From contig NC_057712.1 of the NCBI RefSeq assembly GCF_004010195.1, positions 6,251,299 through 6,315,298 of the forward strand: DNA of 64,000 bases. Reading direction: 5' to 3'. A program made the translations under genes and the position numbers. This document shows, in pieces, positions 1 to 64,000 of the stretch (positions are counted from its first letter, which is position 1; the number at the start of each line of letters is the position of its first letter). The notes under the pieces were generated by a model that saw only the letters and a program-made list of their open reading frames with translations, had not been told where the DNA came from and did not search any database. This DNA comes from Chiloscyllium plagiosum (Eukaryota).

Positions 1-1220
1 TTTCTGAAGAAGTAACAAAGAGGATTGATGAGGGCAGAGTGGTGGACGTGATCTATATGGACTTTAGTAAGGCATTCAACAAGGCTCTTCATGGTAGTCT
101 GGTTAGCAAGGTTAGATCACTTAGGGAGAACTAGCCATTTGGATGCAGAACTGGCTTGAAGGTAGAAGACAGAGGGTAGTGGTGGTTACTTTTCAGATTG
201 GAGGCCTGTGCCCAGCGGAGTGCCACAAAGATCGGTGCTGGGTCCACTACTTTTCTTCATTTATATAAATGATTTGGTTGTGAACATAGGTGGTATAGTT
301 AGTAAGTTTGCAGATGACAACAAAATTGGAGGTGTAGTGGACAGCAAATAAGGTTAACTCAGAGTACAACGGGATCTTGATCAGATGGGCCAACAGGCCA
401 AGGTGTGTCAGATGGAGTTTAATTTAGATAAATGTGAGATGCTGCATTTTGGAAAGGCCAATCTTAGCAGGACTTATACACTTAACGGTAAGGTCCTGGG
501 GAGTGTTGCTGAACAAAGAGACCTTGGAGCACAAGTTCATAGCTCCCTGTAAGTGGAGTCAGAGATAAATAGGATAGTGAAGAAGGTGTTTAGTATGCTT
601 TCCTTTATTGGGCAGAGTATGGAGTATAGGAGTTGGGAGGTCATGTAGCGGCTGTATAGGAAATTGGTTAGGCCACATTTGGAATATTGTGTGCAGCTCT
701 GGTCTTCCTCCTATAGGGAGGATATTGTGAAACTTGAATGGGTTCAGAACAGATTACAAGGATGTTGTCAGGGTAGGAGGGTTTGAGCTACAGGGAGAGT
801 CTGAATACGCTGGGGCTGTTTTCCCTGGAGCATCAGAGGCTGAGGGGTGACCATATAGAGATTTATAGGGGTTTATAAAAATCATGAGGGGCATGGATAG
901 GATAAATAGACAAGGTATGTTCCCTGGGGTGAGCGAGTCCAGAACTAGAGGGCATAAGTTTAGGATGAGAAGGGAAAAATTTAAAAGGGACTTAAGGGGC
1001 AACTTTTTCACACAAAGGGTGGTGCATGTATGGAATGAGCTGCCAGAGAAAGCGTGAAGGCTGGTATAAGTACAACATTTAAAAGATATCTGGATGGATA
1101 CATGAATAGGAAGGATTTAGAGGGATATGAGCCAAGTGCTGGCAAATGGGACTCGGTTTATTTAAGATATCTGGTCGGCATGGACGAGTTGGACTTAAGG
1201 ATCTGTTTCCATGCTGTACC
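1..1220 (+). mobile_element. CR1-clade LINE, 3' part of ORF2 (RT) plus 3' UTR, degenerate, cut by the window start
   Basis: Translates to RT motifs VDVIYMDFSKAF, VPQ(R)SVLGPLLF and SKFADD, then typical CR1 C-terminal sequence with stops. Closely similar to the copy at 22975-25265. Confidence 0.9.
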
Positions 1221-1221
1221 G

Positions 1222-1292
1222 GAGGGTCGGTGTGGACTGGATGGGCCGAAGGGTCTGTTTCCACACTGTAGGGAATCTAATCTAATCTCAAT
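1222..1292 (+). mobile_element. 3' tail of an HE1/V-SINE with (TCTAA)n
   Basis: GGGTCGGTGTGGACT...GGGCCGAAGGGTCTGTTTCCACACTGTAGGGAATCTAATCTAATC matches the 3' end of the SINE at 43448-43676. Confidence 0.7.
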
Positions 1293-2139
1293 GACTCATG
1301 ACTCTGTGTGTACTTATGATCTCTTCAAAGTAGATGTCAGCTTTTTTTCCCACAATACAGAACATAGCAATCCTTTGTTAAATATGCATGACAATAATTG
1401 ATCAACTTTACCATCTAGATAGTATAATTGCTTCTTGATTAGCTGTGGACTCGTGTCTAGAAATAACCCAAGAGTGATTCACAGGGTCCTGCAACCTTCA
1501 CAGTTCCAGTGCTAACGTTGAATACAAAATGTAATTTGACACAAATAAGATGCATGTAATTAAATTACTTCAGCTGCCATTGTCCAAGAAACTATTAGTT
1601 TCCTTTCCACAGATGTGTATTATCTCATTGTTTGTACATATCAAGACAACTAATAATCACAAATCATCTATTGTGAATTTAAAATTAACTTCTATCTGCA
1701 AGAAAATGTTAGAAATGGAGACAATCAGGATCTGTCTAGAAATTACAACATTTTCATTCTGGATAAATATGCTCCAAACAGGGAAGCCAAATTGATGAAT
1801 TTTATATCATGAATAGTATTATGCACAAAGTATCCCTCATACCTACATATCTACCTCTGTTGTTTAAGCAACAACTATACAGCATAATGAAATTTTGAAT
1901 TGAATTGAAGATAGAGTGAAAACAACAGTTTCTCCAGGCACACCCTATAGAACATTTTCCTTTAAAATGCTTCATTTAACAGAGCAGTCACGACACTAGG
2001 TGGCAAACTAACCCTAAGTATTATGGTTTCAGCATGCTTTACAATGCCAACATTTACATTAACTTCAGCTTACGTCAGTATCCAATCCAATATCAAAGAA
2101 TTTAAGTGATAACACTCTGACTAATGAGATAGGTATATA

Positions 2140-2420
2140 ATCATAGGATCCCTACAGCGTGGAATTAGGCCATTCGGCCCATTGAGTCCACACAGCCCTC
2201 CAAAGAGCATCCCATCCTAGTAACCCTACATTTCCCATAGTCAAACCACCGTGCCTGCACAACTTTGGATTGCAAAAGGAGCTGGAGCATTCAGAGAAAA
2301 CTCACACAGATACAGGGAGAACGTGCAAACTTCACAGACAGCCGCCCAAGGTTGGAACTGAACCAAGATATCTAGCACTGTGGGGCAGCAGTGCTAACTA
2401 CTGAGCCACTGTGCCACCCT
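2140..2420 (-). mobile_element. tRNA-derived V-SINE (HE1-like)
   Basis: The reverse strand reads GGGTGGCACAGTGGCTCAGTAGTTAGCACTGCTGCC (A box), then the V-domain GTTTGCACGTTCTCCCTGT. Confidence 0.8.
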
Positions 2421-2635
2421 ACATATTCATAACTATTTTCAATATATGATATTAATTCTATAAATTGAATCATTGCATATGCATAGAAGCCTCCAAAAAC
2501 TGCATTGATGCTACATGTACAAATATTTCCTTAGAAAACTAAAACTGATATCAATATGGAAAGTTCATACCTATGAAAATATAACCTAGTACCTCAAAGT
2601 CTGAATGTCACTCAGGACACAGCAGTGGAACGACA

Positions 2636-2762
2636 CTGATCTGCAGATGTTGAAGATCTGTAACAAAAACAGAAATTGCTGCAGAAACTCAGCAGGTCTG
2701 GCAGTATCTGTGGGAAGAAAGCAGAGTTAGTTACATGTTCAGTGACCCTTAACCTGAACTGT
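2636..2762 (-). mobile_element. Penelope-like pseudo-LTR fragment, degenerate
   Basis: CTGCAGATG...AAAAACAGAAATTGCTG.AGAAACTCAGCAGGTCTGGCAG.ATCTGTGG, shared with the copies at 47785, 54800 and 60772. Confidence 0.6.
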
Positions 2763-2919
2763 CCACAGCTAGGAAAATCTGATATAAATGTTGAAGATGA
2801 GATTGGAGTAGTGTGTTTCTGGGAGGTGGTTGACCTTGACTGGGGGATGTCACAAGACCCCTGGGGTGGGGAAGGGGCTGGAGAATAGGGAGCAGGACTG
2901 GATGGGGGTGGGGGTGTCA

Positions 2920-3030
2920 CCCAGGGCAGGTGTGATTGGGGGAAGGTCAGCTTGAGCAGGTATGGACAGGTGTGGGGGAGGGGCTGCTGCTGATGAGCGC
3001 GTGACCCGGGGCCCGGGTTAAATGGTGCGC
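2920..3030 (+). promoter_or_regulatory. Putative proximal promoter of ZPAX copy A
   Basis: E-boxes CAGGTG at 2927-2932 and 2967-2972, inverted CCAAT (ATTGG) at 2935-2939, a CpG-rich patch, and TATA-like TTAAAT at about 3018-3023, about 40 bp before ATG 3060. E-boxes bound by FIGLA are an established feature of vertebrate ZP promoters. Confidence 0.6.
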
Positions 3031-3059
3031 GCCTCCTCCCCCTCTCTGTCACTTTTACA

Positions 3060-6000
3060 ATGGGAGCTGGGACAGCAGTTGCTGCTCAGCCAGGGGCTAG
3101 ATTGTGGATTATGGCATCGATCCTGCTCTTTGGGTGAGTCTGTGCGATGGGGAGAAAGTTGGAAACGGGATGGACGCTCCCATGTTTTTGCTAATTGCTT
3201 CTTCCTCTCTTTAACAGTTTGATATTATCGGTGTCTGCAACAGCTCCTGAAGTCTGGATGCAAAGTGCCCCTCCAGGTCAGTGTTCTATCCAAAGATAAA
3301 GTGTTTGTTTCGTGCTTTGACTCTGAGCTGGTGTCTTTAATGTTGAAGAACTTTCTTTAATCTATTGTTGTAGGTTTGCTGAAGGCTGAATGCCGCGACA
3401 GTGTCTTTTGGGTTGGACTGAATAAGGATTTTCTTGCCGGGAAGTTCTGGCAGATTAGCATTGTTGGTGAGTGTTGCTGCTTTACCTTGGAGTCGGTGTG
3501 TAACAGATCTCTGTTCCCAATATTGGTCTGATGGACCCATCCGTTGTATACCTTTCCTGAGACTGCAAACAATTCCCTGTTTTTTTTTGCTTCACCTCAA
3601 TCTATAAATAACTGGTTGCTTTTACAGTCTTGTAAATTCTTAATGCTTGAATCTTTAAATATTTAAAGTATTAAGCTTCAAACAAAACTTTCACTGATCA
3701 ACAAAGTGTGCAGAAGTAACAACTCTTTTTTTTCAAAGTGATGTTTCATGGTAGTTTTCAGTTGCTGATTCCTTTGGATACAGACAAGATTGTCAGACCT
3801 GTTTTGAATTAGTCCCTGCTCTTTCTGATCTTGTATTTGCCTAACTTGGTATAAAAGCTCTTTGGATGCTACCAGAACTGCTGTGCTCTTCCAGCACCAC
3901 TAACCCAGTTCCTAACTTGGTATTCCCATTGAATCTTGATTTTACTCATGGATTGGTTCATGGTGTGTAAATATTCTGATGTGAAGGACTGTCCTGTTTA
4001 TCTTTGTACTTCTGAAAGTTGGGTTGTCTCTAAGTTGCAATTAGAATTTCCCTTGGGTAGTCTTTGACAGTCTCATGAGATTAAATCTTGATGTTTTGAA
4101 CAGTGGTGAAAGTAACATGGTTTTTGATTTGACTGTTCAGGGTTTGTCTGAACTGCTACTGACCAGTTTTAACTTCCAGGTGTTTATTATGCTTTCCTTT
4201 GGTCAGTACATTGAGGTATAGGAGTTGGAAGGTCATGTTGGAGCTGTACAGGACACTTGGGTCACTTTTGGGATATGAAATTACATTCTAGTCTCCTTTA
4301 GGGAGGATGTTGTGAAGCTAAGGGGAGGTGCTGAAAAAGGCTGGAGGCTACCTTCCCCTGAAGTGTTTGAGGCTGAGGGGTGATCTTTGATCTTTACAAG
4401 ATCATGAGGGGCATAGGATGAATAAATGTATGTTCTTGGGTTAGTGCAGTCCAAAACTAAAGGGTATAAGTCAACATAAGAGGGAAAATTCAAAAGGGGC
4501 AACTTTTTTCATGCATAGGGTGGTGCATATATGGAATGAGCTGAAATCTTCAAAGGCATCTGGATGGGTAAATGAATAGTGAAGGTTTTTGGGGTATGGG
4601 CCAAATGTTGACAAATAGGATTAATCTAGAATATCTCATTGGCAAGGATGAGTTAGACCAAAGGATCTGTTTCCATTCTGTACATCTCTGAATGCTACTA
4701 GTACAGATTTGCAGACTTGTTTATCTCCAAATCTAGAAATGATCATTGTGTGTAGTGATCAGGCATTACTACATCTCCCAATGCAAAAATCAAACTGGCC
4801 ATTTGTTTGTATTGTGGAGTGTTAACACTTGACTTTCCCCCTCTCCAGAAGTGATAGCTCACTGCTTAGTGATTTTGTTTTTTAATTTTTTTTCAGAACC
4901 AACTTACTTCTATATCACAGGCCAATATGTGACAACATGCTGCTATTTTAATCTGTAATGTGATTTTTTTTTTCCCTTAATTTTTGACTTTCACTAGAAA
5001 TTGGGCCTGACATAAGCTATTTCATAGTCCATAACTGAACTGGAAGTTGTGTTGAAGCTGGATTATCCTAGTCTGGGAAGTGCTCTGTAATGAGTTGATT
5101 GCATACTTAACTTTTAATTATTTCTCAAAAAAGCCACCCCAATGAAGTGGCATGCATCTGGCCCTGGTGTTAGCTGATTCAAAAGCCAAATTGCACCTTT
5201 AACTTATGCTGTTACTGGAGCAGCATAGATCCAATTTATTGGAAAGTGTTTACTCATCTTGGATGACTTGCACGATGACCAATTTTAAACCATTGCAAAT
5301 AGTATAATGGCATTAAGATCAAGGAACAGTAAAGGAATCATTCTATGTACTTAGGATATGGGAGCATGGAGTTTCTGGCTTTTAGTTTGCATTTTTGATA
5401 GTTAAGGTTAAAATCCACGAAACTTCAGTTACAATTGAAGGGTAGTGTTGGTCATATGTTAAAGTGCAACTTGACCTTTTGTACTGAGTTTGAGAAGGTG
5501 AAGGAACCAGAATGTAGTCTTATGAATTGGGGAAGTTAGCTACATTGGGAATGCCTACATCCTTAGGCACTTGCATTTCTCAGAGCAATAGGCAGCTTTG
5601 AGTTACTCTGCACTCCTCTGATCCTGGAGTAATGAAAATTATTCAGTTGAGAAAACAATCCGACCCAAGGCTGTGGTGTGTAGTGCGTATGTAGGTTGAC
5701 AACCTTTGTGTCAGGAAGTCTGGCCCAAGATGAGAAATTGCTCTACCACAAAATAGTTGAAGCCAAAATATTGATCCACTGTTATAAGTATCAGAATATG
5801 GGAGGGAGGAGAAACAGGAGAAGCCCAGTGGATGTTCAATGATGTGAAATGGCAAGTGAGCTTGAAGGGTCAAATGTCTATCTTCAGTATAATTTCCTTC
5901 TGAAAACTCCAAGGCATACTTGAACAGCAGTATGCTGACTGGATGTAGCCACTATCAAAACATATATCCCTGTTAAACTGTGGTGTTCATTCATCATGAA

Positions 6001-9000
6001 ATGAGCCACAATGGCATTGGAGGTGACTTACTCTGTTGGAAAAATCATTCTAGACTGTAGATAGCTGCTCTCAGGTGGTCATTACTCATCCTGATGAGTA
6101 ATCATGGGATTTATAATATCACAACAGGAAGCTTTAGCCATGGATTAACTTCTGACAATACAGACTAGCTTGATAAACTTGAGCCAAAATTCTGTTGGGT
6201 ACAGAACATGCTAGTTGTGACTTAACTAACACTGCATGAATTAACAATCTTTAGCTTGATAACAGACTGAAGCTTATCCCAGCCAAGAGGGAGCTTGGCC
6301 GATCAGTCAGATTTGACTTTCCCACCTTCAATGATGTATATTGAGTTTTTAAATCTTTGCATACAAACACTGGCAATGGTGAGGCATCTTGGTTTCCCAT
6401 ACCAGCTGAATTGCCTGCTTTCTGAATACATGCTGAATAGCAGTAGCATGGGAGTATCACCTGAGTTCTGCTCCAAGCCACTGATCATCCTGACTTAATA
6501 TCCCTACTTTAGTGCTGTAACTGCATTGGACTCTACCTACAGCATGTGGACTGCAATGATTTCAGGCAGCTCACCACCTTCAAGGGCAATTAGGGATGGG
6601 AAATATTGACTGAGTGCTCATCTCCTGTAAGTGAATTCCAGAATTAGAAACGTACCTTCTTAACACTTGGCCTGCTAATCCAACCTTGGCTCAACCAGAT
6701 ACAAAACTAGACTGCAAACATTCTGGATTAGTGGTGCTGGAAGAGCACAGTAGTTCAGGCAGCATCCAAGGAGCAGCGAAATTGACGTTTTGGGCAAAAG
6801 CCCTTCAGGGTTTTTGCCCAAAACATTGATTTTGCTGCTCCTTGGATGCTGCCTGAACTACTGTGCTCTTCCAGCATCTGCAGTCATTGTTTTTTACCTT
6901 GCAAACATACTGACCGAGCCTGATGTGCACAAACAGCAATTGACCAATATCGTGCCCTGTGGAGTGTTACAGGACACCAGTTTCTAGTCACATCCACTTT
7001 CTGAATAGTGTGGTCTCAGCCTGTTTCTAAGCCAGTTTTGGATCCAAGCTGCTCTGGTTCTGACTACTTTGGCTGGTAGTCTGCAAGACCTTGTCAAAAG
7101 AAAATCAAGCAAGTTGCATCATCAACTGCACTACCCTCTCTGATCCATCTTGTCACCTGTACAACTTAACCTGTCTGACGTGATCTTATGATAGTCATGC
7201 TGACTGTTTTTGATTTAACTCTTGCCTGTGTTTTTTTTTTGGCAATACTTTCCCATCAATAGGGACTGTTGACACTGGGCTAAGGTTCACTGATCTGCCC
7301 ATATTGTCATCGTTGAATAATTTCAGGCCACGAGCTGGCCTTCAGTCCTCTAACACACCTGTGACCAAAAGATTTTAAAATTCAGGCCCCTGCATTCTCT
7401 CCTCCCTTGCTTTCCACAGCACCCTGGGGTATATCTCATCTAGGTCCTCTAAACCAATTAATACTCCCTCTAATTGTGCTGTGTTCACAATGTATCAGTC
7501 TCCTTCTCTGCAAAGTAATTGGTAAAGAAACCAATGACCACCGACTTAACAATTTAAAGTTACATTTACGAAATCCTCTGGCTCCAACTAATTCATTGCT
7601 TGGATTCCTCTTCCAGTTATCCCCTACTCTATACTTTAGCCTTTTGGAAACAAATTTGAGGGAAACTTTCCCTTAAACTAGTGCCCTGCAATCTTCATAT
7701 ACCCATTAAACATCAGCCTCTAGCAAGTGGCATGAACAGTTGCTCCCTGTAAAGATGTTCACTGAATTGCTTCAGTACAACCCATTAGACTTGCCCAAAG
7801 CCAACCATTCTCTCGAAACAAACCCAGTGATCCTGGAACCAAAGCCCTTGGTCCTACACTGACTCAAGCTACACACCCATCTGATGCCTACCTTTTTTAG
7901 AGTGCTAGCAAGCAATCTTGAACCATGAAGATCCTGATTTTTTTTTTTTTTTTTTCAATGTTGTCTACCTCCCCAAATTCTTGATGCAGGACCTCCTTTC
8001 TAATCCATTTGAGGGGTGAGGGTGGTTGTTCACATGGGTACCAACATGCTGCAATCAGTGGCAGCTTGTCTGCAGTTACAGAAGCAGCTAACTATCTTCC
8101 ATGTTAGTTCTTACCATCTGCCCAGGTGGGTCTGACTGCACTTCCCAGAAGAGACCATAACTCTTGCTGTTTTATGGCACAAACTCCTCTTGAGTTAGAT
8201 GCATTCTGGGGTTTATCCTAACTACCGGCTTTTCTTCTGGTCATCTAATCCTTCCCTGACATTGCCTCCCTTAGTTGCAGGCTGACCACTTTTTTAAAAA
8301 TTGTGCTGTCCATGCAACTCTCAGCTTTGCAGATGCTATATGATGTCTCCAACTAATGTTCAAAGCCTGAACAACCCAGTGCTTGAGCTGATCAAACCAG
8401 CGATTCCTGCAGATCAGGTCATCCAAACATGCAGGAGCATCTACAGATGTCCTTAACACAAGGCTGAGCTTCCTTCCCATAACTTGAGTTTTTTTAAAAA
8501 TCCTAAATTTAAACTCTTGTCCTTCCTCAATGCAACTTTAAAGTAGACAAAAATTTGCCCACTATCCATCGATCAGTTCGTTTTGTCATTTGTCAGCCTC
8601 TTTGCATTCCAAAAGGGTTCCTGTTTCTTTCCATTTTCCATCCCTCTAATACAACACTTTATTTTCTACTCCATGGATTCTCAGGAAATTTTTATTTTTA
8701 AAAATCATGCTCTCTTTGCAGAGCAGAGTCAACCACAGGCAATTCAGCTTAATCTTTTTTCTTTCTCAGATCAGTCTGGCTATATTTTTCCTATCACACC
8801 AAGGTTTGCATCCCAGTGTGGTTATACAATTGCAGTGAATCACCAGAATATTGAATTTCGTGCCTCTGTCCTCAGCTGTCATGTCCACAATTTGGTAAGT
8901 ACTTCTCCTACTTCCAGTATGGAGGTACAGTTTCAAATGTGAATTTTTGTCTTGGCCACTATCAGTGTGATGTAAATATTCCTTTTCAGGACAAAGGCAA

Positions 9001-12000
9001 ATGCAGGTTACTGATGCTTGTATAAACACCAATTTTCTTTTTCAATCTTTATTGTTTCAAGAGACCTTCCTTCAAACAGCAAAAATGGGGATGGGTGAGT
9101 GAGGGAGATAACTAATGGAGAACTGGGCTCCTTGCTGGTTTCAGATAAGAAGTTCAATATGCTACGTCACTAAAGGACTCGAGCCTTCAAGCTTACCATA
9201 TGGGGATATGAGTGAAGTGCATAATATGAAGCTATTGCAGAACTATAGATTTTTCTAATGAGTGATCAATTTTGGATTTTCTTGTATTGTGACCAGATGT
9301 TTCAATCTTAGGTACTGTATTTTAAATTGTTTTGCAGAATGATGAACAGTTCAGTCTTGTTATCCAAATAAAACTATCTGGAACTGATGTGGAAGCTTCA
9401 ACATATATCCAAACTCTCTTGTGTATGTATTCACCATGGGCTGCAAGGGAAATCTTTTGTGAAGAAAACTACATGCAGGTAAAAAAACAGCATTGAATGT
9501 AGCTGTCCAGACTGAGAATGTAAGAAATATGGTACAATGGACCTTTTAATCCTAGACACTTAATACTATACTTTTAAATATTTTAATTTAGATGTAAATG
9601 TGTTTTAATTCTCTTTAAGACTAGAGAGCAATCCTTTAGGCTATTCTGCCTTAATTTTCATCAAGGATTGATGTTTTGGTTCTAAATAAAGGCCAAATAG
9701 TTACACACATGCACACCTTGTTGGTTCTTAACCAGAGTATCAGCTCACTCCAGAATGCACTGGTGAATTATTTTGGATAGTGTTCTTTTCAGAGACCGCA
9801 TGTTCCTATCTGACTACTTCATCTGTGCCAAACTTTTACATTAGCTTATGATCGAGTGTTGTGCTCTTTGCCACAATCTTGACATGTGACTTGCATCTGT
9901 ATGCTAGCTACAGAAATGTAGTTGTTTTTCAATTCCTTACAGGTGTCTGTACAAAGAAATATACCAGATATAGACTATGCCCAAGATGCTGAAGATTGGG
10001 CTTTAGTATTTCCGGAAGTAAGTGTTCTTTCTAAAAAATTTTTTAGCTCTTCTAAAATGAGATGAATTGTGCTTAGTGCTGAAAATGTTACTTTCTATAG
10101 TTTGACCATGTTTGGACTCTTGAGTCTGTATTTTAGCCTCCATCTTAATGAACTCCTTGACTGTCCCTGTGAACTACATACACAGAATGCTGAAATCATC
10201 TCCAAATGGAGGGAACTGATGTTCTAATGAGTTGATCTTGTTAGCATCAAATGCTAATGTCAGATCCTACCAGATGATTAACAACTATGGAATTACTTAA
10301 CTTGCTAAAATGAGAATATAAATTAACTACAAACTAAGGAAACCTGGAATTTGCCATACCTCCTGATTCTGAACAGATCACTACTACAGACTTTTGAGTT
10401 TAGTGGCTGGTGAATGGTGTATGTTCAAATCTAGTACAAAAGTTCATGCCTTGATGCCTGCTTCCTTGCCTTTATACAAACTGGTGCTGTGCAACATAAT
10501 GTCTGTAATGGAGAAAGGTAAGTATGGTCCTTTTTGTGGACTTCTCTTGAAGAGAACAAGAAAAGTACTCTAATATTGGTGCAAGTCTTTTCATATTTGA
10601 CACAAACATTAGTTTACTTTTTACTTTCAATATCATTGAACCTTAATGCCAAGTCAACTTCAAGCATTTTAAGTTTTTATATTTGGACTCTGTCAGTTTC
10701 CCTAACTCAATATATTGAATTCCAATAAGGAATTTGAGTAAGTGTATTTTGGTTGTTTTTTTGGTGGGGGTAAACCGCTCAATGCATTAAAGGGATAAAA
10801 TGGGGAAAACTCCTACTCTGACAATCTAATCCCAAAGATAGTAACAGAAATGCTATTGTCTCCAAAGCAGTATGGGAGGGAGAAGGGGAGTTCTGCATTA
10901 CTTAGTAAACTGCAGAAGTTGTTGTGGAAGGCCTAAATTTATGGAGCGTGTTTAAACAAGTGAGATGCTTTGGCAGTTTAAAAGATTAAGAAATAAAGAT
11001 AATGGAATCCTATTGATACTGAAGGAAGCCTATCACAGCTGTGTCATTGAACAACATTAAAATAGAAATCGGATGACACTAAGGCTGAAGGTAAAAGCAT
11101 TCAATCTTTCTAACTTAATTCTAGTGATTGTCAAACTCATTAGTGATCACAATAAGCTAATAGATCGTGTTCTCATAGTGCCAGGTTTCAGACATTACCC
11201 ATTCAGTACCACTGGCTGATATTGTTGTGCATTAAAGGTATATTTTTACTTAAAATCATGTGATAAGTGTTCCATTTAACTAGTTATGATGCCATGTTCA
11301 AATTCCCTTCAAAGGTTCTTTCTGCTGTTCAGTTTTACCATTCTTTTGGGTCTGATCCCAAGAAATCCTCCAGTGCGAAAGTCCCTTCCTCACATTCTGC
11401 TTTCCGAGTTTCCTAAGTGACTGAGATAGGAGGATTTCAATTGCTTATTATGCCATGGTTACTGACAGTCCTGTTACTCTGCAGAAAATTTGTGTAAGGG
11501 CGCACTTAGGTTTTTCCTCCTAGATTTCTAAATGATCTTATTTAAAACCCTTTTCCTCCAAGGAATCTTTTTTACTAAATTTTTTAATGTCTTAAATTAA
11601 GAATTTACATTTCCAATAGTTGAAAGAAGTACATGATATCAAAGTTAAGTGGAAGGCCCTAACCAGTACAACTGCACAGGGTTTTCACCATACTTGCAAG
11701 CTCAGATTTTTTTTGAGGTTTTTGTAGTGCTTAAAATTTATCCAATTTTTTTAAATACTGGATCCATTCTTAAAGAATGAAGTTGAGGTAGCAACTAAGT
11801 ACATGGGCTTTCCACCACTCGGTGATTAGGGTGGCGAGGTAAGAGGAGGAGCAGCCTGTACAAGTGTACAAACAAAGGAACCAATCTCCTCCTCCTGTTC
11901 CAGTGCTTGAGCATGGATGCACCATGAATGGAATTACTTATCCAACTTGTTGCAATGGTTTCATGGAATTTTCATTGATTTTTACTGTTCTAGGCAAGTA

Positions 12001-15000
12001 GTGCAGAAAGTGGAATATGGCAAGTGGTATTTCACACTCCTGGTGACAATCGGATTATGACTGTGAAAGAAGCACGTCAAATGAACTATGGAATCAATAT
12101 GACAGTGAGTCGTATCTTGCTTCGTGCTCCATACCATACTAATGAGGCTCAAACAGTTTTGGTGAGTTCACTATTTAATTTCCTCATGGTGTTTTATAAC
12201 TGGAACATTACTGCTATATTTGAATATTGCTTGATGTGTAAACTAGTCACTTCTAATTAGGTTCATGGAATTCCTTTGACTGTAATCCGATCAACTACCT
12301 TCTACAAAGAGCATTGGATGGCTCTGCTAATTGACACTGCAGTGGCTTGTCCTCTTGGTAAGAAATCCAATGTTTCCACTTTACTATAGGATGGCTTCTA
12401 ATGGGTAAATGTTAAACCATCTGAAATTGGATAAATTAATGAAGCAAATCTGTTCATCTGAGACTATTTCCCAGCTTTGCTAGTTAACCCTTTCTGCAAC
12501 TGTCAAATATGGTACTCTGGTTCCTCCCCCCACCGACATTCTACTTGCAATCTCTGGTTTGGTCATTCTTAAAACTGATTTGTCAAATCAAATGTTACTT
12601 TGTTTCCCTTTTTTTTTTTTTCCCCCCTAGATGGTACTTCATTCACTGATGACCTAATCATCTGGACAGTACCAAGAATCTTCACTCCACTCGTCACCAT
12701 TGCAGTTCATCAGGACAACACGTCCATGGGAGTAAATGGGATCAAGTTGAATTCCACAACAATGGGAGAAAGAAACTATACCATTGATAAGAATGATACA
12801 GGCCTTGCTATAAGGGTCCCCATTGGAGCACAGGATGGATATTACAAGGTTGAGAAAATTGTCTTTGTGTAGCATCTAATAATCATGTCTATGCAATCTT
12901 CTATTTAAGATGCATTGCAATCTTAAGCTATCATGCCACCTAGTTTAAATCTCAAATTGAATCATAAAAGCCATACATGATAGACAAAGTTGGAATGTAA
13001 TCTTCTTTCAGGGAAGTGTTTACATTCTAATCAGGAGTTTGTCAGTCATCCAGTCCCTGTCATGTTTGGCTTTTTATGAACCCTTTTTAAATATTATCAA
13101 TCTTTAGGACTGATGTTCTTAATTTTTAGAACTTCCTCTAATGCACATTGGTGTAACACCACATGGCAGATAAGCTTCAGTTATATTCTGGGGCATGTCC
13201 ATATTAAGGTAGGTAAATCCTCAGGAACTCAGGATCATCTCCTCCAGAATGCTGGAGGAGGGTCTTGAATAAAACATTCCCTCTTTCCTCCAGAGATCCC
13301 AGAGCACTAGAATAGCCAGCCTATTTTCAAGGGCAACAGGGATAATTTGGGCACGAAGTCTGGTGAGCCTTGTCAGGTAGGAGGGAAATTTTAACTGAAG
13401 ATTCTTGCATTTTCCCACATTTCTGTGGGGAGAATGAACTTTGACTAGATAGCCTTGTGTGGGGAATGTTGCCTCAAACTGGAGTTGAGGTCTCTGATTT
13501 GAGGGCAGGGTAGTAAACATCTACACGGATCCCATGTGACTTTTTCTCTAACAGCTTACCTTGCTAGAATGTGATAAGTTGGGAAAAATGGATACAGAAC
13601 TACCATCATAAGTCTTTTTTTTTTTCTCTAAACCATGAGTAATGTTCCACAGGGATCAGTGGTGAGAACCCTGTTTTAAATGAATCTAAGAATGCAGGTA
13701 GGCTCTTTGGTAAGATTGTACCCAAAAGACTGGGGGATCTGTAGATAGTGAGGGCTGCTAGACAATACACTAGGATACAACAGGACTTGGCACATGAAGA
13801 CTCCTCTGGACTAGAGGCAATGCATTTTGAAAGATCTAATGCAGGAGAGAACTCTCAGCATCAATAAACAGAAGTCTAGGCATGTAGGCCCAACTTCCGT
13901 GGATGAGGTGATCATGAAAGAATTGTTTGGGACTGTATATAAATAGGCAAGTCATTGCAGCTGTATAAACTTTAATCAAGTCACACTTGGAATATTGAGT
14001 ACAGTTCCAGATGATACTCTAAGGATATGGATATTTGTGTAGAGACAACACGTTACCAGAATGTGGCTTGGTTTGGAACATATTAGCTATGGGAAGAGCT
14101 TGGACAAACTTTGGTTTGTTTTCACTTGGACATTTGAAGGGTGGGAGTGACCTGAAATTTACAAAATTGAGACATAGATCCTTCACAGGCTCTCAGCACA
14201 TGTGGTGGAAGGATTCACACTCCAGCCTACATAGAGACTGAAACCTTAACCCAAAGCCTCAGACTACTGACTATTTCAATCAATCTGAACAACTATGTGG
14301 GGAGGCAGGGTGGAAATAACTTCATGTTGGTCTGTTTTTAAATTAAACATCTGCTTTCAGAGCCATGTGGTGGATGGACAGTATGGTATAAAGTACAGCA
14401 TCAATTTGTTCTTGGAGCACCTGTGGAAAGATGAGGCATGGGGACTGAATAAAATCAATGTGATCCACCCAGTTACTACACCCTTTATACCTCAGCCTCT
14501 GGTTCTCATTGATGGTATGTACTTGTGTAAGAAGGGAACAGTTGAGCAAATAGCAGGTTCTATCTTTAAAAAGTAAACATGGCCTTGATATGTAAATGGT
14601 CATGTAATTAAGTTCAAATATTAAGGTGATGGGTTGGTGCCTTGATCCACCTGTAGGCTAAGTGGCAGAAGTACTATCAAATCACGAATCCTGAGATTCA
14701 AAGGATGTTCCAATCAATGTACTTAACCTGGGAAGAATACTGTTCCCTTGTACCAGTCCATCTTTTGGAAGTATCATTTAGTTGGTGAGAGGCTAGTAAA
14801 GAAGCCTTTTGGTTGCTTAAATGTTTAGGCCAGGAATGGATCTTTAGCTGAATTCATATCCAATCACTACAACTGTTTTTTGTCCACAAAAACACATCTC
14901 GTTTTTCTGTGTATTTCAATGTCCTCCAATCACTTGCTACTAGCAAATTCTCCACCGAGATTAAGTTAGGTAAGTAGGGATAAACAAACCTGGCAGTTCA

Positions 15001-18000
15001 TAAATGGTGGCTGAAGTGTTTAAGAAGTAACTGATCTGAACTATTAAGTCCATCCTTCCAATTGTTGCTAGATCTCAATGTTCAGCTGAAATGAAAACTG
15101 TATGCTTGCACTGATCTAATGTTCAGCCAGTTCAATAGAATTAGAACATATATCAGCACAGGCCCTTTGGCCATCGCTGGTTTCACATGTCAGTGCAACA
15201 AATCTAAAGCCTAGTACACAATTCCATTATCATATTTATCTAAAGACCAGTTAAATGCCTTAATGTTCAGACCCCCAAAAAGGAAATTCCATCTAACTGT
15301 TGTAAATTCTGGCAAAGACAAGTAGCCTGTCTATCCAAAAGTGGTTTTACAGTCTGTAGAATTGTAATTTTTAAAACTGTCTTCCAGATACCATTCCTGA
15401 GCAATGGCTATTCAATGTCTCATTGGGCAACTTCCTTCCTGACGTAGAACTCACCAAGCTCACTCTGGGCACACAGTCCTTCCCTGTGGATGAAGAAACC
15501 CTGATATTTAATGTGTACACTGGGACTAACCCAGATGAGACCACCTTAAATAGAATCTTCATCCTGGAAGTTCCCATGGAGTCACCAGTTGTAGACAGAA
15601 AGGTAATGGGATGTCTGGGTGAATGGCTTCCACGTTGGGAGATGGTGCTGACTTGTGGCTTCCTCCTTCCAGTATATAGGTGATGGTGTTGAACAATATA
15701 CCCTTGATGTCATCTTCACAATGACTGTGGTTCCAGAAAATCTAACATTCACACATCCAGCTCACTTAATACATCAGCACACAATAGGTAGGTGGTTCTT
15801 GCCCTGATGTAGACTGCAAAGTGATCCGTGAAAATGCTTTTTGAAGTAATATGAAATGTGCCTTTTGCTAGTACTTCCTGTGGCTGATGGCTTTTGTGAT
15901 GAAGAGAACGTGACCTTGATGGTAACACGTGGAATGTCAGATCGGTACTGGATTCCTTTCATTGGAAACATGCAGCTCACCCCTCACTCTGCTGAGCAGA
16001 GAGGTTATCACCTGAGAGAGAATGGTACCCACTCAGTAATAACCATTCCACGTGATGCAGCTGAAGTTGTTCATGAGGTAGTAACTATTTAACTCAAATC
16101 TGTTTTGTTTTAGTTTGTGTGTATCCCAACTAATTGTGGCTTCATTCCAGGCAATAAATGAGCAAGGTCTTCGCAACAGGTTTGAGTTCAAATTCCGGGA
16201 TAATGAAACCCTGGAAGTTCTGGTCAACTTTTCTGTTTCTTGCAGCTTTTCAATAAGTGATTTGATAAGTAAGTTCCTGACTTCACTTGCTGTAAGCATC
16301 AACTCTTGCTTAGTCTTGGCATCACTAACTTTTTTTCTTTTCCCTTTAATATAGCATGTTTCCCAAGTGGAAGGATTGTCATCACTGTTCTGAAGCTGGA
16401 AGCATTGTTGGGAGTGGATGGGAAAATGATGCTGAAAGATAAAACCTGTAGACCAAAGGAGAGGAGTGCCTTCAAGGTCACATTTGATTTTTCTGCAAAT
16501 ACATGTGGAACGAGTAGAAGGGTAAGCAACAACTGGCTTCTATTGAAACTAAACTGCCTCTGGGACAATTAGTATTAAACATGATCTCATCATGGACTAA
16601 TTGTGTTTCTTGTGGTAGTTTGAGGAGGACTACATGATCTATGAGAATGAAGTGGCTTTCTTCAAAAAATCAGCACCAGCTAGTGATCCACTGTATCGGT
16701 AAGATTCTGGAGCAAGAGCTTGATTTTAGTGTTTGCTTTCCCTTCTGTGAGTATATGAAAATACAAAGTGACCATCTATGTACCTAGGCTTGCAGTATCC
16801 TGTCATTACCATGTAAATGACACTCTGCATCTTCAGTTTGAACACCAAGTGAATCCTCAGCCAACTGTTGTACCTGGATATGGACCTCTCGTCTTGATGA
16901 TGCAACTTGCCAAAGGTAAATCGCCACCTACAGTGGCTCAATATTAGAACACCTCTGTCGGAGGGGTAAATTTTGAGATCCAGTCTGACTTGATTGCAGC
17001 TATTTTAATTAAGAATTGGAATGAGGATTTTCCTTTCCACCCCTAATTTTATTGGACCTCTTTGCTTTGTTGGTTTGCAGATGTGTCCTATTCTGCCCTG
17101 TATGAGGAAGGTGACTATCCAGTCGTGAAGTATCTGACTGATCCTGTCTATGTTGAAGTGCAACTGCTACACAATGAAGATCCACAAATTGAATTGTTCC
17201 TGCAAGACTGTTGGGCAACTGCGTCACCGGACAGACGCAGCATTCCACAGTGGCCTCTAATTATCAACAGGCAAGTAGGAGCTGCTGCTTTGTAAAGGGG
17301 GGACAGTTTTGACATCTGCCTTTGGGTGGCAAGTGACTATCTTTTGTTTTACAGCTGTGAGAACAAAGCTGACTTGTATAGAACCACCTTCCATCCGGTA
17401 GCCGAGAGTGAGAGGGTTAAATATCCTGCTCACTTCAAAAGGTTTGAAGTCCAGATGTTTACTTTCACCTTGGGCAATTATACTGAGGAACAGGTGAGGA
17501 TTTGTCCAGTACAGTGTTTTTTCAGTATGTTTGTATTCCACTATTGTTATCATTTTCTCTCCCCCAGGTGTATTTCCATTGCAGCGTAGCCTTGTGCAGG
17601 AAGGAGCCAGTAAATAGATTCCTGTGTCCAGGTCAATGTGTACCAAGGAAACAACGAATAGGTAATGCTTGAAGATGGGCACCAAACCTGTGCTGTTTGC
17701 CTGTAATCCTGTACTGACCAGCTGTGTAATTACTACAGGGCGAAGTGCTGACAGAACCCACCATGTGCAGGGGTATGTGTCATCAGGGGCTGTTCTGATT
17801 TCTACAGAATTCCCTACAGTAGAGAACCAGATTGAGCAAGGTGAAAAATCACTTGAACAGCTTAAAGGGAACTTTTGTTTTTAATCTGTGGTGCTGAAAC
17901 ATCTTTTTTTTTTTAGATATGCAAGACCAGTCCCGTTGGCTGCTGCTGCTTGGAGGCTCAGCAGTGATTGCTTTTACTGTGTTCATTTTTGGTTACAGAA

Positions 18001-18017
18001 AACATGGAGCTTGGTGA
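3060..18017 (+). CDS. zpax: Zona pellucida protein AX-like egg-envelope glycoprotein, copy A (952 aa, 22 exons)
   Basis: Exons: 3060-3133, 3218-3276, 3374-3466, 8770-8894, 9338-9478, 9943-10017, 11994-12161, 12261-12357, 12631-12848, 14361-14514, 15388-15602, 15673-15787, 15872-16077, 16151-16268, 16355-16521, 16619-16698, 16788-16915, 17081-17270, 17355-17493, 17568-17661, 17739-17840, 17917-18017. All phases join (2859 nt). Introns are GT-AG except one GC-AG. Features: signal peptide (MASILLFGLILSVSA, alternative ATG at 3111), ZPAX-type PWAAREIFCEENYMQVSV, ZP module (CGT..YENEV..SCHY; YPVVKYLTDPVYVEV..DCWAT..PQWPLII..C..HFKRFEV.MFTF..VYFHCSVALC), RKQR site, EHP VSSGAVLI and a C-terminal TM. 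Confidence 0.9.
4185..4690 (+). mobile_element. CR1 LINE 3' fragment in intron 3
   Basis: Degenerate match to the 3' ORF2/UTR of the CR1 at 1-1220 (TATGCTTTCCTTT..GGTCAG..ATTGAG.TATAGGAGTTGG). Confidence 0.75.
6721..6890. mobile_element. Fold-back Penelope-like pLTR element (142-bp inverted repeat, 6735-6876)
   Basis: Left arm TGCTGGAAGAGCACAGTAGTTCAGGCAGCATCCAAGGAGCAGC...GGGCAAAAGCCCT. The right arm is its near-perfect reverse complement. Confidence 0.75.
13550..14180 (+). mobile_element. Degenerate CR1 LINE fragment in intron 9
   Basis: Remnants GTTCCACAGGGATCAGTG (PQGSV), ATGCATTTTG and CACACTTGGAATATTG..TACAGTTC. Confidence 0.6.
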
Positions 18018-18094
18018 TCTTTAACTAAAAGCTAATGACCAATTCAAATTGGATTTTTGTCATTAATGTCAAATCAGTGTATACTTGGCTTATA

Positions 18095-18275
18095 TATCAG
18101 GCAACATCAGAAATAGGAGAGTTGACATGTCGGGCATAAACCCTTCAGGAATGCAGGATTTAATGCCCAAAACATTGACACTCTTGCTCCTAAAATGTTG
18201 GCTGGCTGTGCTTTTCCAGTACCACGCTTCTTTTGTTTTGACTTTTTTGAACATCTTCAGTCTTCTAACTTTCTC
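18095..18275. mobile_element. Degenerate fold-back Penelope-like pLTR element just 3' of copy A
   Basis: GGGCATAAACCCTTCAGGAA...TGCCCAAAACATTGAC..CTCCT...GTGCTTTTCCAG, same family as 25714-25927. Confidence 0.6.
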
Positions 18276-19484
18276 CAAATAAGCATCTGAGTCATAAATG
18301 GCTTGTCCTAAGCTATAACAATTCTACTTTTCTTATGGCAATATTGGCTAGTAAGGGGTTTGGCTGTAACTTGAGCCACAGTTTGCTTAAACTGGCCAAT
18401 CTCTAGATGCCACCAAACCACTACTGTCACTTGGAGCCTGGGCGGTCAGACTCATGACTTTTGGCATGAACTGAATTCTCACACCTTCTTGCTCAAAGTT
18501 GTACTATCACTACAGTATTTTGTCTGGACCATGTCTCTATCATGTTCCACCCCAAAATGTTGTAAGTTGCAATTTCACCAGGTCCCTCCTGTAGATATGG
18601 TGGCCCTGTGCTACCTGCTTAGAACAGATGTCTCCAGCAACATGCTGATAACATTTCAATTCGGATCTATTCCTAAAGTCAGTGGTTTCAAGTTCAGTTG
18701 AATGAGGACTTTTTTGGTCTACTGCATTGGACTGTTTTCTTCCATTTTAATCTTAATTCATTTGCATCCATCTTTTCCTGTGGATTACTCATGCTCAAGA
18801 TAATGGCAGTAACTGAAGATGGCTTAACTTTGTGCTTAAGGTAGGTCATTTAGGATCATGTAATCAAAGTTATGCCTCCTGAAGATGCACATTCCTATCA
18901 GGAAATACTTTCAAATAATCCTTTATAGGAGAAAGATCTAAGCTCTTGAAACAAGCCACTGAAAGGAAATTGGAAATGTTCACTAGTGTTATTTGAAAGT
19001 GGTGTTAATTGGAACAAATACCTGACCGCTTCTGCCTCTGATCTCCACTGGCTCCCTGTTTTGAATCTTCTAGACTTTAATAGTTGCACCATTAAAACAG
19101 ACTGTTGTTCTAAAATGTTCTGATTCTGTTTTTAAGGACCAGATAGCTCCAGATATGGGGAGCCACTTTGATCTGTCCTCTTCATGCCAAACACTCACTC
19201 ATATAGACTTAGGAGTACATGATTTTGATAGTAGAACCTACAGGGGTGTAGAGTGGCACTATTTTGGGTGTTATCTTGGGTATAATCTGAGGCATGAAAA
19301 TAGAAAAATGACTACTTAAAGGTGAACACTACAGTTTATACTAGAATGCTCAGCATTTAGCAGATTCCAGAGCAGAGATTTGTCAGTATGAAGCAGGTGA
19401 TTATCTGTCTAACACTTTAACAATTAACAGATCTATTTGATGTAAAATGCTCTGCTTAGCCAACATTGGCTTTCACTTGTCAGT

Positions 19485-19636
19485 GGGGAGAAAGTGAGGG
19501 CTGCAGATGCTGGAGATCAGAGCTGAAAATGTGTTGCTGGAAAAGCGCAGCAGGTCAGGCAGCATCCAGGGAACAGGAGAATCGATGTTTCGGGCATAAG
19601 CTGCCTGACCTGCGTTTTTCCAGCAACACATTTTCA
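19485..19636 (-). mobile_element. Penelope-like pLTR insertion with inverted 3' part and 16-bp TSD
   Basis: GCTTTCACTTGTCAGT occurs at both 19469-19484 and 19637-19652. Internal inverted repeat AGCTGAAAATGTGTTGCTGGAAAA / TTTTCCAGCAACACATTTTCAGCT. Confidence 0.8.
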
Positions 19637-19826
19637 GCTTTCACTTGTCAGTCACTAATTTCAACAGTTTTAACTTTATACAGAAGCAAATTTTAACATT
19701 ACTGTGAAACAGAAACATTTTATAAGGAATTCTAAGGTGTTTTCTTTTAATGTAATGTCCTGGTCTTTCAAAGTTTGCTTTTTTAATGTTGCTTGTAGCA
19801 ATTCATATTAGCACTTCTGACTAACT

Positions 19827-20437
19827 TGTGATGGACTAAGCCAGACCACTCAACATTTGTGAGTAGGCAGCCCAAGACCATAACTTTTTGCAATTTGTTT
19901 CAGTAAGTGTACAGTGAAAATTACCCAGTGTAAGATAGCTAACTACTACATTTTAAAATGGACAAATTTAATCACAATTACACTGAAATGAGAATAAAGA
20001 ACCCCTACAGAACTAGACTTATGCTGCTAAGAATATATACTACAGACCAAGTAAGCAAACTCCCTTTTAAAAGATTATATAAATGGAACACATGCTTACA
20101 GGTTGAAGTTGAAGGGCAGAACGTTTCCACATAGCTCCCTGTTGAATTTCTAACTAGTTCAAACTGAACTAAAACTGTTCAGTTCAGCTAGAGAGCTGAC
20201 CATACCTCTTTTTTTTTTTCTTTATGCAGGTCACTTCTAAAGTATGACCACTTTGGCCTGAAGTCTCATCTGTTTACATATAAACAAAGGGCCTCTCAAT
20301 CCTTAATCTCTGTACCAAACCAGACCAATCAGAGCCCAGTGCAGTTTATTACCCCTCTGGGGGGGAAAAAATTCAAGGACAGTCTCCTTTAGCCAAGGAA
20401 CAGCTTTTTAGGGGAAAAAAGGACTAGCTTTGTGACA
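19827..20437. mobile_element. Possible solo LTR
   Basis: About 610 bp with TGT...ACA termini and LTR-like composition. No TSD found. Confidence 0.25.
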
Positions 20438-20759
20438 TATGTAAGCAGCTTCTGGGCTTAAAGCTATCCAAGGAGCTTGCTTAATCTTATTAAAGTTAGG
20501 GTTTTTCAGTTCATATTGGTACAAGATTTCAGTGTAAACAAGAGTGCAAAATAAAACATTTCCAATTAACTCCTCACTTTCATCAGGTCAAAAGTGTGGC
20601 CATGGGCTCCAGTTATTGTCAGTCTTTTGCAGGGTACATGGAACATGCTTTGTTCTAGTCCTACTGGGGCATCCACCCACTACTTTCTCCAGTGTCAATA
20701 ACCTATTTAGTTCTACTTTCCTCAGTTCTGGACAAGAGGTTGGAGAAAATTTATCAAAT

Positions 20760-22085
20760 CTTGATTCCAACTTCTACCTGCTGTGACCTTCATGTCTCTC
20801 CCTGATGTCTCCTTTGACATCAACTTCCAGGTATAGGCTGGCTACCCATACAAACCCACTGACTCCAAGTTATTTTGACCAAGCATCCTTGCGCTCAACC
20901 TAGAATAGAATTTAGAAAGCTTTTTCCTTTTTTCTGGAACAGGATGTGCTCATGATGCCAATGGCAACAAGAGAGCCACAACATATCCATAGTCACCTTT
21001 TGACCAAGGGCTCCCCAGCACTGGTCTGAAAGCTGGATGTGACTAAGGGCCCCATCTCTGTCCTGATTTTGGCCCTTACCTGCCCTCCACAGAGATAGTG
21101 AACCCATCCCCAGGCCTCACTTGCTATCCCACCAGCCTGCATATCCAAAGGATTGTTAGCCAATTTCTGCCACCACAGCAACATACTTTCCCCCTCTCTT
21201 CCTCCTTTTTGTCAGCCTTCCACAGGGACTGCTATGGCCACCTTGGTCCACTTCACCTTCCCTCCAATGTTTTGTCACCTTCCCATACAATCCGGTGTAA
21301 TATCTACCTGTTTACTTCCCACTTTTTTTCCCACACCCCACTAACCAAGGTCTTAAACACACCTTTTCACATGAAGCAGTGATTTACCTGCACGTCACTC
21401 AATCTAAAATACTGTTTGCCCACAATCTGGGCTGCTCTACATTGGGGAAACACAGTGCAGATTAGGTGACCAGGTTTTGTTTAAAAACCTGATGTTCTGT
21501 TTGCAAAACTGACTGAGCTTCTGGTTGCCTACCACTTCAAGACATTACTGACGTCCCTGGTCAACATCCATCTTTGCCTTGCTGCATTGCTCTAGCAAAA
21601 CTCAGTACAAGCTGGAAGAACAAACCATTTCATTTTTCACTTGGGGACCCAAAGCCTTCCAGACTCTGCACCAAGTTCAATACTTGAGGTGAGTACATTC
21701 TCCAATGTCCTTTCCCAAATCTCTTTTCTCTTCCCCTGCTCTTCTTTTCTCTTCCCACCCCCCCACCCCCAAAAATAGACCTTGTCATCTCTCTCAAGCT
21801 GCTACCAAACAGGAGTTACTGTTGCCAGACTTGCTGAGCTTTTCCAGCATTTTTTCTGAACTTTACCCATTCATTTGTCTGCCCAATCACTACTATCACA
21901 CTCTCACTCCTCTCTGCCCTTTCCCTCCACCTGAATCTAGTGTTCACTCCTCCTTTTTCTGTCTCCACCCCTACCCCTACCCCTCACCATCTTTAGCATA
22001 AAAAACATCTTCCAGCTAGTTAGTTCTAAATATTAACTCTGCTTTCTCTCCTCAAATGCTGCCTGACCTGAGATTTTTAGAGCAT
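20760..22085 (+). mobile_element. Degenerate Penelope-like retroelement (RT thumb, GIY-YIG endonuclease, pLTR)
   Basis: Remnants TACAAACCCACTGACTCC (YKPTDS) at about 20848 and GGGCTGCTCTACATTGGGGAAACA (GLLYIGET) at about 21429, then a pyrimidine-rich 3' region and pLTR motifs. Confidence 0.7.
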
Positions 22086-22424
22086 TGAACATTGCAATAC
22101 AGGCCCTTCAGCCCTCGATGGTTCCATAGGTTGGTGCAACAATCTGAAGCCCATCTAACCTACATTATTCCATTTTCATCCACTTGTTTATCCATTGACC
22201 ACTTTAAATGCCCTTTAAAGTTGGCAGGTCCACTACTGTTGCAGGCAGTGTATTCCACGTCCCTACTAGGTAACGAAACTACCTCCTGATGGCTGTTGTC
22301 TATCTATTGCCCTTTATAGCTTTAAAGTTTTCAGCAAGTTTTGTTTCTAATCTTGTTACTCTTGTTTCCTCTAACAGTTCTTCCCTATATTAAGCTTTGC
22401 AAGTTATCTCACAGCAGTATTTTC

Positions 22425-22650
22425 TAGGATTTACATATGAATCAAAACCTGCATCACCATTCTGAGATTGCAGACTTAATAGCCATTTAGGTTTGTCTAA
22501 TACATTGTTAGTTGTATGCCACTTTGATCTTTTTACATAAATTATTTGTCCTATGTATCCTGACTAAGGAGCAATGCTCTGAAAGCTTTTATTTTCAAAT
22601 AAACTTGTTGGACTATAACCTAGTGTCATGTGATTTTTAACTTTGACCGG
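22425..22650 (+). mobile_element. 3' end of a second Penelope-like family, with degenerate hammerhead core
   Basis: CTGACTAAGGAGCAATGCTCTGAAAGCT...AAATAAAC.TGTTGGACTATAACCT.GTGT..TGTGATTTTTAACTTTG. A reverse-strand copy lies at 59012-59110. Confidence 0.65.
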
Positions 22651-22974
22651 TTCATTAAAAAAATGAAATCTAGGAAAGTGAAGGCACCTTTTAATAGGTC
22701 AATGTTCTTATTCTGAGAAATCACTTTTTTCTGTTTTGTTCTGTTAAGATCCTTCAAGTATGTTATGGAGTCACTATTGTTGCATCAGTTCAAATATAAA
22801 CCTCACTACACTGAATTATGCAAAACAGACAGCAAGCAAAAGAAATGCACACTTTTGACTTGGATATATCTCCTGATGTAACTTATGTCTGTAGCAATGG
22901 GATACAGCTGAGCTGTTTTACATAACACTAGGGCAGTCTCAGTCTATTAAGTGTGTACAAGACAGTTTTCTGAT

Positions 22975-25265
22975 TTTAGTATGTGGGTGTACCTACTAGG
23001 GAAGATGCAAAACTTGACCGACTCTTGGGAAATAAGGCAGGGCAGGTGACTGAGGTGTCAGTGGGGGAGCACTTTGGGGCCAGTGACCATAATTCTATTT
23101 GTTTTAAAATAGTGATGGAAAAGGATAGACCAGATCTAAAAGTTGAATTTCTAAATTGGAGAAAGGCCAATTTTGACGGTATTAGGCAAGAACCTTCAAA
23201 AGCTGATTGGAGGCAGATGATCGCAGGTAAAGGGATGGCTGGAAAATGGGAAGCCTTCAGAAATAACAATCCCAGAGAAAGTATGTTCCTGTCAGGGTGG
23301 AAGGAAAGGCTGGTAGGTATAGGGAATGCTGGATGACTAAAGAAATTGAGGGTTTGGTTAAGAAAAAGGAAGCATATGTCAGGTATAGACAGGATAGATC
23401 GAGTGAATCGTCAAGAGTATAAAGAAAGTATATTTTAAGAGGGGAAATCAGGAGGGCAAAATGGTGACATGAGAGCTTTGGCAAACAGAATTAAGGAGAA
23501 TCCAAAGGGTTTTTACAAATCTATTAAGGACAAAAGGGTAACTAGGGAGACAATAGGGCCCCTCAAAGATCAGCAAGGCAGCCTTTGTGTGGATCCACAG
23601 AAAATGAGGGAGCTATTAAATGAATATTTTGCATCACTATTTACTGTTGGAAAGGACATGGAAAATATAGACTGTAGGGAAATAGATGGTGACATCTTGC
23701 AAATTCTTCAGATTAGAGGAGAAAGTGCTGGATGTCTTAAAGGGTAAAGGTGGATAAATTCCCAGGACCTGATCAGATGTACCAGAGAACTCTGTGGAAA
23801 GCCAGAGAAGTGATTGCTGGGCCTCTTGCTGGGCCTCTTGCTGAGTCACAGGTGAGGTGCTGAAAGACTAGGTTAGCAAACATGGTGCTACTGTTTAAGA
23901 GCAGTAATGACAAGCCAGGGAACTATAGACCGGTGAGCCTGACCTCAGTAGGCAAGTTGTTGGAGGGAAGCCTGAGGGACAGGATGTATATGCCTTTGGA
24001 AAGGCAAGGACTGATTTGGGATAGTCAACATGGCTTTGTGCATGGGAAATCATGTCTCTCAAACTGACAGAGAATTGAGGGTAGAGCAGTAGATGTGATC
24101 TATATGGACTTCAGTAAGGTGTTCAACAAGGTTCCCCATGGGAGACTGATTAGCAAGGTTAGATCTCATGGAATACAGGGAGAACTAATCATTTGGATAC
24201 AGAACTGGCTCAAAGATAGAAGACAGGGTGGTGGTGGAGGGTTGTTTTTCAGACTGGAGGCCTGTGACCAGTAGAGTGCCACAAGGATCGGTGCTGGGCC
24301 CTCTACTTTTGGTCATTTACATAAATGATTTGGATGAGAGTATAAGAGGTACAGCTAGTAAGTTTGCAGATGACACCAAAATTGGAGGTTTAGTGGACAG
24401 CGAAGAGGGTTACTTCAGATTACAACAGGATCTTGACCAGATGGACCAATGGGCTGAGAAGTGGCAGATGGAGTTTAATTCAGATAAATGTGAGGTGCTG
24501 CATTTTGGGAAAGCAAATCTTAGCAGGACGTATACAATTAATGGTAAGGTCCTAGGGAGTGTTGCTGAACAAAGAGACCTTGGAGATCAGGTTCATAGTT
24601 TCTTGAGTGGAGTCACAGGTAGATAGGATAGTGAAGAAGGCGTTTGGTATGCTTTCCTTTATTGGTCAGAGTATTGAGTACAGGAGTTGGGAGGTCATGT
24701 TGCAGCTGTACAGGACATTGGTTAGGCTACTGTTGGAATATTGCGTGCAATTCTGGTCTCCTTCCTATTGGAAGGATGTTGTGAAACTTGAAAAGGTTCA
24801 GAAAAGATTTACAAGGATGTTGCCGGGGTTGGAGGATTTGAGCTAAAACGAGAGGCTGAACAGGGTGGGGCTGTTTTTCCCTAGACCGTCTGAGACTGAG
24901 GGGTTGCCTTAGAGGTTTATAAAATTGAGGGGCATGGATAGGATAAATAGACAAAGTCATTTCCCTGAGGTTGGGGAGTCCAAAACTAGGGGGCATAGGT
25001 TTAGGGTGAGAAGGGAAAGATGAGACCTAAGGGGCAACTTTTTCACGCAGAGGGTGGTACGTGTATGGGAATGAGCTGCCAGAGGAAGTGGTGGAGGCTG
25101 GTACAATTGCAACATTTAAGAGGCATTTGGATGGATATTTGAATTGGAAGGGTTTGGAGGGATATGGGCCAGGTGCTGGCAGGTGGGACTAGATTGGGTT
25201 GGGATATCAGGTCAGCATAGACGGTTTGGACTGAAGGGTCTGTTTCCATGTATATCTCTGACTTA
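22975..25265 (+). mobile_element. CR1-clade LINE, 5'-truncated ORF2 (end of APE, tether, RT) with frameshifts
   Basis: ORF-track fragments [61 protein letters not shown] and LEYCVQFWSP. Confidence 0.95.
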
Positions 25266-25713
25266 GATCTTCAAGTCTGAGTCTGGGACCTACGTGAATA
25301 ATTTCAATCTTATGTAGACAAGACTTGTCTAGTTTGTTCACATTTCACCTCCGACTTTTAAGCTACTCTAGCAGACTGGCCTTTTGAATGGTGATTAGCT
25401 TGGGCTTGTTTCATGACCCTAACTGTTAAATGCAGGGTCATGAAAGCAATCTCAATTCTCAAACTAGTAGTTATACTACTTAATGCAAATCATTAAATCA
25501 ATGTATTGTCACCACACAGTATTGCCCAAGAGGGAAAGCATATGCTTTCTGATGAAAGTATGAAGACTGCAGAAGATCCATTTGAATATGGAGGCTGTTA
25601 TGATGAAAGCTGGGCAGAAAAGGAAGTTTTGCATTTCTGAGGTTACAATTAGAAGAACAAGAAATGGTGATAATGGAGTCATGATTCGTATTGACCATTG
25701 ACCGTTGAAATGA

Positions 25714-25927
25714 GAAGTCAAAAAGTATAGCATTGGAAAAGCACAGCAGATCAGGCAGCATCCAAGGAGCAGGAGAGTTAATGTTTTGGGCATAAGCCCT
25801 TCATCAGGAAGGGCCTATGCCCAAAATGTCAACTCTCCAGCTCTTCTATGCTGCCTGACCTACTGTGCTTTTCCAGCACCACACTTCACTCTGACTGTCC
25901 AGTATCCGAAGTCTTCACTTTCTCCTA
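25714..25927. mobile_element. Fold-back Penelope-like pLTR insertion with 10-bp TSD
   Basis: GTTGAAATGA at 25704-25713 and 25928-25937. Inverted arms are centred on GGGCATAAGCCCTTCATCAGGAAGGGCCTATGCCC. Confidence 0.8.
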
Positions 25928-25999
25928 GTTGAAATGAATAGCTTGGTGAATGTAGTTTACTGGCTATTTCTCAATCTGTGGTATGAAGGTTTCAGCTAA

Positions 26000-28000
26000 G
26001 GAAAAACACTTCAGAAACTGGTGAAAGTAAGGCCATCTGGATTCCACATGCTTATGTACCCACATCAACCCTCAAGTTCCCTGCCTAACAATCTATCCAC
26101 CTCAAAAACATTCTGCCTTAACCACCTTCTGAAGCAGAGAGTTTCAAAGATGTGCAGCCCTATAAAGTTTCTTATATCCTGAAATAATGCTTAATTTTTA
26201 AAGTGTCCCCTGCTTTTCCTCTGGACACACAAGAGGATGTGTCTCTTTGGCCTTGACAAGGTAGATATTCAGCATCTTAGACATTTCAATCACCTCTCTT
26301 GGAGCTTTCAGTAGGAACAAGCCCAGTTTGTCCCACATATCAAAACTAGATTCATAAACCAACCCCTTAATTCCAAATATCAAGTGAGTAAACTTCCTCT
26401 GAACTACCTCCAATGCATTTACTACTTTTTTTTTAAATAGAAAAAAAAGCACACTAATCATGTTGTTGTATCACCCTCTTCAGCTGAAACTTGCATTCAC
26501 TTCCAATAAAGGGTAACATCTCCAAATGCTGTACTTGCATATAACTTATTGTGATTCATATAACAGAACACTTAACTTCCTCTGCATCTTGGAATTCTGT
26601 AGTTAGTTTCTGCTTAAGTAATACTCTGCATTTTTATTCTCCTTGCCAAAAAAATGAACTTTACATTTTCTCACAATGTACTCCATCTGCCAGATTTGTG
26701 CCCACCCACCCAAGTTATCCATATCTACCTGCAATTTCCTTATGTCTTCTTTGCAACATTTTCTAACCTTGGTGTCACCTGCAAATTTAGCTACCACGGC
26801 TTTGCTCCCCTCATCGAAGTCTATGCTGTAAATTATAAAAGGTTGAGCCGCCAGCACAGACCTCTGCAGGACTCCACCAATCAGCAAGATTGGTATGTAT
26901 ACATGTATGTATACTCTCTGTTTTCTGTAACCAGCCAATCTTCCATCCAAAGTGACATGGTTACCTTCTATACAATGAGCATTTTAAATCTAGACTAACC
27001 TTTGATCCAGTACCTTATCAAATGTTGTCTGGAAAGTATAGTAAGTCTACAGGATCTACACTACTACACATGTTATGCATTCAAAGAACTCCAAAGAAAT
27101 GGTTTAACGTGACTTGCTTTTGACAAACCCGTGTTGACTCTTTATGATTATCTTGTTTCTCTAATTGCACAGCCACAATCTTTAATTGATTCTAACACCT
27201 TACCCATGATAGATGTCAAGCCTGTGGTTTCCTGTCTTCTGCCTCCCTCCCCTTTTGAATTGAATCCCTACAGTACCGAGAGAAGATATTTGGCGCATTG
27301 AGTCTGCATTGACTGTCCAAAGAACATTCCACCCAGACACCACCCATCCTGTAACACCACATTTACCATGACCAATACACTTAACCTGCACATCATTGGG
27401 CTGTGGGAGGAAACCGGGGCACCTGACAGAAACTCACACTGAGATAGGGAGAATGTGCAAATTCTACACAGACAGCCAACCAAGGCTAGAATCAAACTCA
27501 GGTCCCTGGCGCTGTGAGGCAGCAATGCTAAGCACTGAGCCACTGTGCTACCTAGGGTTAGTACTTTTAAGTCTGATAGAACATTTCCGGAATTTTGGAA
27601 AGGGATTTTGGAACATTCACACCAACATATCCACAATGTCATTAGCAACTTCTTTCAAGACTATAGGATGAACTCCATCTGGACCAGGAGACCTGTCAGC
27701 TAGCAGCTCTGTCAATTTGTTAAGCACCACTTTTTTCGCAATTAAAGTTTTGCTATGTTCCCTTCTTCCTTCCATCTCCTGGTTGACATCTATTACTGGG
27801 ATGCTTTTTGTATTCTGTATAGTGAAGGCACAAGCAAAATATTTCATCATTTCATCCACAATTGCCTTATTATCTTCTATGACCTCACCATTCTCACGCT
27901 CTGCAGGATGTACACTGGCTTTGTTTACTCTTTTTTTAAATACCTATAGAAATTCTTGCTATCTGTTTTTACATTCCAAGCTAGCTTTGTCTCGTATTCT
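26000..28000 (-). mobile_element. Older CR1 LINE fragment, interrupted by a SINE
   Basis: Minus-strand ORF pieces VVAKFAGDTK, WAQIWQMEY..KCKVHFFG and RSPGPDGVHPIVLKE. Confidence 0.8.
27262..27555 (-). mobile_element. V-SINE (HE1-like) nested in the LINE
   Basis: The reverse strand shows a tRNA-like head GCACAGTGGCTCAGTGCTTAGCATTGCTGCCTCACAGCGCCAGGGACC and the V-domain. Confidence 0.85.
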
Positions 28001-28099
28001 AATTTCTTCCTCCTGATTAACCTTGAAGTCATTTTCTGCTGTTGTTTATATTATGACCCAATCATTTTGTTCAGATTTTTAAGTTGATACTTTCCCTAA

Positions 28100-28310
28100 G
28101 TAGGAATCAGTTTAGCTCAGCTGGCTGGATCATTGGTTTACAGAGCAGTGTAGGTTCAATTCCCATCACCGGTTTGAGGTTACCATGAAGGATTCTCCTT
28201 CTCAACCTCTTCCCTCACCTGAGGTCTGGTGGCCCTCAGGTTAAATCACCACCAATCACTTCTCTCTAATGAGAGAGTAGCCCCTATGATCTGGTAAGAC
28301 TGGTGACACA
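28100..28310 (+). mobile_element. tRNA-derived SINE, family not identified
   Basis: A-box-like TTAGCTCAGCTGG and B-box-like GGTTCAATTCCC. Confidence 0.5.
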
Positions 28311-29756
28311 ACTTTCCTGAAGTTATTCAGTTAGCCATGGATGATGGGTCCTCTTTTTAGAATTTGTCTTTCGAGTAGGAATTATTTTGTTCTGGTAATT
28401 CTGAAGTATCCCCTTAACTATCTCCCACTCATATCGATCTATTCCTTAGCCTAGTTTCCCAGTTCACTTCAGCTACCTCAGGTTTCACACCCACATAGTT
28501 GCTCTTTTTTAAGTTTAAAACTCTAGTCTCAGACCCAACTTATTCCTTTCAAAAAGTGTAATTATATTGTGGTCACTACAACCTAGGGGTGCCTTAACTC
28601 TGAGGTCATTAGTTAATTCTGTCACATTGCACAATACCAAGTCTAATATAATCTGGTCTCTGGTCAATTCCAAAATGTGTTACTGTAAAAATAATCTTGA
28701 AAGCATTATATGAACTCTTCAGCCAGGCTACTACTGTGACTCTCATTTATCCAGTTATATGTAGATTAAAGTCACTCATGATTATTGCCATTCCTTTATC
28801 ATAAGCACTCAATATTTCTTCCTGTGTACTTTGTCTCATGTCAGTGTTAGGAAATCTGGAGATCTCTTCCATTAGTGGCTTCTTTCCCTCATAATCCCTC
28901 AATTCTACTTACATTAATTTAACACCCTGATCACTTGAACTAAGGTCACCTCTAACTATTGCATGAATTAGAATTAGGTTTATTGTCACATGTACTCAAG
29001 TACAGGGATGCATGAGTACGGTGAAAATTGTACAATGTCGCCACTTCCAGGGCCATCTTAGGCACAAAGATATTGAGGTACAATATTTTAGGTATAAATT
29101 GGAAAGGTGAAGAAATAAAGGTAGAAGATCAGCATTGCTGTCTTTCTAAAGCAGTGAGTCCATGTTGGGCTTCCTCAAGGGCGGGAGTCCACACCAGACT
29201 TCCTCAAGGCTGGGAGTCCGTGTTGGGTTTCACTGAGGCTGGGAGTCCTTCAAATCTATGCTGGCTCAATTCTGCACCACTGATGCCATCTGAGGAATGG
29301 AGGTAAATAGAGAAAAAAAATGAAAGAGAAGAAGAAACAAACAAATGAAAGTGAAAGGAAATAGATGAAGTGAACGATCTCTGGCTTAGGAGACTACTCC
29401 ACCACCATCACTCTCCGACCATACTTGATTAAGAGTGCTACCCTTCCAGTCCTAGCTTCCTATGTTCCTTCTTGCTAGTTATGTGGTTCAAGGGTAGATT
29501 GTCCAAATGAAACAGCCCTTACTTTACCAGTATTGATGTCAGTGAGTCACAAGCCTACTTCTCCCACTCCAGTTGTTGAGGTACAGATTCATCTCTCTAA
29601 TTTATGCATCTATGCCAATTTGCAAACAGTTCAGGTAATGTTCCAGAAATTATAAGGTATTTGAGGTTCTGCATTTCAATTTAGTGCCTAGCTCTTTCTA
29701 CTCACTGTGCAGAGCCTCTTTCCTAATCCTATTTGTGGAATGGGTATCCAGTAGAT

Positions 29757-30102
29757 GGGATGGCACGGTGGCTCACTGCTGCCTCACAGCGCCAGGGACT
29801 CGGGTTCGATTCCAAACTCGGGTGATTGACTGTGTGGAGTTTGCACATTCTCCCCTGTTTCGGTGTGGGTTTCCTCCGGGTGCTCCGGTTTCCTCCAACA
29901 ATTCAAAGGTGTGCAGGTTAGGTGAATTGGCAATGCTAAATTACCGATAGTGTTCATGAACGTGTAGGTTAGGTGCATTAGTCAGGAGTAACTATATAGT
30001 CAGGATAAGGGAATGAGTCTGGGTGGGTTAATATTTGGGGAGTCGGTGTGGACTTGTTGGGCCAAAGGGCCTGTTTCCATACTGTAGGGATTCTATGATT
30101 CT
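29757..30102 (+). mobile_element. V-SINE (HE1-like), near full length
   Basis: TGGCACGGTGGCTCA..., B box GGTTCGATTCC, V-domain TGTGTGGAGTTTGCACATTCTCCCC...TTTCCTCCGGGTGCTCCGGTTTCCTCC and a CR1-like tail. Confidence 0.9.
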
Positions 30103-30684
30103 AGATCTCTCTCCCACTGCAAGTTTCATTCCAGTCCTAAATAGATGTCCAAAACCCTGGCATCAGACTCTCACTCTTTGCTGCAACGAACAGTTTCAAA
30201 CCCAAACACTATACTATCACATATTAATACATTCCTTGTTGTTTCCCTCACTTGAATGGCTTCCTGTATACAATGGCATTGTCAGTTTGTACATCCATCA
30301 AGCAGCATTACTCTCATCCAAACAGTTTGAGAGAACCTCAAACCTACTGCAGAACTGAAGGAGCAGATACGCCTGCTCTCTGGACCCTGTTACCTGTCTT
30401 ACATACGGTCACACTCTCCTGTCCCTGGCCACTGGGCTAATCAGAAAACCCTATCCAAAATGATGTGACTGCCTGTGGTACAAAATATCCAAGTAACTTT
30501 CCCTCTCCCTGAGGCAGTGTCTGTAGTTCACCCTCCAGCTCATAAATTTAGGTGTCTTTGCCCTCGATCACAATAGGATCTAGAAATCCAACTTACTGTA
30601 GTCCTGACACATCACCTGAACTGTCACCCTTAATGATTTTTGATTACTTAAAGTTTTTTTATTCACTTACTTATGCCAGGATTC

Positions 30685-30975
30685 CAGAATTAGACAGCAA
30701 AGGTTTAAGGTGAGAGGGGAAAAAATTAAAAGGGACCTAAGGGGCACCTTTTTCACTCAGAGGGTGGTGCGTATATGGAATGAGTAGCCAGAGGAAGTGG
30801 TGGAGGCTGGTACAATTGCAACATTTAAAAGACATCTGGATGGGTAAATGAATAGGAAGGGTTTGGAGAGATATGGGCCAGGTGCTGGCAAATGGAACCA
30901 GATTCATGTAGGTTTTTCGATCGGCATGGACAAGTTGGACCAAAGGTTCTGTTTCCTTACTGTACAACTCTATGG
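30685..30975 (+). mobile_element. CR1 LINE 3' end
   Basis: Matches 24985-25260. Confidence 0.8.
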
Positions 30976-31089
30976 AACTCTGTTACCATTTTAAATATTC
31001 TGTTGACTTTACCACCAAATTGTACACCATGTTAACATTTAAGATCAGAAAAGACCTTTACCAGTTACCAGAGACTCAGCAAACAGATA

Positions 31090-31292
31090 ATTGGCAGGTG
31101 TGTCAACTGGAGAGGAGTGGGGTGGGAGGGGAGAGTGGGTTCAGCTGGAACAGGTGTGGGTAAGGAGAGGAACAGGTGAGGGAGTTGGAGGGGAGGAACA
31201 GGTGTGGGTAAGGAGAGGAACAGGTGAGGGAGTTGGAGGGGAGGGACAGGTGTGCAGAGGGGAGGGGATGGTAGGTGTGGAGGAGGGACAGG
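31090..31292 (+). promoter_or_regulatory. E-box-rich upstream region of ZPAX copy B with a 48-bp tandem repeat
   Basis: CAGGTG at 31095, 31151, 31173, 31199, 31221 and 31247, CAGCTG at 31142 and ATTGG at 31090. The 48-bp unit occurs at 31147-31194 and 31195-31242. Confidence 0.6.
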
Positions 31293-31322
31293 TCTGCTCA
31301 GCCAGGGGCTAGATTGTGGATT

Positions 31323-34300
31323 ATGGCATCGATCCTGCTCTTTGGGTGAGTCTGTGCGATGGGGAGAAAGTTGGAAACGGGATGGACGCTCCCATGTTTT
31401 TGCTAATTGCTTCTTCCTCTCTTTAACAGTTTGATATTATCGGTGTCTGCAACAGCTCCTGAAGTCTGGATGCAAAGTGCCCCTCCAGGTCAGTGTTCTA
31501 TCCAAAGATAAAGTGTTTGTTTTGTGCTTTGACTCTGAGCTGGTGTCTTTAATGTTGAAGAACTTTCTTTAATCTATTGTTGTAGGTTTGCTGAAGGCTG
31601 AATGCCGCGACAGTGTCTTTTGGGTTGGACTGAATAAGGATTTTCTTGCCGGGAAGTTCTGGCAGATTAGCATTGTTGGTGAGTGTTGCTGCTTTACCTT
31701 GGAGTCGGTGTGTAACAGATCTCTGCTCCCAATATTGGTCTGATGGACCTATCCGTTGTATGTCATCTGAAGACTAATCTGAATTGTCTGCTTTTTTTTT
31801 CACCACCTCTATTTACAACAGTGTTGTGTCAGTGTCTTGATACTGTTAAATACTGGAGTGATAAAAGGATTGAATTTTGATGCTCAATTAAGCCCATCTT
31901 TCCCAATATAAAGTTTCATGGGATACTTGCAATAAGTTTGCACCTTTTTTTTTGTAAGCCTGATGGCTTGAATTTTCTGTTCAAACAAATGCTTGCTCTC
32001 CACTCATCCTAATTGGCTGGATTTCACAACTGCAGCAGAAAATGATTGACTACACCAGCTCTTCAAAGGCACACTGTTGCCTCCTGCCATTTTAATTCAC
32101 TACCACCCCACACCACACCACACTCTTGCCATATTTCTCTGGTATTAGATGATTCTTGGATAATCATTGTATTATCACTGTAGGCTCTCCTTAAACAGGT
32201 TGTTCAATGACTGGCCTGGAATGACTGTCTAATTCTTAGTTAATTTGTTTTAACACTTTAAGCTACCAACCCTGAGCTTAAAGTCCAAGCTCAGTGTGAT
32301 ATTTGGATGTTTTGTTTTACTGTTAGTAAAAATCAGATTCTGAAAATAGTGACTTTGATTTAATTATGGATTTTCATAACTTGAACACTATGGTTAATGA
32401 AGATTTGTACCTAACAATGCAACAAGTTACCTTGTCACTTCCAAATGAGTGAATCTACATTACTGTTCCCTTTTGGTCTTGGTCAACATTTTTAGTCTTG
32501 TTGACTATTTAATTTTTAAGCCATTGCTTCCATTAATAAGGATCTCCATTTTATAAATCACATGTAACCTAGGTTTGTCGTCATGACTCTAGCAGGCATT
32601 TCCAGGTTTTGAACTACTGCACTAAAAATCTATTTTCAGAACCACTCTTGAGAATCAATTAGAATGGATGTGGAACAAAACAGATCATTAATCTTAAGTG
32701 TGCTCAGTCACACTGTTAAGTCAGTACTTACTATTTTAGTTAGGGAAAGTGACATTGCTTTGATCCTTTAATAAATAATTCAGAAATCTAATTGCTTTTC
32801 TGGTGAATAAACAGCAAACTTCCATGTGCACCTGTATAGGTATTCCTGCCAATTGAAGCAAATTTGTTTGCAGTGTGTGCAGACAGTTCATGATTTTGAA
32901 GCTAACTCTAGGTTTTCTATAACTTTTCTAGATCCTGCTGGTAAAATCTATCTTGTTACACCAAGCTTTGCTTCACAGTGTGGCTACACCATTACAGTGG
33001 ATTTGTGGAATAATGTTGAGTTCCGTGCCTCTGTCCTCAGCTGCTGTGTACATATTGTGGTAAGATATGAAGATATAAATTTCAGATCTAGGTGTTTTTC
33101 CTATCTTCAGTCTGTGTAGACAGAACCAAAGAAAATGCAAGAAATGTTTAAGTGCCCCCAAGAATGAGTTGACCTACTTTAAGGTGGGCTGATGGATGAA
33201 GGAAAGACCAGTGAGAATCCTTCTAGGAATAAAAGGCTCCATGTATTTCTCATAAGGGAGGGGGCTGGAGGATGTGGAGTGGTAGGGGGAGGAAGAGACA
33301 AACCATGCAGCTAGTCAGATTTTTGTGGTTACTATTGGGTAACTGCAACAGGTTAGTACCTCCATACAGAAAAAGTCAAACAAAAATATCGTGCAAAAAT
33401 CCTGAAGTGTAATTGGTTTCTGTGCCTGTTTACCCCTCTCTCCATTGCATTACCTTTTATAAGTTTTACAATTGTTTTTATTACTTAAATCCTGGATGTT
33501 ATATTTGAAATTTCTTTTTGGCTCAACCAACTCCTAACGCAACTTAATCCAAACCTCCATCTTGGTGGTTTTCTGGTTTTGTAATTTCCTTTTACGGAGT
33601 CACTGAATTCATCTTTACTGCATAGCCTGTTTTGTGTTTTAACATCTTTTAACACCATGAGATGGAGAGGATTTTGAACCTATAGTCACTATAATTGAAT
33701 AAATATTCAGGTCCTTTGCAGGATAAAGTGAAAGCATGTGTATAAAGACCATGTCAAGATGGTGACCCTTGTTATTGAATTATACTTTTTTTAATTTTGT
33801 CTACAGAATGATGAACAGTTCAACCTCACTGTACAAATACATGTAGGAACTAACAGGATAATGGCTTCAACATATGTTCAAACACTTTCATGTATGTACT
33901 CACCATGGGCTGCAAGGGAAATCTTCTGTGAAGAAAACTACATGCAGGTAAACGGCTAATGCCAAATACTGGTTTGACTATTTTCTACAGTTAGTAGCAA
34001 TTCTAAGCTGTTCTGGAAGACTAGTAATATCTAAAATACAAATTAGGTACCTAACAACAAATTGTAGAATCTGAGCTCATAACTAACTTTAATCATCCTT
34101 TGTCTAGTCAGTAGCTCAGACTGCCATCTAACATTGACTCGGCACTAATTATGTATGCAGCTGGGGCTGCTGTTAATGACCAGTAATTTTTTTAAATCTT
34201 ATGCAGGTTTCAGTACAAAGAAAGATACCACCAATTGAAGACGATTATGCACAGGATTCTCAGGACTGGTCTTTAATTCTTCCAGAAGTAAGATGTCATG

Positions 34301-37300
34301 GATGAAATTTTCAATGGTGGCCTATTCTTCGTAATTCGTTTTAATTTGCAATGCTTCATTCTAATGAATGCAACCATGGCTGTAGACTATATTTTCTTGA
34401 ACAATGGCAAAAGTAGGCCCAATGTATTTGTTTTTTTTTTCTTCCAACACTGTTTGAAGAAATTGCCGTGTACTGCCTTTTAACCTGTTTGGCTTGTTAA
34501 CTTGAGCTTTCCTAAGTGTCTAATCAAAACATGAGTAAAGTTATGGATCATCACTGGGCCAAAATGTTAATTTTAGAATTGTGATCTTTTAAAAAAATGT
34601 TTAACTTTTTTTGAGCCCCAGAACATGTCAAAAGGCCTTTTTCTGACACAAGATGTCAGAGCATTGATTATATCAAATTGTCTTGTGGAATTTCCATTTT
34701 GCTTGCAGCTTCACACTTCTAATAGAGATAGGCAAGTTGGAAGTCAGGGACACTGGTGTCTCTCTTTGGTTTTCCTTTATGGCATTGTACATGAACTTCA
34801 TGTTGAAGGTGACCTCCAGTAATATTTGCAGAATTTGTGACAGTCCTTGTTGCAGCTTCAGTGGAGTTTTAATTATCTTTATTGCTGATCTAGGCAAGTA
34901 GTGCAGAAAGTGGAATATGGCAAGTGGTATTCCATATATCTGGTGACAAAAGGACTATGACTGTCAAAGAAGCACATCAAATGAATTATGGAATCAATAG
35001 TACAATGTCTCGTATATTGCTTCGTGCTCCATATCATACAAATGAGGCTCAAACTGTTTTGGTAAGTTCATTATACTACTCTGGCTTTCCTGAGCCTTTT
35101 TAGATTGCATGTAAATGCAGTAACTGATGCTTTTTTATAATTAGGTCCATGGTGTGCCCTTGTCAGTAATACGATCAAGTACTTTTTATAAACAGCACTG
35201 GATGATTCTTGTTGTTGACACTGCTGTGGCTTGTCCTCTTGGTAAGATTGCTAATCTTGTATCTTTTAAATTAAGCACAATTGTAGGCTTCATTGAAGTC
35301 TATTTACACACCTCCTTTTAATATTCCCTGTTTCATTTGAAACATTACGGTCTGGTCTAAGCAGTAGAGTGAGGGCTGAGTACTCTTCATGACCCTTAGG
35401 GAGCTGCTTCGACTTCTATGGAGTTAGTGGAGATATTTAGGACTAAATTAGTTAGGCTAATATTGGAATACTGCATTCAATTCTAGTCTCCCTCTGTAGA
35501 CAGGATGTTGTGAAACCTGAAAGGGCTCAAAGATTTACAAGATGTTGCCAGGGTTTGAGCAAAAAGGAAAGCCTGAATAGGCTGGGACTATTTTTCCTTC
35601 TAACCTCAGGCTCAGGCTGAGCCTCTTTTATAGAGGCTTTAAAAATCCAGGGGCATGATATGGTGAATAGATAAGTCTTATCGCTGATGGGAGTCCAGAA
35701 CTGGAGGGCATAGGTCCCTTTTCTTTCCCTCACCTTAAACCTAACAGCCAACTTTCTCATGCAGAGGATGGTGCACATGTGGAATGAGCCTTCAGAGGAA
35801 GCGTGGAGGTTTGTAGAATTGCAACATTTCAAGGCACCTGGATGTGTATGAATAAGGGTTTAGATGATATGGAACTAGATTAATTTTAGGATATCTGGTT
35901 GGCATGGACAAGTTGGACTGCAGGGTCTGAATCCATGCTGTACATTCTAACTCTATTTTTAGCAATTCTAAACCTACTACTTGTTATCCCTCAGATGGTA
36001 CTTCATTCACTGATGACCTAATCATCTGGACAGTACCAAGAATCTTCACTCCACTTGTCACCAGTGCAGTTCATCAGGACAACACCTCCATGGGAGTAAA
36101 TGGGATCAAGTTGAATTCCACAACAATGGGAGAAAGAAACTATACCATTGATAAGAATGATACAGGCCTTGCTATAAGGGTCCCCATTGGAGCACAGGAT
36201 GGATATTACAAGGTTGGATTTTGGATTTTGCCTTGCAAGTGAAAGGATAAAAGCAGCTAACTCAAACGATCTTCAGTATTTCATAAGAGCAGAAGGCCAT
36301 TCAGTTTGTCAAATCTGTGGTTGCTCTGATATGTACTTCTACTCCTGTACCAGCTCAATGACTCATGATTTTAGTTTACTAGAAATGTAATATGACCTTG
36401 AATCTCAATGATATCTTCTGAGCAAAGCACTGAAGACAAGATTTTGATTAGATTTCTCATTTAATGAAGAAAATCATTCTAGAGTTGCCTTTCCTCTAGC
36501 ATCCTGCACTGCAGATGCTCTCCAGATCTAATCTAACTAGTCCCTTCAAGTTTGTCTAAAAAAAATCACCCCACATTCTTAATTTTAGGTGTGCCAGTCC
36601 AACCTGCTCAACTTTCTTTCTCCAAGACTACAGTTAGTCACTAGTTTGACTCTTGGAAACTTCCTCTAGACTGCTTCCAATGCAAGTGTCTCCCCCCTTT
36701 CGGTAAAGAAACTAAACAGTACACCATGTTCTGTACAGTTGTAGGAGGACTTCTAAATGCATTTCCCACACTACAGAAAAGACTAACATTCTATTCATCC
36801 TAATTAGTTTACCTTCATGCTAACAGTTGTGCTGTCTATGAACTAGGACATCTGATTCCTCTACAGCATTCCAGTCTCTTTGAGAGAATAGAAAGCTAGA
36901 TCATTTACAATGGAGGAGTTGACATTTCTCCACATTGCATTCTACCTGCTTTTCACCCTTATCTTGTACCCCTCATTTTATTTGTAACTTCTCAACTTGC
37001 CAAATTTATTATGCAAAATAAGAAACACCATCATCATTGAATAAAAACCAATGTAGATTGTAAACTATCCCTGAAGCATGCCAGTATTTCACCAGCTAGC
37101 AATTTATCCAGACTGTTTTGTTTCCTACTGATCAGTCATCTTTCAAGTTCCCTAACTACCCTTTTTGTGGTATCTTGTTAAATGCCTTCTAGAAGTTCCA
37201 GGTGCATGATCTTTTCCTTGTTATCAACATTGATTTTAAGTGCTCAATTCCAACCCTTATGAAAGGAAAACCTTGCTGTGTGATTAAAATGTCCTGTTGG

Positions 37301-40300
37301 TACCTCCTGCTAGCTATCCCAAAAACTAATTAGATTTGAAATAGCCTGCAGCTTCCTGCTTTATCTAACCTTCAATTTGTAGAACTGCAGATGTAACCTC
37401 TAATTACAATCTTCCAAAATTGCCTAACCGCCCACTCCCAGATGGGTCCTTATTTGCCAGTGTGGCACTAGAAAAGCTCAGCAGGTTGAGGAGCAAGAGT
37501 CTGTTTTGGGCATAAGCCCTTCCAACACCATACTTTTTGACTCTCCAGCATCTGCAGTCCTCCCTTTTCTCCTAGGTCCTTAGACCCTTTTAACTTGACA
37601 ACCGTGCCTTTCTTGCTGCAGCAGAGTTGCACACATCACATCCCTTACCTGCTAGAAATCCAGTCCTATCTATGAATGTTCTGTATTGCTTTTTACTTTG
37701 GTGTCAATTTAACCATGTGGCTATAAATGTTGTACACTAGTGAGCCTTAATGGTTTTACCTGTCTTACTGCAATTTAGTGTTTGCTGTCCCTCCCAGTTG
37801 CATTGATTTTTGATTTTTTTATCACTGCCTGCATTTGAACTTGATACAATTTCCTTGACTTAAGTTTTCCAGACTCCACCTATGTACAAACCTGGCCTAT
37901 CTGTAGTCTTGTGCAGACCAGCTGTCACAGTTGGATCCTTGCCCCAATTCCCCTCTAGCATTGAGGATTAACCTGTCCTTGCTATCAGATTCCCTGTTAT
38001 TTCCCCCTGCCTTGTCTCCCAAATCAAAATCCTGTAGCCTGCTTGTTGTCAAACTTCAGAAATCCCAAATCTGTTGGGCGAAGTATTGGAGGAGCCTCTA
38101 AAAGGATCTAGGTGTCCATCCGTCTGTCCACCCACCCTGTAACATGTGAAATTCCTAGTTTGTGACAAACTTGTGGAACCAAACCAGTCCAATAAAATGA
38201 TCTTTCCTGATTCACTGCAGTGTTTGAAATGGACTCCGATCATCAACCATAGTTGACAGGTTCTTGCCAGAAAGTTCAGTGCCTCTACACCTTGAATAGT
38301 TTCATATGTGAACAAATTGTAGTTCTATACACTATTTATATCCTGATGAAGACCAGTATCCAAATATTCAAGTGTGGTAAACATACAAACTTTAGATTAT
38401 GTTAATAGGACTTTACCATCTAAAATTACCAATTTATCAAACTGCCCACTCATTTCTTACCTCACTATTACTTCCACAGAGCCATGTGGTGGATGGACAG
38501 TATGGTATAAAGTACAGCATCAATTTGTTCTTGGAGCACCTGTGGAAAGATGAGGCATGGGGACTGAATAAAATCAACGTGATCCACCCAGTTACTACAC
38601 CCTTTATACCTCAGCCATTGGTTCTCATTGATGGTATGTACATGCCAAATTTTCTAAGATGGCTGAACTAACTTAGAATGGGATTCCTCTCCACTCAAAT
38701 TCTCTTGGAAAAATGTTTATTAATATAAGGCATAACTTGATTTTAGGCTGTTTTAAATGATTGTCATTATTGTACAATAATGACATCTAATGGCTGTTTT
38801 TCCACAATGGGCTTTGTGGAGGCAGGACACTTGTCCCTTGTCTTGCACTATTGGTTTGGTAGCTGGGAGAGAAAGGGAGAATAAGAACTGGAGTGAACTC
38901 CAGTTGGTATTTCACTTTTAATATCTTCCAATGATGGGCTTACTGTTTTTAAATCCAAGCCAAATGTGACTGTTCTAACTTACAAATTTATGGCTTGAGA
39001 ATGTTAACAGCCTATTGAACCCCAAGCCAACCAATAGTTAAGACCTCCAATTCCAGGATGGAAGCTGAATTGATCAATTGTTACCACAGTCACAAGTCAG
39101 GGAACATTCAAGGCTGCCAAGCCTTTTTTTTTTTTTACAAGAGTGGAAAAATGGTATTTGGAGAGATCTCTATGAACAACAGGATTTAGCCTTTTTTTTT
39201 TTTCCCCAGCAATATCCTGGTTTATGACACTTGAGACACCTGAGTGAAGTATTAGTCTTATCAGTTAGATAAATTGAAGAGTTAAGGTTGAGTCTTTCGA
39301 TTATGTAGAAAGTGATTGAATTCATTACAGATTTTTCTGCTGAGACTGGCACAAGTGCAAGTGTTTTTAAAAAATGTATGCTATTCAAATTGCAAGTAGC
39401 ATGTCCAGTCAGCGAGCTTTGGTCACGTTACAGATGTTTTGACCCACTAATTTTTCTGGCTGTTAAGTCTTCACAGAACTGAAACTAAACCAGTTTCATC
39501 TACAATATAATGCCATTCCAAAATATTCACGCTTCCTCAAACTGAAGTAGTTTCTATTCTAATCAAGAATATTTTTAATCATTCTAAAAATTCATTTTTA
39601 ACTTTATTTCCTTCACGATTAATCTTGACCAAGCATCTGTTGCCTCTTGTCACAAATGATATTCCAATCTAAAATAGTTGAAGTTTAACACCAATCCAGA
39701 CTTTTGCTGTAGCTTTAATGAATTAAATGAGGATTATAAATCCACAAATCACTGGTGTCAGGAATGCAGACTTCAAAATGTGGTAGACTTCAGTTAAGTG
39801 ACTTTCTTCACTATTGAATATTTCTGGAACAAATTCAACTTGACCAGAAAAATAACTGGTTCCTTTTCCTCAATTCTGTGCCAACATATCTCTGGAATAA
39901 CTAAATGGATTAGAGTTTACTGCTGCTAAAACTCTCAGTAATCACTGCGACTTTCAGGTTGTCGTGGCACTTTGCTTTGCTTTACCCACTCAAATTTCTT
40001 GCCTTTGCCAAAGTTGTCAAAAGAATAGAGTAGAAATTTGAAATTTCTAATTTAAATCCACCCTTTTGATGTACTAAATTTGTCACCATTCCAAGGTGAC
40101 TCTAGTCTTTAAGGTTAAAGTCACTTTTTTGTGCTTGACAACTCAGTCTTTCAGTTGGCTTATGAGTTTATTTGTACAAGGATTTTTATTCTCCATGTTT
40201 TTGGGCCTTTTTGACAATGGATTTTGTTAGGTGCATTCCTTATGGCAAACAGTAACAGGAATTTGTCAAATCATGACATTCTGACCAGGTTTTTGGTCCA

Positions 40301-43300
40301 GCTTATACAATTTTTTTTTTTAAACCTATGGATGAGCTGAAGGAATGAATTTTATTCCAATCTGAATATTTCACTGGAAAATACTGCAGTCTCCTGATTT
40401 TCTGGGAAGTCATACATGACTTAACCTGCTGAATATTCCAAACCTCTTATTGGAATTAAAGGGCAAATAGTTATTTATGATACAGATGCATGGTACATCT
40501 TGTTTGTTAGGCTCCCTCAAGTGTGGATTTGTTTCTTTGCATTTCTATTCAATGTGAGTTATGCACATTTTTTTTAGATTTTGAAGACCTCTCATAACTG
40601 CACACAGGAAAGAATCTTGTACAAAGCCTCTTATTTCTAGCTATGTTCTAATTACAGCCAGAAAACTCTTGGATATTCCTCCTGTAATCTGTTTTATGAT
40701 AAACTTAGTCATACAGTGCTCTTGTCAATGACCCTCGGGCTATTTCTGAACTAGGTCTGATTCTTCCATACTTTAAGCAATTGCTTCTAAAGTGACTTTT
40801 TTTATTGCATGACTGCACTTTATCCATGCTACAATCACTCACTTTACAAACTAGTCCCATTAATTGAGTGACCTCTCCATACATATACTGCTAACTTTTT
40901 GTCCTGTCTGCCTTCCCTCTGGAAGGCAGTAATCAGCCAACAGCAATGACTGACTTGCTTCAGTGTAACAATTCTATTGGCCTGCCTCCTTCAGAATAAG
41001 GAGTTAATTTTTGAAATAAAACTCAGTTTCTAGTGTTCTGATTTGCTTTAGCATAGAATGTTTTGTTTGTTTTAGTTTTTCCCTCACCATCTCTCTGGCA
41101 GGCTGAAGAAACCTGCTCTACCAAAACTGCAAAAATTTTCTATCCCTTTCCTGATGCTTTCTGAAGATTGCAGTGAAAATGAACACCTGAATAATCAGTC
41201 TTGAGCTTCCAACAATTGGTTTAGTATGTCCAGTCTCCTTGCAATAGAAGTGTGCTTGTCCAACTTTTTAATTGGACTTTCTCCGTGAGTTTGAAAAGTT
41301 TGTTTGTATTCCCTGCAATTACCTTTTGAATCTCCAGATTCAGGCAGGAGGGTTGGGGGTTGGAGGGAGGGAGGAGAGAAGAGAAGATTCCTTTCACCAG
41401 AAGGTGGTGGTCTGGAATGCACTGTCTGGGAAAGTAGACAAGAAGCCTTTAAGAAAAAGTACTTTTGTTGAACACTCATAATATTCTCAAAACTAAGGGC
41501 TGAGTGTAGTGATGTTTGGTACATATTTGAGCCAAAGGGCTTGTGTACTAAATAAATAAGATTTTGTGACTTTATTTCCTCACCATTTTTGTCACCTGTA
41601 ATTAACAATGGGTACTCTCCAGAACTACTAAACTTTTAGTCACCCAAAGACTTAATTATTTCTTTTTTGCTCACTCTCCATAAACCTTCAACCCTCTGTC
41701 TAAATTTGAGACACTAATGTTGCAACATCCACTGCATGTAAGGGCAATGAGTTCCACAGATTTATAATACTTGAGGTAACTTCCACATTTTAGTTGAATA
41801 TACTACCACTTTTAGAATGAGGTCAGTTATAGGATAAACTATCACATGAAGCATCCCCTCAACTTAACTTTGTAAGTTAAGCAGACATAATTCTGTGGGG
41901 AGAACATAAAAACTGCAGATGCTGGAGATCAGTCATGTGGTGTTGGAAAAAGACAGCTGATCAGGCAGCACCCAAGGAGCAAGAGCTATTTCAAGCAAAG
42001 ATCTTCAAGAATGTTAAGGGAAGGGTTACACAAGGGGGCTGAGAGAAAAGTCATGTGGTGTTGGAAAAAGACAGCTGATCAGGCAGCACCCAAGGAGCAA
42101 GAGCTATTTCAAGCAAAGATCTTCAAGAATGTTAAGGGAAGGGTTACACAAGGGGGCTGAGAGAAAGTGGGGCTGGGGAAGATAGCTGGGAATGCAGTTG
42201 GTAGGTTAAGTGGGGGTGATGGTGATACTCCAGAGTAGAGCAGATGGGTGGGAAGGAAGATGAACAGCTCAAGAGGGTGGTGCTGAGTTGGGGTTGGGAA
42301 GATCTGGGAACTGGTGAAATAGGCATTCATCCTGTGATTTGGAGGGTCCCAAGGCAGATGTGTTCTTCAGTATACAGGCTAACTTCCTTGCTTTCTACAT
42401 TTAAGAGATTTAATGTTTAAATTCCTTTCTATAGAATGCTGAACAACACCTATTGATGCTCACTTTTAAGAACATGCTTCTGTTGCTGGTCTTTCTTGGA
42501 AATCCCAAATGACCCACAGTGAACATTCCGGGTTTACTGAATGTGGCTCATCTAAAAATTTTGAGTGAACTCTAACTTATTGGGAATACTGTTTTAACTC
42601 ACTACTTGGAGCTTGTCCAAAGTTACCCTTCAGTTCTCTAAACCCAAACAATATATTTTACCTTTTTTGGAAACTTGCTTCCTCAATTATAAATAGTCAT
42701 TAAGCCTACAAATGGGACAAAGGAAAAGCTGTTCAAATATCTAATTGGTGGTTTGGATGAGTTAGTTACACAGATGCCAATTTTTTTTTTTCTTCCAGAT
42801 ACCATTCCTGAGCAATGGCTATTCAATGTCTCATTGGGCAACTTCCTTCCTGATGTAGAACTCACCAAGCTCACTCTGGGCACACAGTCCTTCCCTGTGG
42901 ATGAAGAAACCCTGATATTTAATGTGTACACTGGGACTAACCCAGATGAGACCACCTTAAATAGAATCTTCATCCTGGAAGTTCCCATGGAGTCACCAGT
43001 TGTAGACAGAAAGGTAATGGGATGTCTGGGTGAATGGCTTCCACGTTGGGAGATGGTGCTGACTTGTGGCTTCCTCCTTCCAGTATATAGGTGATGGTGT
43101 TGAACAATATACCCTTGATGTCATCTTCACAATGACTGTGGTTCCAGAAAATCTAACATTCACACATCCAGCTCACTTAATACATCAGCACACAATAGGT
43201 AGGTGGTTCTTGCCCTGATGTAGACTGCAAAGTGATCCGTGAAAATGCTTTTTGAAGTAATATGAAATGTGCCTTTTGCTAGTACTTCCTGTGGCTGATG

Positions 43301-45534
43301 GCTTTTGTGATGAAGAGAACGTGACCTTGATGGTAACACGTGGAATGTCAGATCGGTACTGGATTCCTTTCNNNNNNNNNNNNNNNNNNNNNNNNNNNNN
43401 NNNNNNNNNNNNNNNNNNNNNNNNNNNNNNNNNNNNNNNNNNNNNNNGACTGTGTGGAGTTTGCACGTTCTCCCCGTGTCTGCGTGGGTTTCCTCCGGGT
43501 GCTCCGGTTTCCTCCCACAGTCCAAAGATGTGCAGGGTCAGGTGAATTGGCCATACTAAATTGCCCGTAGTGTTAGGTAAGGGGTAAATGTAGGGGATGG
43601 GTGGGTTTCGCTTCGGCGGGTCGGTGTGGACTTGTTGGGCCGAAGGGCCTGTTTCCACACTGTAATCTAATCTAAAAAATCTAAAAATAACTATTAATCT
43701 TAAATGAAACTGAATGTTATGAAGTGCCTGACAGTAAAGGGTTTTTACAGCAATTTCCAGTTGCAGTGGCACTACCCTTTGGTATTTTCAATCGGACACT
43801 AAAGGCTGACAACTAGACAACTGCCCTTCTGAGGCAGGGAAACAGTTGGGGATTAAAGAATATACGCTGTGATGTTAAAAATTCAGAGAATGTGGCAACA
43901 CACTCTGCCTACCTCTCACAAAATGTCTCCTGAGCCAGCTGAGGGTCATTCTTTCCTGTCGTTTAATCAGTTCCTTTATCCACTGCCAGGGTTTACTCTG
44001 AATCCCCACAGCTTTGAGTTTAATGAATGGGTTTTTTGGTGTGAAATTTTCTCAAGAGCAGTTTGGAAGTTGAGATTTGCACATTCCATTCAAATTGTCT
44101 CTTCCTAAATTAGGTTAAAGGTTAAGAAATGTGCTCAGGCAGTGTGGTCTCTTTGTCTCTAATGGTTGATATTTTATACTGAATAGAAGCGAGTCTTATC
44201 TGTAGTTATCACCTTCATCCCCTCCCCCACTCACCCATTGTACTCTATGCTACTTTCTCCCCACCCCCAACCTCCTCTAGCTTATCTCTCCTCGCTTCAG
44301 GCTCTCTGCCTTTATTCCTGATGAAGGGCTTTTGCCCGAAATGTCGATTTTTGCTGAAGCTCCTCGAAGCTGCCTGAACTGCTGTGCTCTTCCAGCACCA
44401 TTGATCCAGAAAGGTAAATCGCCACCTACAGTGGCTCAATATTAGAACACCTCTGTCGGAGGGGTAAATTTTGAGATCCAGTCTGACTTGATTGCAGCTA
44501 TTTTAATTAAGAATTGGAATGAGGATTTTCCTTTCCACCCCTAATTTTATTGGACCTCTTTGCTTTGTTGGTTTGCAGATGTGTCCTATTCTGCCCTGTA
44601 TGAGGAAGGTGACTATCCAGTCGTGAAGTATCTGACTGATCCTGTCTATGTTGAAGTGCAACTGCTACACAATGAAGATCCACAAATTGAATTGTTCCTG
44701 CAAGACTGTTGGGCAACTGCGTCACCGGACAGACGCAGCATTCCACAGTGGCCTCTAATTATCAACAGGCAAGTAGGAGCTGCTGCTTTGTAAAGGGGGG
44801 ACAGTTTTGACATCTGCCTTTGGGTGGCAAGTGACTATCTTTTGTTTTACAGCTGTGAGAACAAAGCTGACTTGTATAGAACCACCTTCCATCCGGTAGC
44901 CGAGAGTGAGAGGGTTAAATATCCTGCTCACTTCAAAAGGTTTGAAGTCCAGATGTTTACTTTCACCTTGGGCAATTATACTGAGGAACAGGTGAGGATT
45001 TGTCCAGTACAGTGTTTTTTCAGTATGTTTGTATTCCGCTATTGTTATCATTTTCTCTCCCCCAGGTGTATTTCCATTGCAGCGTAGCCTTGTGCAGGAA
45101 GGAGCCAGTAAATAGATTCCTGTGTCCAGGTCAATGTGTACCAAGGAAACAACGAATAGGTAATGCTTGAAGATGGGCACCAAACCTGTGCTGTTTGCCT
45201 GTAATCCTGTACTGACCAGCTGTGTAATTACTACAGGGCGAAGTGCTGACAGAACCCACCATGTGCAGGGGTATGTGTCATCAGGGGCTGTTCTGATTTC
45301 TACAGAATTCTCTACAGTAGAGAACCAGATGGAGCAAGGTGAAAAATTGCTTTAGAATGGCTTTGAAACAATTTATCAAATCTGACAATTAACTAATCCA
45401 GTTTGCTTTTGTCTTTAGGTGACAATAACCTGTCCTCTTCCAAGGCGGTCCTGATTGGAGGCTCAGCAATAATTGTTACTTTAATGGTGTTTAGTGTCAT
45501 CAGTTGTAAGTGCCAAATGAAAAGATTGGACTAA
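31323..45534 (+). CDS. zpax: Zona pellucida protein AX-like, copy B (3' exon 13 to exon 17 absent from this assembly)
   Basis: Exons: 31323-31345, 31430-31488, 31586-31678, 32932-33059, 33807-33947, 34207-34287, 34894-35061, 35145-35241, 35995-36212, 38480-38633, 42799-43013, 43084-43198, 43283-(43371, gap), [44410-44413, last 4 nt of exon 17], 44579-44768, 44853-44991, 45066-45159, 45237-45338, 45419-45534. No stops or frameshifts in the visible exons, and indels relative to A are in-frame. About 943 aa if the missing part equals copy A. Confidence 0.78.
35455..35950 (+). mobile_element. CR1 LINE 3' fragment in intron 8 of copy B
   Basis: TTGGAATACTGCATTCAATTCT...GGATGTTGTGAAAC...TGGAATGAGC, matching the CR1 3' end. 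Confidence 0.75.
37453..37574. mobile_element. Short fold-back Penelope-like pLTR insertion with 8-bp TSD
   Basis: GGTCCTTA at 37445-37452 and 37575-37582. Contains GGGCATAAGCCCTT and CCAGCATCTGCAGTCCTC. Confidence 0.6.
41895..42375 (-). mobile_element. Penelope-like 3' end/pLTR containing a perfect 118-bp tandem duplication
   Basis: CTGCAGATGCTGGAGATC and CAGGCAGCA.CCAAGGAGCA family motifs. 41931-42048 equals 42049-42166. Confidence 0.7.
43372..43447. other. Assembly gap (76 N)
   Basis: Run of N that begins inside exon 13 of copy B. Confidence 1.
43448..43676 (+). mobile_element. Young V-SINE (HE1-like), 5' end hidden by the gap
   Basis: Consensus-like V-domain with CpGs retained and a TCTAATCTAA tail. 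Confidence 0.9.
44205..44409 (+). mobile_element. Penelope-like pLTR with a minimal hammerhead core (44318-44345)
   Basis: CTGATGA-A-GGGC-TTTT-GCCC-GAAA-TGTC, followed by the family tail GCTGCCTGAACTGCTGTGCTCTTCCAGCACCA. Confidence 0.8.
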
Positions 45535-45540
45535 GCTTTA

Positions 45541-45564
45541 ATTAAAAATGCTCATTCAAATAAA
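45541..45564 (+). terminator. Polyadenylation signals of copy B
   Basis: ATTAAA at 45541-45546 and AATAAA at 45559-45564, within 30 nt of the TAA stop. Confidence 0.65.
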
Positions 45565-45789
45565 GTCTCTTCCTTGGGTGAATTTCATGGAGCTAACAGT
45601 AAATTCAACAGTTTTGGCAATCCAGACGTTGGCGCAAGTGTTTCAATAACAAATCTAACTTTGACCCAAGAAATAGGTGTAGTCCTCTACCCTGTTGAAC
45701 AGTGGAGCAGTATCCTACCATGGCTGATCCAATATAACTCAATCCAGGTTCTTGTCTCTTTCCGCATCTATCATGATAGAATCTGATTT

Positions 45790-46210
45790 AAATATACACA
45801 AGGGTTCTGCCTCTGTGGCTCTATGGCAAAGAATTCAAAAGACATTCCCCAATCTAAAATTGGTGCCCATCTTTATTCTGAGGCTATGCACTCTGGTCCT
45901 AGACTCTCCCAGGTGGGGCAGATCCTCTTGACTATCTTAGTATTTGTCTGTCAAGATCCCCCTGTTTCAATGAGATCACCCTTCATTCTTTTGAACTCCT
46001 GAGTAAATCCCAATCTGGTTTTTAGCTTCTGCATACCAGATCACATGGTTTTTTTTCTGAACTGCCTCTAATGCAACAAGATCCTTCCTTAAAACAGGAG
46101 ACCAAAATTGCTAACCATGTTCCTGGTATCTTACCAGCACCTTTTGTACGATTACAATAAGGCTTCCATACCCTCCATTTTCCCCTTGCAATAAAGGGCC
46201 AATACTGAGA
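45790..46210 (-). mobile_element. Degenerate CR1 LINE 3' fragment
   Basis: TTTCAATGAGATCACCC.TCATTCTT and GGAGACCAAAATTG are typical reverse-strand CR1 3' motifs. Confidence 0.6.
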
Positions 46211-47519
46211 GCAATCCTAATGTATGAAGAACTCTACTGCAATCTGACCTTTCCAAAAATTCCATTGAACATTACACTTTCCTGTCAGTTTGCTGCTACT
46301 TATTGCATCAACTTGCTGAAATATCAGTGGTCAGTTTTTTTTGGAAGCCCACTTACACCCATCAACAGTACTGCCCCCTTGTTTAGCTGCTTTAAAGTAA
46401 CTTTTGTCTCCCTTCTCTTCCCATCCCCCTCAGAAATCCAGTTGTGGATCTACGTAATCTAAATTTGCCCAGTGACTAGTTATGAATTGCTTCATAACTG
46501 ACTGAGGTTGAACTAATTCTTTTAACTACTGGGGTTATCCTTGCCCCCTTCTAAAATTAACAATGTATGCAGTTTTGTAGTCCTCTAGCTAAATATTAAC
46601 TAGGCACCTTTTGTTGCCATATATTTGATTTCCACAAAGCTAAGAACTGAAGGTGTTGTAATTTCTGCTTTTTTTTCCCAGATTTCCTAGGGGAAAAAAC
46701 AGCAGTCTGTCTGCATCTGTGGAGTTGAAAATGCTAGATTTTTCTCTCCAGTAATCATCTTCTAGTACCTATTTCCATATGTAAATCCTTTGTCTCTGAA
46801 CTGCCCCACTCCCCTTTCACTACCCTCATAGGCACTAGTCTAGTGTTTGTGACATCAATAAGGCCTAGTTAACTTGTGTAGTTCCAAGGGAAAATCCAAA
46901 GATTATCTGACCTGTAGCTATTGGTTATGAGTAGGCCTATTAGGCAAATTTTTTAAATAAAAAATGCTAAATAGCAGTGTTTTCAAGTGTCTCACTCAAG
47001 ACAACTTAAATGTACTCATTAAAACTCCTTTTTTGATCTAACAGGTTTTTAAAACAAATTAACTGGACAGGAGGCTTGGGCTTGCTACAAGTCACTTAAA
47101 GCCAGGAGGTTAAAGTAAATTTAGGAAAAGACCTCTTCAGCCATTTAATGTAAGGAGTTGTCAAACAGATAAGAATTTGAGCTTTGGCCCAAAACAGCTG
47201 GGAGGAATGTGATTGACCTCCTTTTGTGTAACCCTATGAAGGAAACATGAACAAGCAGTGTTTGAGAAAATTCTTAAAGCTTTGAGAGCCAACTGAGTTT
47301 TGAGTGACTGACAACAATTCCAACTTGATTATTCTAAGAGCATGAGGAAATCTTTGCAAAAGATGTAACTTTTTTGATATGTGGGTGACAAAAGGTTTTG
47401 CATTTTTCAAGTTCTACACAAGATCTTGTCTCTTTGCTCATCTCTCTCCAAAAAGGAGGAAACTAATACCATGTACAGTTTAACAGCCAACCAGCAGCCT
47501 GAACCATCCAAACGCAACA

Positions 47520-48295
47520 GGCAAGGTAGCTGTGGTTAACACTAATGTCTTTACAGCACAAAGGACCCAGGTTCTATCGCAGCTTTAGGTGACTGTGTCT
47601 ATGTGTGGAGTCTGCACCTTTTGTTTGTCTGTAGATTTCCTCTCAACCCAAAGACCTGCTCAGTGTCCAGAAATCTCCATGGGAAATGAAAGGGTGGGTC
47701 TGCATGGGATGCTCTTCAGCGGGTCAGTGTGGACGCTGAGCTGAATGGCCTGCTAGGGCAGCACAACGGCTCAGTGCCAAAAGAGGAAAAAATTCTGGAA
47801 AATCTCAGCAGGTCTGGCAGCATCTGTAAAGAGAAAAGAACTGATGTTTTGAGTCAACTGACCCTTTTGTCAAAGTTCTGGGCAAGTCCTTGGAGTAGGT
47901 AGAAATGGGCTGTCTGCAGTTGGGAGACTGAGGTTGGAAGCTGGGGAAGGGGAGAGGCATCTGGAGGAAATAAGGTCAGTCAGTGTTGGAGACAATGGCT
48001 TGATGCTCAGTGGTGTGGTTGTGCTCCAGGGGGAGGTAGGAGGAGGAATGAGAGTTGGCACTCTGCCTCTACAAGGTAGAGGTCAGTGGTTGGCACTGCT
48101 ACCTCAGTGCCAGGGACCTGGGTTTGATTCAAGCCTCTGGCAACTATCTGTGGGTTTCCTCGTGCAGGTTGTGAATTGGTGATGCTAAATTGCCCAAAGT
48201 GTTCAGGGATGTGTAGGTTAGGTGCGTGAGTCAGGGGTAAATGTAGAGTAATAGGGTAGGAGAATGGGTTACTTTTTAGAGGGTTGGTGTGGACA
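47520..48295 (+). mobile_element. Cluster of degenerate V-SINEs (about 47520-47760 and 48083-48295) plus a pLTR fragment (about 47785-47880)
   Basis: V-domain-like TGTGTGGAGTCTGCAC and SINE tail GCTAAATTGCCC..AGTGTTCAGGGATGTGTAGGTTAGGTG. Confidence 0.65.
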
Positions 48296-49408
48296 TAGAA
48301 CAGTACAGCACAGAACAGGCCCTTCAGCCCACAATGTTGTACCGACCACTGATCCTCATGTATGCACCCTCAAATTTCTGTGACTATATGCATGTCCAGT
48401 AGTCTCTTAAATGTCCCCAATGACCTTGCTTCCACAACTGCTGCTGGCAATGCATTCCATGCTCTCTCAACTCTGTGTAAAGAACCCGCCTCTGACATCC
48501 CCTCTATACTTTCCTCCAACCAGCTTAAAACGATGACCCCTCCTGTTAGTCATTTCTAACCTGGGAAATAGTCTCTGCCTATTGACTACCTATGCCTCTC
48601 ATTACCTTGTATACCTCAACTAGGTCCCCTCTCCTCCTTTTCTCTATTGAAGAAAAGTCCAAGCTCAGTCAACCTCTCTTTGTAAGATAAGCCCTCCAGT
48701 CCAGGCAGCATCCTGGTAAACCTCCCCTAACCCTCTCCAAAGCATCCACATCTTTCCTATAATAGGGTGACCAGAACTGGACACAGTATTCCAAGTGCGG
48801 TCTAACCAAAGTTTTATAGAGCTGCAACAAGATCTCACTACTCTTAAACTTAATACCCCTGTTAATAAAAGCCAAAACACCATATGCTTTCTTAACAACC
48901 CTGTCCACTTAGGTGGCCATTTTAAGGGATCTATGCACCTGCACACCAAGATCCCTCTGTTCCTCCACACTGCCAAGAATCCTATTCTTAATCCTGTATT
49001 CAGCTTTCAAATTCAACCTTCTGAAATGCATCCCCTCGCATTTATCCAGGTTGAACTCCATCTGCCACCTCTCAGCCCAACTCTGCATCCTGTCAATGTC
49101 CCGCTGCAGCCTACAACAGCCCTCTATACTGTCAACGACACCTCCAACATTTGTCATCTGCAAACTTGCTGACCCATCCTTCAATCCCCTCATCCAAGTC
49201 ATTAATAAAAATTACAAAGAGTAGAGGCCCAAGGACAGAGCCCTGTGGAACACCACTCACCACAGACTTCCAGGCAGAATATTTTCCTTATACTATCACT
49301 TGCTGTCTTCTGTTGGCCAGTCAATTCTCTATCCAGACAGCTAAGTTCCCCTGTGTCCCATTCCTCCTGACCTTCTGAATGAGTCTACCATGGGGAAACT
49401 TATCAAAT

Positions 49409-49501
49409 CTGAAAATGTGTTGCTGGTAAAGCACAGCAGGTCAGGCAGCATCCAAGGAACAGGAGAATCGACGTTTCGGGCATAAGCCCTTCATCAGGAA
49501 C
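49409..49501 (-). mobile_element. Solo Penelope-like pLTR inserted into CR1 RT, with 10-bp TSD
   Basis: CTTATCAAAT at 49399-49408 and 49502-49511. The insert interrupts the FSKAFDKVP codons. Confidence 0.85.
49466..49500 (-). ncRNA. Minimal type I hammerhead ribozyme-like motif
   Basis: The minus strand reads CUGAUGA-A-GGGC-UUAU-GCCC-GAAA-CGUC. The catalytic core is intact, stem II has 4 bp, palindromic ACGU replaces stem III, and stem I is weak. Confidence 0.6.
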
Positions 49502-52500
49502 CTTATCAAATGCCTTGCTGAAGTCCATACACACCACATCCACAGCTCGACCCTCATCAACATTTCTAGTGCAAAGATCTTCGCAAGTGGCGAAGCAATT
49601 GCATTTCTCGTTTCCCAAAGCAGCCGAGGACAAATCTGGTCCGGGCCTGGCAACTTGTCAATCTTAATGTGCTGAAAATTGTCAAACATCAGCTTCCTCT
49701 ATCTCTATCCATTCCAGCATGCACACCTGCTCTTCAAAGGTTTCATTCACTACAAAGTTCGTTTCTCTTGTAAAGACAGAAGCAAAAAACTCATTTAGGG
49801 CTTCCCCCTACCTCCCTCAGACTCCACACATACCCATTCCCTAAGCTATCCCTGATCGGCCCTATTCTTTCTTTGAGTATTCTCTTATTCCTCCTAAGTG
49901 TAAAATGCCTTTGTTCTCCCTAATCTGTTCTGCCAAGCCTTTCTCGTGCCCCCTCCTGGCTCTCCTCAAACGATTTTTGAGCTCCTTCCTCGCCTGCCTG
50001 TAATCCCCTAGGGCTGAGCTTGACCCTAACTTCCTCCACCTTTTATGTACGCTACCTTTTTTCCTTTTGAGAAGCTCCACCGCTCTCGTCATCCAAGGTT
50101 CCTTTATCTTACCCCTTCTTGCCTCTCAGAGGGACATATTTATTCATCACTTGCAACAATTGTTCCTTAAACAGTCTCCACATGTCTATAGTGCCTTTAC
50201 CATGGAACAATTGCTCCCAGTCCATGCTTCCTAACTCATGTCTAATCGCATCATAGTTTCCTCTCCCCCAGTTAAATATCCTCCCATTTTGCCTAATCTT
50301 CTCCTTCTCCATAGCTATGTAGAATGTGAGGCAGTTGTGGTCACTATCACCAAACTGCTCTCCCACCACAAGATCTGATACCTGCCCCGGCTCGTTTCAG
50401 AGCACCAAGTCTAGAATGGCCTCTCCCCTTGTCGCCCTGTCAACGTAATGAGTTAGGAAACTCTCCTGAACACACCTTACAAAAACCGCTCCATTCAAAT
50501 CTTCTGCTTGAAGGAGGTTCCAATCAATATTGGGAAAGTTAAAGTCACCCATTACAACAACCCTACTACGTCCACACTTTTCCAAAATCTGCTGACCTAT
50601 GCTTTCTTCCATCTCCCTGCTGCTATTGGGGGGCCTGTAGTAAACCCCTAACGAGGTGACTACTCCCTTGCTGCTCCTAATTTCCACCCATACTGACTTG
50701 GTAGGCAGATCTTCCTCGACAATGGAAGCTTCTGTAGCTGTGATACCATCTCTGATTAGTAGTGCTACACCCCCTCCTCTTCCCCCCTCCCTATTCATTT
50801 TAAATGACCATCTCTGTTAGTAGTGCTACACCCCCTGCTCTTTTTCCCCCGTCCTAATTCTTTTTAAATGCTCTAAACCCTGGAACATCCAGCAACCATT
50901 CCTGCCCCTTGGAAACCCATGTCTCTGTTATGGCCACAACAGACTTGTTGGGCTGAAGGGCCTATTTCCACACTGTAGGGATTCTAAGGCTCCAACAGTA
51001 TGCCATAGAGATTCATTGGGATTTCTTCCTCTTTCCTGTTTATCTGACCTTTTACAAATTTTGCTGAAATTAAGCAAATTATACCTTGAGCCATACCAAA
51101 TGGGGGGCTTCATGTGCTAAATAATCTAATGACTACCTGTTGGGCATATCAGGTTCTTGGTGCAGTATCAATACATAAACTGGAGGTTTTTCCTTTTTAA
51201 AACTGTCTATAAATTAATCATGTTGAGTCTTTGGTAAATTTTGAAATTGTGTTGTGTTCAAACTTGGGGTAACTGCAGAGTGATAAATCACCTAGAGCAT
51301 GAATAGGGAGATAAGTGGCATAAGCTCATTGGTTTAATGATGAGAAATGATACTCTTATACAAGCGAATAGGGAGAGGCAATAGACACTTAATAGCAGAG
51401 CTCTGAGTGCAGGAAGAGGAATTAGTGGGCTTCACATGTATTGATGCTGAAAGTGGCAATACACTAGCTTTAGTTAACAAAGCTATGGGAAGTGAAAGGA
51501 GGGAAATGTTGGGATGAGTCTTGTTTTTTTTAGACTAAGTGGTTATTTTGTCAAGTTACTTGAAGGATTTACTCTAAGAATTTAATTGTTACATATTTTC
51601 AAAATCACCTCTTAAACAAACCCTTCCTCGCCCTATGGTACCAATCTTAGCTGGCCCTGTTGTACTATTCCCTAGTATCCGGAACAACTTCAATTGTTGG
51701 ATCGTGCTGAATGGACTGCATTTGTGCTCCCAATACTTCTTTAAAAGGCTGTGCTTTGATTTTGGAGTTGTCCAGTATGGTTCCTAATATTTGCCCTGGA
51801 TATGTCAGAGGGGAAAATTGGCACTCAACTTCATGGGTTGAGACATCTTCATAAGGCATCTTCACCCTGTTCCAGCACTGAAGTCCATGACACTGTACCA
51901 TACCAGGCTGGTCTGAGGATGCCCCCTTGGTCAGTGCAATGTAGGCTAAAGGTCAATGCCTCTCACTGCCAGCATAAGTGGCACCATCTCTTTCTAGCTC
52001 TGCTATTTTACCCAGGTCCTATCAAGGCTTGTGCCTGACCACACTCTCTCTACTGCTTGCAATACCTTTCACTGATACCTTCCTGCTTGCTCTGTGCTAC
52101 CTACTCATTTTCTCAGATCAACACTCTACCTGCACCAACAGGAATAGCTATGTCACCCACTCTCAAACTTGCCTCTTCCTCGTTCCATGAGGAAAACAGC
52201 CCATAGTGAGGCAGAAAGAATTTGGATGGGATTATGGGCAAAACATCTAGGGGAATGTGTGGAAGAAAGTTTTTTTTTTTTATCCTGCACTAAATCGTGT
52301 TGACCTGAAACTTTCTGACCATATTAAAGTGAAAATGTATATGTACTCCCATGTGTTGGGTCACTTGTCTCCTTTATAATTTCTCTCTTGTGTCACCTTA
52401 GCTTATTCTTTTGGTTGCCTTGTAGGATTATATCTCTTTAACAATTCTCCTTAGCAATATGAAATACTGACTCAGCAGCTAGAATTGTCTTTGTGCTATC

Positions 52501-53149
52501 GTTCCTCTTTACATCTGACAGTAGTGATCAGTTTTTTAAAAAAAATATCAGAACTGTTTCTCTGTTCCCACCAGGTACTATTGTAATTACTGTCGGCAGA
52601 GATTTGCCTCAAAGGAAGTTCTAAACCAAACCTAAACGTAATTAGTTTCAAGCTTAATAACTTCTAAAAACAAATTAAGTCAAGCAAGGTGTGCAGTTAT
52701 ATTAATACTGAAGTGAAAATAATGAATGTATTAGAAGGAAATAGGCCTATGAGGATTGACCGAGTGAGTGGAGGTGTCTGGGTTGTCATGCAGTGAACCG
52801 GCATGAGTCTGACTTTGCTAACTGAATAGCCATCTCCTTTGCTGCAAGTGACGTCCTTGTAGTTGGAAATTAGTGTCCACTTTGGAGGAGCTGGGAAATC
52901 ACTGACTTCCATCTTCTAGATCTCTGCACTTTGCACACACAGTTGCAGTCAGTTTTTTAGTAATGACTGAATGCTGGCTGTTACAACTGCAACGTATTGG
53001 CCATTGCTTTTAATTGGTTGACATTTACACTTGTGAACAGTATTACATGCAGCACTGACATTGGGGCAGTGATAGCTGATGTGAGGCAAAAAATTCAGGC
53101 TGGCAACACAAAATGACGTTTTTGTTCTTTCCTCAGTTGAAACAGGATT

Positions 53150-53671
53150 CAAAGTTTGTGAGACGATTTGTAGCTCGGGTGCTCATTGTTGTGGTTCTGT
53201 TCGCCGAGCCGGGAATTTGTGTTGCAGACATTTTGTCCCCTGTCTAGGTGACATCCTCAGTGCTTGGGAGCCTCCTGTGAAGCGCTTCTGTGATCTTTCC
53301 TCCGGCATTTGTAGTGGCTTGAATCTGTCGCTTCTGGTTGTCAGTTCCAGCTGTCCATTGCAGTGGTCGGTATATTAGGTCCAGGTGGATGTGCTTATTG
53401 ATTAAATCTGTAGTTGAGTGCCATGCCTCTCGGAATTCCCTGGCTGTTCTCTGTTTGGCTTGTCCTATAATAGTAGTGTTGTCCCCAATATACAGACCAC
53501 TGCAACGGTCAGCTGGCAACCAGAAGCGGCAGAGACAAACCACTATAAATGCAGGAGGAAACATCACAGAAGCGCTTCACAGGAGGCTCCCAAGCACTGA
53601 GGATGTCACCTAGACAGGGGACGAAATGTCTGCATCACAAATTTCCAGCTCGGGGAACAGAACCACATCAC
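53150..53671 (-). mobile_element. Penelope-like element (third family): GIY-YIG C-terminus plus inverted pLTR, 12-bp TSD
   Basis: TGAAACAGGATT at 53138-53149 and 53672-53683. Minus-strand peptide NTTIIGQAKQRTAREFREAWHS..INKHIHLDLIY. Inverted arms at about 53198-53377 and 53488-53668. Confidence 0.85.
53594..53633 (+). ncRNA. Minimal hammerhead ribozyme-like motif
   Basis: GCA-CUGAGGA-U-GUCACCU-AGAC-AGGGGAC-GAAA-UGUC-UGC. Stem I is GCA/UGC and stem II has 6 of 7 pairs. Confidence 0.55.
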
Positions 53672-53924
53672 TGAAACAGGATTTTTTAAAACTGCTCTTC
53701 CAGTTTAACCAACCATTTGCTTCTGATCAAAGGTTATATAGTTTTCTTTAAAGTGTTTTCATCTCCACTGCAACAACAAAAATAAAAACTTATTTGAATC
53801 TAGAGGATTTATTGAACACTGGAATGACTGATTTTTCAAATGAGATCTTTTAAGACCCTACTTCCTGCCAAATGCGAGGAGATGATCTGTTTAGGTTAAC
53901 TGTACAAATGTGGATTGTAGCAAT

Positions 53925-54092
53925 TAGAGTCCTAGAGATGTACAGCATGGAAACAGACCCTTCGGTCCAACCCGTCCACGCCGACCAAATATCCCAACCC
54001 CAATCTAGTCCCACCTGCCAGCACCTGGCCCATATCTCTCCAAACCCTTCCTATTCATATACCTATCCAAATGCCTTTTAAATGTTGCAAAT
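53925..54092 (-). mobile_element. CR1 LINE 3' end
   Basis: GAGATGTACAGCATGGAAACAGACCCTTCGGTCCAAC is the reverse complement of the CR1 3' UTR at about 25130-25260. Confidence 0.8.
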
Positions 54093-54799
54093 GTTGTAAA
54101 GATCTAGTGGAACATGCATTAGCGACAGGAGTAAGTCATCCAGCCCCATGAGCTATTGCACTATTCAGTGAGATCATGGCTGCTCTGTGGCCTAACTCCA
54201 TACACTTGCCTTTAACCCATAACCTTCAATACATCACCTCACTCCCATGCAATGACTAGTTCCTACTCCCCTTGGCTGGCAAGTGATCTAGTGAGAACAA
54301 AACTTACGTTTCAGCTGAGCAGAAAAGGCCAGGAGCAATATAACTTCAATACCTTTTCAGACTTTCAGATTTCACTCTGTTCTTAAGTTGTGTTTCAGTA
54401 ATTTTAGCTGTAAGTTTGCTCCCTGAGCTGGAAGGTTCGTTCAAATTTTCAAATAAATCTTGATGGATGTCGGTTATTCTAATTGTAACTGAAAACTTTG
54501 CCACAGTTTTATTTTTCATTATATGTCAAAATATGGAGTTGTATTTTACATTAACATTTTTGGGACTTGCTTAGTGAGCACTAAAAAAAAGCTGTGCTGT
54601 CATCTCAGGTAAATGTAACCACCAAAGCAGTAACCTTTACCAGGACATTTCGCAAGACTATAATTCAAGGGGAAAACCAACATTTCAACTGCAAGAAAGG
54701 AAATGATGATTAGTTCTCAAGTGGACTCTGGCTGGTAGAGATATTGCTATAGACAATGCACCCATTAATAACGATTGATGGTTAACAGCCAGACTCATC

Positions 54800-54990
54800 T
54801 AAATAAAACAAAGATCTGCAAATGCAGGAAATCGGAAACCAAAACGGAAATTGCTGGGGATACTGTACAGAGAAAGCAGTGTTAACATTTTTGAGTCCAG
54901 TGACCCTGGTTTAGAACAGTGACTGCGCTCTCTGTTCACACATGCTGCCCGATCTGCTGAGTTTCTCCAACGATTTCCGTTTTGGTCTTC
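54800..54990. mobile_element. Degenerate fold-back Penelope-like pLTR
   Basis: Inverted arms ACCAAAACGGAAAT / ATTTCCGTTTTGGT, same family as 2636-2762. Confidence 0.6.
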
Positions 54991-56324
54991 TCCTTCGATT
55001 AGTATTCTTCTGAAATGACCTGAGGAGTGCAAGATGAAAAAAGTCAACAAAATGTGTCTTTTTCTCAGCAACACTCAAGTTCTGTATTACCATAAGACTA
55101 TTTAAATTAACTTTGATTGCAGACAAAAAGTGCCATCGTTTCAACTTCAACGGTTCCTCCGATAGTAAAAACGATCAGTCAAGGCTTCCTTGTAACTGTA
55201 GGTTGACACTTTTATTAAATATCTAAGATCAATGGTTGATTTGTAGTGAGCTATAGTTCTCACGGGTACAATGTTCAGTTAACAAGGATTATTCTTTCAT
55301 TAAAATTATTTACTTCCAATTTAACAAATAAAAACTATTTTTGAAACTAGCCCAACAAAAAATATACGCTTACTTTTAGAGGAGTTCTCGATGTGAATTT
55401 TCGAGTGAGGAATTTTGCCAGCTGAAGTGATCTAGTCTAGGCAAGGGCTCCACATGACAGGCAATGAAGCAGACCTGCTTTGGAACTGTGCTCCTTTTTC
55501 CTGACACGTGATCAATACTCTTGAAGTCACTTTGACAGGTTGGAGAAAAGGGAAGTATTCAATCAAGATGGACAGGAGAAGGGTCCCTGATGATTATTGA
55601 TTGAGGGGACTTGGGTGATAAGAGCTTGAGCAGGTGGGTGCAGGGAATACAGGTGCTAGTTGGTTAGGGACAGTAGTACAGTGGGTAACTATTTCAGTGT
55701 TAAGGGAGGTCTGGTAAGTGAAGTTGGGGTCAGATTGAATGAGCCCTGTCAGCAGTGGTGGACAGGCTGTTCAGGCGAATGGGGTTGAACTCTGACAGAG
55801 TTCAGAATTGTCCATGGGGGATATAGGGAAGCATGGAGGCAGGGATTGGGTCAGGACTCCGGTAGATGGGCAGTTAGGTTTGGGTGGGTCACCTCTGGGA
55901 GTATGGAGAATTCAGTGGAAAACATTGTGTTCTGAAGAGGAAGTTGGGGTCTGATCAAGGTGAGGGGAATAGTTGTTGGATATCCATTTAAAGGTGACAA
56001 TGAGAGTTCAAGAGTTAAAGCAGGTTTTAATCCCTTCAGCAGGTTAAGCTGGAACCCTCTGCTTCTAACTTAGAGTTTGGAGTTATGTGGAGGCTGCCAG
56101 GAATTAGTTAATTGCCCATCAAAGATTTCAGTTTCCAGTCAACTGCATAGCCTTGAAGTTCAACTCCTGCCTATACTGCTGCTGCAATGACTATCTTCTT
56201 ACCAGAAGACTAGACCTTTTAAACCAGAATTTATCAACAGTATGTAGAGATAAGACACTTCAGCTCTTGTCTATTCATCAGTATAACCTCGGCTATGCAT
56301 TTTGAGGGCTTTTGTGGTGCAGCA

Positions 56325-56990
56325 ATTAATTTGATTTATTGTCATGTATCTGTATACAGTGAAAAGCTTTGCTTGCAAGCAGTACAGGCAGATCAAAGAC
56401 ATACAGATCATGGAGTGCAAAAACACTTGGACAGATGTATATGTACACATGCAAGATGTATATGAAACAAGATTCAATGTTATTTGAAGTTAGAGAAGTC
56501 CATTCATCAGTCTGATAACAGCAGGGAAGAAGCTGTCCTTGAATCTGTTGTTGCATGTGTTCAAGCTTCTGTATGTTCTGACTGATGGAAGAGGTTGGAA
56601 GAGAGCATACTTGGGTCAGTGAGGTCTTTGATGTTGGTAGCCTTTCTGCTGCAGTGAGCTGTGTAAACTCAGTCCATGGCTGGAAGGTTGGCTTCTGCGA
56701 TGATCTGGGTTGTGCACACCACCACCTGTAGTTTCTTATAGTCCTGGGCAGAGCAGTGGCCGTACCAGGCTGTTGTACACCTGGACAGAATGCTTTCTAT
56801 GGGGCATTTGTAGAAGTTGGTGAGGGTCCTTATGGACATGCTGATTTTCCTGAACTGCCTGAGGAGGAAGAGGCATTGTTGTGCCTTCTTGACCGTCACA
56901 TCTACATGGGAAGTCCAGACAGGTTATCGTCACTCCTAGGACCTTGACGGTCTCGACCCTCTCAACCTCTTCTCCATTAATGTGCTTCCA
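56325..56990 (-). mobile_element. Rex1/Babar-like LINE 3' end
   Basis: Minus-strand peptides INGEEVERVETVKVLGVTI and KKAQQCLFLLRQFRK..LTNFYKCPIESILS.C.TAWYG.CSAQD.KKLQ. Confidence 0.8.
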
Positions 56991-58299
56991 AAGTATCATT
57001 TACTGGTATGGTTTTAGTTCCAACGGAGCATGAAACACTTGCCAAACTGTGCTTTTAGCATCCTGTGCCTCAAACATTAATATTTAAATATCAAGCTCCA
57101 AGCCAGGAAGCCCAGATTCAAATCCCACCTCCTCCAGACATGGATACTGCCATCTCTGAATGAAGTTGATTAGAAAATATTTAAGGTGCATATCTGAATT
57201 TTAAATCTTGTCATCATGCTTATCTACAACTGATCTTTGCAAAACCGATATCTGGAATTTTGTTAGTGGCTAGAATTATTACAATTTACTACTAACTTGT
57301 GCAAAATTGAGAATGAAATGTATAATTATTTGCCTTTTTACTTTAATGTTCTATAAGGAAGATGTGTATTTTACTTTTCCTGATATAGGATAGGTTTCAG
57401 TACAAAGAATAACATGAGAATTGAAAGTGACCATCATGAAAACTATTACATTAGCATGTTGCCTACCCCTGATTGCATTACATGATATTTAAATATTGTA
57501 TGTTTTAGGCACAGAATGCTAAAAGCACAGTTTGGTAAGTGTTTCAAGCTCCTGTTGGGACTAAAACCATACCAGTGAATGATACTTTGGAGGCACATTA
57601 CTTTCTTCTTAGTAGGTAAGATCAGGATTAAGAAACCACCTTCACATGATGGTTTAAAGTTTATTTCATCACCTATATAATTTCAACGGACCGAGTTCTC
57701 CCCTCCTGCTATCACAAATAATGCTGAGAAAGGTGGGAAAATAAAGCAAATGGAAATATCCAATTCTCAAATGTTGAGAATTTCTTTTGCCAATTTCCCC
57801 ACAAACGTGAAGTGGCTAATTCAGAATCCTCTACAGTAACTACCTTACTTCTGTGCATTTGCATCTCAATAAAACCTCAGTTTGCATCAGTTGTACTCAA
57901 CTTCTAACTCTCCTCTCACCGCCACCCCCGCCCCTCCTCCCGAGAGCCTGGATGGTGCAAATTCCCGACGCGTAAATCACAGCAGGTTCCAGCTGACTAC
58001 AACACGCTGAAGGCTTGGGCTGACAATTGTGTACAAATGCTTCTTCAAAACAATTCCCACTGCGTACTCTGTGACCAGTGTACTACTCAACATTCCTTCA
58101 CACAACTTAGCATCATCAAACAACCAACCTCAATACATTATCATGCCTGGGTGCAGATCAGTTCATATACCACTTCAGTCTTTCAACACTTTACTTTTGG
58201 AGCTTAGGGACACCTATGATTTGCATGGTTCTGCTGGGTTACTTTGCAGGGAAGCACAAATGCCCATCTCTTGTACATCTGCACAGGATACATCTTCCT

Positions 58300-58655
58300 G
58301 GATAGGGACTGGACGGCTCGATGTGGGGAGAATTTTCCTGATGTTGGGAAGTCCAGAACTAGGGAGTCACAATCTAAGAATAAGGCCATTCAGGACTGAG
58401 CTGAGGAAGAATTTCTTCACTCAGGGAGTTGTGAACCTGTGGAATTCTCTCCCACAGCACACTGTTGGAGCCAGTTCACTAGATATAGTCAAGAGGGAGC
58501 TGGACGTGGCTGTTGCAGCTAAAGGGATAAAGGGGTCTGGAGAGAAAGTGGGAATGGGATACTGAACCTGCAGGATCATCCATGATCATATTGAATGGTG
58601 ATGCAGGCTCGAAGGGCCGAATGGCCAACTCCTGCACATATTTTCTCTGTTTCAA
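58300..58655 (+). mobile_element. CR1 LINE 3' end
   Basis: GSHNLRIRPFRTELRKNFFTQGVVNLWNSLP, then the tail GAAGGGCCGAATGGCC.ACTCCTGC. Confidence 0.8.
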
Positions 58656-59011
58656 TGGTTTCTGTGCTTAGCTTGCTTTTTAGTATTCACCTACTTTACT
58701 GCTTACCTGAAGGCTCCCAGTCTCTGTATGCTTCACATTGCTTTCTTAGTGTACACACGCACACACACTGACTTCGGCTCCCACTCACAGACTGCCAGCC
58801 TATGTGTCATTCACATTGCTTTATAAGCATAAAGACTCTTTGTCAGCTTTGTGGCTTTTCAGCACAGAGTGAGAGATAGGTAGCCTGTGAAGGTGGGGAG
58901 CACTGTACAGTAAAAGGAGTGGATATATTATGCAGTATATTGTCAGATCTATGGCAAACACGCTGCATAGACTGCAAAGAATTAGCCATGTCTAATGGTC
59001 GAAAGGGATTG

Positions 59012-59110
59012 CAAAGTTAAAAATCACACAACACCAGGTTATAGTCCAACAGGTTTATTTGGAAGCACTAGCTTTCAGAGCACTGCTCCTTCATCAAGTG
59101 GTTGTGGGAG
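59012..59110 (-). mobile_element. Penelope-like pLTR (second family) with a near-intact hammerhead core
   Basis: The minus strand reads CAC-UUGAUGA-A-GGAGC-AGU-GCUCU-GAAA-GCUA-GUG. Stem I is CAC/GUG, and C3 is changed to U. Confidence 0.7.
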
Positions 59111-59649
59111 CAATCCTTTGTTGGATGAAGGGGGGCTGTAGATGTTTAGGGGATACTGCAACAGTTATCCGATCTGGAGCTTGGCCACAATCAATCAGAT
59201 GCTTGGTTCCACCAGTATCAAGGATCTATGTCCTTGCTGTCCAAGCCTGGGTCACCAGCAGTGTGCAGGTCAAATGTAAGCAAGGATTACAGGTGGTTCA
59301 GTCAAGGTGCTGTTGAGTCATCAGTCCAGTTTTTTCTGCTGTGAGATGAAGGGAGGCCTCAAAGAGCCTAGAAGATGTTGATGACTCCTGACCAGGGAAG
59401 GTCGTGAGATGACACCAGCGAGTGTGTGGAAAGTGCAGAGGGCAGGAAGAGTTCATTGCTTCCGAAGAGTTGTTGGGAGCTCTTCAATGGACATGGTACA
59501 TGCAATACTGGGATTTGTAGACAATGAGCCTTGCTGAGATGAGTCTTTAGTGGCAGAATTAGAGTTAGTGCTGGTCCTGAGAGTGTGAGATAGCAGAGAC
59601 AAGATAGTGATCTCTAAACTTGCGGAGGACAGAAGATTGTTAACTTTAG

Positions 59650-60205
59650 AATTGCAGAATCATAAAGTGTAGAAGAGGCCCTTCAGCCCATTGGGTCTGT
59701 AGTACATTACTACCTAAACTAGTCCCAGTTTCCCACACTAGACCGTTAGCCTTAAATGTTATCATGTTTCAAGTACTGTTTAAAGGTGGTGAAATTTCTT
59801 GCCTCCGCTAGCCTCCAAGGCAGTGTATCCCAGATTCCTGCCATGCTTTGGGTGAAAAGAAAATTCTCAAATCTTCTCTAAACATTCTGCATTTCACATT
59901 AAAGGTGTGCCTTCTTGTCTTGACCCATCCGACTAAGTGGAACAACCCACTTTCCATTCACCCTGTCCTTGTCCCTCATAACCTTATACATCTCAAACAG
60001 GTGCCCAATCTCAAACCTCTCTGCTCCAAAGAAAATTTCCTGATCTTATCCAGCCTCTCTTCAGTGCTGAAATGGTCCATCCCAGGCAATATCCTGAGGA
60101 ATCTCCTTTATGCCATCTCAGTAATCAGCTACAGACTAACCAAAGTTCAATATTGGGCTCCAACATAACCTACCTGCTTTTATAATCCATATCTCAACTG
60201 ATAAA
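59650..60205 (-). mobile_element. Degenerate CR1 LINE 3' fragment
   Basis: AGAAGAGGCCCTTCAGCCCA and CCATCCCAGGCAATATCCTG.GGAATCTC are reverse-strand CR1 motifs. Confidence 0.65.
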
Positions 60206-61364
60206 CCTTCTTTCTACACCAGCTTGGAAATAGCACTGACTGAGGCTACAGTCTCTGCTCTGATAGGCTAGGTGTAGTGGTGTGACCTCCTTCAGTGCTC
60301 AGCTTTCATAATTAGATTCAGAGAACCATAGAACCCCTACAATGCAGCTAGAGGCCATTCAGCCCATTGATTAGTATCAACCCTCTGAGCAGCATCCCAA
60401 CCAGACCCAGACTACACCCTTACCCAAAAACCCTGCATTTCCCATGGCTAATCTATCTAACCTACAATGGCATGGCCAATCCACCGAACATGCACAACTT
60501 TGGTCTAATGACTGAGGTGAGAAGTGGAAGATCATATAAATAGTTTAATTCTAAGCCATGTTAGACAATGATGTCACTTCACAAAATGTTAACTGAAAAC
60601 AGGAAATCTCTACCCATTGATTCCTCAGTAAATAATGTATCATTGAGGAACTCCCATGGCTTTAAAAGGCTCACAATGATTATAATGGTATGTTGAAGTT
60701 CAATATTGGGCCTGACCACTAATTTAGGACAAAACGGGAATTCATTTTGCTTCTCCAGACCCTGTGGAGGAATAAAACAAAGAACTGCAGATGTTGGAAA
60801 TCCGAGACAAAAACAGAAATTGCTGGAGAAAATCTGCAGGTCTGGCAGCATCTGTGGATGAATAGTAAGGTTTATGAATTTGCATCTGTTCACTTTTGCA
60901 TATCGACTAAAATTTCTGATGAATGTTAATACTGATGTGGATAATATGTTCCCTTTCTCAGTACTTTGAAGACAAAATTTGGATCTAAAGTTTAGAGCCT
61001 CTGAATTTTGTTAATTGTGTCATTTCCAAGTTGAACCATGGTAGCCACTATAATTGTTGATACATTGTCTAGCTGAGAGTTTTTAGAAATAAAGTCAATG
61101 ATTGGTACTTCACTCTGTTGTTGGCATGGCTCAGGACGATGCCTGATAGATTCATATTGTCATAGAAGTTCAAATTTAGGGAATTCTGATACATGTTCTA
61201 AGGAATTATACATTTAAATGTATCACCATTTCATAGAGTCATACGTTTAAAGGCATTCTGTAATTGAAAGAGTATGTGCAGTAAATAAGTTTAATGAAAT
61301 GAATATAGTGAAATCTACATACATACTTATTTCATCTCTGCACGATGTCTGCCATATTAGATAA

Positions 61365-61880
61365 TAATTAGATTTATTATTGTCACGTACCTAAGTACAG
61401 TGAAACTTTTGTTTTGCATGCATTTCAGGCAGATCATAGCATACAAAGGTCAAAGTGTGATTGAATAGAGCGAGGAACACAAAGTTATGGCTGTGCAGGA
61501 GGTGCACAAAAACAAGATTAACAGCAGACTTGAAATTTGAGAGATCCATTCAGAAACTGTTCTTGAACCTGTTAGTACATGTGTTTTAAGCTCTTTTATT
61601 TCTGCCTGACAAAAGAGTTTGGAAGACATTATAACTGGAGTGGGAAGTGTCTTTAATGATGATGGCTGCCTTTCTGAGGCAACTGGAAGTGTAGATGGAG
61701 TCAGTCAGTGGGAGGTTGGCTTGTGTGATGATCTGGGCTGTGTTCACAACTTTCTGTAGTTTCTTATGGCCCTGGGCAGAGCAGTTGTCATACCAAGCCA
61801 TGGTGCATCTGTAAAATTTGGTGAGAGTCCTTGCGGACATTCAATTAGCCACCTGAGGAAAATGAGGCATTGTTGAAACA
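61365..61880 (-). mobile_element. Rex1/Babar-like LINE 3' end
   Basis: MSARTLTKFYRC..AWYDNCSAQGHKKLQKVVNTAQIITQANLP, homologous to 56325-56990. Confidence 0.75.
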
Positions 61881-62215
61881 AGTTAGCCTGATAGGTGTAA
61901 CAGTAAAGTATGGTGGGTGGGGTATGGGTTTGCTCTAAGTTAGCATTGATCCAACAAGGTGCGGATGGATAGCCAGAACACCATGGGTTGGCATGGAGAG
62001 TATGAAGTGTTAGACACATGAGGTGGTATGGGTTGGTACAACTGGTGTGGGGCAGTGAAAATACGCTTTTCATTTTTGAACAGATTTATTTTAGTGCAGT
62101 AAAACTGAACCGCTGTAGTGCATGATGCCACAAATAGAAATAAGATTAATATTTAGAATAAAATATTTAGACAGTCCTCTGCAAACAAATTTCCAAATCT
62201 ATTTTGACAATTCCT

Positions 62216-62234
62216 GTGCCAGTAGATGGCGCTC
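62216..62234 (+). promoter_or_regulatory. Candidate CTCF-binding site
   Basis: GTGCCAGTAGATGGCGCTC fits the vertebrate CTCF core CCASYAGRKGGCRS. Confidence 0.45.
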
Positions 62235-62294
62235 TGGCACCATTCCATGTTAATCATCATCCGTCTATCAGATCGAATTGCTGCTAACTCCATA

Positions 62295-62712
62295 AGTGAT
62301 AGGAACAAGAGGAGGCCATTTGACCCCTCGAGCCTCGTCTTACCTTCAATGGGATCACAAGTGATCTGACATTCCTCATATCCACTTTCCTGCAATTTCC
62401 CCATAAGCCTTGATTCCTCTCTCTTGATCAAGAATCTATCTCAGCCTTTTCATATAAACAATGACTCTGACTCTGCCCCCTCAGCTCTCTGTGGCAAGGA
62501 GTTCCAAATGCACTCCACTATCTGAGAGAAGACATTCCTCCCTATCTCAGTCTTAGATTGGCACCTCTTCAGTCTGAGACTCAGCCCTCTGGTGCCAAAC
62601 TCTCCCTTGCAGGGAAACATCCTCGCAACATATACCCAGTCAAACCCCTTAAGAATACTATATATTTCAATGAGATCACCTCTCATTTTTCTATACTCCA
62701 GTGAGCAGAGTC
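62295..62712 (-). mobile_element. CR1 LINE 3' end
   Basis: MRGDLIEIYSILKGFD..MFP..GE..TRG.SLR....KTEIGRNVFSQ......WNSLPQ. Confidence 0.8.
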
Positions 62713-64000
62713 CATGTCAACTCTCAAATCCTCCATGATAGTATTTCTAGTCTATGAAATAAATAACTTTAGTTCAACAATTATTACAATTGACTATATT
62801 CTCTCCTGTTATTTTCATGTTCTATCTTCTCTAGTTTCCACAGCATCCCACTAACCCACCCTCCACCAAAGAAAAACTCAAACATCAGCACTCCATTATT
62901 TCTCCTCCTGCTTAACTTTATTAGCCAGCCAAAATCATCTCTACAGCCGAGTTCAGAATGGCTAGCTGCATTTCTACAAATTGTTGATAGTATTTAATTT
63001 TGAGCCAGTTGATATTATAGATTTCTTGCATACGTTCCAATGCGCTAAAGTGCAGTAGAACTTTAAGAAGAGCGATAAAATGGAGTCTCTTGCAGAATGG
63101 TTGAAAAGGTGTTTGTGAAGTTTAGTGAAAGACCTGATAGTAAAAGGAGGTAACTCTGAGATTGGCCAGTTATTGGAAGAGCCCCAGTGAAAAATCTGAA
63201 GGTAGTTATTTTTACCTGCCATTCCATAATGCTATTGCCATGACACAAAGCTAGAAGGAAACAGAGACTGCAGTTGACAATTATTGCTTATAGCACATGT
63301 AAGGTCCTGACTACTGTGTATCCTGAGTATTGTGCAACACCTATTTAAGATATCAAATACTCTCGATATAGAATGCATTTGTATTGGTGAGGTATTCTGC
63401 AGATTGCCTAATTCTTTACACTAAACAAAAGACTGTTCTCTCCTTCCCAAACAAACAATTTTCTGCCTAAGTTTCTGGTGTTAGCAGTTCTCAATATAAT
63501 TCTTTTATATCTGGGTGACATTTTCAACCTGGATTATATGGCAGAACAGAGGAGGCTTTGAATCAATCTATATAAATGGTCCATTTAGCCTCCAATTCTT
63601 TCTTTGCCCTGTTCATTATTCCAACCAACCTTTTTAAAAACTAGTATCGATTATTATGCTGAGTGAAACAGCTTCAGATTTTGGTTACCTTTCCACTTTC
63701 CCTGTTTGCTCCTTCTTATTATAGTGTACTTCAACCTCATTCTCATTGGTGTTTCCTTTATAATCTACATTGGACGGATATATTTTCATATCTTTACAGC
63801 ATTCAGAAGGCAGTTGCATATGATGCTATAAGCATGTCTGACACTACTTAACTCGCTCTTATTTTTCCTCACTTTCTCTTCCTTCAAATCCTGCCTCTGG
63901 CATCTTCACTTCTGAAGTCTATAGCTCACTGACAATCGGTAAAGAGAGTAATTCTAATATTTCAAAGAGTATAGAAATTTCTATCCTGAAAATTAATCCA

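What the first reader, a model, noticed from the sequence alone, without database searches (positions are those of the whole stretch)
3060..45534. Tandem ZPAX paralogs under patchwork concerted evolution, with the N-terminal ZP-N region and TM tail spared
Seen: A and B are near-identical, introns included, over about 3082-3549 vs 31294-31761 (exons 1-3), 15380-15960 vs 42791-43371, and 16912-17849 vs 44410-45347. Exons 4-8 are clearly diverged: exon 4 has about 27/43 and exon 5 has 34/47 identical residues by hand count, with in-frame indels in exons 4 and 6. The long introns do not align, and the last exon differs. Established: the ZP module polymerises egg-coat filaments, and N-terminal ZP-N domains (mammalian ZP2-N1, abalone VERL repeats) contact sperm. 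In VERL the first repeats escape homogenisation. Inference: an old duplication whose structural core is kept identical by gene conversion while the N-terminal, putative recognition region diversifies, here in an internally fertilising fish.
Basis: partly seen in the sequence, partly recalled or inferred. Interest (0 to 1): 0.8.

Follow-up and report, generated by a model that had tools for sequence, protein, structure and literature searches.

The report
Shark egg-coat twins share one core
Two neighbouring shark egg-coat genes are almost identical over most of their length yet differ in one front section that has stayed distinct across many shark groups, likely because DNA copying between them has gone on for over 170 million years while selection probably protected that section.

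Summary
The window holds two head-to-tail ZPAX genes (A 3060-18017; B ~31293-45534). Exons 1-3, 9-13 and 18-21, with their short introns, are 98-100% identical; exons 4-8 and 22 are diverged (dS 0.71 vs 0.018). In five shark species with both copies, exons 9-20 group by species and exons 4-6 by paralog (AU tests reject the alternatives). Conversion has therefore continued in each lineage since at least the Jurassic.

Three corrections. (2) B lacks exons 13b-17 here, most likely through a gap misfill. (3) The spared part is the last two thirds of ZP-N1 plus ZP-N2, not all N-terminal ZP-Ns, and it is not fast-evolving: dN/dS is 0.22 and it is about as conserved across sharks as the core. It matches the ZP2 N1-N2 cleavage/cross-linking unit.

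Selection versus mechanical escape of short exons is unresolved. I found no paper on this pair. The scan noted a similar process once, in shark TNF copies on another genome. A new, long-lived member of a known kind.

The parts
3060..18017 (+). ZPAX copy A, 22 coding exons, 952 aa, open frame; spliced translation identical to stored protein P0015
3082..3549 (+). A exons 1-3 with introns 1-2 (signal peptide, first strands of ZP-N1); homogenised with 31294-31761 (465/468)
8770..10017 (+). A exons 4 (8770-8894), 5 (9338-9478), 6 (9943-10017): rest of ZP-N1, start of ZP-N2 and most of its predicted bc loop; group by paralog
11994..12357 (+). A exons 7 (11994-12161) and 8 (12261-12357): rest of ZP-N2; diverged here, partly homogenised in some lineages
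12631..12848 (+). A exon 9 (ZP-N3), 215/218 to B exon 9; identity stops at the exon edges
14361..14514 (+). A exon 10 (ZP-N3), 151/154 to B exon 10; identity stops at the exon edges
15380..17849 (+). A exons 11-21 with short introns (ZP-N4, N5, ZP module, C-terminal region); homogenised core. 15961-16911 has no B counterpart in this assembly
17917..18017 (+). A exon 22, hydrophobic tail and stop; diverged from B
31293..45534 (+). ZPAX copy B; first in-frame ATG at 31323; exons 1-13a and 18-22 present, without in-frame stops
32932..35241 (+). B exons 4 (32932-33059), 5 (33807-33947), 6 (34207-34287), 7 (34894-35061), 8 (35145-35241): paralog-specific N1-N2 region
35995..38633 (+). B exon 9 (35995-36212) and exon 10 (38480-38633), homogenised exon islands
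42791..43371 (+). B exons 11, 12 and first part of 13; 580/581 to A
43372..44411 (.). 76-N gap plus 964 bp that is 98.3% identical to G000:C24:23460193-23461153, standing where B exons 13b-17 belong; most likely a gap misfill
44412..45347 (+). B end of exon 17 to exon 21, homogenised with A
45419..45534 (+). B exon 22, hydrophobic tail and stop

Best explanation
These are two tandem ZPAX egg-coat genes whose core exons group by species and whose exons 4-6 group by paralog across sharks, likely because non-allelic gene conversion has homogenised them since at least the Jurassic while selection probably kept the ZP-N1/ZP-N2 tip of each copy distinct. SHOWN: mosaic identity; opposite tree topologies; 11 substitutions shared by both copies within each of two congeners; purifying selection in the spared part; the spared part is predicted to be N1 (from residue 76) plus N2, including the loop that aligns with the ZP2-N2 cleavage loop. 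INFERRED: (1) conversion between copies about 28 kb apart works wherever about 150 bp or more of near-identity persists, so exon clusters with short introns, and single exons 9 and 10, keep exchanging while long introns drift apart. (2) Early after duplication B changed its N1-N2 surface; conversions erasing this were selected against until divergence itself blocked exchange. (3) The shared ZP module would make A and B interchangeable type II filament subunits carrying two different tips. The tips most likely differ in cross-linking or protease-triggered hardening of the envelope, not in species-specific sperm binding.
For: Quartet sites over 10 non-independent pairs of 5 species, species-type/paralog-type: exons 2-3 20/0, exons 4-6 1/151, exons 9-21 824/0. 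Trees: B clade 99.8/100 in exons 4-6; A+B pairs of the four non-catshark species at 96.6/97 or higher in exons 9-20. AU tests: A+B of this species as a clade in exons 4-6, p 0.00025; all B copies as a clade in the core, p 3e-6; A copies of two congeners as a clade in the core, p 0.014. dS 0.71 vs 0.018. For selection: 17 positions, all in exons 4-6, share no residue between 7 A and 8 B proteins; B stem branch 0.19; exons 7-8 flank a short intron like the converted clusters, yet are diverged. Domains: model pLDDT 84; residues 44-149 match ZP1-N1 (Z 14.8, rmsd 2.1, 101 aligned); 151-392 match mouse ZP2-N2N3 (Z 12.1, rmsd 5.7, 201 aligned); the fragment of cleaved Xenopus ZP2 aligns from residue 197 (Z 11.9, rmsd 5.1, 167 aligned) (also E 0.005 by profile). 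In ZP2 the N2 bc loop is cut, N1 controls the cut, and N1-deleted eggs still bind sperm (bioRxiv 10.1101/2023.06.21.544075, passages).
Against: Exon length alone sorts most of the pattern: isolated exons of 154 and 218 bp are converted, those of 75-141 bp are not, and the 168-bp exon is intermediate. One chance escape in the ancestor would be inherited by all lineages, so the shared pattern is not independent evidence of selection. Rate acceleration of B is weak: 19 vs 8 sites (p 0.052) and 17 vs 6 (p 0.035) with a ray outgroup, but p 0.39-0.83 in all 5 tests with the chimaera. Boundaries move: exons 7-8 are partly homogenised in Heterodontus; exons 19-21 group by paralog between two catsharks (0/11). 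No function, cleavage or expression was tested. The ZPAX bc loop is longer than in ZP2 and predicted partly helical. Other species were seen as annotated proteins only.
Confidence: 0.6

Rival explanations
1. Same old duplication and ongoing conversion, but exons 4-8 and 22 escaped neutrally: their introns diverged, the exons are too short to seed exchange, and each copy is now simply under purifying selection with no distinct function.
For: Converted isolated exons are 154 and 218 bp, spared ones 75-141 bp, exon 7 (168 bp) is intermediate; dN/dS 0.22; boundaries differ between lineages; relative-rate excess not robust to outgroup.
Against: Intron 7 is only 99/83 bp, in the range of the homogenised introns (70-165 bp), yet unalignable. 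Amino-acid differences cluster: 8 consecutive nonsynonymous codons in exon 5, next to a 19-codon run with 2 synonymous changes. Long B stem. Both copies are retained in five species.
Confidence: 0.3
2. One reading: the spared N-terminal ZP-N region is a sperm-recognition surface that diversifies, as in abalone VERL or the classical ZP2-N1 model.
For: The spared region includes most of a ZP-N1 fold. Reviews link duplicated ZP-N domains of ZP2 and VERL to species-specific fertilisation (PMC8830517, passages).
Against: dN/dS 0.22. B exons 4-6 are 85% identical between bamboo shark and catshark vs 79% for the core, and 85% vs 82% to Heterodontus. Exon 3 of N1 is homogenised. Mouse eggs lacking ZP2-N1 still bind sperm.
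Confidence: 0.08
3. The identical tracts are an assembly collapse or consensus artefact, or B is a broken copy.
For: A gap with foreign fill lies inside B's core, so this assembly did struggle here. B lacks A's first ATG and TATA-like element.
Against: Each of four other species has its own near-identical core pair (603/608, 493/499, 605/609, 578/607). The congener's B and the Hemiscyllium B have exons 13-17. A separate small contig joins B intron 10 to the shared tract and runs 45 bp past the gap. Contigs of other runs break at the tract edges, and depth over the core is 1.2, 1.7, 1.8 and 2.4 times the unique part in 4 of 4 runs (a hint only).
Confidence: 0.02

Closest known systems
Peaks of divergence in duplicates under gene conversion: primate red/green opsins, RHD/RHCE (PMC3924837, passages); copepod GOT1p1/p2 (PMC3728101, abstract); Arabidopsis halleri HMA4 (10.1101/2025.10.29.685298, search listing)
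   Same: Tandem copies about 25 kb apart, homogenised by conversion, with an island that groups by paralog across species.
   Different: Age: at least Early-Middle Jurassic vs 30-40 My for opsins. In opsins the introns are homogenised and an exon is spared; here long introns are lost to homology, single exons 9 and 10 are homogenised only to their splice sites, and the island spans about 200 codons.
Abalone VERL ZP-N repeat array
   Same: Egg-coat ZP protein; some ZP-N domains homogenised, N-terminal ones not (escape of the first repeats recalled, not from a call; PMC8830517 passages give only the 23 repeats and coevolution with lysin).
   Different: VERL homogenises repeats inside one gene, and its free repeats evolve fast (recalled). 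Here exchange is between two genes at equivalent positions, and the spared domains are under purifying selection.
ZP2 N-terminal region (N1-N2-N3) of mammals and Xenopus
   Same: Predicted fold of residues 151-392 matches ZP2-N2N3; the spared exon 6 lies in the loop that ZP2 has cleaved; the loop is acidic.
   Different: ZPAX has five free ZP-N domains and a longer, predicted partly helical loop; cleavage of ZPAX is untested.
ZPAX family (zona pellucida protein AX)
   Same: Five free ZP-N folds plus ZP-N/ZP-C module and hydrophobic tail; homologs named ZPAX in whale shark, rays and chimaera.
   Different: Lineage-specific ZPAX duplications are reported for ray-finned fishes (PMC6262864, passages). 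The words shark, concerted or conversion did not occur with a shark ZPAX case in the main text of the four ZP papers read.

Membership tests
ZPAX | C-terminal ZP-N/ZP-C module | tested here: met
   PF23344 E 1.6e-13 at 621-709 and PF00100 E 1.3e-39 at 733-867; ZP2 ZP-C Z 20.1, rmsd 2.6, 156 aligned
ZPAX | Several free N-terminal ZP-N repeats, the first of ZP1/ZP2-N1 type | tested here: met
   Five beta-sandwich domains before the module in a pLDDT 84 model; residues 44-149 vs ZP1-N1 Z 14.8
ZPAX | Closest named relatives are ZPAX over full length | tested here: met
   85% to whale shark 'zona pellucida protein AX 1'; about 59% to chimaera 'Egg envelope component ZPAX'. No tree with ZP2 outgroups was built
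ZPAX | Made in the ovary and built into the egg envelope | not tested
   No RNA run was laid
Concerted evolution by interlocus gene conversion | Paralogs group by species in affected regions although the duplication is older | tested here: met
Concerted evolution by interlocus gene conversion | Neutral sites (synonymous, intronic) are homogenised too | tested here: met
   dS 0.018; seven short introns 98.6-100% identical
Concerted evolution by interlocus gene conversion | Shared polymorphism between copies in populations | tested here: inconclusive
   Other runs show the B letter at A 3514, 12700 and 15443 in 4 of 4 runs, but contigs merge the copies and drop variants
Selection-maintained divergence peak (Teshima-Innan type) | Divergence centred on adaptive amino-acid differences, not explained by loss of homology | tested here: inconclusive
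   Clustered diagnostic residues and a long B stem vs exon-length pattern and weak rate tests
VERL-like rapidly evolving recognition domain | Elevated dN/dS and fast divergence between species in the spared domains | tested here: not met
   dN/dS 0.22 between paralogs; cross-species identity about equal to core; site models not run
ZP2-type cleavage/hardening unit | Acidic loop between strands B and C of ZP-N2 | tested here: met
   Predicted loop 169-197, mostly exon 6; cleaved Xenopus fragment aligns from 197
ZP2-type cleavage/hardening unit | Loop is cut by an egg astacin protease and triggers oligomerisation | not testable with these tools
   Needs biochemistry

The most novel reading that the evidence does not exclude
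Sharks have kept, for 170-250 million years, a two-tip egg-coat system: gene conversion re-synchronises one filament-forming core between two ZPAX genes, down to single exons, while selection holds apart two N1-N2 tips whose loops are processed or cross-linked differently, giving a ZP2-like hardening switch in two tunable versions.
Probability: 0.2. Interest if true: 0.75.

Novelty: new member of a known kind. Interest (0 to 1): 0.5.

Why it matters
It is a clean, very old case of mosaic concerted evolution, replicated in five shark species, with variable boundaries and exon-limited tracts that allow tract-length and selection models to be tested against each other. The divergence island points to ZP-N1/N2 as the part of ZPAX where copies differ, in a protein of little-known function, and it coincides with the unit that controls hardening in ZP2. 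Practically: whole-protein trees would misdate this pair as recent species-specific duplications, and the annotated 739-aa B protein (P0002) likely lacks about 200 residues through an assembly error.

Tried and rejected
Genomic DNA of the other species could not be obtained (look-up of encoding contigs closed). Cross-species tests therefore rest on annotated proteins: no intron comparison, no codon site models, no GENECONV.

No A-type was found for Hemiscyllium or Rhincodon and no B-type for Mustelus, rays or Heptranchias; this is weak evidence of absence.

No RNA holder listed. The first fold, with 21 sequences, failed (pLDDT 26.5). Foldseek 'pdb' was busy and not run; only pdb_via was used. 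The Atlas gave ZP1/4-Ig-like and ZPAX clusters at 0.90-0.92 and no structure (a lead only).

A duplication older than the shark-ray split was not rejected (AU p 0.072) and not shown.

mRNA-templated conversion was considered for exons 9-10 and rejected as the general mechanism, since seven short introns are homogenised too. Recent duplication followed by fast change in exons 4-8 was rejected: dS 0.71 and paralog grouping. Strong purifying selection alone was rejected: synonymous and intronic identity, and the core differs by about 20% between shark orders while A and B stay together. No haplotig for B's upstream region was found in G000. No third close copy was found in G000. No other ZPAX exons and no ORF above 207 aa were found in the window.
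Full report
OBSERVATION. Self-BLAST and translated comparison show two same-strand copies of a 22-exon gene. Copy A (3060-18017) is open for 952 codons, and its spliced product is identical to a stored protein named from Chiloscyllium plagiosum. Copy B (about 31293-45534) has exons 1-13a and 18-22 without in-frame stops. The three tracts are as stated: 465/468, 580/581 and 935/938. Per exon, nucleotide identity is 98-100% for exons 1-3, 9-13a and 18-21; 72, 79, 72, 88 and 78% for exons 4-8; and 54% for exon 22. Seven short introns are 98.6-100% identical. Introns 5, 7 and 8 align no better than shuffles, and intron 4 only weakly. dS is 0.71 in exons 4-8 against 0.018 in the homogenised exons.

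ASSEMBLY. A 76-N gap ends tract 2. The 964 bp after it are 98.3% identical to a gap-free place on another chromosome-size contig, C24, and stand where B exons 13b-17 belong. A's counterpart is single-copy in G000 apart from 46 bp on a 1,283-bp contig. That contig is 99.3% identical to B intron 10 plus exons 11-13 and continues 45 bp past the gap in exon 13. The B proteins of C. punctatum and Hemiscyllium contain these exons. Four runs of the organism that holds this stretch best (4 samples, 2 studies; source sample not excluded) were laid on A. In the longest pieces listed, contigs start or stop at the tract edges (12823/12852, 14387/14468, 15380/15409, 17782), and one run has a 1,949-bp contig with 629 non-A bases followed by 15380-16699 (that these bases are B intron 10 is inferred). 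Median depth over the core is 1.2-2.4 times the unique part in 4 of 4 runs (the tool warns this is no copy number). So the identity is most likely real and B's hole most likely a misfill.

OTHER SHARKS. Two exon searches and two cluster look-ups returned homologs. Five species have a usable A and B pair: C. plagiosum, C. punctatum, Stegostoma, Scyliorhinus torazame and Heterodontus; in each, both records list the same longest-contig length. Left out of the trees: three fragments from older annotations, ray isoforms, 5 of 7 Heptranchias copies, short unnamed members and a lizard ZP1. Within-species identity in exons 9-20 is 402/404, 603/608, 493/499, 578/607 and 605/609; in exons 4-6 it is 79/114, 81/114, 76/114, 83/115 and 83/114. 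Quartet sites (species-type/paralog-type, 10 non-independent pairs): exons 2-3 20/0; exons 4-6 1/151; exon 7 22/10; exon 8 7/33; exons 9-21 824/0; exon 22 4/22. Between the two congeners alone the counts are 11/0 in the homogenised exons and 0/44 in exons 4-8, so exchange continued after they split. Trees agree, and AU tests reject the swapped topologies. The B clade in exons 4-6 includes a sawshark protein (97/99). Galeomorph orders diversified in the Early-Middle Jurassic, and sharks other than Hexanchiformes plus rays share an ancestor at 256 Ma (HPD 212-312) (10.64898/2026.02.13.705779, passages). The pair is therefore at least about 170 My old, probably more. Against uniformity: Heterodontus has exons 7-8 partly homogenised and an A-like tail on both copies; between two catsharks exons 19-21 group by paralog. 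The Heterodontus records have consecutive accessions; that they come from two genomic copies is inferred from their differences.

WHAT IS SPARED. A 104-sequence AlphaFold2 model (pLDDT 84) gives five free ZP-N folds, a ZP module and a tail. Residues 44-149 match ZP1-N1, and 151-392 match ZP2-N2N3. Exon 3 (residues 45-75) is homogenised. Exons 4-5 carry the rest of N1; exons 6-8 carry N2; exons 9-14 (N3-N5) are homogenised. The C-terminal fragment of cleaved Xenopus ZP2 aligns from residue 197, so the acidic loop 169-197, mostly exon 6, occupies the place of the ZP2-N2 bc loop. In ZP2 that loop is cut after fertilisation, N1 promotes the cut, cleavage drives cross-linking, N1-deleted eggs still bind sperm, and type II subunits (including ZPAX) appear interchangeable in one protofilament (10.1101/2023.06.21.544075, passages). 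Seventeen positions among exons 3-9 share no residue between 7 A and 8 B proteins, all in exons 4-6.

NOT A FAST-EVOLVING DOMAIN. A-vs-B dN/dS is 0.23 for exons 4-6 and 0.22 for exons 4-8 (CI 0.14-0.35). Orthologue identity in exons 4-6 equals or exceeds that of the core in 7 of 10 same-paralog comparisons (A-A: 97/98, 89/86, 87/79, 80/81, 81/84; B-B: 99/98, 92/87, 85/79, 85/82, 89/84). The picture is old divergence followed by stasis.

MECHANISM. Conversion is inferred from the mosaic, the homogenised neutral sites and the trees. Why exons 4-8 escape is open. For selection: clustered replacements, a long B stem, and a short intron 7 that nevertheless diverged. For mechanical escape: isolated exons of 154 bp or more convert and those of 141 bp or less do not (a minimum homology length near 150-200 bp is recalled from mammalian work, not from a call); B's rate excess is borderline and vanishes with the chimaera outgroup. 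I favour selection first and mechanical locking later (0.6 vs 0.3). The functional step, different cross-linking or processing of two tips on one interchangeable core, is an untested inference by analogy with ZP2.

KNOWN WORK. Divergence peaks under conversion are established (PMC3924837, passages; PMC3728101, abstract). ZPAX architecture and lineage-specific duplications are described (PMC9154058, PMC6262864, PMC8830517, PMC13361971; passages; supplements not opened). Six searches listed no paper on a shark ZPAX pair or its concerted evolution; the library lacks most subscription papers. One earlier scan note describes a similar mosaic in shark TNF copies on another genome (unchecked).

VERDICT. 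Observation confirmed; conversion reading strongly supported; recognition-diversification reading not supported. New member of a known kind, notable for its age, replication and exon-limited tracts. Interest 0.5.

Noticed in passing
window 31095-31252: B's upstream region is a G-rich tandem repeat; the 300 bp before exon 1 hold 8 CANNTG boxes, 6 of them CAGGTG (A has 2; window background 0.25 per 300 bp). B seems to lack the counterpart of A ~3006-3062, with its TATA-like element and first ATG, which the Hemiscyllium B protein keeps. E-boxes as oocyte ZP promoter elements: recalled.
   Followed up: partly
window 43448-44411; G000:C24:23460193-23461153: Foreign 964-bp segment bounded by repeats; it explains why the annotated B protein (P0002, 739 aa) lacks about 200 residues.
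   Followed up: yes
P0008, P0033-P0038: Heptranchias has seven 946-aa ZPAX records differing by 2-32 residues, with A-like exons 4-5: a likely homogenised tandem array.
   Followed up: partly
P0001: The 1,934-aa Pristis model fuses this gene to a second ZPAX only about 41% identical, suggesting an adjacent older paralog; no such gene lies in this window.
   Followed up: partly
L010 (G000:C101976:1395877-1399080): A further, distant ZPAX-family gene, exons 39-46% identical to A.
   Followed up: partly
P0009, P0039: Both sawshark records look alike from mid exon 5 on (55/56 in exons 5-6), and the longer one is B-type; no A-type sawshark record was found.
   Followed up: no
window 12700: A's Ile at residue 301 is absent from the other shark proteins shown, and 4 of 4 other runs read the B letter here: a private variant or an error.
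   Followed up: partly
window 41921-42166, 53183-53674, 56978-57600, 29-1213 vs 24076-25250: A 118-bp tandem duplication in B intron 10, two long inverted repeats, and LINE-like remnants about 82% alike (LINE label recalled).
   Followed up: no
window 17271 and 44769: Intron 18 has a GC-AG donor in both copies.
   Followed up: no

Follow-up and report, generated by a model that had tools for sequence, protein, structure and literature searches.

Why do two exons of neighbouring genes remain almost identical right up to their splice sites, when the introns on either side of them are unrelated? The question is raised by exons 9 and 10 of a tandem ZPAX pair of the bamboo shark Chiloscyllium plagiosum, copies A and B, which are neighbours in the stretch of 64,000 nt analysed here (the window). 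Copy A (3060..18017, + strand) has 22 exons and encodes 952 aa, and its spliced ORF is identical to NCBI protein P0017 of C. plagiosum. Copy B (31292..45534, + strand) has the same exon structure and matches P0004; it lacks the 3′ part of exon 13 through exon 17, at an assembly gap, and the B protein of C. punctatum (P0005) is complete. An Rfam scan of the 64,000-nt window gave 0 matches.

The copy A protein consists of a signal peptide, five predicted N-terminal beta-sandwich repeats, a ZP-N plus ZP-C module (Pfam ZP-N at 621-709 and ZP-C at 733-867, plus Ig_ZP2) and a C-terminal TM helix. Its structure model (pLDDT 79) matches the folds of ZP2 ZP-C and ZP2-N1N2N3. An acidic loop at aa ~170-187 may be a counterpart of the ZP2 cleavage loop. 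The best database hits carry the name ZPAX1 in whale shark, sawfish and stingrays. Judged from sequence, the genes are predicted ZPAX egg-coat proteins, and their placing with ZPAX and not ZPY rests on those names. Both the pair and the ZPAX subfamily of vertebrate egg-coat proteins, as described in the available text of PMC8005149, have a long N-terminal repeat region and a ZP module.

Identity of the two copies along the gene

The near-identity that the earlier note had read in exons 9 and 10 was confirmed. Exon 9 (12631-12848 of A, 35995-36212 of B) differs at 3 of 218 nt (12692, synonymous; 12700, Ile/Ser; 12722, synonymous) with a dS of 0.041, and exon 10 (14361-14514 of A, 38480-38633 of B) at 3 of 154 nt (14459, 14498 and 14499, all three synonymous) with a dS of 0.099. 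The exact match extends 2 nt 5′ and 4 nt 3′ past exon 9, and 3 nt 5′ and 8 nt 3′ past exon 10, and is then lost, which gives identity islands at 12629..12852 and 14358..14522 in A and at 35993..36216 and 38477..38641 in B (all + strand). The flanking introns are indeed unrelated, since the local scores of introns 8, 9 and 10 (19, 24 and 25) do not exceed the shuffle means (19.5, 25.1 and 25.6). The silent divergence claimed for the neighbouring exons 7-8 was likewise found (dS 0.53 versus 0.063 in exons 9-10, Fisher p 5e-6), and over exons 4-8 dS reaches 0.71, which is 11-fold that of exons 9-10. The description of these introns as filled with transposable elements held in part: repeats lie in B intron 8 (35445-35943), in A intron 9 (13556-14176, where depth is 117-537x versus about 16x) and in A intron 10 (15005-15211), whereas depth gives no sign of one in A intron 8. 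Similarity between the copies is lost in the non-repeat parts of the long introns too, and for these parts age alone can account for the loss.

Exons 9 and 10 are not a special case, as the earlier note had made them; exons 1-3 and 11-21 are still more alike, with their short introns included. Block 1 (3082..3550, + strand; partner about 31294-31762) takes in the 3′ part of exon 1, exons 2-3, introns 1-2 and the start of intron 3. Its dS is 0, its introns are identical at 84/84 and 96/97 nt, and at its edge identity decays into intron 3 (30/30, 29/30, 24/30, 21/30, 18/24). Block 2 (15380..17849 of A, 42791..45347 of B, + strand) comprises exons 11-21 and 10 short introns of 70-165 nt, with 4 differences in 1519 comparable nt, and it ends 8 nt before the AG and 9 nt after the GT. 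Within B the block is broken by an N gap (43372-43447), next to which stand about 960 nt of repeat sequence (43448-44409); this is likely an assembly collapse. Between the copies dS in the blocks is 0-0.005, and their short introns agree at 734 of 736 nt, each of the eight testable introns being 98.6-100% identical.

The remainder of the gene is not homogenised. Exons 4-8 (8770..12357 of A, + strand; partner 32932-35241) encode most of the predicted N-terminal domains 1-2, whose limits come from the model. Exons 1-21 contain 15 paralog-diagnostic columns, every one of them in exons 4-6. Exon 22, the TM tail (17917..18017, + strand; partner 45419-45534), has 58% nt identity and differs at 22 of 32 aa. 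Nor has homogenisation reached short introns 7 and 21. In all, about 75% of the 22-exon coding sequence is homogenised. GC at fourfold sites is 0.41/0.40 in the homogenised exons versus 0.22/0.16 in the others (p 0.004 and 4e-5), a comparison made without a single-copy control.

Grouping of exons in other sharks

AU tests were conducted at the protein level on five species pairs, covering exons 4-12 and 18-21. The by-species tree was rejected for exons 4, 5, 6 and 8 (p<=0.0017) and the by-paralog tree for exons 9, 10, 11, 12 and 18-21 (p<=0.00074); for exon 7 neither was rejected. In exons 4-8 the B copies of carpet sharks, catshark and horn shark, which represent three orders, form a clade with 100% support. 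Since some exons group by paralog and others by species, the duplication would be at least ~170 My old, before the split of the galeomorph shark orders, and conversion would be recurrent. In a deeper tree of exons 4-6 (114 columns) only the grouping of B with the sawshark was supported (90%), the A copies and the root being without resolution. Across families the evidence comes from proteins, and the intron sizes are those of the window species.

Several genomes stand outside the five-pair counts. These are Scyliorhinus canicula (S. canicula, with B in two fragments), Pristiophorus (both copies B-like, partial), Heptranchias (7 A-like copies), a fused Pristis model, and those from which a single copy was retrieved (Hemiscyllium, Rhincodon, Mustelus and batoids). 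In S. canicula, where the B model is fragmented, about 8 of 63 aa of exon 9 differ between the copies. In catsharks homogeneity is weaker toward the 3′ end (exons 19-21).

The earlier note held that a dS of exons 9-10 as low between species as between paralogs would speak against conversion. Taken literally, such values were found against the closest relative, with 1-4 differences over the 218 nt of exon 9 and 4 over 157 nt of exon 10, about as many as between paralogs; but this comparison is too shallow for a dS test because intron divergence is only about 5%, and across shark families so low a divergence was not found. A derived letter at 12802 is common to both window copies and absent from the relative.

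Source of the homogenised exons

Very probably, recurrent non-allelic DNA gene conversion has kept exons 1-3, 9, 10 and 11-21, with the short introns among them, alike since the duplication, for an estimated 170-200 million years. Conversion would require continuous homology. Exon runs linked by short introns would offer long blocks and be converted often, introns included, as the block dS of 0-0.005 suggests. Once the long introns became saturated and gained repeats, the exons between them would be left as islands, in which purifying selection on the protein may preserve homology; tracts would then stop at or near splice sites because island homology is limited to the exon that selection maintains. 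Islands near the pairing minimum of ~200 bp, such as exon 9 (218 nt) and exon 10 (154 nt), would still convert, but less often (dS 0.04 and 0.10), and shorter ones (75-141 nt) may have escaped, probably aided by selection acting on residues of N-terminal domains 1-2 that are specific to B.

Among the seven isolated exons, divergence falls with length (length versus dS, rho -0.96, exact one-sided p 0.0014; length versus cross-species aa ratio, rho -0.79, p 0.024), a post hoc trend with n=7 in which length is confounded with position, both of the long islands lying next to block 2. The order is broken by exon 7, which at 168 nt exceeds exon 10 (154 nt) in length but is less homogenised. The minimal pairing length (MEPS) is given as about 200 bp in the available text of PMC3924818. 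It is possible, though on balance we doubt it, that exon length has acted as an evolutionary sieve, in which, once homology of the long introns is gone, only exons longer than about 150 nt stay concerted for ~200 My, in parallel in every galeomorph lineage, and shorter ones escape with or without selection, giving copy B new N-terminal domains 1-2 on a protein that the copies otherwise share. If this were true, the locus would be a natural, replicated gauge of the minimal germline pairing length in a vertebrate.

The earlier note had favoured another donor, spliced mRNA or cDNA, over short tracts of DNA bounded by unrelated introns. A cDNA donor for exons 9-10, atop DNA conversion elsewhere in the gene, would agree with identity that stops 2-8 nt from the splice sites amid unrelated introns, the pattern from which Mullis et al. 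inferred cDNA donors in fungi (PMC6993855, as far as its available text goes), and an exon 10-exon 11 spliced contig (depth 2.7) occurs in one presumed RNA run of the relative, tissue unspecified. Run X20 gave coverage of neither exon, and in the 2% of single-cell run X21 that was read there were 0 matching reads. The same fungal criterion, however, assigns DNA where introns are homogenised, as in all eight testable block introns. Edges at splice sites are not diagnostic of cDNA because the intron-containing block 2, made by DNA, stops likewise 8-9 nt from splice sites. Co-conversion of exons 9, 10 and 11, a sign of cDNA, is absent in S. torazame, where 0/73, 7/51 and 0/72 aa differ between paralogs (Fisher p 6e-5), and a 3′ bias is absent. 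Every intron testable in both copies is retained, with no intron loss, and no junction-spanning retrocopy was found among 52 protein matches. A stricter first-pass search gave only two DNA matches to exon 9 in the genome, a count that is therefore a floor. Exons 9-10 themselves carry no direct DNA signature, because their intron overhangs (2, 4, 3 and 8 nt) are no longer than those at unconverted exons (2-7 nt). Since short introns and intronic indels are co-homogenised, the donor of conversion was most likely DNA and not reverse-transcribed RNA, and a cDNA donor for exons 9-10 appears quite unlikely. Short tracts of DNA whose reach is limited by unrelated introns fit every test that was run.

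Unequal crossing-over, or repeated recent chimeric duplication, could also make a mosaic, and copy number does vary: Heptranchias has 7 near-identical A-like copies, and Pristiophorus has 2 that are B-like. Each island of 154-218 nt would nevertheless take double crossovers, at the same edges in five species, which renders this origin highly improbable.

Strong constraint or slow evolution of exons 9-10, without ongoing conversion, finds some agreement in exon 10, which evolves more slowly between families than the rest of these exons (p about 0.11), and in the closeness of exon 9 to the nearest relative. Against it, exon 9 varies at 11-17 of 73 aa between families versus 0-2 between paralogs within each of the five species (1, 0, 1, 0 and 2), and residues private to a species yet common to both its copies number 1, 0, 6, 10 and 3. 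The paralog tree is rejected for exon 9 at p 4e-68 and for exon 10 at p 0.0007, and the 11-fold lower dS of exons 9-10 speaks the same way. For exon 9, constraint alone was refuted by the between-family aa change and the AU test; for the two exons together we hold it to be very improbable indeed.

Polishing, which the earlier note had raised as a possible source of the identity, is spoken against by independent reads. Contigs of two species branch at 12852, where the exon 9 island of A ends. The closest relative (organism B) has one node of about 2x depth at 14366-14522, and in run X11 of the related species a single contig of about 2x depth covers exactly 15380-17849. It differs from the window by 90 substitutions and 34 gap positions, among them a 7-nt intronic indel that both organism-B runs show and neither organism-A run does. 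In run X4 a 2x-depth contig passes through exons 13-17, and in independent runs B-type introns join exons 10 and 11, the shared parts having ~2x depth. Such contigs are no proof of 100% identity because Logan contigs can merge near-identical copies. That one copy's reads were written into the other is hardly credible: the assembly was collapsed in B block 2, as the N gap and misplaced repeat sequence there indicate, but the mosaic also stands in annotated proteins of four further species, the branch points recur at these edges in independent runs, an unplaced contig that carries intron 10 of B has the letter of B at 15443 as well as 3 SNPs private to it, and at sites where A is derived B still agrees with the relative.

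Comparison with known systems

Mosaic concerted evolution is already known, and the ZPAX pair is a new, clean case of it. The literature searched, mostly without subscription journals, yielded no account of concerted evolution in which ZPAX copies are involved with each other. What follows refers to the available text of the cited reports.

The closest parallel in sharks is the non-allelic gene conversion of sparc-L/scpp genes (PMC9122587), which are also old tandem duplicates with discrete zones over coding exons, the converted parts grouping by species pair and the remainder by paralog. They have four 5′ zones in otherwise dissimilar genes, whereas here about 75% of the coding sequence is involved, with a contrast of blocks and islands and a length trend. 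In mammalian BMP8A/B, DDX19A/B and TUBG1/2 (PMC2720389) the exons are likewise partly concerted and partly divergent for >100 My, with introns included and raised GC3. That screen needed two exons and an intron, and would be blind to single-exon islands like exons 9 and 10; the ZPAX case, at an inferred age of at least 170 My, is older.

Medaka LWSa/LWSb opsins (PMC6389941) and Capitella Dlxa/b (PMC3199776) show co-converted short introns and an unalignable long intron, as here, and a Dlxa/b tract ends 12 nt into an intron, likewise a few bases in. Both are small genes in few species, without the graded series of isolated exons seen here, and with that series the dependence of conversion on homology length can be tested across shark genomes. 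Primate red/green opsins (reviewed in PMC3924837), an example of divergence peaks left where selection opposes conversion, share with the ZPAX pair the persistence of paralog-specific residues in a restricted region while the remainder is homogenised, and the same review states that TE insertions and indels end pairing. In the opsins homogenisation extends to the introns and it is an exon that stands apart, whereas here the long introns are dead to conversion, and for this reason selection and loss of homology are so far inseparable in exons 4-8.

Fungal ribosomal protein paralogs with conversion from a cDNA donor (PMC6993855) also have like exons and some unlike introns; here the short introns are homogenised, which by its criterion means a genomic DNA donor. 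Identical exons, unrelated introns and splice-site edges are no evidence for an RNA donor, because tracts made by DNA in the same gene end alike. Whole-gene trees would misdate such a duplication as recent, short-read assemblies collapse the ZPAX locus, and the two predicted egg-coat subunits differ only in the predicted N-terminal domains 1-2 and the membrane tail. Set beside these systems, the ZPAX pair, which belongs to a reproductive gene family, offers an unusually old and well-replicated vertebrate example of mosaic concerted evolution.

The gene pair and its mosaic of identity

Copy A (3060-18017) has 22 exons; the 952-aa protein they encode is the same, residue for residue, as a C. plagiosum record, and copy B (31292-45534) matches a second record of the same species. 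ZP-N, ZP-C and ZP2-like Ig domains were detected in the protein (Pfam), and fold searches matched ZP2 ZP-C and ZP2-N1N2N3. The predicted structure (pLDDT 79) has five N-terminal beta-sandwich repeats, the third of which, by our reading of the strand pattern, would correspond to exons 9-10 (aa 278-401). The best-named relatives of the pair are ZPAX1, and by these names the pair is probably ZPAX rather than ZPY.

Several further features of the region were observed. Exon 6 (9943-10017) encodes a loop of predicted domain 2 (aa 170-187) that is acidic and modelled at low confidence; it carries five paralog-diagnostic columns, and its position may resemble that of the ZP2 cleavage loop. Intron 18 is of the GC-AG type in A and B alike (17271 and 44769). 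Immediately upstream of B, a G-rich tandem repeat of period 22-48 (31095-31290), which may be transposon-derived, stands in place of the 5' part of exon 1 and holds six CAGGTG motifs within 160 nt, versus two upstream of A; the E-box is associated with promoters of egg-coat genes. Short, partly palindromic repeats are dispersed at 6721-6876, 19521-19639, 25734-25875, 44315-44400 and 49402-49500, and this family had no match in Rfam. The sawfish model P0003, a ZPAX fused to a second ZP gene (40% identical), suggests an older neighbour paralog; a genome search, with a stricter first look, found no such second gene beside the A/B pair.

As counted in the earlier note, A and B differ by 3 nt across the 218 of exon 9 and by 3 across the 154 of exon 10. 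The abrupt loss of identity near the splice sites described there was also borne out: exact matches reach just 2-8 nt into the introns, flanking introns 8, 9 and 10 are unrelated (alignment no better than shuffled sequence), and neighbouring exons have diverged at synonymous sites (dS 0.53 in exons 7-8 versus 0.063 in exons 9-10; 0.71 over exons 4-8). Self-alignment of the window revealed that the islands number more than two. Identity between the copies is 98-100% in exons 1-3 and 11-21, and the short introns within these blocks are equally alike (8 of 8 testable, 734/736 nt identical, introns 13-16 being outside the count because B is gapped there). Exons 4-8 (74-88% identity) and 22 (58%) are not homogenised, and short introns 7 and 21 have diverged. 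Identical runs of 43 nt at the start of exon 7 (11989-12031) and 26 nt at the end of exon 5 (~9425-9478) are possible micro-conversions; in exon 7, species-private residues are common to both copies in three of five species. Silent-site GC is higher in converted than in unconverted exons, as described for mammalian concerted pairs in PMC2720389.

The assembly gap in copy B

In B, an N gap and about 960 nt of repeats (43372-44409) take the place of exons 14-17 and the 3' part of exon 13. The B protein as annotated (P0004, 739 aa) is therefore likely an assembly artefact. An unplaced contig (C30934, L004), in which B's intron 10 is joined to exons 11-13, reaches 45 nt past the gap with three private SNPs, and is a second version of this part of B. 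In the independent sequencing run X4 a single contig spans 15380-17056 at 26.5x (flanks ~16x), and in run X11, from the close relative, one contig spans exactly 15380-17849 at 24x versus 12-14x; relative to the window it shows 90 substitutions and 34 gap positions. These depths indicate that exons 13-17 exist twice and that the gap is likely an assembly collapse, the block edges being the same in both species. At 17067, an intronic indel of 7 nt has full depth in both runs of the relative and is missing from both runs of the window species, which points to an intron state common to both copies within a lineage, with the caveat that contigs of this sort can merge small bubbles. The mosaic of near-identical exons and unrelated long introns is a real feature, not an artefact.

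Exon length, selection and the donor

Among the seven exons with non-homologous flanking introns, dS decreased with exon length (rho -0.96, p 0.0014; post hoc and confounded with position), with values of 1.62 (75 nt), 0.90 (97 nt), 0.82 (125 nt), 0.76 (141 nt), 0.10 (154 nt), 0.35 (168 nt) and 0.04 (218 nt); in the long blocks it is 0-0.005. The minimal efficient segment is ~200 bp by experiment in yeast and rodents, according to PMC3924818. Selection is the other candidate for the divergence of exons 4-6: 15 columns there distinguish all seven A from all seven B sequences, and at these A mostly agrees with batoids and chimaera, so B changed early and then stayed fixed.

The mosaic is very probably the product of DNA-level gene conversion. 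Under the criterion of Mullis et al. (PMC6993855), homogenised introns point to a genomic donor, and both blocks, whose introns are homogenised, are therefore assigned a genomic DNA donor. In the block of exons 11-21, identity starts 8 nt upstream of exon 11's AG and stops 9 nt downstream of the GT that follows exon 21, near splice sites as in exons 9-10, so that such edges are an outcome of DNA tracts once the long introns have saturated. At a fifth edge, identity fades gradually across ~140 nt of intron 3. DNA tracts limited by unlike introns, the first option of the earlier note, fit both the homogenised block introns and these edges.

The overhangs of exons 9-10 do not tell DNA from cDNA tracts, so single-exon cDNA tracts might have acted there alone, a reading we consider quite improbable. 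The spliced mRNA/cDNA donor favoured previously is argued against by the block introns, by the retention of introns (no loss of any intron testable in both copies, and no retrocopy in a genome search with a stricter first look), by the lack of the predicted co-conversion of exons 9, 10 and 11 in S. torazame (0/73, 7/51 and 0/72 aa, p 6e-5, assuming a similar intron layout there), and by catshark copies whose likeness is lowest toward the 3' end, contrary to a poly(A)-primed bias.

Recurrence in sharks and known systems

Paralog pairs were counted in C. plagiosum, C. punctatum, Stegostoma, S. torazame and Heterodontus; S. canicula, Pristiophorus, Heptranchias, the fused Pristis model and species with one copy retrieved were omitted. 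B copies from three orders grouped together with 100% support in the tree of exons 4-8. Copies paired mostly by species in the trees built from exon 9, from exons 9-10, and from exons 11-12 plus 18-20, except that the two C. punctatum copies did not pair in the second of these. For exons 4, 5, 6 and 8 the by-species topology was rejected in AU tests; for exons 9, 10, 11, 12 and 18-21 it was the by-paralog topology, and for exon 7 neither. Crown Carcharhiniformes are dated to 170-208 Ma (PMC9763247), which puts the A/B duplication at about 170 My ago or earlier. A copy from sawshark, which groups with B at 90% support, suggests a still older date. Heptranchias has seven near-identical A-like copies, 2-32 aa apart (P0010, P0034-P0039), and Pristiophorus two B-like copies (P0011, P0041), indicating copy-number turnover in other sharks.

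Some comparisons pull the other way. The closest relative differs at four exon 9 sites from A and one from B, and at 4/157 in exon 10 from A, which is no more than the paralogs differ from each other; this comparison is too shallow, because intron divergence is only about 5% (45/1010, 48/918). An excess between species does appear at greater distance, at the protein level, exon 9 differing at 11-17 of 73 aa between families and at 1, 0, 1, 0 and 2 of 73 between paralogs within species. At site 12802 both window copies have a derived letter in common. Exon 10 is slow-evolving and less homogenised (paralog/ortholog ratio 0.47 versus 0.06 in exon 9), and in S. canicula ~8/63 aa of exon 9 differ between copies.

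No report of gene conversion in ZPAX or zona pellucida genes at this locus was found in a search whose coverage excluded most subscription journals. The process itself is reviewed in PMC3924837, and mosaic conversion has already been described in shark sparc-L/scpp (PMC9122587), mammalian pairs (PMC2720389), medaka LWS (PMC6389941) and Capitella Dlx (PMC3199776). The process is known, and the ZPAX pair is a further instance of it.
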